The notes beneath the pieces were generated by a model. It was not told the origin of the DNA. It did no database searches and saw nothing but the letters and a program-made list of their open reading frames with translations. Position numbers and translations under genes: made by a program. A stretch of 64,000 nt of DNA from contig NC_057711.1 of NCBI RefSeq assembly GCF_004010195.1, positions 53,285,750 to 53,349,749 on the forward strand, read 5' to 3'. Below are positions 1 to 64,000 of the stretch, in pieces; position 1 is the stretch's first letter; the number at the start of each line of letters is the position of its first letter. The stretch comes from Chiloscyllium plagiosum (lineage: Eukaryota).

Positions 1-614
1 GCTTTCTTTTATTAGTCAGAGTATTGAGTACAGGAGTTGGGAGGTCATGTTGCGGCTGTACAGGACATTGGTTAGGCCACTATTGGAATATTATGTGCAA
101 TTCTGGTCTCCTTCCTATCGGAAAGATGTTGTGAAACTTGAAAGGGTTCAGAAAATATTTACAAGGGTGTTGCCAGAGTTGGAGGATTTGAGCTATAGGG
201 AGAGGGCTGTTTTTCCAGGAGTGTCAGAGGCTGAGGGGTGACCTTATAGAGGTTTATAAAAACATGAGGGGCATGGATAGGATAAATAGACAAATTCTTT
301 TCCCTGGAGTGGGGGAGTTCAGAACTAGAGGGCATAGGTTTATGGTGAGAGGGAAAAGATACAAAAGATACCTAAGGGGCAAGTTTTTCACTCAGAGGGT
401 GGTACATGTATGGAATGAGCTGCTAGAGGAAGTGGTGGAGGCTCGTACATTTAAAAGTCATCAGGATGGGTATATGAATAGGAATGGTTTGGCGGGATGT
501 GGGCCAGGTGCTGGCAGGTGGGACTAGATTGAGTTAGGATATCTGGTCAGCATGGACGAGTTGGACTGAAGGGTCTGTTTCTGTGCTGTACATCTCTACG
601 ATTCTATGACTCTA
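1..614 (+). mobile_element. CR1 LINE 3' fragment
   Basis: LYRTLVRPLLEYYVQFWSP and RGKFFTQRVV peptides; tail ending ctctacgattctatgactct. Confidence 0.92.
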
Positions 615-624
615 ATGCTTTTTA

Positions 625-780
625 GCGAAAGCAATCTGCCATCCATTCCTGGTCTGATCTACATATGATACTTAACTGTCCTATGAAATTGTCTACAAAC
701 CAGTTAATTTAAGGGCAGTTCAGGAGGGCAACAAATACTAGGCTTGCCAGCAAGACCCATATTCTATAAGGAAAAAAAAG
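625..780 (+). mobile_element. Degenerate SINE/LINE 3' tail (gggcaataaatgctggc family)
   Basis: Similar to tails at 24540-24600 and 33780-33845; ends in an A-run. Confidence 0.55.
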
Positions 781-1394
781 GGGATACTTTAATGTCTAAT
801 TTTCAATACTGCTGTTTGCATAAGCTTCTTTTATCCACTAGCCAAGGTATGCTAATGCATCTGAACATGAACATAGTGCTGGTTAATTAGTAGCCAATTA
901 CTTTCTAAGGACAGAGACCTGTGATCAATCATAATTTAATCATGTGTTTAGTGTAATCATATGGCATTTGAAGTTGGCAACAACTTAGAAATGTAGTTAT
1001 CAAAAAACTGCCAACTCCACAAAAGGTTTCCCCCTAAGGTTTAGGAACTGACTATCCTGATGTATTTCAGGAGGTGTCAGGATCTCCTCCTTCTTGCTGG
1101 AAATGTTATTCCCAGGTAAATTTAAAATTGAGGCAACCATTTTAAAGGTTGAACTCTGTGTTACTTTGAGTGTACTTCAGTATGCGACACCTCACATTTC
1201 CTGTCAGGGCCAAAATGGTAACTGGCAGGAATCAGCTTGGAAATCTCAATTTGTAGTTTCTCACCTGCATTTTCATTCCTGGATATGGGTTTGGGGAGCA
1301 TATGATCATAGGAACAAGAGTAAATCATTCAGCTAGTCAAGCGTACTCTACAATTCATCACGATCATGGCTGATCAAACATTTCAGTGCATTTG

Positions 1395-4300
1395 ACAAAG
1401 AACAAAGAAAATTACAGCACAGGAACAAGCCCTTTGGCCCTCTAAGAGTGTGCCAATCCAGATCCTCTATTAAAACCAATGACCTACTTTCCAAGGATCT
1501 GCATCCCTCTGCTCCTTGCCCATTCATGTCTGTCCAGATACATCTTAAATGATGCTATGGTGCCTGCCTCTACCACCTCTGCTGGCAATGCATTCCAGGT
1601 ACCCATCTCACTCTGCGTAAAGAACTTTCCACTCATATTTCCCTTAAACGTTTCCACTCTCACCTTGAACTCATGACCCCTAGTAATTGAATCCCCCACT
1701 CTGGTTAAAAATGCTTCTTGCTATCCACTTTGTCTATACCTGTCATGATTTTATAGACCTCAATCAGGTTTCCTCTCAACCTCCGTCTTTCTAATTAAAA
1801 TTATCCTAATCTACTCAACCCCTCCTCATAAATCGTGCCCTCCATATCAGGTAACATCCTGGTGAACCACCTCTGCACCCTCTCCAATGCATCCACATCC
1901 TTCTGGTAATGTGGCAACCAGAACTGAACGCAGTATTCCAAATGTCGCTGACCCAAAGTCCTATAAAAGTGTAACATGACCTGCCAGCTTTTGTACTGAA
2001 TACCCTAACCGATGAAGGAAAGCATGCCGTATGTTTTCTTGACCACTCTATTGATCTGCGTTGCCACCTTCAGGGTACAATGGACCTGAACACCCAGATC
2101 TCTGTATATCAATTTTCCCCAGGGCTTTTCCATTTATTGCATAGTTCGCTCAAGAATTGGATCTTCCAAAATGCATCACCATCTGGATTAAACTCCATCT
2201 GCCATTTCTCCACCCAACTCTCCAATCTATCTATATTCTGCTCCATTTTCAGAAACTCCCTTTCACTACTACTCTCTGTCTCCTGTTGCCTTGCCAGTTC
2301 TCTATCCATCTAGCTAGTTCCCCATGTGACTTCACTTTCTCCATCAGCCTACTTTGGGGAACCTTATCAAACGCCTTCCTGAAGTCCATGTATATGACAT
2401 CTACAGCCCTTCCCTAATAAATTAATTTTGTCACTTCCTCAAAGAATTCTATTAAGTTGGTAAGACATGACCTTCCCTGCACAAAACCATGCTACCTATC
2501 ATTGATAAGACCATTTTCTTCCAAATGTAAATAGATTCTATCCCTCAGTATCTTCTCCAGCAGCTTCCCCACCACTGATGTCAGGCTCACTGGTCTATAA
2601 TTAGCTGGATTACTAACCCTTCTTAAACAAAGGGACAACATTAGCAGTTCTTCGGGACCTCACCTGTATTCAAGGATGCTGCAAAGATAGCTGTTATGAT
2701 CCCAGCTATTTGCTCTCCCGCTTCCCTCAGTAACCTGGGATCGATCCCATCCTGACCTGGGAACTTGTCTATTTAATGCCTTTTAGAATACCCAACTCCA
2801 TCCTCATGCCTACTTGACCTAGAGTAATCAAACATCTATCCCTAACCTCAACATCCATCATGTCCCTCTCCTCGGTGACTACCGACACAAAGTACTCATT
2901 AAGAATTTCACTCATTTTCTCTGACTTCACACATAACTTTCCTCCTTTGTCCTTGAGTGAACCAACTCTTTCTCTAGTTATCCTCTTTCTCCTTATATAT
3001 GAATAAAAGGCTTTGGGATTTTCCTTAACCTTGTTTGCTAAAGATATCCCATGACCTCTTTTAGCCCTCTTAATTCCTTGTTTCAGATTGATCCTACTTT
3101 CCCAATATTCTGCCAAAGCTTCATCTGTTTTCAGTCGCCTAGACTTTATGTATGCTTCCTTTTTCCTCTTAGCTTTTCTCACTATTTCACCTGATATCCA
3201 TGGTTCCCTAATCTTGCCATTCCTAACCCTCATTTTCACACGGACATGTCTGTCCTGCACTCTAATCAACCTCTGTTTAAAAGTCTCCCACATATCAAAT
3301 GTGGATTCACCCTCAAACAGCTGCTCCCAATCCACATTCCCCAGCTCCAGCTGAATTTTGGTCGAGTTGGCCTTCCCCCAGTTTCGCACTCTTCCTTTTG
3401 GACCATGCTTGTCTTTGTCAATGAGTGTTCTAAAACTTGGGAATTGTGATGACTAGACCCAAAGTAATCCCTAACTGAAATTTCAGCCACCTGGCCAGGT
3501 TCATTCCTCAACACCAGATCCAGTATAGCCCTTTTCCGAGTTGGACCATTTACATACTGCACTACCAAACCCTCCTGGATGCTCCTAACAACTTCTACTT
3601 CATCTAAACCTTTAGCACTAAGTGAATCCCAGTCAGTGTTGGGAAAATTAAAATCTCTCATCACCACCACCCTGTTGTTCCTACATCTTTCCATAATCTG
3701 TTTACATTTTTGTACCTCTATATCACACTCACTATTGGGAGGCCTGTCGTACAGTCCCAACATTGTTACCGCACCCTTCCTATTTTTGAGCTCTGCCCAT
3801 ATTGCCTCACTGCTCGAGTCCTCCATAGTGCCCTCCTTCAGCATATCTGTGATATACTCTCTAACCGGTAATGCAACTCCTCCACCCCTTTCACCTCCCT
3901 CTCTATCCCACTTGAAACATCTATATTTTCAGATATTTATTTGCTAATCTTGCCCTTCCCTCAACCAAGTCTCAGTAATAGCAATAACATCATACACCCA
4001 GGTACTAATCGAAGCCCTAAGTTCATCTGCTTTACCTACTACTCTTCTTGCATTAAAACAAATGCACTTCAGACCACCTGTCACTTTGCATTCATTATCT
4101 GCTCCCTGCCTCCTCTTCCACTTAGTAACGCTGACTTCATTATCTAGTTCCTTATAGGCTTTAGTTACTGCTTCCTTACTATTCACTAGCATCCTCATTT
4201 GGTTCCCATTCCCCTGCTACATTAGTTTAAACTCTCCCCAACCGTGTTAGCAAAAGCACCCCCTATGACATTGGTTCCAGTCCTGACCAAGTGTAGACTG

Positions 4301-5250
4301 TCCAATTTGTAATAGTCCAAACCTCCCCAGAACTGGTCCCAATGCCCAAAAATCTAAAAGCCTCCCTCCTGAAACATCTCTAAAGCCACTCATTGATCCT
4401 GCCTATTCTTTAATTTCTACTCTGACTAGCATATGGCACTGGCAGCAATCCTGAGTTTACTACCTCAGAGGTTCTACTTTTTAACTTGACTCCTAACTCC
4501 CTAAATTCTGCTTATAGGACCTCATCCCATTTATTATCAATATCATTAGTGCCTATATGCATCACGACAGCTGGCTGTTCACCCTCCTGCTTCAGAATGT
4601 CCTGCAGCCGATCTGATTCCTCCCTGACCCATGCACCTGGGAGACAACATACCATTCAGGAGTCTCGTTTTGACCACAGAGCCACCTAAATACTCTCCTT
4701 ACAATTGAATCCCCTATGATTATAGCCCTTCCACTCTTTTTCCCACCCTCTGTATTGCAGAGCCAGCCACAGTGCCATGAACCTGGCTACTGCTGCCTTC
4801 CCCTGGTATGCCCGTCTCCCCCAAGAGTATCCAGAATGGTATACCTGTTTTGGAGGAAGATGAGTGCAGGAGACACCTGCACTGTCTTCCAGCTCTTTCT
4901 CTGCCATTTGGTCACCCATTCCCTTTCTCTCTCAGCAATCCTAAACTGCGGTGTGACCAATTCACTAAATGTGCTATCCATGACCTTCTCAGAACCACAG
5001 ATGCTCCAAAGTGAGTCCATCCACAGCTCCAAAGCTGTCATGCCGTCGAACAAGAGCTGCAGCTGGACACACTTCCTGTACGTGAAGGGGCCAGGGATAT
5101 TAGCTACGTCCCTGAGCTCCCACATTGAGCCACTGCCCAAATATATTGGTTCATTCTCTTTCCCAGAGCGCAATTCAATCACTTCCACTCAGCTCCTCAC
5201 TCTCACTGCTCCCACTGCTGCTGTAAATTAGAGGCCACTGATTCCACAAG
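1395..5250 (-). mobile_element. Near full-length degenerate CR1 (ORF1 zinc-finger/esterase + ORF2 APE-RT), nested in an older CR1 tail (1300-1394 and about 5310-5625)
   Basis: ORF1 remnants (RKCVQLQLL, IIIGDSIVR); APE motifs (CFNAR, AITETWL, DFNFP, AILDLVL); NPKAFYSY; (tctttgt)n tail; many frameshifts. Confidence 0.92.
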
Positions 5251-5936
5251 GTAAGTATTTCAATGGGAAAAATACTTTTCTGGCACATTATCTAAGTAAC
5301 CGTTTATGTCATTGACAGTCAAAAAAATGTATCGACCTCTAACTTAAATATATTCAAAGACTGTGCTTCCACAATTCTCTGGGATACAGAATTCCAAAGA
5401 TTCACCATTCTCTGAGTAAAATATTTCCCTTCATCTTCATCCTAAATGGCAATTCCCTTATTTTTAAGTTCTGCCCCCTGTTTCTAGACTTCAGATGCTT
5501 GGGGAGATATCTTCCCTGCAAATATCCTGTCTATCCATTTAATCCATTTTGTATGGTTCAATGACATCATTTATCATTCTTTAAAACTCTTTGAATACAG
5601 GCTCAGTTTGGCCAATTTCCCATGTCAGGAGGGGAATTCGGCCCCAAACTAGGCCTAGGATTGGTATGAAGCTGGTGTTTAGGACTCTATAATGGTGGAT
5701 GGCAGGCAAGTTCTCAAGCGATGCAGCAATCATATTGAGATGAGCATTTGAGCTGTGCACATAAAACATAAATAAGCTGTTTCAATATACAACTAAGGAC
5801 ACATGCTTTTTGAGGATGGCATTAGCAAAGTTTATTTGTAACTGACCACAGTCTGCACCTTGCATTCTCCAATCAGTCTACTTTGGTGCTAGGCCACCAA
5901 ACCAACATTCTTTGAAGACACTGTTGAAGACTGACA

Positions 5937-6850
5937 CCATAAGACCACAAGGCATAGGAGAAGAGATAGGCCATTCGGCCCATGGGGTCTGCTCCATCAT
6001 GCAACCATGTCTGACCATGTTTCTCAACCCTATTCTTCTGTCATCTCCCTATAACCTTTTATCCCCTTAGCAAACAAGGATAATATCTATCTCTGTCATA
6101 AATACAATGCCATGGCTTCCAAGTCCTGAGCGGCAATTCACCACTCACTAGCTGAATAAATTCCTCCTTAGCTCAGTTCCAAAGGGTCATACTTTCCCAC
6201 TGAAGCTGCTCAGGCCCTAGTCTCTCCTACTAGTGGAAACACCTTCCCCTCATCTACAGTAACCAGGTCACTCAGTATTTTGTAAGATTCAATGAGAACT
6301 CATTCATCCTTCAAAATGCTGAGAACAAACCCAGAGTCCTCAACCACTTTTCAAATGGATAATCTTTGTAAACCTCTTCTGGATGCCTTCCAATGCCAGC
6401 ACAGCCTTCCTTAGATATGGAGTCCCAAGCTGCTCATAATATTCCAAATGCTGTCTAGCCAGAGCCTTATACAGTCTCAGCAGGATATCTCTTCTAGCCC
6501 TCTTCAAATAAATGCTAACATTGCATTTGCCTTTCTAACTGCCAACTGAACCTGCATGTTAACCTTAAGAGAATCCTGAACTAGGACTCCCATGTTCATA
6601 GTTGGCCTTACTCAATTGTAAAAACCGATACCAGCTTCTTCCTCTAAGACTGCATGGTGAATTCTGACATATTATGGTCACTGCCACAAGGGGAACTATC
6701 ACGTTAATCTTGGTAATCAATTCTGTCTCATTACACATCATCAAATCCAGAATTGTTTGTACCACAAGCTGCTCCCAAAAACCATCTTGTAGACATTCCA
6801 CAAATTCCTTTTCTTGAAATGTGCTACCAATCTGATATTCCCACGAATCA
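5937..6850 (-). mobile_element. Old, internally deleted CR1
   Basis: CR1 3' UTR pattern and EFVECLQDGF...ILDL endonuclease remnant. Confidence 0.75.
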
Positions 6851-7170
6851 ACCAACTCTTGCTTCAGCTGTGATAACTATGAACCACAATGGGGTCCACC
6901 AACTTCCACACCATGCAGTTACACACATTGCCTGGCCTGGCATCTCTATTTTAATTATTTTTTTCTTACTTTGATATTTGAAAGTTTCTCACTGGTCTCT
7001 TAGTTTGCACCCTGTAAATATTTTACTTATTTACCTTCAGTCTAAAAGTAACCTCTCATAGGTAGTCAAATTAGTTACCATCACCAACCAGTGAACATAC
7101 AGTTTACACAGTGATGTCACTGTTTTGTGCTGGGCCCCTGACCCTGGGCTTGTTATCCTGTTTAATAGAA

Positions 7171-7459
7171 GGTGGTGTTGATGGTAGCCATGAGGTGCCG
7201 GTATTGGACTGGGGTGGACAAAGTTAAAAATCAGGGCTTTTGCCCAAAACGTCGATTTTCCTGCTCCACGGATGCTGCCTGACCTGCTATGCTTTTCCAG
7301 CACCACTCTGATCTAAACTCTGGTTTCCAGCATCTGCAGTCCTCACTTTTGCAAAGTTAAAAATCACACAACACCAGCTTATAGTCCAACAGGTTTATTT
7401 GGTATACTTCCAAATAAACTTGTTGGACTATATTACCTGGTGCTATGTGATTTTTAACT
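7171..7459. mobile_element. Fold-back Penelope-type terminal element with a second PLE-family fragment nested at 7234-7351
   Basis: Outer duplication ctgtttaatagaa (7158-7170/7460-7472); inner duplication caaagttaaaaatca (7219-7233/7352-7366); inverted arms. Confidence 0.8.
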
Positions 7460-7767
7460 CTGTTTAATAGAAACCTTGTAAACCAAGAGCCAAAAACAAA
7501 AGCAAAAAATCATTACTTCCCCTCTGCTCCAAATTCTCATGCTGCCTCTCAATCACCAAATTATATACTCACTCAGGCTGTGTCAAACTCTGGATATGGT
7601 CTCTCCTTCCCGATAGTGTGAAACTTACTGAATTCTAAGTTCCTCCAGTCCAGCTGTTGGATACTTCAGCACTTGCACTACATCTGAATTGGAGTGGAAT
7701 CCACATTCTAGTTCAGGATCACAAACAAAAGTCTTTGCCACTTTTGTAAATTGAAGATCACTGACTA

Positions 7768-8160
7768 GGGCGGCACTGCTGCTTTACACCAAGTTTGAAT
7801 CCACCTTAGGGCAATTGTCTGTGAAGAAGTTTGCACATTCTCCACATGCTCGGGTTTCCTCCAGGTGCTGGGTTTCCTCCCACAATCCAAAGACGTGCAG
7901 GTTGGGTGAATCAGCTATGCTAAATTGTCTATAGTGGTCCAGGGGTGTGCAGGTTGGGTGGATCAGCCATGCTAAATTGCCTATAGTGGTCCAGGGGTGT
8001 GCAGGTTGGGTGGATCAGCCATGGGGAATGGAGGATTACAGGGATAGGGTGGGATGGGGACGGGGATGGGTCAGGATGAAGTGCTCTTTGGAGGATCAAT
8101 ATATACTCAATGGGCTAAAAGGCCTGCATCATACTGTAGAGATTCGATGATTCTATGACT
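7768..8160 (+). mobile_element. HE1-type tRNA V-SINE, degenerate, with internal 52-bp tandem duplication
   Basis: gggcggcac head, ggtttcctcccacaatccaaaga core, as in 60382-60696. Confidence 0.8.
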
Positions 8161-8338
8161 TGAAACTCTCTGGAATTTGGAAATCTCACACATTAATCCC
8201 TAAATTGTGAATCACCAGAAGTTTGTTATCCTTCAAATATAACTAAACACATTCCGAAGACGTCTACAGTCTGACATATAACTGTTTCCTGAGTTTGCAA
8301 ACACATAACTTTAATGTGTGAATCTTGTATTCTGACAG

Positions 8339-8459
8339 GTGTCGATATATGCTGCGCCAGATAAGTGGAGTCAGACACATTATGCACTGGAGGCTGCCGT
8401 GAAACTCTTGGAGTTTTATGAACATTACTTCAATATCTACTACCCACTTCCAAAGCAGG
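8339..8459 (+). CDS. ERAP2: ERAP2-like M1 aminopeptidase, exon equivalent to human exon 5 ([40 protein letters not shown])
   Basis: tgacag acceptor, G|gtaaat donor, 121 nt; YPLPKQD typical of ERAP-type M1 peptidases. Confidence 0.93.
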
Positions 8460-8998
8460 GTAAATCAAACATTGGGTTTCAGTATAGATATGAAGTAAAA
8501 TATATTATACAATAAGGTCATGCAAGTTGTAAAGTGTGGGAAAATTGATTGGAAAAGGGCTGAGAGAAATGGGGGGTACTAATCTCATAGGAGTAGAGTA
8601 GGTAGAGAGAGAGAGAGACTGTGAAAGAAGAGGTGAAGAATAGAGATTATGGGGGAGGGGAATTGGACAGGCTGAAAATCTAGCAGGTGATAGGTGTGGA
8701 GTGGATTTCTTTTGGTTTCTGATCCCTTCACTGAATACAGTCTGAAGTACTTAATTGTCTGTTAAGTGCTTTGGGACTTCCTAAAATTAGGCAAAATATG
8801 ACCAAACAGCAAATTCTTTATTTCAGTGAATTAGTTCAGTGAGCAATGTTTTGAATTAAGTGATGCCAAAATAAATGTAAATTGTTGAATCTAAATTCTC
8901 TTTCAGGTCTTATACTGTGACATTGTAATTGTTATTGATACGATAAATGATTGAGAAAGCACATTAAGAAGTAATACAATGAGAAATTTATTTTTTAG

Positions 8999-9153
8999 AT
9001 TTAGTTGCAATTCCAGACTTTCAGTCAGGAGCCATGGAGAACTGGGGTTTAACGACTTACAGGGAAACATCTCTACTGTATCACCCTGAAACGTCCTCTG
9101 CATCAGATAAACTGTGGATTACCATGGTGATAGGTCATGAACTGGCTCACCAG
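8999..9153 (+). CDS. ERAP2: ERAP2-like exon 6: [23 protein letters not shown]...HELAHQ (GAMEN and HExxH motifs)
   Basis: ttttag acceptor, CAG|gtactg donor, 155 nt, phase-compatible with neighbours. Confidence 0.96.
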
Positions 9154-9544
9154 GTACTGTCTGTCTCTTATAATGTACATTTTACTTTGGCCTGTATCCA
9201 GATTCATGAGTCTCTTGCATGTTAGTTGACTTTATACTCCTAATTAACAAAGACCTGTGCCTCGTGCATAATGGTTGATAAAAGTCATTGTGTAAATGGA
9301 ACTACAGCTCCATTATAAATATTAATTATCTGTTAATCAAAATCAACAACAGGCTCATGTGAAAGACTATTGGTTTAGACCACAGCTTTACTATCCACTG
9401 GTTCAGGTTTCATCCACTATTTTGGCATTAAACATGTAAAACGTGTTCCAGGAAGGTACTTACAAAAATGATGAACTGGTTTCATGTAAAAAGTTCAGAT
9501 TTGACACCATCTTTGTTATGTTATTAAATGTACTTTATTTGTGG

Positions 9545-9930
9545 TCATAGCTTTCTTGATAGCATTTGTACCTCTGACCCAGATATTTGAGTTCAATTCC
9601 CACACTAGTACTTGAACACACAAATCTAGGCTTGCATTCCAGTGCAATTCTGATTGAATACTGAACTTCGGGCATATTATCTTTTCAGTTGAGATGTCAA
9701 TCTGAGGCCTTGTCTGCCCTGTCAGGTAAAGGTCCCATGGCATTATTTTAAAGGAGAGTAGGCAAGCTTTCCCCATTGTCTGGGCTTCTGTTGATGTCCA
9801 GGCCTTACCACAATGTATTATTTGGTATTATCACCTAGCAATTTGTGGAAACTTTCACAGTGCAAAATATATTTTCCACATTGCAACAGTTACTTCACTT
9901 CAGAAGTATTTCATGAGCTTTTATGTGACC
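9545..9930 (+). mobile_element. DeuSINE (SacSINE1/AmnSINE-like), degenerate
   Basis: B-box-like gagttcaattccc, then tcttttcagttgagatg...tgtctgccc...cccatggca core recalled from the Deu domain. Confidence 0.65.
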
Positions 9931-12232
9931 TATCCTTATTAAAGTTATCATATGCGTTCAAGTTTTTCTTTATATCTTACAGTCTGAATATTTTAAGCAT
10001 TTTTAAGATCATTCTCCTCTAATTTATTTTTATATATCTGTTGTAATATGAGATAATTCCCAGTCTTCTGAAAGTACTAGATTTGTAGAATCTCTTTACA
10101 TTTACTAGCTAAATGAATGGTAAAACCACTATTTTCTAACCAGACAATAGGGTTGCTCTCCTATTAGTGAGAGACAACTAGTGATGGCAGTCACTGTGTG
10201 TTCTGTTGGATCTATTTCTCCAAGGCCACCCAATGCAGCCAAGTACTTGCATGTTGGAGCTACCACACTAATGAGAACATAGACAGATCACTCCATCTTT
10301 TACTCTAGCCTACTGAAGGTCTCTGACAGGTCTGCGTGATGTCCCTCTGCCTCTCCCTGCAGTTTAACCTGGTCACATATGGCTGAGACCAGAGGCACGA
10401 CTTCTACAAGGGGCTGAGAGGGAGCCAGTCTCCAGCAGGACCCAAGTGTCAAAGTCATCTAGTGTTTCTCCCTCTGCCAACTGTGGGCATCTGTCAATGA
10501 GAAGGAAAAGCACTGGAGAGGAAGGGTCAGTACTTGAGAGCTGGATGGAAGCTCTTGAGTGCACATCATACTTGCAATGCTAAATCTTGCAAGCTATGAC
10601 ACTTTGCGAGGTATCTGTGCACTGGCAGAGTTGGATTGAGGAGGAGGATGCAGCAGCACTGAACTGGATTATGATCTTGGACCACACTGGATGAGTCCGA
10701 TGAGAGAGCCTACTAGTTGGGTAACCCAGGAAAAGGATCTGCCTTCTACTTGTGACCCCACCCAGCATCAGCAGGAGGGCAGCATTGGAGAACCTAGGAG
10801 CTAGTTTGGAATTCTTAAGGGGATTCTTTAGGATTCTAGGGGCAGGCACCACAGGGCAAGCTCAGGTTTGCAGTGAGTGAAGTACTGTCCAACTGGCATT
10901 TAGGCATGGCACCAGAACCTTCAATCATTGAAGGTCCCATCAGTGACAAGAACTTTCAGCTTGCTCAAACATAATGCATCAAATGATTTATGCTACATCT
11001 CACTTGTGTAGGTGATGAGCTGAGAAGCATGTGATTGCAGAAAATAACATATTCCATGCATTAAGGGATATGAAGACATCCATTGCACTTAATTTCATAC
11101 ATTCCTTTAAAAATGTAACATTTAGGCATATGGCCCAAGCAATAACTCTGACGTAGGAAGAGAGGAGGGGAAAGAATCCCAGAAGTAAGGATTTTTACTG
11201 AATTTTAAACAAACTCATGTTGAAATATTTTCAACAATTTTCATGTTAACGGTCATCCATAGTAGTAGGCTGCTTCTGTGTAGGGTACATAAACAGTCAG
11301 GATGTAAATTAGTTAGTTTTCGATAAGGAGGTCAAATAGAACTTGGAATCTTTGGGGTTTGAACTGGTGGGAGGGACGGGGGAGACATCAGGATCTTCAA
11401 GATTTGGGTCACAAGGTTGTGGAGAGAATGGAGTATTAGGTTTGGGTTTGTGGGGTTGGGAAGTGACTTGGCTTTTAAGTTTTGAAAGAGGTTGGGGGTC
11501 TGTTGGGTTTGAATTGGTGGGGCTGGGAGTTGGAGAGAAAACAGCATCTTTAGGGTTAGCTTATAAGGGAGAGTGGGGAGGTGAACAGGAGAGTTCAGTT
11601 AATTGCTGGAGAAACATTCCTACTCCCTGGCCCACAAGCAGTGCAATAAAATCAGTTAGATGATAGATTGTGAGCTTCATGCCTCCTTCCACCTGCTGGG
11701 TTTCCCAAATGCTTAGGAATCCTGGCATTCAGCTGCTAAAAATAAAGAAAGAATTAAAATGGAGACTAGTAGCCTCCTTAAAATATTTAGTTACCAGAGT
11801 GGATTGCTCATGAACTCCTGTCATCAATCCAACTAACTTCCTTAAAAACAAGTAGAAGGAATGGGATCAGGTTTCTCAGATGTTGTTTAATAAAGATGCA
11901 GCATATTTAAAGTTGCCTAGCTATAGAATATAGATTCGGTGGTCCCTGTTTGAATCAAAATGTGATGACATTTCTGTGAGCCCTTCACTTTAAGGAAACC
12001 ATTTTCAAATTAGAGCCTGTATTTGATTATGCCATAACCATTATCAGATGGGTATATAGTCCTGAAAAAAACCATTGTATTTCACTTCTGAAACTAGAAA
12101 AGGGATGATAGAAATATTAGTGAATATCTATCTTTCCAGTGGAGATTTTCAGGAAATCATTTCAATAATTATTGAATTCAAAATGACAAAAAAGTTCATT
12201 GGATCCCTAATGAATATCATATTTTTCTTTAG

Positions 12233-12346
12233 TGGTTTGGTAACTTGGTAACCATGGAGTGGTGGAATGACATCTGGCTGAATGAAGGATTTGCCAGGTA
12301 CATGGAGTTTGTCTCTGTCGATTCCACTTATCCAGAGCTACAAGTT
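12233..12346 (+). CDS. ERAP2: ERAP2-like exon 7: [38 protein letters not shown] (third Zn ligand Glu)
   Basis: ctttag acceptor, gtgagt donor, 114 nt; completes HExxH-x18-E. Confidence 0.96.
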
Positions 12347-12457
12347 GTGAGTAAACGTTTCTAGCTCTTGGTTTGTGAGTAAACCTTTCTCACTATTGGT
12401 GACTTCATTGCAGGATATATAACTCTGTTTAATTCTTTTAATACTTCCTCTTTACAG

Positions 12458-12589
12458 GATGATTATTTTTTGAACACATGTTTTGGAGCAATGGGAAGAG
12501 ATTCAATGAATTCATCACGCCCCATATCCACACCTGCAGAAAATCCAACTCAGATAAAGGAAATGTTTGATACTGTCTCTTATGATAAG
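12458..12589 (+). CDS. ERAP2: ERAP2-like exon 8: [44 protein letters not shown] (catalytic Tyr)
   Basis: ttacag acceptor, AAG|gtattt donor, 132 nt. Confidence 0.95.
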
Positions 12590-12744
12590 GTATTTGTGGC
12601 ACTTACTTGAATGTGTTGTTTAATGTCACAGACTTTGAAACAATGTTGGCTTATTGCTGTTCTTTGTTAACATTATTAATTGTTGACGGTGAAGTTAACA
12701 TTCTCACAGACATTGTTGGATAGATGTGCACTAAATCCTACATA

Positions 12745-12917
12745 TGGTACAACTTCAACATTTAAGAGGCATTTGGATGGGTATATGAATAGGAAGGGTT
12801 TTGGAGGGATATGGGCCGGGTGCTGGCAGGTGGGACTAGATTGGGTTGGGATATCTGGTCAGCATGGTCGGGTTGGACCGAAGGGTCTGTTTCCATACTG
12901 TACATCTCTATGACTCT
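12745..12917 (+). mobile_element. CR1 3' tail
   Basis: Close match to 445-614 and 15290-15455. Confidence 0.9.
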
Positions 12918-14189
12918 AATATCACATCAAAAATGTTCATATGTAATTTTTATTTATTAAGAGTATCAGATCAATATTTTCCTTCTCATCATTCTAAAAT
13001 GAACACATTGGAAAAGAAGGACCAAGTTATCATTTATGTCTTAAACTTTATAAGATACTTGAATTAGGTCACCTTTATCTTACATGCTCAAGTAATAATT
13101 GCAGCTAAGGCAAATTATTCACAGCAGAATCACAGTACAGCACTGAGTAGATTAATTCATTGCAATGTCCAGAGTACGCAAGGATGAAGTTCAATACAAA
13201 GTTGCATAATTTAACTGACTTGATTTAATGGTACAGTAGAATGCTTAACTATCCACCATCAGTCATTAGCACCTAAATAAGGAACACTTGTAATTTGAGT
13301 TTTTCATTAATAATTAAGAATCTTCGGTCTTTACAGTTTGGTATTTTTGATAGACTCCAGTATCTAGATTCTGATAATAGGCGGATAAAATGTGCACTTC
13401 ACTTTTTAGAATAGATTGTATACATCAGTTTTGTGTTGTTTGCTCGCCCCTGGAATCTTTGGATGCATGATTGGTGACTGTCTCAAACTATTTATTTTCC
13501 CTAGCACTCTTCCTAATGTAGTCAATCTTTCAATTAACAACAAACAATTTGTGATAAACAAGAGATTGTAAATGTACTGTTCACAGTGGAAGATAGTCTT
13601 CATGTATTACAAGGAAATTCTAGTTTGAATACAGCCTGTAAACTTACCAATAAATCTTGGTTGTAATATAGGTCACTTTCTCTGTGTTCAAAGATTTAAG
13701 CTGTTAAACTAGCAGTTTGATACATTAAATTTTCTCTGTGGTGTGTTATGCTTTATTTTTCTCATTCTTCAATTTAAACTGCCTGGAAAACAAAATTCTG
13801 TAGTGTTCCACTGTAAGCACCACATCTCTAGGTTCTAACCTTGGAAGACAATACAGCTTAACTTTGGAAATAATGCATCTTCCTCCTGACCCTTATAAAT
13901 CAAGTGATGAAACAAAGAACAAAGCCAAGGGAAGGGACCCTGGATTTTGAACTATCTTAAAAAAACATATTCCTAGTCAGTCAGTTGGCAATAATAGTAC
14001 TGGCAGTTTGTATACCAAGTGAAAACAAACATGAAAGCAACTCAAATGATACAGGTGAGGACCCAGCAAGATTGTAGTCTATGGCTAAACACCTGAAGAG
14101 AGCGGTTTTAAAAGAAAACTATCTCCTAGTACTATCAAATAGCTTTTATTCACCAGTGCCATTCAGCTCCGAATCTCATTCAGATTTGG

Positions 14190-15525
14190 TCCAAGGAAAA
14201 GAGCTGAACTCCAGAGGCAAGATGAAAGTGGCATGAGAGTGGCTTGACTGAGAGTGGCATCAAGGAGCCCCAGTAAAACTGGAGTCAATATGAAACAGAG
14301 GAAGATGTTAAACAGGTTGAAGTCAAACTTAGCTCAAGGGGAAGATAATTGTGATTGCTGAAGGTCAGTCATCTCATCTCCAGGACAACTCTACAAGAGC
14401 TCCTCACATTAGTATCTTGGTCCCTATCATCTCTAGCTCTTCATCAATGGCCTTCCAGCATAAGGTGCCTGCTGATGATTAACCAATGTTCAGCACCATT
14501 TACAACTCCTCAGATGTTGAAGTAGTCTGTGTCCAAATGCAGCAAGGCCTGGGCAACATTCCCCTGATAAATGGCAAGCAACATGTACAGCTCAAGCGTC
14601 AGGCAGTGACCATGGTCCAGCAAAACAGGAATCCAACTGTTACTCATTCATACTCATTGGCATTACCAATGCTGAATCCTCTGGTACCATCATCCTGGGG
14701 GTTACTATTAGAGTCATAGAGATGTACAGCATGGAAACAGACCCTTCNNNNNNNNNNNNNNNNNNNNNNNNNNNNNNNNNNNNNNNNNNNNNNNNNNNNN
14801 NNNNNNNNNNNNNNNNNNNNNNNNNNNNNNNNNNNNNNNNNNNNNNNNNNNNNNNNNNNNNNNNNNNNNNNNNNNNNNNNNNNNNNNNNNNNNNNNNNNN
14901 NNNNNNNNNNNNNNNNNNNNNNNNNNNNNNNNNNNNNNNNNNNNNNNNNNNNNNNNNNNNNNNNNNNNNNNNNNNNNNNNNNNNNNNNNNNNNNNNNNNN
15001 NNNNNNNNNNNNNNNNNNNNNNNNNNNNNNNNNNNNNNNNNNNNNNNNNNNNNNNNNNNNNNNNNNNNNNNNNNNNNNNNNNNNNNNNNNNNNNNNNNNN
15101 NNNNNNNNNNNNNNNNNNNNNNNNNNNNNNNNNNNNNNNNNNNNNNNNNNNNNNNNNNNNNNNNNNNNNNNNNNNNNNNNNNNNNNNNNNNNNNNNNNNN
15201 NNNNNNNNNNNNNNNNNNNNNNNNNNNNNNNNNNNNNNNNNNNNNNNNNNNNGGAATGAGCTGCCAGAGGAAGTGGTGGAGGGTGGTACAATTGCAACAT
15301 TTAAAAGGCATTTGGATGGGTATATGAATAGGGAGGGTTTGGAGGGATATGGGCCGGGTGCTGGCAGGTGGGACTAGATTGGTTTGGGATATCTGGTCGT
15401 CATGGACGGGTTGGACCAAAGGGTCTGTTTCCAAGCTGTACATCTCTATGACTGTATGATTTTATGCAATTTCAAAGGGCAAGATGCTGGCCCAGCCAGT
15501 GACACTGATATCCCATGAACAATTT
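14190..15525 (+). mobile_element. Old L2/CR1-like LINE fragment interrupted by CR1 tails (14711-14747 minus; 15253-15460 plus) around an N gap
   Basis: RT-like remnants (cttcatcaatggccttcc, gctgatgatt) shared with 32900-33845; CR1 tails on both sides of the gap. Confidence 0.7.
14748..15252. other. Assembly gap (N)
   Basis: Run of n. Confidence 1.
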
Positions 15526-16402
15526 TTTCAATCTAAAGAACTCCACTTGTCTTCTTTTAATATTTTCTCCATCCTCATTCAATAATTTCTTATTAGTTCT
15601 TTTCTCCACCCAACTTAGCCTTAGGACCTTTTTTAAGCACCAGTTTTAATTCTGTTTCCCAATGCTGCAAGCTTCGCATGAATAATTCACTATTGACCAG
15701 ATGTAACATGTTAGTGCGTGCATTTTCATTTCAAGACTCCAACTGACACAGCTTAGAATGTTGTTTAATTTCATGAAGCAGTTTTGTCACAATGCTTCAT
15801 GATACAGTTTAATTGATATGCTGTTACTTGTTTTATTTACTGTGAGGTTGAAAACTTGAAAGTGCACTTTCTTTGTCTTTGACAGTGTATTTTCTTTGGC
15901 ATTCAGTGTAAACTTGTGCATAAAATTTTTCTTTGCAATTTTATTGATTAATTTCTGCAAATCTTCATTTGTTGATAGAAGCAAAGTGTCATCATCATTG
16001 TGGATATTGTTGATACTGTTTCCTCCTTTCTTGTATCTTTCATCCCTTCAATTCCTGTACGAATTTACTCACTGCTGGGCAGAGACAGTTTGGTGAGGGA
16101 ACAAAACCTTATCTAACCCTTCTTTTGATCACTTTCCAAGAGTTAAACGTTTTCCCCAGTTCCAGCTTTACTGCCTAATTCTGGTAAATATTCGTGATGA
16201 AGCTTTGTATTGATGCTGATGTCTTCAGAATTTTCATAAGTTGATTACATCAAATTGAAATGCAAAATTAAGTTCAATCTTAAGGACCTTCATGTTTGAT
16301 CTTGTAGTGCAGGTAAGTAGCACATATCATCTCTACCTATTTAAAGGGTGTGTGCATGTACACATTACGTGTAACTCACATTTTGTGTCTTTTTAAATGT
16401 AG

Positions 16403-16534
16403 GGAGCTTGTATTTTGCACATGTTGAGAAATTTTCTAACAGAGGAGGTATTTCAAAGAGGTTTAGTTCATTATCTACGAAAATACAGCTACAGAAATGC
16501 CAAAAATGAAGACTTGTGGAACAGTATGGCCAAT
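16403..16534 (+). CDS. ERAP2: ERAP2-like exon 9: [44 protein letters not shown]
   Basis: atgtag acceptor, gtaaga donor, 132 nt. Confidence 0.95.
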
Positions 16535-16864
16535 GTAAGAGTTTTTTCTATTGCCTGAAAGTTGGATTATGTATTTGTTTAATACGACATCATTCTGTTA
16601 ATTGTTTCACTATCTTTAAATTATTTCCAATGCTTTTGGAAATAATGAAGATTACAGTAATTTGTGGCAACGTATCATTCAATTCAGAAATTATAGGATT
16701 GTATTAATATTTTTCTTAATGGTTAACACCAGCATTTTTAAATGGAGCTGGTTGCCATCTCTTTTCTGTTCTATTTTTCTGCACTGTTTGAATTGATTTC
16801 TTATTGATTAATTTTGTTTGGAGTTTTACTCCAGATGTTTTTCTGAGGCTTAAAAAAGAGATTT

Positions 16865-17200
16865 GTTTTTAAACTTGTTCCTTAGATAAGGATATCACGG
16901 ACTAGGCCAGCATTTATTGCCCATCCCTAAGTGTTAAGAGTCAACCACATTGCTGTGGATCTGGAGTCACATGTAGGCTAGACCAGGTAAAGATTGCAGA
17001 TTTCCTTCCCTAAAGGGTATTAGTGAACCAGATGGGTTTTCTTCCAATAATCAATATTGGTTTTAGAATTTTTTCATTTAATTGAACTCAAATTCCATCA
17101 TCTACCGTGGCAGAATTGGAACCCAGGTCCCCAAAATATTGTCTGGGTCTCCAGATTAATAGTCCAACAATAACATCACTATGCCATCAATTCGCCTACA
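16865..17200 (-). mobile_element. SINE with gggcaataaatgctggc tail
   Basis: ggccagcatttattgcccatcccta tail and gaacccagg B-box-like on the reverse strand. Confidence 0.7.
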
Positions 17201-17724
17201 TTATTATTTTCCTTTCAAACTAGAAAGCATCTCTTAGAAGCCTGTTACTCAGGTTACTTTAATGATTTCAGAAATTAAATAAAACAATCTCCTCATTATT
17301 GCTCGTCAGGCATTGGTTGTGTTATGCACCATCATGTGATCATTCCTGACTTTGGAAAAGAGTAAAATAAACCCACCACGCTAAACATAGTTGAAGCAAT
17401 GACCTTGTAAACAGATTTATTGAACAAAAATAGATCACTGTGACGCATTTCAAATTTGCAGTAATCACAGACTTCACTATCTACTTTCAAAATGACACAA
17501 AATAGTGTTCATTTGCTGTATGAAATGGCAGTGGGACCAAAACCCAAATATTAATCTCTGGCTCAATTGATCTTTTTGTTAATTTTCTTTTACTTTACAG
17601 ATTACATCACGTTTACATTCCTACTCATCACTTGTTTTGACTTCAGAATGTGATAAATAAATATCTCTAATCTGTGTTTGAAGACCTAAATCATTGTTTG
17701 AAGGCCTAAACCATTGTCTCATGG

Positions 17725-18075
17725 ATTTCTGAGTAAGGGTCACTGAACCCCAAACATTATCTCTGATTTATCACCACTGTTTTTGCCAGATCTGCTGGGC
17801 TTTTCCAGCAATTTCTATTTTTAGGTCTAGTGGATTGTTTATTTTATAATCAAAGAAAATCTTGTAGGATACGTGATGCAACTCATAAACCAACATAGCT
17901 GATGGAAATTTCTGTTGGATTAACTACTCAATTGGAACAAAAGTAAAAGCAAATTTCTGCAGATGCTGGAATCTGAAACCAAAAGAGAAAATGTTGGAAA
18001 ATCTCAGCAGGTCTTGCAGCATCTGTAAGGAGAGAAAACAGCTGACATTTTGAGTCGAACTGACTCTTTGTCAAA
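17725..18075. mobile_element. Two decayed PLE terminal fragments (17725-17822 plus; 17940-18075 minus) with eroded hammerhead cores
   Basis: ctgagta-agggtc/aaccc-caaacat; reverse-strand ttgacaa-agagtc/gactc-aaaatgtc; gatgctgc..gacctgctg..ttttcc motif. Confidence 0.6.
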
Positions 18076-18310
18076 TGCTTTCAAAATTTGCTTAAGATAA
18101 CAAGCTAGGTATTCCCAAAATACCAGAATTCAAAAAGCAATTGTAAAATGGATCTGAAAAAATGTTTAAGTTTACAAAATTCTTTCAGGAACTGTTACAG
18201 AAACTTTTGATTTACTGCCTGGAAATGAAGCATGTGCTTCATGATCTTTGGGGATTGTATAAGTTTGTGAAGGTAATGCAAAAACAATTTCTGTTTTGAT
18301 ATGCCAACAG

Positions 18311-18379
18311 ACTTGCACTGAGGAAGACTTTACCTCAGGTGGATTCTGCTACAGTGCCTCACAAGCTGCTAAAAATGCT
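18311..18379 (+). CDS. ERAP2: ERAP2-like exon 10, two-Cys loop: TCTEEDFTSGGFCYSASQAAKNA
   Basis: caacag acceptor, gtaaga donor, 69 nt; CxExDFTSGGxC resembles the human ERAP2 exon-10 loop as recalled. Confidence 0.9.
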
Positions 18380-19140
18380 GTAAGATGTGATTCATTTTAG
18401 TCTTTGTTAAACCTTGTATAAGTCTGGTCACCTCTGAGTATACTCAAATTGCAATATCTCACATTTGTCATAAGTATCTACATAATTACAACCTGTGGGA
18501 TCTTAGAATTCTTGGGATCAGGTCTTGGTGCTGGGTGGAATTAATTTAAATAGTATTGGGAAATCAAAAAAAACAGCATGATGCATATGGAGAATTTACA
18601 ATAGTAGTAATTTAATGAAAAGACTACTTGACCATGAAGTTCCTTAAATTATGATGTTTATTTATGTTACACATTTCTAATTGTATGTGTTAGGAATTAT
18701 CAACCTTCACTCAAATTCCTGCATTTGCTGAGTTTGTTGCTGCTTTGGAATTGTGTATATAAATATTTATCATCAACCTGTTCAGACATATTCAAACACA
18801 GATCTGGGGAGGTGGGGCTGGACCTTCTGGCGCCTAAGGAGGGACACTACCAGTACCACAAGAGCCCTTAAAAAAGAAACAATCAAACCATCGATGAGGG
18901 TGTGAGAGAAGTAAAAAGTAACTGAATTTATAGAATGCAATTGCACCTTCATTTATGCAAGACGCCATACCTAAGCATCTACATCCAAGTAATCTACCAT
19001 TCAAAGTCACAACCATTAGGTTAAAAGTAAATTTTGATTGCTAATGCATTGTATGTTTGTATTTGTGTTAACACTTTTAAAAAGTCGGGGAAAAATAAAA
19101 CATTGTTTCTTAAATTGTACTGTGCCTTTCTATTCCTCAG

Positions 19141-19316
19141 TACCTTTATGCAGGGGAACATTTAGATATCAAGGAAATTATGAACACATGGACACTTCAG
19201 CAAGGAATACCGGTGATAATTGTTGATCATAATGGGAGTAAAGTCAAGCTAGAACAAGAGCGCTTTCTTAAGGGGGTGCTCCCAGAAGACTCCACCTGGG
19301 ACTCACTGCAATCTGG
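19141..19316 (+). CDS. ERAP2: ERAP2-like exon 11: YLYAGEHLDIKEIMNTWTLQQGIPVIIV...QERFLKGVLPEDSTWDSLQSG
   Basis: cctcag acceptor, GG|gtattc donor, 176 nt. Confidence 0.93.
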
Positions 19317-19451
19317 GTATTCGTGTCTCCGTTGTATTCTTTTTAATTTTCTTCTTTGTTTTGATGAAATATTATTTGTCTTTGTGGATAAAGTTCTAGG
19401 TGCAATCTGCAATATTTTAAAAATCAAATACACTTCTCATGATTTTTGCAG

Positions 19452-19531
19452 CTACCTGTGGCAGGTCCCACTAACCTATATCACAAGCAGTTCGAAAGCC
19501 ATTGGTAAACACTTACTGAAAACAAAAACAG
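19452..19531 (+). CDS. ERAP2: ERAP2-like exon 12: YLWQVPLTYITSSSKAIGKHLLKTKT
   Basis: ttgcag acceptor, G|gtacgt donor, 80 nt. Confidence 0.93.
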
Positions 19532-20282
19532 GTACGTGTGCTGCAAATTGCTGTTTTCCAATAAAGTAGTACTAACTGAAAAGAATCCAAATAAAACTTA
19601 AATAAAAGCAAAGATTTTTTTGAAATGTATCTTAATGAAGATTTAATTTAAACTCACCTTGTATAGTATTTAATATAGCTCAAACATTGCAATTCAGTTT
19701 TACTGTATAATGCTTGTAATATTATGTACAATGTAGTTCTATGATAGCTAAAGCCATCCTTTAACATTTGAAAATGAAATAGTGTGTATTCCCACTGAAT
19801 TACCTCATTTGGCAGTTTTATTTACTTGGTAGCCCTCTTGCTGATAACTTAAGAAATTGAAGTTCAAGTTACCTTTTTAAGAACTTAATATGGACTGAAA
19901 CTTCTGTAATGAAATCAGGAGTTCCTGCTTAACTTGGAAATATTAAAGTGAATAAGCATTCTGATGGCTCTCAATGGACAGCAGCTAAAAATGACTAACT
20001 GCTTATGTATTAATTGTTGTTTCTGGGATTTTCCTATGATTAAGTTGGCTGCTGTGTTTATCCACAAGCCAATTCATTGTTTAGCAATAAAGGAACGCCA
20101 CTGAGACACCATACTAATGTTGTAAATGCTGAGTTAATTGAGTGTAGATGTGTGACTTCTTTATTCATGTTGATATGTGAATGCTCCAGGTATGATTCAG
20201 AGCAGCTGTTGTTAATTGGAACAAATATTTTAGAAGCATTCACTTCCAAATCTTTTCAAAATATGAAAAAGAACTATTTCTT

Positions 20283-20370
20283 GAGTCTCTTATGGTGCAG
20301 TTGCAGTATCCCTGCCTCTGAACCAGGAGTCCATGGTTCAAGTCCCACAGTACCAGAGGTGTGTAATGAT
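20283..20370 (+). mobile_element. Short tRNA-derived SINE head (related reverse copies at about 18800-18868 and split at 29810-29842/32875-32898)
   Basis: A-box-like tggtgcagttg and B-box ggttcaagtccc. Confidence 0.6.
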
Positions 20371-20751
20371 TTTTCTCTGTAGGGATTTGTAGAAAAGATT
20401 AGTGGTCAGTATTGATGCTGGGCTGAGGAGAGAAAATAAACTTGTGGGGAAGGCAGGCTGGCTCCTGCTTCCTCCTTTACTGAATAAATCTTTGCCTAAT
20501 TAACACATTATGTCATTGCATGTTTATTTATCAATTGCTTTTCCGAGACTATATTTGATTCTCTGCATCAACGTTTCTCAGAGGGGTTAAGGATGGGATC
20601 TGATCCAGGCGGCTTTTCTTTTGCTAGCATGTGCATGATGGGCCAACTACATTCTGTCCAGTGTTCTTCCTATATTTCTCCATTTGATCTGTTAGCTTTA
20701 AGAATTTCTCTTTACTAATTAGCTTCATTAACTTAATTTTACCTCAATCAG

Positions 20752-20935
20752 ATCATATTGAACTAGATGGAGAGGCTCAATGGGTTAAATTTAATGTGGA
20801 CATGAATGGATATTACATTGTACATTATAAGCGTGCTGGATGGGATTCTTTGATTAATCTGCTGTGGCAGAACCACACATTACTGAGCCAGAAGGATCGA
20901 GCAAACCTGATTCATAATGCTTTCCAACTTGTCAG
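20752..20935 (+). CDS. ERAP2: ERAP2-like exon 13: DHIELDGEAQWVKFNVDMNGYYIVHY...DRANLIHNAFQLVS
   Basis: aatcag acceptor, AG|gtattg donor, 184 nt; WVKFNV-GYYIVHY motif. Confidence 0.95.
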
Positions 20936-21339
20936 GTATTGTAGAAAGTTACTATTACTGTATTAACTATTATGTTCAATCATAAAATTAATGTATCAAA
21001 ATATGTTACTGGAATTGTGCTTAATTTAAGATCACCCAGCTTACACAGAGCAACAATGTCACATGGCATCCCCCCTGCCCCAATCCTGTGTTAGTGCTGC
21101 CTGCTAAAATATTTTAAATCCATGCTTGTATTCCCCAATCCAATGAGCACACAGCAGCAACATTTATCTCACCCTGGTTTCCTATATTCCACCAGAGAAT
21201 CTCAGGCACCAGACCATTGGCGGACTGCTTTCACCCCACTCACTACTACTGAGCTCCTGACCACTTTGGCTTTTCACAACCATCATTCCTTTCCTTTAGT
21301 ACAGTAATCAGTGATGGGCTAAATGTGTTGTGTGTGTCA

Positions 21340-21980
21340 CTAGCAAGGCTTGCATTTGTTGCCCATCCCTAACTGCCCTTGAACTGGGTGGCTTGCTGTA
21401 CACTTCAGAGGGGCAGTCAAGATGGGTCTGGGGTCACATGCAGGGCAGGCCAGACCAGGTAAGGACAGGACATCCCTAAAGGACATTAATACAGGTCGTT
21501 CTGCTCGAACATGACAGTTGTGTTCCTCTGCAACCTCGCGCTGTACAAAATTGCACTATGGAAAACTGCTATAGAAAATTGCGCTGTAGAATATCGCAAA
21601 TAGAAAATCGCAATACCAGTTCAGTAGAAAGTTTGCATTATCTGAACAATGTCCACTATTGATCAGTCGCGTTATAGCCAATTCACGCTGATAAAATGCG
21701 CATTATAAGGAAATGACCTGTAAAGTGGATGGGTTTGTATGATGAGTAACAACGGTTACACCATTACTATAAGAGTGACGAGAACCTTAGGCTAACATTC
21801 CAGGGCACTTGGCTTCGAATCTCACCACAACAAATGTTGAAGTTTGAATTTAACAAAATCTGGAAATAAACACTAATCTAACAGCAATGGTTACACAGTT
21901 GCCCTGTGTACAAGTGCCCTGAAACATTAACCTTAGGTTCTCATCACTCTTATAGTGACAATGCCACTATGCTACTGCCT
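21340..21980 (-). mobile_element. SINE (same family as 16865-17200) interrupted by a MITE
   Basis: gcatttgttgcccatccctaa tail; shared ggccagaccaggtaagga block. Confidence 0.65.
21492..21720. mobile_element. Tc1/mariner-pogo (Tigger-like) MITE
   Basis: TA|CAGGTCGTT...AATGACCTG|TA terminal inverted repeats with TA duplication; internal gctatagaaaa-like repeats. Confidence 0.85.
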
Positions 21981-22849
21981 CCATTCAATTTGATTGAGTA
22001 GTGCCAGCCAGCTAAAGAGCTTACCTTAACTGTACCTTAGCCCTTTCAGCTGTTGAGCAGGGCCCATAGAGCCTTAATTTTCTTTTTACTATTTGCCATC
22101 AGTTGCCTTTCTCTCCTCCTGTGACTTAATATAGTGATCTTATTAGTATCAGTAGTTCAGCCACTTCCTCCTGAACTCCCATCTTACTCTGGAATTTTTA
22201 CATGCTGCCTCTTCATGGCCACTTTAACTTTTTGACTCTGCTTAATGTCCTGTAGCAATCAGGCCATTCACCCTGTCATATGTTGCCTTGCTTCAGCTTT
22301 CTCTTCCTCTTTCTTACCACAAAGATTCATTCTAACACCCTGCTCCTCAGCCTCTAACTTTTCTCTTAGCAGATACTTTTTGATTAACCATTGGTAACCA
22401 GTAAGAACTGAATCTTAACATATTCTGTCAGCATGAGCCATAAATGCCAGAATAAAGCATTTTGTATGGGTGAAGTTTGAGAACAATTTGCATTTGTTGT
22501 GGGGGCATCACTTACACTCAGTATTTGAACAGGAAGTAGTTATTCACAAAAACTGACAAATAAATAAAAATAACTTGTTTGAAATAACTTGCTTGAGGTA
22601 ATCTAACTTTGATCTGTGATCAGAGACAGGAGCATGTGACTGCTGGTGAAGTAAATATGGAAAATCAAGGGGTAGCTATGGAAGAGCCTACACCTTCTGA
22701 TCCAAGATTGTTTCTTGCTATCATACCTGTTCACTTCCATACTAACAAAGCTCCCTCACCTTTCCTTCCTGCCTGTCTTTCTGAAAAACCACATACCTCT
22801 GAATATTTATTTCCCAGCTTTGATCTCCTTATCACTTTGTATTATCATT

Positions 22850-23915
22850 GAGTTATTGAGGCATACAGCATATGAACAGGCCCTTCAGCCCACCATGTGT
22901 ATGCTGACCAACAAACATCAAACTGCACTAGTTCTATTTACCTGCACTTTGTCCATAGCCTATTATGCCCTGGCATTTTAAGAGCTCGTCTAGATGCTTC
23001 TTAAATGTTGTCAGAGTACCTGGCTCCAATGTCCTCTCAGGTGGCACATTCCATATTTCTAACACCCTCTGGATGAAAAATAGATCTCCTTTAAAATACT
23101 AACTTGCCACATTAAAATTATGCCCTTTCGTCTCAGACATGTCTGCCATGGGGAAGAGATTCTCACAATCTGTTCTGAATATACCTCTCATAATTTTGTA
23201 TACCTCAGTCAGATCAAACCCCCCTTACCCCAGCCTCTTCTGCTCCAAGGAAAACAAACCCAGCCTATCCAGTCAGTATTACTAACTGAGACTTTTCATT
23301 CCAGCCAACATCCTAATGAATCTCTTCTGCATCCTCTCCAGTGCAGTCACATCCTTCCAGTAGTATGGTGACCAGAACTGCACACAGTATTCCATTTGTG
23401 GCCTAACAGTGTTTTAAAAAGTTGTCATAAGAGTTCCTTGCTCCTATATTCCATGAATGTATGACCTACCTAGTGAAGGCAATTTCTTGTATTCTGTCTA
23501 CTTGTTATCAGCAAACTTACTAATTATACCTTCCATATTCACATCCACATCATAAATGTACATAACAAACAGCAAGGGTGCCAGCACCAAACCCTGTGGT
23601 ACACTGCTGGTTACAGGCTTCCAATTACAAAAGCAGCCCTCCACCATCATCCTTTGCTTCCTATTTGGAAGCCAATTTTAGTTGCAGTTTGCCAACTTGG
23701 CTTGGAACCCAGCGGCTCTTACCTTTTGATCAGCCTTCTATGTAGGACCTTGTCAAAGGCTTTAATGAAGTCCATGTAAACCACGTCAAATGCACTATCC
23801 TCATCAATATATTTAGTCACCTTTTCAAAAATCTCAGTTAAATTAGTCAGATTGGATGTCTCTGTATCAAATCTACACTGACTATCCCTGATCAATCCCT
23901 GCCTTTCCAACAAGA
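22850..23915 (-). mobile_element. CR1 RT/3' fragment
   Basis: SNLTNLTEIFEKVT...DVVYMDFIKAFDKV peptide; CR1 3' UTR. Confidence 0.85.
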
Positions 23916-23949
23916 TAGATTCAATGGTGTTGAAGCTTCACTAACAAGT

Positions 23950-24602
23950 TATAGTGGGCTATCAGTGATGGAGTTGAAATGGACTAGTCAGATAAATAAT
24001 GTGCCAAATAAAGAAGGTCAGACACTCAGAATGCTGCAGAGTAACTTGCCTCCTAGCACCATATACCTGTCCACCATCTACAACGCACAAGTTGTGAGTG
24101 TGATAGAATGCTACCCACTTGTCTGTATGAGAGCAACTCCAGTGGTACTTGAGGCTTGAGGCTTGAAGCAGGCTGTTTGATTTTCACCCCTTTCAGCACC
24201 TTCAACATTCACTCCCTTCATCACTGCTGCACTGTAGCAGCAGTGTGTACCACCAACAGGATGCGCTGCAGAAATTCATCAAGGCTCGTTTGACAGTATC
24301 TTCCTGACATGTAATCTTGACCATCTAAAAAAACTATCAAAAGATGAATGGGAATATCATTGCCTTTTAAGTTCCCTTCCAAGTCTTACACCATGCTGAG
24401 TTAGAACTATATCACCATTCTTTCACTGTCACTGAGTCAAAATCCTGTAACACCCTCCCTAACACGTCTTGGGTATCCCAACACACATGGACTGCTGTGG
24501 TTTAAGAAGGAACCTCACCTGCTTACCTTCTACAAGGCAGTTAGGGATGGGTAATAAATGCTAGACTAGTCAGTGACATCCATATCCCATGAACAAATGA
24601 AA
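23950..24602 (+). mobile_element. L2/CR1-like LINE 3' fragment
   Basis: Homologous to 33230-33845; tail gggtaataaatgctag. Confidence 0.7.
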
Positions 24603-24678
24603 ATTAGTTTGATTGCGAATAAAATTTGATCTTTGGTTTTGCTGGAACAGTTTAACGAGTGATTATTGCTGTATTTAG

Positions 24679-24835
24679 TGCAGGAAAGTTGTCACTTGAT
24701 CGAGCACTTGACTTGACCCGTTACCTCAGGCATGAGAACAAGATCATTCCAGTGTTGCAGGGTCTGGATTACCTTGAGGTGTATTACAGAATGGTTCTGA
24801 GAAGAAATATCTCTGATGTTGCAGCAAATCTGAAG
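24679..24835 (+). CDS. ERAP2: ERAP2-like exon 14: AGKLSLDRALDLTRYLRHE...NISDVAANLK
   Basis: atttag acceptor, AAG|gtaaga donor, 157 nt. Confidence 0.94.
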
Positions 24836-25810
24836 GTAAGATTCTTATGTGTTACTTGACCAATATTTATTCATAGTGATAAAAATGATAATGATGGAAA
24901 CTACATGATAAAATTTGAAGGTTTAACATTAATATTACATTTTTTAGATATAATTAAGTGCACTAAATTCAAAAGAGAACAAAATTGACTGGGAGACTTA
25001 GAAAAGATCAGAGCTTTCCCAGTTTGTAGACTTAATAGACACGAAACTTACTGTTGGTCATGTGTCAGTTGAGTTTCATGTGAATATATTGTCTCATGTC
25101 ATGGAGCAGCTTGAATCACTGTTGACCATTACAAATTTTCAATAGCAAGCATGTATGCAGAGCCATTTTATGAAACACTTTGAAAGTTTGGAAATATTTG
25201 CAGCAACCTGGTTATGTATGTGTACAAATTCAATTAATGGTTTTCCCATTTTACCAAAGCTCTCCTTGAACCTACAAATACCAGTCATAGTAAAGTCCCC
25301 AAAGAACTTAAGGCACTTTGCTTATGGATTTTTAACATCCATCCTCCAAAGCATATAAATTCATGCTTTGTAATGCTTCCATGTGCAACAGTAGATTTAA
25401 AACCTCACTCACCCCAAATAATCAGTCATCATGTTAAGGGAGTGGCTTTAGACAATTCTGTTATGGAGACCATCATACCATAATCCAATTTTGTCCCCTA
25501 CTCAGCATGCAATAAAGTAGCAAGAGAACAAACTGGAGAGGAAACCCTGTTTGTTTTACCAGGGGAAATGAGCTAGCTGTCATGTGAATGTTGATAATAG
25601 ACTTGGCTATGTCATGACTTACCATAGCCTAATGACTGAACACACAACTAATTCTCCCTTATCTCTCAGCAACATATCAGATTTCCATTTATCTAATGAA
25701 CTATGGGCGATCTCTGTAGTTAATCTTTAAATATGTGTTAATTTTATGAGATTTTACACCAACTGTCTTTCACCTATGAGTATAATTGTGTGCTGCTACT
25801 TATGTTTCAG

Positions 25811-25995
25811 GGATATATCCTGCAATTTTTCAAACACCTGATCGATAAGCAGTCATGGAGTGATGATGGCACGGTGTCAGAGCGATTACTGCGGTCCAAT
25901 CTCCTGGAACTCGTCTGTGAACTCGAATATCCTCCTTGTATTCAGAAAGCATCCGACTATTTTAATCAGTGGAGGAAATCCAATGGAACCATGAA
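25811..25995 (+). CDS. ERAP2: ERAP2-like exon 15: GYILQFFKHLIDKQSWSDDGTVSERLLRS...WRKSNGTM
   Basis: tttcag acceptor, AA|gttagt donor, 185 nt. Confidence 0.94.
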
Positions 25996-26858
25996 GTTAG
26001 TAACCATTAAAATAGTTTCCCATTTGTGTCTTGTGATGCTGTTTTGCTTAGCACCTTATCATGCCTTTTTGGGAAGTTTTAATATATTGAAGTGTTATTG
26101 TGTACACAAAAGAGTAATAAGATGAATGACCCAGTCATCTGTTTTGGTTACTACTAGTTAAGGACAGCATTAATAGCTATGGGACCTCTCTACCTAATGT
26201 ATCAAAAAGGTCTCATGACTCTGCTCTTTCTCCACTTGGAAGTTACTGGCATTCCATCATCGACAAGATTTAATTTGAACGACAGTCCCTCCGAGATCTA
26301 TATTGGTGTCCCTGGAGTTTACACCCATCTTTACCTATACATGTAAGAATGTTGTCCAGTTCAGAAAGTATATGATTTCTCCTGAATTAAACATTACAAA
26401 AATGAGTTTTATTTCTTCATGAATTGATTGAAAGATTTCTTTGCACATTGTGGATACATGGGAAAGGATTACATTAGCGATGTGGGGGCTGCAGTGCAGA
26501 GCCCACCCACGATCACGGTGACTTTCCTGGCAGTGATGTTAATTGCTGTAAGGCAAGACCTTTAACCTTTTTCTCAGGAGGAATTCCTGCCTTAGAGAGC
26601 CAGTCACATGGCCAGCCACTGTGTAGTACCAGTAGCGCCAGCCAGCAGATGTCTCTACTGCTAGTACTACAGGCAGTCCCACCAGGCCCATGGAAGGCAA
26701 GAGAGTCTTTCCAGGCCCAGGTAAGGCAAGAATCTCAGCAAGGGCTGGAGTGAGAGGATCTTAGGTTCAGGAGGCTCTGGTAGGCTTAAATGGACCGAAA
26801 TGCTTGCCAACATCCACAATGTATGCCACTGCCCTTTGCCAGACAGGAGCTGTATGCA

Positions 26859-27137
26859 GGAGAGAAAGTGAGGACTGCAGATGCTGGAGAGTCAGAGTCA
26901 AAAAGTGTGGCACTGGAAAAGTAGAGCAGGTCAGGCAGCATTTGAGGAGCAGGAGAATTGATGTTTGGGGCATAAGCCCTTCATCAGGGATTCGGGTGGT
27001 GAGGGGTAGGGGAAGGGTGCTGAGATATAAATAGGAGGATGGGGGGTGGGGCTGGGGGGAAGGCAATAGGTGGATGCAGGTGGGAGGTGTTTGTGATAGG
27101 TTGGTGGGGAGGGCGGACCGGATAGGTGGGAAGGCAG
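26859..27137 (-). mobile_element. Penelope pLTR fragment with decayed hammerhead (26956-26990)
   Basis: Reverse strand ctgatga-agggc-ttat-gccc-caaacatc; same family as 54884-55071. Confidence 0.8.
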
Positions 27138-27338
27138 GTTACCCCTGGCTAACGCACCTAACAGTATGGGCAATTTAGCATAGCCAATTCACTTAACCTG
27201 CACTTCTTTGGATTGTGAGAGGAAACCGGAGCACCCGGAGGAAACCCACGCAGACACAGGGAGAATGTGCTATGTCCACCCAGACAGTCACCTGAGGTCA
27301 GAATCGAACCCGGGTCCCTGACGCTGAGGCAGCAGTGC
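27138..27338 (-). mobile_element. HE1-type SINE, partial, fused to the PLE fragment
   Basis: Matches 60480-60672. Confidence 0.85.
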
Positions 27339-27731
27339 GGGTAAAGATGCAGATCTTCCTATATAGCACATGTCTACAACCCCCCTGTCCTGCCCCGAGT
27401 AGAATAACAGAAGGATGGAATGAAGCCAGTAATTGGTCACTTAGGGGCTGCAGTGAGCTCAAGGATGGGTAGAGTACCAGATGCCTGTAAAATCTTAGAT
27501 AGGTTTACAACAAACAAAAAGACTATCCACTGGATACTACATGTCCCCTGCCTTCATGCCCATCAGTGGAGAAGTAAAATCCAGCCCAGAAAAAATCAAG
27601 AGTCAAAGAATACACTTCTCAAAGGTCTGATGAAAAAATGTTATAATTTCTTGTAATAAAAACAGAATTGATCTTATTGAGGTCAATTTTCCAATCCTGT
27701 AATCATCCAGCATGAGACCAGAAAATGTGAG

Positions 27732-27822
27732 GGAATGGGTGTGGGTGAGTTATTCTTCAGAGAGTCAGTGTGGACTCATTGGGCCGAAGGGCCTGTTTCC
27801 ACACTGTAGGGAATCTAATCTA
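27732..27822 (+). mobile_element. HE1-type SINE 3' tail
   Basis: gggccgaagggcctgtttccacactgtagggaatctaatcta. Confidence 0.8.
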
Positions 27823-27968
27823 AGAACGTATTGATAAAAATGATCAAATGTCACAGAGCCAGTTTTCTAAACATGCCTTTAGCTGTTTCTTGTGAATGAG
27901 TATTCTACAGGGGAATTTGACAAGCAAACACACACTCTTTTATTGAGCACATGCTGTTAATTTTGTAG

Positions 27969-28130
27969 CTTACCAACTGATGTCCTGGAGGTTGTGTACT
28001 CTGTGGGTGCCCAGAGCAGTGATGGATGGGAATACCTTCTGAAGAAATACACCCAGTCAGTGTCTGGTGCTGAAAAGAATAAGATTGTGTCTGCATTGAC
28101 AAGTAGCAGAGATCCAGAAAAACTGGAACG
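27969..28130 (+). CDS. ERAP2: ERAP2-like exon 16: LPTDVLEVVYSVGAQSSDGWEYLL...DPEKLE
   Basis: ttgtag acceptor, CG|gtatgt donor, 162 nt. Confidence 0.94.
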
Positions 28131-29419
28131 GTATGTAACATATTTCTATATCATCAGATCTCTTATGGCATCTTACACAGTGAGTCAGAAGTCATATAGC
28201 GAAAGGGAAAGGCTGGCCTGTGGACATGGTTCAAAGTGTATACATAGGACTTTGAATGAGTCACTGCAGTACTTTGAGAAGATGAAGTAAATGGTACTAC
28301 AAAGTGTTTACAGCAAAGAAACAGGCCATTCGGCCCAACAGGTCATTGTTTATGTTTCAGCTTAATCTCCTTCCACATTTCTTCATCCGTCCCTATAATT
28401 GTATTCTTTTATTTATTGACCCTCCCTATTTTTATCCAACTTTCTCTTAAATACATCTATGCCAGCTACATGGGGTGTTCATTATGATAATGAGTTCCAC
28501 ATTACAATCATTCTGATGAAGATGTTTCTCCCGTCTTCTAACTTGGGTTTATTAATGACTACCTTATGTTTATGATTTCCAGTACTAATCTTCTCTATGT
28601 TTATCTTACAAACCCTATCAATATTTAAAGATCTCCAGAAGAATACAAACTCTTAGCTCTGTTATCACTTATCTTTTGATTTGCTTGATTTTGTCCTTGG
28701 AGAGTAATGAATAAGAGAGGAGGAAGGAAGTATTCCTCTTGGATTGGATGGGAATTCACTCCACTTGGCCTGTGGGATCCTATGATGATCTGCCTTTGGG
28801 AGATGAAGCCTTGGGCTCTGAGAGTCTCCTGGACTGCTGTGGGGAGGTTGGCCTTTTGAAGCTGTGATCTCTGTGTTCAGCAAGGGGACTGCTCCGTCAA
28901 TAGAAAATGCCGGTGAATGTGACAATTCCATGTAAATTGGGCCATAATAGCTTAAACTTATTGCCTAACTCCAACTATGTGCTGGAATTTAAGAGTATAA
29001 ACCTCAATTTTTATGTTTTTAAAAAATAAATCAGTATGTATAATTGAAGAGAATTCAAATATCTCATTTTTAAGGGTTGTACAGTTGGTTCTGCTTTAAT
29101 GCGTGTTTCTTCAACGTGAATTGAAAGATCTAGATTGTTATCTGTAGAACGTGAACTTTCCTTACTTGTATTGGCTATAATGTGATAAACTCACATCCCA
29201 TTAGTTTGAATGGCATGGCTATTGCACGGTTTTCTTATACCGTGAGATTTCATGAGACCAGGATTATCGTATTTTATCAGAACTGACTGTAATTAGATCT
29301 GGTTTTTGCTGTCCTTTTTTATTAGGTTGATTGATATTAGGTTCCCCAAGAATAGATTGCAAGTAGTTGCAAGTGCTGGGGATTTGAGCAGATTGTGGAT
29401 GTTTTATAAGTAAGTCTAA

Positions 29420-29790
29420 GTCTATAAATAGTTAAAGGTGCAGAGACAGCATTCAGTGGAGTGGTATACTCTTCCTGTCATATTTGGGAGATCAGGGAGC
29501 AGATGACTGTCTGTGGGAAGTGTATTTGGATGCAGCTCTTATCAGACTGCATGCATTGATTGGAAAGGTAGTTGGATGCACTGAGGAATTTAAAGGAGCA
29601 AGGCAGTGTGATGGATAGTAGAATCAGGGAGTTGGTCATAGAGCAGATACAGTCAGCAGTATAGGTGACTGTCAGGAGAGGTAGGCAGGTAGTGCAAAGT
29701 CTCCTTTGCCTCTTTCCCTCACAAATAAGTATGCAATTTTGGATCCTGCTGGGGAATGGCCCCTCAAAGAAAAGTAGCAGTGATATCCAG
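29420..29790 (+). mobile_element. CR1 ORF1 remnant
   Basis: VCGKCIWMQLL and PLTNKYAILD-like translations, homologous to 4787-5188. Confidence 0.6.
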
Positions 29791-29841
29791 GCTTTGGGAC
29801 CATGACTGACATGAACCCAAGGGCCTCCTGGCTCAGAGGTA

Positions 29842-32800
29842 GAACATAGAACATAGAACATAGAAGAATACAGCGCAGTACAGGCCCTTGGGCCCTCGAT
29901 GTTGCGCCGATCCAAGCCCACCTAAACTACACTAACCCACTATCCTCCATATACCTATCCAATGCCCTCTTAAATGCCCATAAAGAGGGAGAGTCCACCA
30001 CTGTTACTGGCAGGGCATTCCATGAACTAACGACTCGCTGAGTGAAGAACCTACCCCTAACATCAGTCCTATATCTACCCCCCCTTAATTTAAAGCTATG
30101 ACCCCGTGTAATACCCGACTCAATACGCGGGAAAAGGTTCATACTGTCGACCCTATCTAACCCCCTAATCATCTTGTACACCTCAATCAAGTCACCCCTA
30201 AACCTTCTTTTCTCTAGTGAAAACAGCCCCAAGTGCCTCAGTCTTTCCTCATACAATTTTCCTTCCATACCAGGCAACATCCTGGTAAACCTCCTCTGCA
30301 CCCGTCCCAATGCCTCCACATCCTTCCTATAGTATGGCGACCAAAACTGCACACAATATTCCAGATGCGGCCGTACCAGAGTCTTATACAACTGCATCAT
30401 GACCTCAGGACTCCGGAACTCAATTCCTCTACCAATAAAAGCCAATANNNNNNNNNNNNNNNNNNNNNNNNNNNNNNNNNNNNNNNNNNNNNNNNNNNNN
30501 NNNNNNNNNNNNNNNNNNNNNNNNNNNNNNNNNNNNNNNNNNNNNNNNNNNNNNNNNNNNNNNNNNNNNNNNNNNNNNNNNNNNNNNNNNNNNNNNNNNN
30601 NNNNNNNNNNNNNNNNNNNNNNNNNNNNNNNNNNNNNNNNNNNNNNNNNNNNNNNNNNNNNNNNNNNNNNNNNNNNNNNNNNNNNNNNNNNNNNNNNNNN
30701 NNNNNNNNNNNNNNNNNNNNNNNNNNNNNNNNNNNNNNNNNNNNNNNNNNNNNNNNNNNNNNNNNNNNNNNNNNNNNNNNNNNNNNNNNNNNNNNNNNNN
30801 NNNNNNNNNNNNNNNNNNNNNNNNNNNNNNNNNNNNNNNNNNNNNNNNNNNNNNNNNNNNNNNNNNNNNNNNNNNNNNNNNNNNNNNNNNNNNNNNNNNN
30901 NNNNNNNNNNNNNNNNNNNNNNNNNNNNNNNNNNNNNNNNNNNNNNNNNNNNNNNNNNNNNNNNNNNNNNNNNNNNNNNNNNNNNNNNNNNNNNNNNNNN
31001 NNNNNNNNNNNNNNNNNNNNNNNNNNNNNNNNNNNNNNNNNNNNNNNNNNNNNNNNNNNNNNNNNNNNNNNNNNNNNNNNNNNNNNNNNNNNNNNNNNNN
31101 NNNNNNNNNNNNNNNNNNNNNNNNNNNNNNNNNNNNNNNNNNNNNNNNNNNNNNNNNNNNNNNNNNNNNNNNNNNNNNNNNNNNNNNNNNNNNNNNNNNN
31201 NNNNNNNNNNNNNNNNNNNNNNNNNNNNNNNNNNNNNNNNNNNNNNNNNNNNNNNNNNNNNNNNNNNNNNNNNNNNNNNNNNNNNNNNNNNNNNNNNNNN
31301 NNNNNNNNNNNNNNNNNNNNNNNNNNNNNNNNNNNNNNNNAGTTGCTAGGGTTATCCCTACTCCCCTTTTTGAACAAGGGAGCCACATTTGCTATCCTCC
31401 AGTCTTCTGGGACTACTCCTGTAGACAAAGAGGACATAAAAATCAAGGCCAATGGCTCTGCAATCTTCTCCCTTGCTTCCCAGAGAATCCTAGGATAAAT
31501 GCCATCAGGCCCAGGGGACTTATCTATTTTCACCTTTTCCAGGATTTCCAACACCTCTTCTCTACATACCTCAAAGCCATCCATTCTACTTATTTGTTCC
31601 TCAGTATTCTCATCGACAACAATGCCCTGTTCCTGAGTGAATACTGAAGAAAAGTATTCATTCAGTGTCTCCCCAATCTCTTCCGCCTCCACACGCAACT
31701 TCCCCCTACTATCCTTGACTGGACCTATTCCTACCCTAGTCATTCTTTTATTCCTAACATACCTATAGAAAGCCTTAGGGTTTTCCCTAATCCTATCTAC
31801 TAAGGACCTTTCATGTCCCCTCCTTTCTGCTTTTAGCTCTCTCTTCAGGTCCTTCCTGGCTTCCTTATAACTCTCAATCGCCCCAATTGTACCTTCACGT
31901 CTCATCTTGAGATAGGCCGCCCTCTTCCATTTAACAAGGGATTCCAATTCCTTATTAAACCACGGCTCCCTCACACGACCCTTTCCTCCCTGCCTGACAG
32001 GTACATAGTTATCAAGGACACTCAATAGTTGCTCCTTGGACAAGCTCCACATATCAATTACACCCTTGCCTTGAAGCTTACTTTTCCAGGCCACACATCC
32101 TCAGTCATGCCTCCCAGCATCATAATTTCCCTGCCCCCATCTATAACTCTTGCCCTGTAGTGCACACTTATCCCTCTCCATCACTAGAGTAAAGGTCACC
32201 GAATTGTGGTCACTGTCCCCAAAGTGCTCCCCTACCTCTAATTCTAACACCTGGCCTGGTTCGTTACCCAGAACCAAATCCAGTATGGCCTCACCTCTTG
32301 TTGGCCTGTCTACATATTGTGTCAGGAAACTCTCCTGCACACATTGAACAAACACTGACCCATCTAACGAACTTGAGCTATAGCTTTCCCAATCAATATC
32401 AGGAAAGTTAAAGTCCCCCATAACAACCACCCTATTACTTTCACTCTTCTCTTGAATCATCCTCGCAATCCTTTCTTCTACGTTTCTAGGACTGTTAGGA
32501 GGCCTGTAAAAAACTCCTAACAGGGTGAGCTCACCTTTCCTATTCCTAACCTCAGCCCAGACTACCTCAGATGGCAAGTCCTCATCCATCGTCCTTTCCA
32601 CCTCTGTAATACTATCTTTGACAAGCAATGCCACACCTCCCCCTCTTTTACCCCCCCCCCCCTCCCCACTCAAACATTTAAATCCTGGAACCTGCACCAG
32701 CCAATCCTGTCCCTGTTCTAGCCATGTCTCCGTAATAGCCACAACATCGAAGTCCCAGGTACCAACCCACGCTGCAAGTTCACCCACCTTATTTCGTATA

Positions 32801-32874
32801 CTTCTTGCATTGAAGTATACACACTTCAAGCCACTTCCCTGTTTACAGGCACCCTCCTTGGAAATTGATGCCAA
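29842..32874 (-). mobile_element. Young CR1 with nearly complete ORF2 (APE endonuclease + RT)
   Basis: Long ORFs 32874-32101 and 32094-31341 in the same frame, separated by one TGA; C-terminal ORF 30445-29927; (ttctatg)n tail. Confidence 0.96.
30448..31340. other. Assembly gap (N) inside the CR1 RT domain
   Basis: Run of n. Confidence 1.
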
Positions 32875-32899
32875 GGGGCACTACCACTGCACCACAAGC

Positions 32900-33848
32900 A
32901 TATATAATTCCTCAGTGGATTTCTAGGCCTAGCAATCTTCACCTGTTTCATCAATGACCTTCCTTTCATCAAAATGTCTGAAGTGGGAATATTCACTGAT
33001 GTTTGCACAATGTTCAATGCTATGCAGACACAGCAGTTCATATCTAAATGCTGCAAGACTTTGGACAATATCTAGGGTTGAGCTGACAAGTGGCAAGTAT
33101 CTTTCATGCCACACAAGTGCCAACTCTTCATCAGGTGGTTGTGGAACAGGACCATGTCCAGCAGGAGAAAATCTGGCCATCAGCAGTTGCCATTCAATGG
33201 CACCACCAATATCAACATCCTGGGAGCTAAATTGGATTATCTATATAAATGCTGTAGCTAGCAGGAGCAGGTCGGAGCTTAAAATCCTACAGCAAGTAAC
33301 ACACTCCCTAGACCCTGTCAATCATTTAATCAACAAGCTATGAGTTAGAAGTATGATGGAATATTCCCCACTTGCCTCGATGTATGCAGTTCCAACAACA
33401 CTCAAGAAGCTTTGAAACCATCCGAGACAAAGCAGCTGGCTTCAATGGCACCACAGCCACAAACATTCACTCCGTCCACTACCAACATTCAGTAGCAACA
33501 ATGTGTACCATTTACAAGATGGAATGCATAATTTCACCAAGATTCCTTTGACACAATTTTCCAAACCCACAACTGTAACTGTCTAGAAGTACAAGGGCAG
33601 CAGATACATAGGAATACCACACTTGCTCTCAAAGACACTCACCATCCTGACTTGGACCATTCCTTCACTGTCTCTGGGCCAAAACTCTGGAATTCCCTCC
33701 CTAATAGCATTGTAGGTCAATTTACAGCTGTTGGACTACTGTAGTTCAAGAAGAAAGCTCACTACCACCTTCTCAAGGCCAGTTAGGAATCAGCAATAAA
33801 TGCTGGCTCAGCCAGAAATGCCCACATCCCATGAAGGAGTGAAAGAAA
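32900..33848 (+). mobile_element. L2/CR1-like LINE RT-3' fragment
   Basis: LGLAIFTCFINDLPFI-like translation; tail gcaataaatgctggc...cccacatcccatga. Confidence 0.8.
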
Positions 33849-34286
33849 TGAATGCACTGTCCGAGAGTGGTTTAGATAGACTATTCTATTTTTTAAAGTC
33901 GACTTGGGTAATTCTCTGTTTTTTTTTAAAAAACTCAGCATTATGAGTAAATAGCTGGGCAGTATAACTAGAGTAATAGCTGGCAGTGAACTGCTAAACT
34001 GAATAAATTACTGAGAACTGGTGTGGAATTAGTGAGCTGAATGGCCTCCTATGTGATGTAACCTATATGCTTTTCGTCAGATTACCAGAAGTAGGATAGT
34101 TGTTAGTTCATTGTATATGTGCATATTCTAGTAAAGACATAGTGTAAAAAAGGTACAGCTTGAAATTCATCATGTGCATAATAGATATAAAAATTGCAAC
34201 ATTGAAATGGAAGATGGTTCTCTGAATAAAAGATTGTAACATTTTGTATAATAGATCCATTATGTGTTTCTTCCTGTCATCAACAG

Positions 34287-34427
34287 CCTGTTGGAACTTG
34301 GCATGCAAGGAGATATCATCAAGTTGCAGAATCTTGCCCATATTGTTTTAGGAGTGAGCAGGAACCCATCTGGACAATTCCTTGCCTGGAATTTTGTGAA
34401 GAAGAACTGGAACAAGTTAATAGAGAA
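34287..34427 (+). CDS. ERAP2: ERAP2-like exon 17: LLELGMQGDIIKLQNL...LAWNFVKKNWNKLIE
   Basis: caacag acceptor, AA|gttagt donor, 141 nt. Confidence 0.94.
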
Positions 34428-34544
34428 GTTAGTATCTTTGCAGTTTTTATTCCTAGTATTCCCACTCAGACCTGTGATTTTTCACATTGGACCCACAGCT
34501 CTCTTGGAGCTCACTGAGATCTTTCACAATGTCAACAATTGATG

Positions 34545-34695
34545 TGGAGGTGCCAGTGGGGACAAAGTTAAATATCACACAACATCAGGGTATAGTCCAA
34601 CAGGTTTATTTGGAAGCACTAGCTTTTGAGGTGCTGCCTCTTCATCAGGTGATTGTGGAACAGGACCATAAGACACAGAATTTATAGCAAAAGGT
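34545..34695 (-). mobile_element. PLE terminal fragment (family of 62404-62601) with hammerhead core lacking G12 (34617-34651)
   Basis: Reverse strand CAC CTGATGA AGAGGC AGC ACCTC AAA AGCT A GTG. Confidence 0.8.
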
Positions 34696-35914
34696 CTTGA
34701 CAGGCATCTGTTGGGTTTAACTGTTAGTTGCATTGTGGTCAAGAGTAAGTCAGGTGAGTGAAAGCTGAAGGTGTGCCATACCGTGTCAACAGCACAGATA
34801 AAGGCCTTTTGTCCCATTGAGCCCATGCAGGTCAAAAACAACCACCTGACTATTCTGATCCCATTCTTTAGTACTTTGACCTTTGCCTTCTCTGCCTTGA
34901 CATCATAAGTGCATATGTAAATATTTTTTAAATGTTATAAGGATTACTGCCGCTACCACCTTTACAGGCAGTGAGTTCCAGACAGTGTGTCCCTGTGCTT
35001 TATGTGTCCTTGTGTACTCCATGTTTCTGTGCTGTGGGCTCTGACTCTCTCCCTTTCTCTTGATGCCACTCTCTATGATAAAATTGGCAGTGAGAAGTAG
35101 ATACACCCATCCATTAATATCTATAAATAAACATCTGTTCTGTTAAAAGCATTAACAAAACATTTCTCAGGCAACACTCTATTTCAGAGTAGTACATAAC
35201 ATTATAATTTTGAAGGGGAAGCTCAGTGATTACTAACCAATTTGATAAAAAGTCCTTCAGCCAAAACAGTTTGAGATGATGAAAGCTGATGGGTACCTCA
35301 AATCTATTTAACCACCTTTGTATCACATCACTTGACACCCTTAACTGACAAAACATATGAATCTCTCTCTTAAAATTGGTTCACATACTATCAATTGTTC
35401 TTAGTTTTTGAGTGCCAGTAAACATGATGAATTATGGGTAATACTGATACTGCAATGAAGAAAACGTAATTTGCATAAATGCATTGTGCTAATTCTGTTC
35501 GGAATTGTAATTTGAAGCTAACATAAACAATCTTGAACAGTGTCAGTGTAGAAAGAAATAGTGTAACTATTGATTGTTTACATTTGACTTTTTAGTACAG
35601 TTTGAATGTTTTAGTTTGTACTCCCCAATTTTCCCTGTATAAAACCTTTTGGTTTCCACTCAACATTCGCCTATCATATGCAACATCAGTAATATTGCTC
35701 ACATCAATAAATAATTAATAAGAGATTCCAGGTATGCACCTACACTTGTTCCAATGGCTTGTTTGTATCTTAAAAGTGTAAGAGAATAATAAGATTGCAT
35801 CAAGTAAATTAAATCATAGACTATTTTTGTATTCTCATTTCTAATATCTACTAAACCCATAGCATATTCCTTATCCATATCTTTTCTGTTTAATTTGTTT
35901 GAGCTTTTGATAAA

Positions 35915-36880
35915 TTTATAAGAGCATAAGAAGTAGGAACCAAGAATATGCAATTCAACTCCATGAGTGTGCTCCACCAGTTAGTATGTCATGGCTGATT
36001 TCACCTCACCTTCAATTCCGCTTTCCTACCTGTTCTCCATAATCCTTCAATCCATTAATGATTAAAGATTTATCTATCACCTCCTTAACATCATTCAGTG
36101 TCTCAGCATCCGCTGTGTTCTGAAATAGTGAATTCCTCAGATCCATTACCCTGTGAGAGAAGTAATTTTGTTCTCATCTCTATTTTAAATCTGCTAACCC
36201 TTATCGTAAAACTCTGACCTCTCACTCGAGATGGCCCCATATGAGGAAACATTCTCTTTGTCTACTTTGTCAATCCTCTTTAGTATCTTATACATCTCAA
36301 TTATATCTCTTATCATTCATCTAAACACCATAGAATATAGACCTAAACTGCTCAATCTGTCTTCACAAGTCAAACCCTCTATCTCAAATCAATCTGGTGA
36401 ATCTCCTCTGCACTGCCTCCAATCCAACCACATCCCTCTTTAACTAGACAAAAGCTGTACACAGTACTCCAGGTACAGTCTGACAAATGCTTTGAACAGG
36501 TGCAGCAACACTTCCTGACTCTTATGCCCTGTTCCTTTATTAATAAATGCCAATATTCCATTTTCCCTCCTTATTACCTGCTGTAGTGCCAAATTGTTTT
36601 TTGTGATTCATACACAAGGGCATCTAGATCTGTCTGCACTGAAGCATTCTGAAGTTTCTCTCCATTTGAATAATAAGTTGCCTCTCTATTCCTTTCACCA
36701 AAATGGATAAGCTCACACTTGTTTACTGTAAACTTCATCTGCCAAATTTAGGCCCAATCACCTAAACTCTCCAAATCTACCTGAAAATTTCTTCTTTCTT
36801 CAATATAACTTACTTTCCCACCTATTTTGACAATGTGGCTATAATACATTTTTCCCCTGCATCCAAGCCATTAAGATAGA
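35915..36880 (-). mobile_element. Old CR1 3' fragment
   Basis: CR1 3' UTR and degenerate RT C-terminus. Confidence 0.75.
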
Positions 36881-37198
36881 TTTGCGGTATTATATTTTCC
36901 TCTCTTTAATCACGTGCTCTTAATTCCAGCAAATTAGTGTTATCATTTTTTCCTTATAATACTTACTCAACTCATTGTGTTTTGATCAACTTCAATTATA
37001 AATATTTAGAAACAACTTCAACTCTATCTCTACAATCACATTCCTATATTTTAGTAGTGGAGTAATTAGATAGCTGAAAGATTTTGATAGATTTCTCGCA
37101 ACATTGCAATATAGCCATAGTAGATTAAAAAAGGGAATATTTTTCTTTTAAAAACATTTATACCGAAACCAATATTATGTATATTTATATCATCTCAG

Positions 37199-37280
37199 AT
37201 TTCAGCTTGGTTCATTTATTGTCCGATGGCTTATATTAGGAACAACATCTCGCTTTTCATCAAAAGAAGAATTGAAAGAG
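37199..37280 (+). CDS. ERAP2: ERAP2-like exon 18: FQLGSFIVRWLILGTTSRFSSKEELKE
   Basis: tctcag acceptor, GAG|gtcagt donor, 82 nt. Confidence 0.92.
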
Positions 37281-37652
37281 GTCAGTAAAATCTCTGATAA
37301 CATAATATGTATATACAGAGTCAAAAGAATTGTGGACTATTTGTGTTGTTTCATGCTGCCCTTTCATCTCTTTAACTTGCTGTCAAATGAAGCCCAGAGT
37401 GATGTCATGAAAGGCTGTGCTCTGCACTTTCCACATGTTAGCTTTGGTAGTACAACCTACTAGCTGTAAGTTGCTACTAATTGTATGTCGTATTCAAAAG
37501 TGGTGTACTCAGGGGTTCAGTTTCTGAGAACCCCTCACAAATGATTACATTTGTGAGTGCCGAGCTTGTTAGAAATAGGTTAAAATACAGAAAACCTTTA
37601 TTAACTGGCACTGATGAAACCAGGAGTGTGTCAATTTATCAAACATTTGGGT

Positions 37653-38190
37653 TAGAGTCATAGAGCTATACAGCACGGACACAGACCTTTCCGTCCAATT
37701 TGTCCATGCCGAACAGATATCCTAACTTAATCTAGTCCCATTTACCAGTGTTTGGCCCGTATCCCTTTGAACACTTCCTATTCACATATCCATCCAGAAG
37801 CCATTTAAAGATTGTAATTGTACCAGCCTCCAATACCTCCTCTGGCAGCTCATTCCATACACACACCACCCTCTGTGTGAAAAAGTTAGCACTTAGGTCC
37901 CTTTTAAATCTTTCTCCTCTCACCTTAAACCTGTGTTCGCTAGTTTTGAACTCCGCCACCCTGGGGAAAAGACATTGGCTATTTACCCTGTCTATACCCC
38001 TCATGATTTTATAAACTTCTTTAAAGTCATTCCTCAGCCTCCGATGCTCTAGGGAAAATAGCCCCAGCCTATTCAGCCTCTCCCTTTTGCTCAAATCCTC
38101 CAATCTTGGCAATAACCTTGTAAATCTTTTCTGAGCACTTTCAAGTTTCACAATATCCTTCCTATAGCAGGGAGACCAGAATTGAATGTA
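37653..38190 (-). mobile_element. CR1 3' fragment
   Basis: QFWSPCYRKDIVKLE...NFFTQRVVCVWNELP peptide. Confidence 0.92.
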
Positions 38191-39264
38191 GCATTGATCA
38201 AGAGGTCCACACAATCAGTGTTAAAACACGCACTAAGTAATGGAAATGTAATGCAGGAGGTATAAGCATCACTGTTAAATTTTATAAAATCACTTAAATA
38301 ATAGTGCAACTTTTCTTAAATAAAACTTACTGCAGGGAGCATTCTCACTCATGTCCTTAACTAACTACTCGGGCATCACGGATATCACAATAATACAGTA
38401 AATTTATAGTGTTTCAGTATTATAGTATGTATTAGGTTATCAAGAATCACAGTTCATAAGGTACCAGTTAAAACAAAGTTTGCTGTGCATTAAAATATTA
38501 GAGATATGCAATTTTTGCCCACAAATGTTGATTTTTGTTGTTACTGATTTCTTGGTTCAGACAGCAATTTCGTGGATACAGAAGGTTTACTGTAAAATAT
38601 CCAGATCATTGTTGAAGTAAGGGCTTTACTGTGAGTTTTGGGAAATATTGTATGGTGGAGGAAGGATGATGGAGCTCTATACACATATTTTCTGTTAAAT
38701 GTGACCAGTGTGACTAAATTGGCAAAAAGAGTAGAATACTGTTATTTTAAACTTTATCCAACCTAAACATTCAATTAAAAGATTTGCAATTGCATTTACT
38801 GTAGATACAATAATGACATCATACTCGAGCATTTAAGTATTGGTTAAATGTTAAAGGTGGGACGAGGGAGTACAAGTGCATCAATCTTTAAAGGTGATGG
38901 GACATATTGAGACAGTGATGTGTCAAGTATTTGGGATCATTGGCATAGCAAATAAAGGCAGTGAATACAAAGGCAAGTACGTTATGCTGAACCAATATAA
39001 AGATCTGATAAAGGTTTATAAGCTCATGACTCACTTAGACAAGATAGGCAAGGAACAACTCTTTCAGTCAGCAGTTTGTGAGAGACTAGGAGACACAGAT
39101 CTGACATGCATATGGTGGTGTGAAGGAGATGTGGTGCTTGGTAATTACCTGGAAGTCACTGCCCACAAGGATAGCGTGTGTGGAAGCAATTGATATTTTC
39201 ATCTTGGTTGAAACTTTATTGCTGGAACAGCACAGCAGGTCAGGCAGCATCCAGGGAACAGGAG

Positions 39265-39300
39265 ATTCGACGTTTCGGGCACAGGCCCTTCTTCAGGAAT
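39265..39300 (-). ncRNA. Minimal type I hammerhead ribozyme, intact core
   Basis: ATTC CTGAAGA A GGGC CTGT GCCC GAA ACGT C GAAT. Confidence 0.8.
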
Positions 39301-39567
39301 GAGCAGAGAGTGTTCAGCAGGAGAAGATAAAAGGTAGGGAGGAGGGACTTGGAGGAGGGGCGTTGGAAATGTGATAGGTGGAGAGAGGTCAAGGTGAGGG
39401 TGATAGGTCGGAGTAGGATGGAGGCGGAGAGGTCAACAAGAAGACTGCAGGTCAGGAAGGCGACGTGGTCGACGGTGCCCTCCACCGCATCTCCTCCACT
39501 TCCAACTCCCCTCCTCCAAGTCCCTCCTCCCTACCTTTTATCTTCTCCTGCTGAACACTCTCTGCTC

Positions 39568-39603
39568 ATTCCTGAAGAAGGGCATGTGCCCGAAACGTCG
39601 AAT
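39568..39603 (+). ncRNA. Minimal type I hammerhead ribozyme, intact core; predicted cut after 39599
   Basis: ATTC CTGAAGA A GGGC ATGT GCCC GAA ACGT C GAAT. Confidence 0.8.
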
Positions 39604-42011
39604 CTTCTGTTCCCTAGATGCTGCCTGACCTGCTGTGCTGTTCTGGAGAGAAGTGAGGGGGGAGGTGTGGGCGCAAGTGTTGCACCTCCTGCGGTTGCAA
39701 GGGAAGGTGCCGGGAGTGGAGGTTGGGTCGGTAGCTGGTGTGGATCTGACAAGGGAGTGGCGGAGGGAGTGGTCTGTACGGAAGGCTGGTAGGGGAGGGG
39801 AGGGAAATATATCCTTGGTGCTGGGGTCTGTTTGGAGGTGGCGGAAGTGACGGCAGATGATGCGCTGTACATGGAGATTGGTGGGGTGGTAGGTGAGGAC
39901 CAGTGGGGTTCTGTCCTGGTGGCGGTTGGAGGGGCAGGGCTATTTTCATCTTGAAATTGATGCTCATTTGAAGGAAATTAACTTGCAGGGCTCCAATGTC
40001 AGAGCAGGAATATGAGACTGACTGGATTACTTCACAGGGAACGGGTATGGACTTGATGTGCTGAATGATCTCCTTCTGAATGACTGTATGGTTAGAAAGA
40101 TTAGTGGAGAGATTCACCCTTCCAGAAGAGACATTGGTGGCTAGCTGAAGGCCTGCCCAGTAGTTACAAAGTGCGTTTGGAAGCTAAACAAGCTCCTCAT
40201 GGGATCTTTGCTCCTCACTGGGTGGAGGTCCTGTTGTTGGGAGCTGCTGACCGATCTGAATGGCTGGAAGCTTCATCAGTCCTTCAGCATCAGAGCTTTA
40301 TAGTAGGCACTGCCAGGACTGCAAACAGACCTGGAAGAAGGCCACATGGATCCCAAATCCCAGAAAGCTTGGAGACACTGTGCTGGATTTTTTTTTGGTA
40401 ACTCTGGGAGGGGAGAAGGGAGACTGTGTTTTACAGAATGAGCATTTGGAAGGAAGCAAGGAGTTGTTAATTTCTCAGTTCTGCCCATACTGGGCAAGGG
40501 ACACACACCAACTATAGCATCCTCCCCTTCTTTCCCACTGTTAAAGGACTTTTAAAAAAAAGCCATTATGAATCTTATTCCTGCGCAACTATCCACGTCA
40601 ACCATATTGTGGCATTGGCAGCGTAGTATAGGCACTCATTGAGCATTTAACAAGCACAATTGACCTTGATTATTTACTTATGTATAGTGGGCAGGCTGTT
40701 AATGTTGGCACCCAGCCACCCCTCAAGGGTGAGCTTGTTTTGGAGGTGAGGATAGGTAGAGGGGGGAGGGGGAGGGGGGGAGTGACAGACTACACACCTG
40801 AATGTTATTACACTCTTTCACTCCATAAGCTTGTAATATTCCACATGATCTCTCTAAGAAGTGGATTTTCCTGTCCCAGTAATGAATTGCTACTATCAAG
40901 CCAAACCCTGCCATGTGTAGGCGACTGCGGGAAATGACTCTAGCTAATCCTTCTGACATTCTCGCCAAAGATCACAAGCACCTTCAGAAGGTCTTTAGAG
41001 ATGGTCTATGGGGAAGTTGTCGAACTGCTGACACTTCTGGAAGGAGAAAGCCCAATAGTAGGCATACATCCTTTACCACTGGACCTAAGATCTTACTTTT
41101 TAAGCCTCACACAAGTGTGAGAAATTTAAAAATACAAAATTGACTCCTTCACATTTCTGGGTCTTTCTGTTTCTTCTCAATGGCCTCCTATGACTGCAAA
41201 CAATAGATTTTTATTGGGTAAGAGTACCACTGGGTATAAAGCAAAGACAGGTAAATAAGATTAGAATATTATCTAGTTTAATGGCAGGACAGGTTGAAGG
41301 GGCTCAGTGGTCCATTCCTGTTCCTATATTCTAATTCCTTTCTGCTGGAAATGCTGTGGCAGTCTGCTTTGTTCACCAGGAATGGCAGACCTCACTCTTA
41401 GTTACAGCGATCTTCCAAGAAGCCTAACCTGCCAGATAATGACCTCTTCATCCAAGAAACTATGTCTGTTGCCTGAAGGGTATAACTGCTGTCTTCCCTC
41501 TCCTCCTGTCGAAGGACCGAAACCTAGTCTTCAGTCTTCCTGATTTAGAAAACAAATATTCATATTTTAAAACCATTACTTTTGATTCTTCTTTTCTGTC
41601 ATACCATGTACCATCTCGCGAAAACAGATACCTGCCCAGAAACTCACCATGACACTGCAGTTGATTTTGCTAACTAGTGCATGAGAATCACAGACATGAT
41701 TTGCATTTTGTGCCATGTCACCACCAAAATCTACAGAAGCCTTATTGTAAGTCACTGAACACTTCCGTTTATAATGCAAACATTACTAAGACATTTTGAT
41801 TCCATTTTATTTTGCTAGATACTCTACCAGTTCTTTTTTCCAAGGTTACTAAGTATAAAAAATTGTTGCCCTAGATATTACAGCAATAAACAGGTAACAT
41901 TCTGACGATCTACAGAGAAGAACAAGTTAGCATTTTTAATATATGGACTCTATATTTATAGGTATTTTGGTGCATAAAAGCAGCTCAACAGTGAATTTGT
42001 TTGTCTTCCAG

Positions 42012-42164
42012 GTGGAACTGTTTTTTGATTCTATAAAGGAACATAGCTCCCAGCTAAGATGCACTCAGCTTGCCCTGGAAAGCATTCAGAAAAACATTAG
42101 GTGGCTGGAGAGGAATCTGGACGTCCTCAGAAGTTGGTTACTGAATATAACTGCAAATCCATAA
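42012..42164 (+). CDS. ERAP2: ERAP2-like last coding exon: VELFFDSIKEHSSQLRCTQLALESIQKNIRWLERNLDVLRSWLLNITANP*
   Basis: ttccag acceptor, TAA stop; NIxWL...WL C-terminus of M1 peptidases. Confidence 0.94.
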   Translation: MELFFDSIKEHSSQLRCTQLALESIQKNIRWLERNLDVLRSWLLNITANP

Positions 42165-42990
42165 TGGATTGTCAAATTATGGATTTGTTTACAATTCAAT
42201 TCTCTCCTCTCACTTCAGTGATTCCTGAATAGGAGATTTATCTCTTGTCACTGATTATTGCCATTGCTAAATCAATTGTTACCAATTTGTAAAGAGTGAA
42301 ACAAATGTATTGACGTGTAACATATTATTACTGCATAGCCCTCACAGTAATAACAAGTTATTCTATAATTGTGGGATAATATTAAAACCAAATCATGGCT
42401 TTTGCTTACCTCTCTCCAGTGTGTGTATATATGAATACCTGTCAGTGTTACAGGAGGTGTATGTTTGTGACACATAAATTAACTATCTGTCCAAAGTAAA
42501 AGGAATATTTTGTTATTTATTCGTGGCTTTGGAAGACCTTTTATATGAATATTTTGTATTATGAAAAATTAGATTATATTCATCAATTGAGCCAATGTTT
42601 AAAATAAATTTAGTTTACAGTGCTTAAATTATATTCAAAACTAAATTATGTTCTCTTGAACAGAAACTGGTCATTGCACACTTAGACTTTGGGCCTCTAA
42701 AAGTAACATTTTGACTGATACTTCTGCATTGCTTTAAATCAGGTCCATGAGCGCTTTCTTCAGCCAACTCTCTCATATAATTCAGTTCCTCTACTTCATC
42801 TCACTGCTTAGTTGATTTGAATAAAATTGATAAAAGGTTTGGGATTAGCAGGCATTGCTTATCAGAATCTAATCAAATGCTTTTTAAATGTGATTTCTAT
42901 TTGTTTACAAAATATTCCCATGTTAAGGAAAGTGAAAAATACAGCATATACACTGACATCAATGTTATATGGTTGATTGCTTGTTAATAG

Positions 42991-42996
42991 AATAAA
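42991..42996 (+). terminator. Candidate polyadenylation signal (others at 42603 and 42820)
   Basis: AATAAA followed about 20 nt later by a GT/T-rich tract (gtttggtgtctttt). Confidence 0.55.
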
Positions 42997-43442
42997 CAGC
43001 TTGATTCTTAGCCAGTTTGGTGTCTTTATATATGATTGAATGATAGAAAGAATGTTTGCCTTTCAACTCAAATGACAATTGGGAGCATAAGAAATCAGAA
43101 CAGGAGTAGGTCATACAGCGTTCAACCTGTTCTGCCATTAAATAGGATCATGGCTAGCCTTCAGCTTCAACTCCACTTCCTGTCTGCTCCTTAAAATACC
43201 TTAATTTCCTGATAGATCAAACACCTACCCATCAATCACTTCCAGAACTTATTAAGCTCTTTCCTGTAATAATTTGTTATATGTTCATTCAGAAATAAAC
43301 TTGTTTCTTCTCAACAATTATCATAGTGTTGTGCATCAAGAACTACAATTAAGATGCATTTAAGTAATATTCTAATTTGAAACTAAATTTGGATATGCAT
43401 TTGGTTGACATTTATTATATGAGAAGCTTAGATGTTATAAAA

Positions 43443-45065
43443 CTACATAACATAGGGAGCAGCAATAGGCCATTCAGCCCATTGAGTCTGCTCTGCCATT
43501 CATTAGATCATGGTTGATGCGATAATTCTCAATTCCACTTTCCTACATTATCCCCTGCATAATGTTTGATTCCAACACAGGTTAAAAATCTACCTATCTC
43601 AGCCTTTAACTTCTACAGCCTTATGTGGTAAAGAATTTTACAGATTCACTACTTTCTGAGAGATAAATGGCTCATCATTTCTGCCTTAAGTGGGTCACCC
43701 TTTACCCTGAGAATATGCCCTCTGGCACTAGATTTTCTGTCAAGGAGAAAAAATGTCTCTATAGCTATCCTGTCAAGCCCCATAAGAATTTTGTATGTCT
43801 GTATAAAGTTGCCTCTCATTCTGTTAAGCTCCAATGAGTAAAGGTTCAACCCAACGTAACCTCTCCTCATATGAAAATCATAACATGCCCAGAAACAACC
43901 TAGTGAATGTTTTTTTCTGGACCACCTCCTATGCCAATATATATTTGCTTAGATTAGGGATACAACACTGTTCACAATATCTAAGGTAGGGTCTAACTAT
44001 TGCCTTTTATAGTTTGAGCAATACATTTCTATTTAGACACTCAATTCCCTTTGACTTAAAGGCCAAACATTTGTCTTCTATATGACTTGATGAACTTGAA
44101 TGCTGTTTTTTTTATTTATGTTCGTGAATTTTCAAACTGCAGCTTTCTGCAGTCTTTCTCCATTTAAATAATGATCAGCTCCTCCAATCTTCCTTCCAAA
44201 GTGTCTAATTTCACATTTTCCCACATGACATGCCATCTGCAAAGTTCTTGGCCATTTGTTTAACCTATGTTTTTCAGCAGACTTCTTGTATCATCCTTAT
44301 TACTTCCTTTCCCTCTATTTTGTGTCATCTGCAAACTTGGTAGGACATTCACTTCCCTCATCCAAGTTATTAATACGTATTGTGGCCTCAGCACATGTCC
44401 CTGTATCACTCACTTGTTACAGATTGCCATCCTGAAAATGTCTCTTCTTATTCCAACTCTGTCTTCTATTAGCAAATTTTCTATTCATGCTAATATACTA
44501 CCACAAAACCATGAGCCCTTGTCTAATTAAGTAGCCTAACATGGGGTATCTTATGAAACCCCATCTGGAAATACATTACATCTACTAATCCTCCTTTATC
44601 TATTCTGCTTGTTACCTACTCAAAGGATTCTATCAAAATTGTCAGGTATGATTTTTTCTTTCACAAAGCCACATTGACTCGGATGAATTATATTATGTGT
44701 TTAATATATTGATGAACTTATGCTCTGCTACTGTACTCTTTGAAATAGACTCTTAATATTTGCCCTCTAATAAATGTTAAGCTCACCAACAAATTTCAAA
44801 TAAGCAGTTTTTCAAATAAGCAAGGGCAGTTTTCCAAACTTCCAACAGTGTTCCAGAATTGAAGGATTCCTGAAGGTTATCATCACTGCATCTGATACCT
44901 CTGTAGCTATTTACTTTAAATTCTGAGGATGCATCCCATCCGGTCCAGAGGACTTATCAGCTTTTAGTCTCATTAGATTTCTGAGCACTTTTTATTTTGT
45001 GATAGTTATCATAATTATTTCCTCTCTTTTGCCTCAAAGTCATTTTGTACTTTTTAAGTGTTGTT
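43443..45065 (-). mobile_element. Old CR1 fragment (another tail at 43085-43230)
   Basis: LYSLELNRMRGNFIQTYKIL peptide; degenerate RT. Confidence 0.8.
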
Positions 45066-45267
45066 ACTGATGTTACAACACGCGACACAGGTCAACAAAG
45101 TCAGCCTTTCTACCTCTGGATTCCTACCACAGCAAAGCTAAAATAATCAAAGACCCTGAATAGTTACTTCAATGGATCCTAACTAGACTGTTGAATAACC
45201 AATCCCAGACTTTGTGAATAATTAATTCCAATCAGCATGTCTTAAACAGAAGGCATATTTCTTTAGG

Positions 45268-47419
45268 CCAGGAGTTGGGAACTACAGACTGGGAGCAATT
45301 GTTCCACAGGAAGGGCACCACAGATATGTGGAGACCGTTTAAGGAGCAGTTGTTGCAAGTGATGCATGAATTTGTTCCTCTGAGACAGGTAAGAAGGGGT
45401 AAGATTAAGGAACCTTGGATGACGAGAACAGAGGAGCTTCTTGTCAAAATGAAGAAGGCAGCTTACATAAGGTGGAGGAAGGAAGGATCTAGCACAGCTT
45501 TAGAAGATCTTGCTTGAAAGGAGCTCAGAAATGGACTAAGGAGAGCCAGGAAGGTGCACAAAAAAGGCTTGGCAAGAAGGATTAGGGAGAACCCAAAGGC
45601 ATTTTACTCATATGTGAGGAATAAGAGAATGATCAGGGAGAAGGTAGGGCCGATCAAGGATAGCAGATGAAACTTGTGCGTAGAGTCTGAGCAGATAGGG
45701 GAAGCTCTAATTGAGCTTTCTGCTTCAGTTTTCACTAATGAGAGGGACTTTGTTGTAAATGAGAACTTTGAGGAGCTGAGAAACAGGCTTAAACAGATCA
45801 AGATTGGTGAAGTTGATGTGCTGGAAATTTTGGCAAACATTAAGATTGATAAGTCCCCAGGGCCAGACCAGATTTATCCTAGGCTGCTCCAAGAAATGAG
45901 AAAAGAGGTTGCCAAGCCACTGGTGAAGATCTGTGCTTCCTCACTCTCCACGGGAGTCGTACGGGAGGATTGGAAGGAGGTGAATGTTGTTTCTCTTTTC
46001 AAGAAGGATAATAGGAAAATCCCTGGCAATTACAGACCAATCAGTCTTACATCTGTGATCAGCAAAGTTTTGGAAAGAATTCTGAGGGGTAGGATTTATG
46101 ACTATTTGGAAAAGCATAGCGTGATTAAAGGCAGTCAGCATGGCTTTGTGAGGGGCAGGTCATGCCTCACAAATCTTATTGAGTTCTTTGAGGAGGTGAC
46201 AAGACAGGTCAATGAAGGTCGAGCATTGGTTGTAGTGTTAATGGAATTCAGTAAGGCATTTGATAAGGTTCCCCATGGTAGGCTCATACATAAAGTCAGA
46301 AAGTGTGGGATACAGGGAGATTTGACTATCTGGATTCAGAATTGGTTGGCTGACAAAAGGCAGAGATTGGTTGTAGATGGAAAGTATTCTGCCTGGAGGT
46401 CAGTGTTGAGTGGAGTCCCACAGGGCTCTGTTCTTGGGCCTCTGCTCTCTGTAGATTTTATAAATGACTTGGATGAGGAGGTTGAGGGGTGGTTAGTAAA
46501 TTTGCAGATGACACAAAGGTTGGAGGTGCTGTCGATAGTGTCAAGGGCTATTGCAGTCTGCAGCGCAACATAGACAGGGCACAGAGCTGGGCTGAGAAAT
46601 GACAGCTGGAGTTCAACCTGGACAAGTACGAAGTGATGCATTTTGGAAGGTTGAACTAGAATGCTGAATATAGGATTAAAGACAGTCTTCTTGGCAGTGT
46701 GGAGGAACAGAGGGATCTGGGTGTTCAAGTACATAGATTCCTCAAAGTTGCCACCCAAGTGGATAGGTTTATTAAGAAAGCATATGGTGTTTTGGCTTTC
46801 ATTAACAAGGAGATCGAGTTTAAAAGCTATGAGGTTTTGCTACAGCTCTACAAGTCCCTGGTGAGACCACACTTGGAATATTGTGTCCAGTTCTGGTCGC
46901 CCTACTATAGGAAAGATACAGAGGCTTTGGAGAGGGTGCAAAGAAGGTTTACTAGGATGCTGCCTGGACTGGAGGGATTGTCTTATGAAGAGAGGTTGAC
47001 TAAGCTCAGACTTTTCTCTCTGGAGAGAAGGAGCAAGAGAGGTGACCTGATCGAGGTATACAAGATAATGAGAGGCATGGATAGAGTCAATAGCCAGAGA
47101 CTTTTCCCCAGGGCAGTATTGGCTGGCACAGGCGGTCATAGTTTTAAGGTATTAGGGGAAAGGTATAGAGGGGACATCAGAGGAAGATTCTTTACGCAGA
47201 GAGTTCTGAATGCATGGAATGCATTGTCAGCAGTGGTGGTGGAAGCAGAGTCATTAGGGACGTTTGCGTGACTGATGGACGTGCACATGGATAGCAGTGA
47301 ATTAAGAGTGCGTAGGTTAAGTTATTTTATTTTACATTAGGATTAATCCTCGGCACAACATAGTGGGCCAAAGGGCTTGTTTTGTGCTGTACGTTTCTAT
47401 GTTCTATGTTTTATGTTTA
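45268..47419 (+). mobile_element. 5'-truncated CR1 ORF2 (RT) with stops/frameshifts
   Basis: [35 protein letters not shown]; (ttctatg)n tail. Confidence 0.95.
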
Positions 47420-48332
47420 AATACACATTAGCTTTAGCATAGAAAAATTAAACAACAAAGTATCTCATAGATGTCTATGCATAAAACCCAAAACATTTGT
47501 TTACAGCTCCCTTCTTTACACAAAAGACAAACAAAGGAACAAACACAGTTCGGGAATAAATAGAACAAAATGACAAAACTGACCAGATTACTTAATGGTT
47601 TTCACAAGGCATTCACACAGGTACAGGTAGTAATACTTTTAACTCAGTGTCTTACTGTGTGGCTTCCAAAAGCTGGTGAGGTAGATTAGCCAGAGAGCTT
47701 TCAAATCTGTAGGCTATCCCATTAGTAGCCAAACTTCCTTAGAAGTTACACTTCACAAAAATAACTTCAACTATGGTTTTGTCATAATAGACCTTTTCCT
47801 GAGGTCTCAGTTACATTCAACATCTGCCATCTGCTTGAATATAGGCTATCATCCTGACTTGCCAGAACCAATTCACAGGTACCAACCTTGTTAATAGCCA
47901 ACTTTGATATCTGTTTAAACACAATGCTCTTTCTGGGGTTGTTGTGTGTGTAGAAAGCCTTTTAGTCAAGGATCAGTCTGCATTTAATCTTCAGGCATAA
48001 CCTCACAAACAAACAAAATCTTGTTTAATCTATTATTTTCCTTTTGCAGCAGGCTATTTCACAAAGTCCAAAAGTTATATTCAGCCCATAATTCCTGGTT
48101 CACAGGTCCAATCCAAAAGTGATTAAAGAATAAAAATAACAACATTTAAAAACAGTGAGGGTTCTAACATGCCTCCACCCTCAAATCATGAACTGCCACT
48201 TTTATAAGAATGCATTTAATGTCAAGGGTTAATGACACTTAAATGACAAACGAAACAGAAATCTCCCAGATATTCATTCTTCCTTCCATAAGATTCTTAT
48301 TCACTATTCAGCTTTCTTGGTCACGTTCTTAA

Positions 48333-48507
48333 ATTTAGATTAGATTAGATTCCCTACAGTGTGGAAACAGGCCCTTTGGCCCAACCAGTCCACACCGACC
48401 CTCTGAAGAGTAACCCGCCCAGACCCACTTCCCTCTGACTAATGCACCTATCCCTATCCCTATTCCTATGGGCAATTTAGCATGGCCAATTCACCTGACC
48501 TGCACAT
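48333..48507 (-). mobile_element. HE1-type SINE 3' half
   Basis: (ttaga)n tail and match to 60382-60535. Confidence 0.85.
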
Positions 48508-49628
48508 TTACGACAGTTTAGATTTGAAATAAGATATCAGCAATTACATTTTCGTTTGTGGAAACATGTACAGTTTTTATGTAAACTGGCTGCAGATCTA
48601 ACTCCATCTGAACAACCTTGGAGTCTTTAAAGCATTCCACAAATGTAAATGGATTGTGGTCAGTAAAAACAACAGTTTCAAAATCTCTATTTTGAAAATA
48701 AACTTGAACTGCTGTTAACATAACCAATGCTTCCTCTTCCATCATTGAAATGGAATATCTCAGCTTTCCACAAGCTATTAGGTGTGACAAATGCAGACAT
48801 TACCTTCATTCTTGTTGTTTGTGGTACTTGCCAATATCTTAACAGATCAATTTTAGATAACAGTGATGCACTACCAATCCTATCAATACAATCTTCTAGG
48901 GTGGGAATAAGTATGAATCCATCTTTGTGACTGCAATCCTTTTTCCAAAATCTGCACCTAAACTAATTGAACCATCTGGTTTAGGAACCAATACTACAGA
49001 TTTTCAATGACTCTGACTTGATTTGATCAATTGATTCCCCAATATGTATTGAATTTCCCCTGTTACTTTGGCCTGTTTCTCTGGGTTTAATTAATGTGAG
49101 TTTTGCTTTATCCGGTCCAAACTATCTACATCCACATCATGTTCGGTTAATATGGTACAGCCAACTATATCTTCATAAACATCTTTTTATTTTTTTGAGC
49201 AATTTCACTATACCTCTCTGTCGATCTTCCTCCAGGTGGGAAAATACAGTGTCTAAATTCTCTAATATCTCCAAATTTATTAATCTCATCTCTGATTCTC
49301 TTTAGTTCTCCTCCTTCTTTCTTATTTCCTCCTCTACTATTTTATCATATTTCACTGTTCCTTAGGGGATCTTTTACTCTCAGATCATTAAAGCCTACCT
49401 CTTTATCAAATACCAGAATCAGAGTAGTTTCTAGTGGGCTTCACAACATATAATTGTAGGAAACTGTCCTTAATACCTGTCCTGACCTACTGTTAGGCCA
49501 GGGAAGGATGGGAGCTAAACTGTTTTTGGATAATTGAGAAATATTTGTTCACACATCAATTACACAAGAGTGGCTTGGTCGCCTTTCCTCCCCGAATTAC
49601 AGCATAAACAGCAATATGGAAAATGTCA

Positions 49629-50745
49629 CAGAGTCATAGAGATGTACAACAGAAAATAGACCCTTTGGTCCAACTCGTCCATGCCGACCAGATATCCTAA
49701 ATTAATTTAGTCCCATTTGCCAGTACTTGGTCCATATCCCTTGAAACCCTTCCTATTCATTTACCCATTCAGATGCTTTATGTATATTTATTGAAAAATG
49801 TTAACTCTTTTACAAAAAAAACTCAAAATGTTATAAAAATAAAGAAGTACAGAAAAGTAGAAATAATATCACATTATTATATTACAGTAATGTTAACAAT
49901 AAACTGCCTACTGCTCTTCAAGATACAATTGTCTCATTTACTTAACGTAACCTAAATTAAAATAATCTCAAATTAAATGAAATAGTATTAAATTAATTAC
50001 AATTCAATAAAATTAAATTACATTACACTGCACTATATTATATTACATGACTCCACTCACCACACCTCCACTGAAGCTTCCCTCCATGGGCAGATGCCTT
50101 TTAAATGCTGCAATTTTCCCAGTCTCCACCACTTCCTCTGGCAGCTCATTCCATACAAGCACCACACTTTGTGTGAAAGCATTGCCTCTTAGTCCCTATT
50201 AAATCTTTCCTCTCTCACCTTAAACCTATGCCTTCTAATTCTGGGCTCCCCAACCCAGGGAAAATACCTTGTATATTTATCCTATCCATGCCCCTCATGA
50301 TTTTAGAAATCTCTATAAGGTCACACCTCAGTGTCTGATGCTCCAGGGAAAACAGGGCCAGTCTATTCAGCCTCTCCCTTTAGCTCAAGCTCATCAACCC
50401 TGGCAACATCCTTGTAAACCTTTTCTAAACCTTTTCAAGTTTCACAACATTCTTTCTATAGGAGGGAGACTGGAATTGCAGACAATATTCCAAAAGTGGC
50501 CGAACCATTGTCCTGTACAGCCACAAGGAGACCTCCCAACACCTATACTCAATGCTCTGACCAACAAAGGAAAGCATACCAAATACCTTCTTCACTATCC
50601 TATCTATCTGCGACTCCACTTTCAAGGAATTATGAACCTGCACTCCAAGGTCTCTTTGGTCAAAAAGATTTCTCAGGACCTTACCATTAAGTGTATGAGT
50701 CCTGCCCTGAATTGCCTTTGCAAAATGCAGCACCTCAGATTAATC
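49629..50745 (-). mobile_element. CR1 3' fragment with nested insertion 49777-50090
   Basis: QRDLGVQVHNSLKV...LYRTMVRPLLEYC peptide. Confidence 0.9.
49777..50090 (-). mobile_element. 3' end of a polyadenylated retro-sequence (L1/Tx1-like)
   Basis: CAGATGC duplicated at 49770-49776/50091-50097; reverse strand ends AATAAA-tatacataaa. Confidence 0.6.
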
Positions 50746-51873
50746 TAAACTAAAGTCAACGATGGGATTTCTCCATTTTGTAAAATTAAAAATGCTGAAT
50801 CCCATTTGCTCCATTGCATTGTTCCCCATCAAATAACTTTAAAAATAACAATCAATAGAGGATTGTTTGTACCTATTTTCCAGGGAGTTGGGAACTTGTC
50901 TCCCGGGGAAACTGAAACTTCAGTTATTTGTGGTTTGACTCCTTGATTGAGATGGAGATGGGTTTCTTATTCATCTGGAGCTAGTGGTAATGGGAATGGA
51001 AGCAGGTCAGGTGAACTGTGGGATAAATTTAGACAGCCATCATGGAGGTTGTTGGTTATGCTGAGGGAGAAATTTGCAGAGTGTCAAAGCCACCCCCAGC
51101 ACCAGATGGAAATGAAATGTCACAGGAGAACTGGAGTCCTGGCATCAGTGGCAGGGCAGACTCTGACTTTATCGATACCAATCTGGATCTAATGCTGGAG
51201 GCTATGGGGGAGAAAGGAAACATCTTCTTCCTGGATGGTTACAGGAAAAAAACCACGTTTTCTGTAGGGACACGTTTTGTTCAATGTAATCTCCTTCCTC
51301 TTCCAGCCTCTCCTTCTCGCTTAACTTCTGTCACCGCCCTGATTGGCTGTCTCCTTCAGGGCTCACCAAACATGATCTATATATACATCACTGGAACCCC
51401 ATGCTATGGAGAGTGCAGCACACTACAACAATGATGAGGATCTTTTGGAAGAGTATTAAAGGCTACCACCCAGCTGGGATAGTGAAGCACTTCTTCTGAA
51501 GCCTGGTGACATGCTTAATACTATTGTGCTGTGCAGCTGGAATATATTGCATTACCACAGTGCCATACTTCCAGAGAAATGTGAGGACTCAACTCTTAAG
51601 GGATATTGCTTATCTCCTGGAATGATCTACTGTTCCAACCCTTGGTTTGGAATGATCTGTGGTGGCCTGGATTGCCAGAGGATAAAGGAGTCATAGCAGC
51701 TACCTGCAAAATGAGAACCCTCATGGAAGAATGTAAGAATTTGGTGTAGTAGGTCGTTTGGCTCCTAATCTACCTCACACCTCAACTCGTCTTTTATGTC
51801 AGCTTGTAATATCCATCAACTCCTCATTATTTCAAAAATCTATCTATCTCCTCTTTAAATGCATTTATGTCAT

Positions 51874-52185
51874 ACTAATGTCATTTACAAAATACTGTGA
51901 AGGACTGTAACAAACACTACATTGGGCAAATAGGCAGAAAACTAGCCACCAGGATACATGAACACCAACTAGCCGCAAAAAGACATGACCCTCTCTCACT
52001 AGTATCCTTACATATGGATGAGGAAGGACACCATTTCAACTGGGACAACACATCCATCCGAGGACAAGCCAAACAAAGACACGCACGAGAGTTCCTAGAA
52101 GCATGGCATTCCAACCGGAACTCTATCAACAAACACATCGAGTTAGACTCCATCTACCATCCCCTGAGAAAAGGAACAGGAAGCG
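51874..52185 (+). mobile_element. Penelope GIY-YIG endonuclease fragment inserted in an old reverse CR1 (about 51733-52480)
   Basis: NVIYKI..KDCNKHYIGQIGRKLATRIHEH...REFLEAWH...NSIN. Confidence 0.9.
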
Positions 52186-52616
52186 ACATTCCAGATATTT
52201 ATCTCCAAGGAAGAAATTCTTTTGCATCTCACTTTGAAACAGTGTCTCCCTAATCTGCAAGTATGCAACCTAATTTGAGATTCGCCCACTAGTGGAAAAA
52301 CCTTCTCAACATCTACCCTGTCAAGCCCCCTCAGAATCTTCTATGCTTGAATAAAATCATCTCTCACTATTCTAAACCCTAATGAGTCAAGGCCTAACCA
52401 AGTTAGTGATTCTTAACAAGTCAACCCCTTCATCCAAGGAATCAGCCAAATGAACCCCTTCTGAACTGTTTCCAATGTCAGTATCTTCAATACAAAGAAC
52501 ATGTATTGGACCCTCTTTCTGGATAAATAGTTACCCAATTATCCTTGGCAATCTTGCCTCTGCTCTTCTGCCACAGCCATACCAGTTTGATACTAATACT
52601 GCTCAAGCATTTAACA

Positions 52617-52920
52617 CTGGGACAGCATGGTGCCAGAGACCTGGGTTTGATTCCACCTCAGGTGTGGAGTTTGCACATTCTCCCTGTATCTGCATGGATT
52701 TCCTCTGGGCACTTCAGTTTCCTCCCACAATCCAAAGATGTGCAGGTTAGGTGAATTGGCCATGCTAAATTGTCCACAGAGTCTACAGGGATCTGTAGGT
52801 TGGATGCATTAGTCAGTGGTTAAATGTAGGGGAATGGGTCTGGGTGGGTTACTCTTCAGAGGGTCGGTGTGGACTTGTTGGGCCGAAGGGCCTGTTTCCA
52901 AACTGTAGAGCTTCTACGAT
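52617..52920 (+). mobile_element. HE1-type SINE
   Basis: V-domain gtggagtttgcacattctccc and 3' tail. Confidence 0.85.
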
Positions 52921-53199
52921 GATTGACTTTCTCTCTGCCACTTGTGCAGTGCCCAGGGCATACCTGTGCCAAATGCTCTGACGCCTGTGCCCCCAGCTTA
53001 TTGTAACAGTGAAATGCCTTGGCACAGCTGTGACTGCCTTCCCTCTCCATCCTGTTTATGTATCTGCCTCTTCAGATGGTCAGATTCTGAAGTCTGCCTC
53101 ATCTTTCTGTCCTTTCGAAACATACAGTTCACTTTCAGTGTAAAGTATCTTCCTGGCCCCTTTATTATGTTTTGATTTATCCCCATGCTACCGAATGGC

Positions 53200-54700
53200 A
53201 TTCCTGATTCTGAACTCTTTCTTCCGAACGACCTGCTGCCTCACAAAGTATCTGAAAATGAAAACGTGGAAGAAATGCGTTAGAATATAAGTATGTGAAG
53301 TATTTGAGCGATGCTATTGCTGACTGTAATTTCGAATCTGCTCTTTTTGAGACCTTCATTGGCGAACTTTACAAATAATGTAAAATAAGCAAGGACACCT
53401 GTATTATACATTTCATACCTACAAGATTTGCAGTTTCATAATTTTGACTCAGTGATGCACGATGTTGTGTTAAGTGATGCAGAACAAAGAAAGTCGAGAG
53501 TTCATGCTGGTGAACGTACTGCAAACATTTTTGGTGTAAAACAATCAGGGACTGTAGATCGCCTGTGAAGTCAGGCGAGGACAGAGTGAAGTTCAATATT
53601 TTGTGTACTTTAGGTAAATTCACAGCTAACCACTGGGAAAGGACCAACGACTTCCCTGATACTGCTGTCAATGTTTGAATCACAATAACTAGAAAGGCTG
53701 GCGCTGAATGTAACTCCCAACACCAGGGACTGTGTGTCTGTAGGTTCCAACAACAACAACGAAAATTAAAACAACCGCATCTACATGCCACACGATAGCG
53801 TGAAAGTCAAGATGTGAAACTTGAGATAGCAGACTCTACAGTGTGTAGCTCGTCGATCGACCGACAGCGCCTGGAGGAGGAACAGCTTGCAAGTGCGAAA
53901 GGGGAAGGAAATACAAGTTAAGATGGTCGACAGCAAGCTGTCTTTCTTAAACTGCGAGATTTGCAAAGATGACCACATAAGGAGGAATGGTCTGGTTGTT
54001 CAGGAGGCCCTGTGCTTTTAAAAATGTCCTCAAGAAAAGACTAGATGACATTTCAGCTGGGCCAGTCAAGATGTATTTGTTGCTGTAGTCAGTAGGTGTT
54101 GCAGTACGGGCGCCTTGTTTATATAGCTGCCACTCTGTCTCCAACACAGAGCGGCTGCATTTGCCGAGAAGGATCCGGATTAAGAGCGGAAGGCCCCAGG
54201 CACAGTCATGGAGCCGGGTTCCCAGAGCGGTGAGTACAACCAGGGTCAGTATTCCCTGCCTGTTTGTGACAGCGGCATTGTGTCAATAGGTGGGCACGAA
54301 ATGTTATAAAGTTAGTAGCAACTGTTGGGGGCGAGGAACCCCATGGAAATGTTTGGAAAGGGAGACAAACATTCAGGATCCAGTCGCAAACCCGATTTTG
54401 TGAAATCTGCTTTTGCGTTTCATTTGAGTAACACAAAGCAATTTATTTTGATTCTTGATTCGGATTTGAGTTTGACTCATCTGGTTATTATTTTTCCACC
54501 ATAGGTGGAGTCTGTTTAACGTTCGCATTTCACGTTCTTTCTGGGGACAAGCTGATACACCGAGATAAATCACTCTTCCCACTTTCCGGGCTGGTCCCAA
54601 GCTTTCCCTTACCGTCATCCCACGCTTTTCTTTTCAACGGGATTTTACCTCCCCGCTCGAAAAGAAATGGGGTTCCTTAGAACAGTTGCACACAAGTGCA
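53200..54700. promoter_or_regulatory. CpG-enriched promoter-like region with TATA-like box (TTTATATAG, 54118-54126)
   Basis: Many CpG in non-repeat sequence relative to the CpG-depleted window; TATA-like motif about 85 nt upstream of an ATG and a splice donor. Confidence 0.65.
54208..54229 (+). CDS. LNPEP: Probable first coding exon of the downstream gene, likely LNPEP/IRAP (MEPGSQS + 1 nt)
   Basis: gtcATGG Kozak context, G|gtgagt donor, phase 1; resembles the short MEP- first exon of LNPEP and the ERAP2->LNPEP tandem order; exon 2 not found in window. Confidence 0.55.
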
Positions 54701-54883
54701 GTAAATGTGGGACATAAATCTATTCAGAAAGCCATATAATGTAATCGGTTAATGATCTGCAGACATTAACTGAACGACTTCTTTATGTTACAGCCTTGAA
54801 CTTTTTTAAAAAAAATCTTCCTTTATTGTATATCTGTTATTCCTGGGACGGTTCTTGCTTCTGTGGAGGGTTTCATAAACATG

Positions 54884-55071
54884 AAGGAGAAAGTGAGGAC
54901 TGCAGATGCTGGAGATCAGAGTCGAGAGTGCGGTGCAGGAAAAGTACAGCAGCAGGTCAGGCAGCAGGAGCAGGAGAATTGATGTTTCGGGCGAGAACCC
55001 TTCATCAAAACGTCGATTTTCCTGCTCCTCGATGCTGCCTGACCTGCTGTGCTTTTCCTGCACCTCACTCT
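54884..55071. mobile_element. Fold-back Penelope mini-element
   Basis: 16-bp duplication gggtttcataa(a/g)catg (54868-54883/55072-55087); inverted arms meeting at a truncated hammerhead. Confidence 0.85.
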
Positions 55072-57519
55072 GGGTTTCATAAGCATGTTATTTCCATTGC
55101 TGTTTAAAAGTAACCCCAGTTTCTCGTTTGACATCTCCTTTCTGCCAGCCGATCCGAATCGTAACTGTGATTGACCATTCATGTTGTTAAATATTGTCCA
55201 TTTCTGATATGCTAGTTTTGTCCTGCAGGTCCACATTTATGATAAAAGATAATATAATAGTGGCCACAAAATTATCTTGATAAAATCCCATGGAAAAAAA
55301 TGCAAGTTACAAAGAGTTTGAAGTGGTGGAAGCTATAAAGTCAGTGTGGATATCATCCCAACCAATTGTTCTGTGATTTGAATGACGGAAGGAATAACTC
55401 ACAGTTATACAATATGTAAATATTGCTGAAAATATTGCAACTAAAATGAAGACTTTTGATCTAATCTTTTCACGACAGTAAAACGGTCAATAATGGCATT
55501 AGGAGTTTAATGCAATAATACTTCGTGTGATTTAAGAAAAGCTGGTATTCTAATTAGCAACAGTTCCTTTGACTTGTCAGTCTTTATTCAAAATGATGGT
55601 TTATAGGTAATGATGACATTGTGTTTGGTGGGAGGACAGTTTGCTTGTACTGTTTATTATCATTGATGGGCCGCACCCTCACTATGAAAGCAGCTGTTGT
55701 GCTGATCCAAATCCCAGTGTGTGCTTGGAATATTCCTGTCTAAATGTGGCCATGAATTGTAAGTTTTCACTATAGTTATAGTTTTCATTTTTAAAATTCA
55801 AATTCTTAAAACATTGAATAAGAATTTAAAAGCTTTAATGGCAAATTAATGGAATCCAAAATAAGTAATGCACCTTGGTGTAGGTTCCTGTACCGTACAC
55901 ACTGGTGTAATATTCAGTCTGCTCAGCCAGGCTCCAGCAGTTGTATGATTGACGTGTGAGAAGACGATCTTACTGGAAGCTGAAGGAACACAATCTGGTA
56001 AAATGTTGATCTCCCTTTCTTATCTGGCTCTCCCCTTGCCTTAAATGTATTCCTATTTTTGTCACACTTGCACCTGATTGGCTCCCATTTTATCTCCGTT
56101 CAACAGCAAGCTGAATGTGCATAAACATCAAATGCGAGTGGTGACTAGTGCCACCCTTTCTGCCTAGGACTGAGGACGGACGGAAGCAATGAATCAAACA
56201 TAAAATCTAACAATGACAGAAGCAAATTAGATTAATAAAATTATTGCAAAGCCTAAAATCTTGAAAAACCTATCAGCTCCTGTGTTTTGTTTGTTCTTTC
56301 CATAGTATGTAAACTTCAGGTTTCAACTGCAATAAAAGTGTTCCGTTTAAACAAGATTCACGGTTTTAGCATCATTTAAGCTTGCTGACTTGCATTGTGT
56401 TTCAGTCCAGCTTTTTGTTCAAAATTCTCATTTTGATCCGTCCATGGTCTTGTTCTTTATTTCTGTGTTCTATTTGGAGGTCACTTTGTACCTTAGAAAA
56501 TGTTGATCTGTGCTTTGTGGCTTCGTCTATTACACGCACAAGTGGATGACACGGGTGCAATATTGAGATGATTTTATTTCCAGTTATTTTGGAGTTTTCT
56601 GACTTTGCTATTTGTTTTTTTTTAGGCTTCCTTTCCATGTATGCTGTTACCTATTTGTCAGTATCGTGTTGTCCTTCAGTTTTGTATGCGCAACCGCTAT
56701 ATTTGCATTGTGCATGTGTATGGAAGCAATTTTTGTTTTGTATTTAGGTGAACATTGTATTGTGTATGTTGTTTAACAAACAGATATGGATTTTTTTTTA
56801 ATGGGCAGTATGATTGATTAAGTGTAGAGCATCCCTGGACTTGACATTTAAGCCTAACGTCTTGTCTCCAGCCAGAGAAATGCATTGAGAGGAAAATAAT
56901 TTTGTTTTAGAAACAGTGAATTTAATTTGAATTTGGATAAATTTGGATGTAAATGCTGCAACAAGATGAAAAACCCAACTATCATTGACAACTTGGCTGA
57001 AAAAAAATAAGTGGACATGCATATATATAAATCGAGACCTTGCCCAAGTAAAAACTGATTTGATATTTTGCCATTGTTTTGATTTTTAACATACATATAG
57101 ATTATTGTGCAAATTCTGTTTATTCCTGTTTGCCAGCATTCAAAAATATGGTTGTTTTGAATTAATATTGCTGTCAATGGCGTGTTTTAAAAGCATTTTT
57201 TGGGGGGGAGTGTGCTCTTATGATTAAATAGTGGGAAGGCTGAAGCTGCTGTCTTTAGTCCATGCCACACTTTTTTGCTAACTTCTGGCTCCATGCCTCT
57301 CACTTGCAACTGTCTAAAGCTGCACCAAACAGACCCTTTCAACCTTGATGTTACGTTTAAGCCTGGGTAGGCTTTTGACTATATATCTACATCTTCACTA
57401 AGAATTAAGAATTACCATGCCTACAGGTGTAAATGTCCAAATCCACCACTCTGCAGATGATTGTGGCTATCTTCTGAAAGCCTCATCCAAAGGACTGGAG
57501 GACAGCCAATGCTCGATAA

Positions 57520-57980
57520 CGTTCAAGAGGATGCAAAGAAAATTTAAAGGATGTAGCATGGGCTGGAGAGTTTCATTTATGACGAGAGATTGGATAGACT
57601 GGAGTTGGTTTTCCTCAGAGCCCAGGAGATTGAGAGGGAACATAAATTATGAGGACCTAGATAGGATAAACAGGAAGAAACGTTTCACCATGATTGAGGG
57701 AACAGTGAGGATTTAAGGAAAGGTTTAGAGAAGATGTGAGGAAAACCATTTTCACTCAGAAATTGATGGGAAACTTGCTGCCTGTAGTGGCGGTAGGAGC
57801 AGAAATGTGCATAATAATTAAAAAGTATTTAGATGTGCAGTTTTGATGCCAAGGCATACTAGGCTATAAGCCAAGAGCCAGGAAAATGGAATTAGAATAG
57901 TTAGATGGTTGTTTTTGGCCAGCATAGCACTGATCAGTTGAAGGGTCTTTTTCTGTGCTGTAGAACTCTATCACTGTGAT
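57520..57980 (+). mobile_element. Old CR1 3' fragment
   Basis: aaccattttcactcaga and tail ctgtgctgtagaactctat. Confidence 0.7.
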
Positions 57981-59449
57981 TCATTGTGTTTTTATTACCT
58001 CTAAAGTAGACTATTCCAGCTCATTCTTAGATTAGTCTCCCATCTTCCATCCTTTGTAAAGCTCAGATCATTTTGTATTCTTTTTTGCATGTGTCCTAAT
58101 TTACAGTAAGTCCCACGCACTCATCATACAATGCTATTTGTTGACATTGGTTCCCAGTCAGGCAACACCTTAACTTTAAAACTTTCATCTTGTTTTCAAA
58201 TTTCACCTTCTTCCTCTTTCTCTTTGTAACTTACTCCAGCCTCATAGCCCTCCCTGATGTGTGCTTCTCCAATTTTAATGATTCCACCACTAGTGACTGC
58301 TTTCAGTCTCTCTTGGTTCTAAGATTTTTCTCTTTTTCTCTCCTTTTGTTCTCTTCTCTGCTTTTTGGGTGGCAACTATTCATGATCTTGTCTATCATTC
58401 CTCTAGACACATGCTTTGTTTCCTTTTTTTGGCTTGTCTCACCACTATTCGTGGCCTTGCACCATGAGTCTTTTTATCATTTAACCTCTCTCATACTCCA
58501 CCCTGTTGCAGACTTCCCTTTTTGTTCATTGTGCTCCACCATCCCCATGTTGATTTATACTATATCTCTAATGTTATATTTCTAACATTGCCCAATTCTG
58601 ATGAAAAGTCACAGATTTGGAAACAAAAGCTGTATTTCCCTCCTTAATACTTTAATGTGCTTCTTAAAACCATTTTTATTAGGTTTTTGACCTAACTCTT
58701 CTTTATATGGCTCTGTCATTTTTTTAATAATGCTCCAGTGAAAGCACCTTGGGATATCTGCTACAGCAAGTGTGCTTGATAAATCAAATTTGTTTGGCAG
58801 CTTTAGGAATGCTTTGTTACTTTCCAATTGTGTGAATTACTTGAGAATGCTGCTGGCTGAAAAATCAGTAAATATGCAATATATTGATTAAATGTAAACC
58901 AGCAATATAAACGGAAATAATTATTTGATACAGCATTGATTGTATGCATTTATAAGGCTGTTTTTCATTGATTTCTGCAATGCTTGCAGCCTGGGTTATA
59001 TTTCTGCAATTTAATAAGCCGACCACTTGCACTAGTATTCCATATCCTTCAGCTGTGTGTGATGCATTGCTAATGCAAGTGCATTAGCTTGGTTTCTGAG
59101 CCACTTAATGAATTGAGCACAAAATGTAAGCAAATATTCCTGTTTGCTACAGAGAAAGTCAACATTGTCAAACGGTTCCATCCTTCTAAGTGCAGTTTCA
59201 AGCCATGGCTAAATTTCATGTTTTAGTTTTTTAGATTTCTATTAAGATCCAATGTATGATTTGAATGAGAAATTAGGTTTCCTGACTTTTGTCTCATTTC
59301 TCTCTTTATCCTCATCTCCAAAACCATATTAACGCATCATTTGTTTTATTGCTGCTGGGGGAATTGCTGTGATAAAAATGGCTGCCGTGTCTGTCTGCAA
59401 AATAGCAGGTATCGTATTTTATCGCATACAAAGTGTTTCTTTACATAAA

Positions 59450-60370
59450 CTAGAGTGCGACTGTGGGTGACAGAAGCAGGTGGCCCCATTTAAATTCATA
59501 TGAAAGAGAAGGGAATGTCAGAAATAAAGGATCACTAAGGGACTCATGGTGGAACTTAAGGAACTGAAAGCACCAGGAGAAAAAAATGCAACAGATAAAG
59601 TTTGGGGGATTAATTCCATGACACCCCCCGGATCTTCTGATCTTTTCCCTAACTGTCAAAGAGGTGGTTTCAGAAATAATAGATACACATTATTATTCTG
59701 TAAAATTTCCTAGATTATAGTACAGTTCTTTTGGATTAGTAATTATAAACATGACATCTCGATTGAAGAAAGGAGGGAGGAGAGCAAACTGAGACCTACA
59801 GACCAATTTGCCAATTGGGATATAAGAATAAATAACCTTTCTCTAATTCTATACAGCATTGGTCAGCTCTTACCTTTTGGTGCTATGTGCAGCTTGGTCT
59901 CCATATCTATGAAAGGATGCATTGCCTTGGAGGTAGGACAGTGGAAATTCATGAGGTTGGTTCACTTCATTGGTCTCTTGGGATGGAAGTGTTATCCTGT
60001 GATGGTTGAATAAATCTGAGAAGTTTAAAAACATTAATGGTGATCTTATGAAAACACACAAGATTCTGTGGGATTGGCTTCATGAGAGGCTGTTTCCCTT
60101 GGCTGAGTAGTTTAAAATATTGGGGGCGCACTGACAATTAGTGAATCATTTCATCAGTTAGGACAGCAGTTACAATAAAGGTCGCTTGAATGATTGCAAT
60201 TCTTTGAAATGTTGACCTCAAAGATTGTGATGCTCCAATTTAACATGCACAATAATGAGATCATTACGTTTTTGATCATTTCAGGAATTAAGGAAAGTGG
60301 CAAGTGGGCAGGAAAATGGAATTGAGACATAGGATCAGCCACAATCACAATTAAAATCAGGACAGGCACA
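59450..60370. mobile_element. Highly degenerate CR1 fragments
   Basis: Remnants of KKG..YRPI and RT C-terminal motifs. Confidence 0.55.
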
Positions 60371-60381
60371 TGTGATCTTAT

Positions 60382-60696
60382 ATTAGATTAGATTACATTA
60401 CAGTGTGGAAACAGGCCCTTCGGCCCAACAAGTCCACACTGACCCGCCGAAGCGAAACCCACCCATACCCCTACATTTACCCCTTAACTAACACTACGGG
60501 CAATTTAGCATGGCCAATTCACCTGACCCTGCACATCTTTGGACTGTGGGAGGAAACCGGAGCACCCGGAGGGAACCCACGCAGACACGGGGAGAACGTG
60601 CAAACTCCACACAGTCAGTCGCCTGAGGCGGGAATTGAACCCGGGTCTCAGGCGCTGTGAGGCAGCAGTGCTAACCACTGTGCCACCGTGCCGCCC
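60382..60696 (-). mobile_element. Full-length, young HE1-type tRNA V-SINE
   Basis: Reverse strand gggcggcacggtggcacagtgg (A box), ggttcaattccc (B box), CpGs preserved, (aatct)n tail. Confidence 0.92.
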
Positions 60697-60859
60697 ACGC
60701 TCTCTATTCTTAGAGAGAGAAATGGGGCAGATGTAGGGGAAAAGGTAATTACAAAAAAAAATCTGGAATTGATCATGAATACTGACTTGACAATTTGGAC
60801 ACAGTTACCCCTTTCTTAGCTGTGCAATTCTAAGGCCAGCAGCAAGACTAAAAGGTCTT

Positions 60860-62010
60860 GGTAACTATAGGCCGGTGAGTCTCACTTCTGTTGTGGGCAA
60901 AATCTTAGAGAGAATTGTAAGGGATAGGATTTATGAACATCTGGATAGGAATAATGTGATCAAGGATAGTCAGCATGGTTTTGTGAAGGGCAGGTAGTGC
61001 CTCACAAACCTTATTGAATTCTTGGAGAAGGTGACTAAGGANNNNNNNNNNNNNNNNNNNNNNNNNNNNNNNNNNNNNNNNNNNNNNNNNNNNNNNNNNN
61101 NNNNNNNNNNNNNNNNNNNNNNNNNNNNNNNNNNNNNNNNNNNNNNNNNNNNNNNNNNNNNNNNNNNNNNNNNNNNNNNNNNNNNNNNNNNNNNNNNNNN
61201 NNNNNNNNNNNNNNNNNNNNNNNNNNNNNNNNNNNNNNNNNNNNNNNNNNNNNNNNNNNNNNNNNNNNNNNNNNNNNNNNNNNNNNNNNNNNNNNNNNNN
61301 NNNNNNNNNNNNNNNNNNNNNNNNNNNNNNNNNNNNNNNNNNNNNNNNNNNNNNNNNNNNNNNNNNNNNNNNNNNNNNNNNNNNNNNNNNNNNNNNNNNN
61401 NNNNNNNNNNNNNNNNNNNNNNNNNNNNNNNNNNNNNNNNNNNNNNNNNNNNNNNNNNNNNNNNNNNNNNNNNNNNNNNNNNNNNNNNNNNNNNNNNNNN
61501 NNNNNNNNNNNNNNNNNNNNNNNNNNNNNNNNNNNNNNNNNNNNNNNNNNNNNNNNNNNNNNNNNNNNNNNNNNNNNNNNNNNNNNNNNNNNNNNNNNNN
61601 NNNNNNNNNNNNNNNNNNNNNNNNNNNNNNNNNNNNNNNNNNNNNNNNNNNNNNNNNNNNNNNNNNNNNNNNNNNNNNNNNNNNNNNNNNNNNNNNNNNN
61701 NNNNNNNNNNNNNNNNNNNNNNNNNNNNNNNNNNNNNNNNNNNNNNNNNNNNNNNNNNNNNNNNNNNNNNNNNNNNNNNNNNNNNNNNNNNNNNNNNNNN
61801 NNNNNNNNNNNNNNNNNNNNNNNNNNNNNNNNNNNNNNNNNNNNNNNNNNNNNNNNNNNNNNNNNNNNNNNNNNNNNNNNNNNNNNNNNNNNNNNNNGGT
61901 ATATGGAGGATAGTGGGCTAGTGTAGGTTAGGTGGGCTTGGATCGGCGCAACATCGAGGGCCGAAGGGCCTGTACTGCGCTGTATTCTTCTATGTTCTAT
62001 GTTCTATGTT
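60860..62010 (+). mobile_element. Young 5'-truncated CR1 (same family as 29842-32874), with N gap 61042-61897
   Basis: NYRPVSLTSVVGKILE; 3' end nearly identical to the reverse complement of 29842-29955. Confidence 0.92.
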
Positions 62011-62403
62011 AAATGTGACCGTGTCACAATTTGAGTACTCAAAATTTTAGCTTCAAAATAAATTAACCCACCATTGTCTTTTCACCTCTCAGATATTGTA
62101 TGCAGTATTAATTTCATCACTATATTATGCAGATTTTATTTTAAACCTCCAATATCCATTTTCAAACACTGCATTGATGATCCTCTCTTCCTGTCCTTTG
62201 ATACCTCCGTCATTGTAGCATAAATTAGGTAGTACATAATCTCAGCTGGACAGACAGAATTTACTTTCTGAATTGTAATCATTAAAATATGTTGGGTGAA
62301 TGTCAGATGGTTAAAGTGCTTAGTCCCATGGAGGAAATTTAGAGACTCTGCCAGATCTCAGACAAAAATCTCCAGACCCCACATTGCAGCCCCATTAACA
62401 CAA

Positions 62404-62601
62404 TATGGAGATGCCGGTGTTGGACTAGGGTGTACAAAGTTAAAAATCACACCAACACCAGGTTACAGTCCAACAAGTTTAATTGGAAGCAAGAGCTTTT
62501 GGAGCGCTGCTCCTTCATCACAACCACCTGAAGAAGGAGTAGCGCTCTGAAAGCTAGTGTTTCCAATTAAACCTGTTGGACTATAACCTGATGTTGTGTG
62601 A
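62404..62601. mobile_element. Fold-back Penelope mini-element
   Basis: 12-bp duplication ccattaacacaa (62392-62403/62602-62613); about 73-bp inverted arms. Confidence 0.88.
62525..62559 (+). ncRNA. Minimal hammerhead ribozyme, core intact; predicted cut after 62556
   Basis: CAC CTGAAGA A GGAGT AGC GCTCT GAA AGCT A GTG. Confidence 0.72.
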
Positions 62602-63639
62602 CCATTAACACAAATCATTTTTGTTCTTAACCAACAACCAAAAAATTTGCTAGCTGTAGCTTTCTAAATCCTCAGATCTGAAAAGGGACTTTGCATTATC
62701 TAGCACATGACTTTCTGGTCGTTTCATTATGCAGGAATGCCTGCAATGCTCACCTATAAAGTAGATCTTTTCAAGCAATCATAAATCCTATTTTTACAGC
62801 CAGTTTGCTGGACATCTATGGGCTGCTTCATTTGTGCTGTGTTTGAGGCTGCAGGTACTGAAAGGTAACTTCTTGTCACTGTGCTTTGGATCCTAACAAC
62901 AATCAGTTGCAAACAAGGTATTGAATTGTGCACAACGTAAGGCAGCTGAAAGTCAGTATGACATTTGGGACTTGTAACTATACACCACATGACATTTTCA
63001 CCAGGCTGGCGTTCATCCAGCTCAAGGATTCATCACTCTTGCCAAGCTTTATTGTTCAATTTGTCTTCTGTCTCAAGTTGCATGACAAGGCTAAAGGAGT
63101 AAATAGAAAGGTTAGTTCACAGTTAGACACAACACTTCTTTTACAGATGTACTTTGGGGATATACTTATAACTTTATGAAGCACGTAGTGGAAAGCCAAT
63201 TTTTCTTGCAGAGAAGCTCAGTGTTTTTGAATTCAAATTAAACATTTAGGATGAATAATCAGATCATATTGGAGCCCCTGAGCTTTGTTTAAAACACTGG
63301 TGGAAATTTGCAACCCCAACAGGATTCCTCCAATGGAGTTCACTCAAAATGACTTGTTGTAATTAATTTAGAATATCAGAGCTTGGAGGAACAAGTATTT
63401 TTATTTACAGATCAAAGGATAATGCCTTTGTTCCAAGACTGCTCAAGAACTGAGTCTCCCTTCAAGGTCGACTGTGCCTTGGGGAGAAAGTTCCAGAACA
63501 AAGACCAGTGTCATGATTTGAGATGTTTCTTTGTTTTATAAAGAGAGAAAAGATTTGTGTTGTGTTATCTTGGCAGAAGCTTCAGACTGCTTATAATGAG
63601 CTAACTAGGTAAATGGTTAGTGATTACAAAGATAGGATG

Positions 63640-64000
63640 AAAAACTTTTACAAGTGGCCCAATAGAAATACAGAAGTTGAGAAGTTATGTTGCAGTTGTA
63701 CAGGATGTTGGTGAGGCCACACTTGAAGTATTGTGCTCAGTTTAGGTCACCTTGCTACAGGAAGGATGTTATTAAACTGGAAAGGTTGCAGAAGATATTG
63801 ACAAGGATGTTGTGAGGACTCAACAGTCTGAGATATAGGGAGAGGTTGGACAAGCTAGGACATATTTCTTTAGAGCATAGGAGACTGAGGGGAGATTTTA
63901 TATAAGATCAAGAGAGGCGTGGATAGGGTAAATGCACTCAGTCTTTTTTCCCAGGGTTGGGAAATTGATGCCTAGAGGGCATCAGTTGAAGGTGAGAGAG
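63640..64000 (+). mobile_element. CR1 3' RT fragment running off the window
   Basis: LQLYRMLVRPHLKYCAQF-like translation. Confidence 0.85.

Follow-up and report, generated by a model that had tools for sequence, protein, structure and literature searches.

Terminal hammerhead ribozyme motifs of Penelope-like elements: a 64-kb window of the Chiloscyllium plagiosum genome and its genome-wide setting

Minimal hammerhead ribozymes (min-HHRs) of Penelope-like elements (PLEs) have been described in PMC4209133, the main account of which lists type I motifs with a four-nucleotide palindrome (15.2-16.2) in place of helix III, an extra unpaired base 9/10.1, a G10.1-C11.1 pair and a short helix I, in several covarying families per genome that occur mostly as dispersed singles and close opposite-strand pairs. 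The copies analysed here are alike in all these respects; the kind of family and its four hallmarks are already in that account, and our copies are further members. No shark is named among the hosts in the portions compared. Helix II measures 7-8 bp in the Schistosoma families; here it spans 4-5 bp in A and B and 6 bp in C, and the counts given, about 4,000 for the coelacanth and 9,000 for Xenopus, stand against at least 185,316 here under differing search rules. Cleavage of such hammerheads as dimers has been attributed, in the passage of PMC6765202 that cites it, to Lunse et al.

Three further systems are relevant. For the Poseidon element PAc of Anolis carolinensis, the main text of PMC11167929 reports that 3' ends fall at two places past the hammerhead, 30-45 nt from each other, and none at the cut site, and both traits recur here. 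In PAc the ORF starts inside the hammerhead. The accumulation of 5' ends seen here at helix I does not appear in the main-text passages compared, and most of our copies are Neptune-like. The Neptune and Penelope/Poseidon units outlined in PMC8557442 resemble ours in having 5'-truncated copies, an adjacent inverted copy and an optional tail; the zinc-finger-like linker of our family A1 is the mark given there for Neptune and Nematis, and family C is without it. Animal non-LTR retrozymes (PMC7229834; bioRxiv 2026.07.22.740005) likewise carry type I hammerheads in short, non-coding, pLTR-related repeats, and their counts are also very high, with 126,247 in the axolotl. They form head-to-tail arrays of 170-400-nt units and yield circular RNAs, whereas here the copies lie scattered, singly or as fold-backs, and their 5' ends vary.

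Here we present an analysis of a 64,000-nt stretch of C. plagiosum (contig NC_057711.1 of assembly GCF_004010195.1, forward-strand positions 53,285,750 to 53,349,749), hereafter the window, with coordinates counted from its first letter. An earlier note, made from the letters of the window, had proposed hammerhead-bearing PLE terminal families at ten sites. Family profiles bear this out: judged by sequence, these are genuine minimal hammerhead ribozyme motifs located in PLE tail regions, a kind already known. The profile search recovered 13 hammerhead-region remnants, comprising those ten sites, with head-to-head pairs at two of them, and one overlooked 5' half. Only 3 of the 13 retain an intact core (39296, minus strand; 39572 and 62528, plus strand); the core is broken at 17729, 18074, 26987, 34648, 55008 and 58598 and in the minus arm at 62521. 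Target duplications of 13-16 bp were found at 5 of the 10 window sites tested.

At the left of the window, both arms of a family B fold-back insertion (7171..7458, unstranded; 14-bp target duplication 7157-7170 / 7459-7472) end before the hammerhead, leaving tails only. Nested in its tail is an A1a copy (7234..7350, plus strand; target duplication 7218-7233 / 7351-7366) that begins at helix II and has G12 changed to A. The 5' half of its core, CUGANGA, is missing entirely, as it also is in the plus arm at 55006. An old A2 copy (17710..17822, plus strand; family stem GGGUC/GACCC) has a mismatched helix II with G8 and G12 altered, and an old A3-like copy (17944..18073, minus strand; GAGUC/GACUC) has a decayed 5' core and G12 changed to A.

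The central part of the window holds the 3' exons of the host gene, an ERAP2-like aminopeptidase (25742..42164, plus strand), with coding pieces at about 25.8, 28.0, 34.3, 37.2 and 42.0 kb and the stop at 42162-42164. Here lie an A1a copy with a long tail (26864..26996, minus strand), with G12 changed to C and the palindrome now ACAU; the overlooked 5' half, which belongs to a B3 hammerhead region (33117..33165, minus strand); and a B3 copy (34529..34695, minus strand) of a compensated GAGGC/GCCUC subfamily, with G12 changed to A. A young Neptune-like PLE insertion (39207..39940, minus strand; target duplication 39192-39206 / 39939-39953) consists of an ORF piece with a C-x4-C-x2-C linker (39640-39939), an inverted terminal arm (39497-39643) and a tailed terminal arm. 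It holds two intact A1b minimal hammerheads. The first (39265..39300, minus strand) is composed of helix I AUUC/GAAU, CUGAAGA, the extra A, GGGC/GCCC and GAA-ACGU, with a predicted cut after the C at 39269; the second (39568..39603, plus strand) lies in sense orientation within the final intron of the ERAP2-like gene, and a 147-bp hairpin formed with the inverted arm is predicted to enclose it.

To the right of the gene, a piece of the Poseidon-like family C containing GIY-YIG sequence (51897..52190, plus strand) stops before its hammerhead. An A1a fold-back pair (54884..55071, unstranded; 16-bp target duplication 54868-54883 / 55072-55087) joins a plus arm that is a 3' half only to a minus arm that begins at U4, C3 having been lost at the junction. 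A very old A2/A3-like remnant with a broken core (58592..58643, plus strand) gives a weak profile match (E 0.0046). Finally, a B1 fold-back pair (62404..62600, unstranded; target duplication 62391-62403 / 62601-62613) combines a minus arm broken at C3 and G12 with an intact-core B1 hammerhead (62525..62559, plus strand; helix I CAC/GUG, AGCU palindrome), which has acquired two G-U wobbles by decay and, by prediction, lies hidden within the fold-back.

All nine subfamily consensuses show the CUGANGA...GAAA...UH core in type I order, closed by helix I. The base between A9 and G10.1 is A in families A and B and U in family C (222 A and 20 U, n=244). Of 244 motifs, 191 have G-C and 45 have G-U as the 10.1-11.1 pair, at positions where the search pattern itself demanded R and Y, and the palindromes that replace a real helix III are ACGU and AGCU, the only ones searched. 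Both palindromes had been recognised from the letters, together with the dominance of CpG sites in the decay of copies, which was confirmed. An Rfam scan of the window returned no hammerhead family and eight sub-threshold microRNA matches, all to fold-backs; this silence is put down to the minimal form lying outside the coverage of the Rfam models.

The motif is more frequent in the window than in shuffled controls, the strict core pattern matching three times (mean over 20 shuffles, 0.4) and a relaxed core scan giving 15 matches against 6.3. The expectation that hammerheads would be very abundant in the genome held as well: a genome-wide motif scan over 3.56 Gb found at least 185,316 matches with an intact core, against 85 in controls, a count that, search rules differing, exceeds the per-genome counts given in the portions of the literature compared. 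Among 128 sampled loci, 54 of 79 intact-core matches also had a helix II of at least 4 bp and a helix I, and intact-looking minimal hammerheads number about 155,000-185,000 in the genome, or one per 20 kb. The density of hammerhead ends in the window is ordinary for the genome, 128 arbitrary 10-kb loci containing 308 ends in 1.236 Mb, or about 250 per Mb. Such a load implies that monomeric min-HHRs must be harmless in host transcripts.

Eight stems had been listed from the letters as compensatory variants. GGGC/GCCC (A1), GAGUC/GACUC (A3), GGAGC/GCUCC (B1) and GAGGC (B3), the last with the partner GCCUC, proved to be true family stems; the rest, about half, are not compensation: GGGU/GCCC, GGAGU/GCUCU and AAGUC/GAUUU are decay of family stems in single copies, as is GGGUC/AACCC, from GGGUC/GACCC. 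The claimed covariation is strong between subfamilies, where 60 of 63 cells (nine consensuses by seven pairs) are Watson-Crick against a shuffled mean of 23.8, with 0 of 20,000 shuffles as high; slid registers give only 10-14 of 54 cells. There are 15 extra pair types, and the signal is as strong in helix I as in helix II. It is not present among the 11 aligned window copies alone (0.288 against 0.281 when shuffled, with 223 of 500 shuffles as high). Among 879 helix II cells within copies, 36 are broken and 29 are G-U, whereas 5 are compensated. Several distinct families had been proposed; the ACGU families of the window, A1, A2 and A3, however, have a tail in common and form subfamilies within a single lineage.

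Since stems co-vary between families and inserted copies mostly decay, it is likely that only in the parent elements did the fold count. The selection on the fold that had been deduced from the window is thus likely to have acted on transposing master elements, the genomic copies mostly just decaying. Genome-wide in one subfamily, the lethal G12A is found in 2,207 copies and the harmless C11.1U in 2,027, and in 182 sampled A1a copies each occurs 29 times. This parity argues against the host maintaining many genomic copies as functional ribozymes, e.g. for processing introns, an explanation that we regard as most improbable; 10 of the 13 window copies are broken, and the three intact ones lie inside long fold-backs. 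In its favour are the sense-oriented intact core within the final ERAP2-like intron and pooled tests in which the core is less altered than the flank (17/580 against 144/2255). The latter counts against neutral decay; we attribute the gap to flank variation among masters and to ascertainment, which was not fully removed. In family B the core deficit persists after base matching (1/216 core against 32/720 flank), and C11.1U stands above G12A (22 against 13, p 0.18). A few domesticated copies may exist among the 185,000. A first neutral-decay comparison (core 142/1410, flank 364/5278) was discarded as confounded by truncated copies counted as complete.

A same-strand PLE ORF lies within 700 nt upstream of 32 of 137 A1 motifs (Neptune-like protein), 36 of 48 C1-C3 motifs (Poseidon-like protein), 7 of 84 B motifs and 2 of 32 A2/A3 motifs; many loci were picked by protein match, and the fractions show linkage, not frequency. 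Open frames of 649-674 aa, with reverse transcriptase (RT) and GIY-YIG domains, stand 150-350 nt upstream of the A1 motif at three loci (L124, L126 and L127), and the A1 ORF matches RVT_1 above the cut-off (E 2.5e-7) and GIY-YIG just under it (E 3.2e-4). The GIY-YIG end lies about 30-100 nt upstream of the hammerhead in family C, and only GIY-YIG-like pieces were found for B, A2 and A3; the family B protein is 27-62% identical to that of A1. A CX2-5CxxC linker between RT and EN is present in A1 and absent from C. We accordingly call A1 Neptune-like and C Poseidon-like, clade names taken solely from this linker, which is common to Neptune and Nematis. The 3' ends fall in two zones about 35-45 nt apart, an optional tail corresponding to that of PMC11167929. 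An inverted partner accompanies 80 of 168 copies in A1 and 33 of 64 in B. Among 320 loci examined, none held a full-length tandem element with its ORF between two direct pLTRs.

Most copies are short and ORF-less, and pLTR-derived retrozymes have been reported from one chondrichthyan (bioRxiv 2026.07.22.740005), both of which would suit non-autonomous non-LTR retrozymes spreading through self-cleaved circular RNAs. We nevertheless think this very unlikely here. Head-to-tail arrays are absent among the window copies, a same-strand partner within 3.5 kb accompanies just 15 of 82 intact motifs at sampled loci, with irregular spacings of 0.2-2.8 kb, the 5' ends are variable and run on into PLE ORFs, and the reads show no circular joint.

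The positions of 5' ends offer an in vivo readout on the role of the hammerhead in PLE transposition. They gather at helix I and not at the cut site (hazard 0.089 against 0.010 per base). Among 168 A1 copies, 53 ends fall at -35..-27 and 6 at -1..+2 (6 of 156 at risk), and 120 simulated untruncated copies produced no calls of this kind. Ends marking the cleavage site, as in R2 elements, are rejected by these positions. Non-inverted short A1 copies have no upstream sequence in common (0/29), and a shared spliced leader upstream of A1 helix I was rejected on that count. Common upstream sequence is found in 7 of 15 short non-inverted B copies, so part of the B pile-up is artefactual, and family C has no 5'-end pile-up at helix I.

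The pile-up suggests uncleaved templates that begin at the ribozyme. We tentatively propose, as one possibility, that the RNA of Neptune-like PLEs starts at base 1 of helix I, with the ribozyme as its leader, that internal priming a short way downstream on this uncleaved leader yields micro-insertions of hammerhead plus tail in large numbers, and that cleaved RNA is not a template. If true, the genome would hold the densest hammerhead load reported, together with a fossil record against a cleaved template in Neptune-like PLEs. It is also quite plausible, if somewhat short of probable, that the helix I ends mark RT halted by a protein-bound hammerhead dimer, or post-insertion trimming of fold-back junctions: among the 53 A1 ends at -35..-27, inversion junctions account for 35, helix I of family B lacks a clear initiator-like sequence, and the reads have no start peak. 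Against a halt or trimming, the other 18 of the 53 are not inverted, 4 of them with target duplications of at least 7 bases (control 3/291), and helix I carries TCATTC in A1 and TCAGTT in A2, which we take to resemble the initiator consensus.

We consider it highly probable that the motifs are type I min-HHRs in PLE pLTR/tail ends, that the fold was selected in the masters, putatively for protein-assisted cutting as a dimer, and that copies are dead on arrival and neutral. In active masters, the hammerhead would cut the element RNA as a protein-assisted dimer and so help its processing. Reverse transcription would begin 55-100 nt downstream of the hammerhead, as for the anole element, copy an uncleaved (or re-ligated) template through it, and usually end at the first helix I bases, most likely because the RNA begins there. 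The outcome would be 85-135-bp inserts of hammerhead plus tail, often two joined head to head; short RT products of this span would lead to the over-representation of the motif. For the hammerhead at 39296, imposing the dimer gives -14.3 kcal/mol, no gain in stability over two monomers at -15.4 kcal/mol.

It seems unlikely that the masters instead kept the fold for a non-catalytic job (protein binding, promoter or RT stop), or as a passenger, and transposed without cleavage. The scarcity of cut-site 5' ends would fit, as would the main-text report that anole hammerhead mutants insert normally in vitro and that no RNA reads start at the cut site (PMC11167929), and the flourishing of Naiad PLEs without hammerheads described in the same outline of PLE units (PMC8557442). 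However, the core bases and the NUH triplet are kept in all nine subfamilies with the helices rewritten, a regularity partly built into the search pattern, and the main text on the anole ribozyme has it cleave with protein (PMC11167929).

RNA read starts show no pile-up at helix I or the cut site. In run X21, read depth climbs across helix I, from 43 to 147, and passes smoothly over the cut site; the reads lie about equally on both strands and look like read-through. A set of 103 loose read ends at 39300 was left uncounted as support for a pile-up, its consensus resembling the upstream sequence of another subfamily. Separately, the reads carry a strand-biased T>C at 39273-39274, which may be editing or one expressed copy.

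Whole-genome exact pattern counts on both strands, with reversed patterns as controls, returned 154,965 matches to the intact ACGU hammerhead core (control 85) and, with a narrower pattern, 30,351 to the AGCU core (control 0). Together these give at least 185,316 intact cores, as the earlier note had expected in supposing that hammerheads are very abundant in this 3.56-Gb genome. With CpG-type decay allowed, the counts rose to 221,563 + 86,614 + 61,351 = 369,528 (controls 3,101). In 128 10-kb loci taken at round-number positions (1.236 Mb) we found 308 family ends by their tail alone, i.e. the sequence 3' of the hammerhead, and 79 intact cores; 54 of these cores keep helix I and helix II of at least 4 bp, which scales to ~155,000 per genome, and the motif density of the window is average for the genome. 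The published counts, as far as the cited text gives them, are ~4,000 minimal hammerhead ribozymes in coelacanth and ~9,000 in Xenopus (PMC4209133) and 126,247 type I motifs in axolotl (PMC7229834), although the counting methods are not alike.

Within the window, a strict scan (CUGANGA, stem of at least 3 bp, GAAA) found three motifs, at 39296(-), 39572(+) and 62528(+), where 20 shuffles averaged 0.4; allowing one core mismatch gave 15 matches against 6.3 in shuffles, and an Rfam scan of the window found no hammerhead. Profiles built from genome copies identified 13 remnants, including every site of the earlier note and one absent from it (33117-33165). The sites are real, but 10 of the 13 remnants are broken or partial. 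The 5' core is absent from 7234 and from the + arm at 55006, the catalytic base G12 is gone at 7234, 17729, 18074, 26987, 34648 and 62521, the core position C3 is gone at 55008 and 62521, in each case at an inversion junction, and 58598 is an old remnant with a weak profile match. Target duplications of 13-16 bp flank 5 of 10 window sites tested. At 7234 an A1 copy sits inside a B insertion, within the A-rich tail of the fold-back at 7171-7458; A1 ends also directly follow B tails in loci L021, L038, L275 and L280, hinting that Penelope-like elements (PLEs) target the tails of other PLEs.

The class of these motifs is already known: PMC4209133, in the text available, describes the motif with its four hallmarks and locates it in PLE ends. 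No shark report was found in the mostly open-access literature covered, the supplements of PMC4209133 and PMC11167929 being outside its scope; these supplements and the tables of bioRxiv 2026.07.22.740005, which cover one chondrichthyan, may bear on novelty.

Motifs from the sampled loci were sorted into subfamilies, of which the nine with at least 5 copies were used (A4, 1 copy, and B2, 2 copies, were excluded). A1a/A1b (helix II GGGC/GCCC), A2 (GGGUC/GACCC) and A3 (GAGUC/GACUC) have the palindrome ACGU and one tail in common, and B1 (GGAGC/GCUCC) and B3 (GAGGC/GCCUC) have AGCU. C1-C3, with ACGU, a 6-bp helix II and an extra U, form a third hammerhead type outside the earlier list, and none of their hammerheads occurs among the window's remnants. 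A1 motifs lie 150-350 nt 3' of open frames of 649-674 aa that contain RT and GIY-YIG domains together with a C-x4-C-x2-C linker; window positions 39640-39939 are 91% identical to the A1 element protein. C hammerheads lie just 3' of a GIY-YIG without linker, and the Poseidon-like fragment of this domain at 51897-52190 belongs to family C. By the linker rule for clades alone, as set out in the consulted part of PMC8557442, A is probably Neptune-like and C Penelope/Poseidon-like; a few copies of B, A2 and A3 carry GIY-YIG-like pieces 5' of the motif. A1a, the commonest subfamily, has a U-U mismatch within its 4-bp helix I, so that the subfamily with the greatest success has the ribozyme that looks weakest.

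In a covariation table of 9 subfamilies by 7 pairs, whose registers were set from the core, Watson-Crick pairs filled 60 of 63 cells, with 15 extra pair types. Permuted tables averaged 23.8 such cells and none of 20,000 reached as high; slid registers gave 10-14 of 54. Because the permutation ignores kinship, changes were also counted within lineages in the same table, yielding ten two-sided changes (A 5, B 2, C 3) and two broken pairs, a U-U in helix I of A1a and an A-G in helix II of C2. Variation was as great in helix I as in helix II. The GAGG strand of B3 has 417 copies genome-wide, and the compensating partner was present in 15 of the first 30 (50 of 100 among copies listed, by hand count) and in 0 of 30 comparison loci from the narrower AGCU pattern; B3 is a real subfamily. 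In single copies, helix II (879 cells) showed 5 compensated, 36 broken and 29 G-U pairs. The covarying helix II proposed earlier thus stands between subfamilies, but not for the window, whose 11 copies aligned alone gave no covariation signal; the interpretation survives in that part and for abundance, while four stems listed as compensatory (GGGU/GCCC, GGAGU/GCUCU, GGGUC/AACCC and AAGUC/GAUUU) are decay instead.

The core positions C11.1 and G12 form a single CpG, in which C11.1U keeps a wobble pair and G12A removes the general base (PMC6155905, in part). The two changes are about equally common in one A1a subfamily genome-wide (2,027 vs 2,207) and in 182 sampled A1a copies (29 vs 29), which points to no protection for the catalytic base in genomic A1a copies. 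The pooled data count against this reading, since the core is less changed than the flank (17/580 vs 144/2255; also 10/611 vs 392/6787). When A was matched with A, the difference was 12/546 vs 22/546 in A1a (p 0.12), was no longer significant in C, and remained significant in B (1/216 vs 32/720, p 0.003), where the counts also lean towards the harmless change (22 vs 13; 30 vs 12 among 100 matches listed, by hand count). The core-flank gap and B's lean could come from variants of the transposing masters and from ascertainment.

Copy ends were counted from the predicted cut site after H17. The 3' ends fall in two zones, at ~53-65 and 92-99 nt in A1 and 53-58 and 89-94 nt in B, which correspond to the PLE tail that PMC11167929, in the part seen, links with two RT start sites. 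Among 168 A1 copies that were located in the 128 loci through their tails alone, 53 5' ends lie at -35..-27 (helix I to C3; 35 of them inversion junctions), 28 at -26..-20, 6 at -1..+2 (the cut site) and 16 beyond -74; the hazard per base is 0.089 at helix I and 0.010 at the cut site. None of 120 mutated full copies was called truncated at helix I, simulated cuts placed uniformly were recovered correctly (10 called for 7 true, n=118), and 0 of 29 non-inverted short A1 copies had upstream sequence in common. In raw reads (run X21), depth along an A1a copy rose at helix I from 43 to 147, and at the cut site it went from 295 to 315; in X15, 6 of 12 joints among those listed fall at helix I. The read data had no read-start peak and represented both strands equally. 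B has a comparable 5' peak (28/64), partly an artefact because 7 of 15 copies have common upstream sequence, and no pile-up was found in family C. This 5'-end pattern was not found in the mostly open-access literature covered, PMC11167929 Fig. S2 being outside its scope.

We propose that an active element would be transcribed, with helix I most likely the 5' end of its RNA, because TCATTC in A1 and TCAGTT in A2 lie there, sequences that we take to resemble the initiator consensus. An internal Inr/DPE promoter is described for D. virilis Penelope (PMC2377424, in part). The element protein would then nick DNA and prime within the RNA 55-100 nt 3' of the hammerhead, and RT would read through the uncleaved or re-ligated hammerhead, mostly halting at helix I. 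Priming of both nicked strands would give head-to-head pairs, to which 80 of 168 A1 copies belong. The ribozyme would cut solely when dimeric or assisted by protein, as the available text of PMC4209133 and PMC11167929 has it for other PLEs; by energy alone, an imposed dimer gives no advantage. In A3 (L003, L016, L026) and A2 (L012, L021, L030), a CAG behind a pyrimidine-rich stretch overlaps helix I just 5' of the core and resembles a splice acceptor; in D. virilis Penelope an intron terminates at helix I (PMC4209133, same text). Several B distal tails (e.g. L296, L301, L210) terminate in CATG(AC), which may supply the ORF of the following unit with its start codon.

Protein matches place the last coding exons of a probable ERAP2-like M1 aminopeptidase gene at 25742-42164 (+), with the coding end at 42164; the closest PDB match is human ERAP2 (E 2e-15, one exon), with LNPEP and ERAP1 weaker. 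The sense intact copy in its last intron is predicted to be locked within a 147-bp hairpin, and the 62528 copy within its own fold-back, for which reason the intact hammerheads of the window are predicted to be silent. At 39273-39274, two adenines of the core show T>C in X21, which is A>G for the ribozyme strand; 53 of 398 reads in one orientation carry it, against 5 of 306 in the opposite one. It may reflect A-to-I editing of fold-backs or the expression of a single variant copy. LINE fragments are plentiful in the genome (RVT_1 and Exo_endo_phos domain matches). The window holds young CR1/L2-type pieces with RT and APE frames (29843-29955, 61898-62010, 30121-32880, 45671-47271, 60859-62010), two of which adjoin assembly gaps, and SINE-like repeats at 7872-8038 (three 52-nt units), 27167-27326 and 52662-52916.
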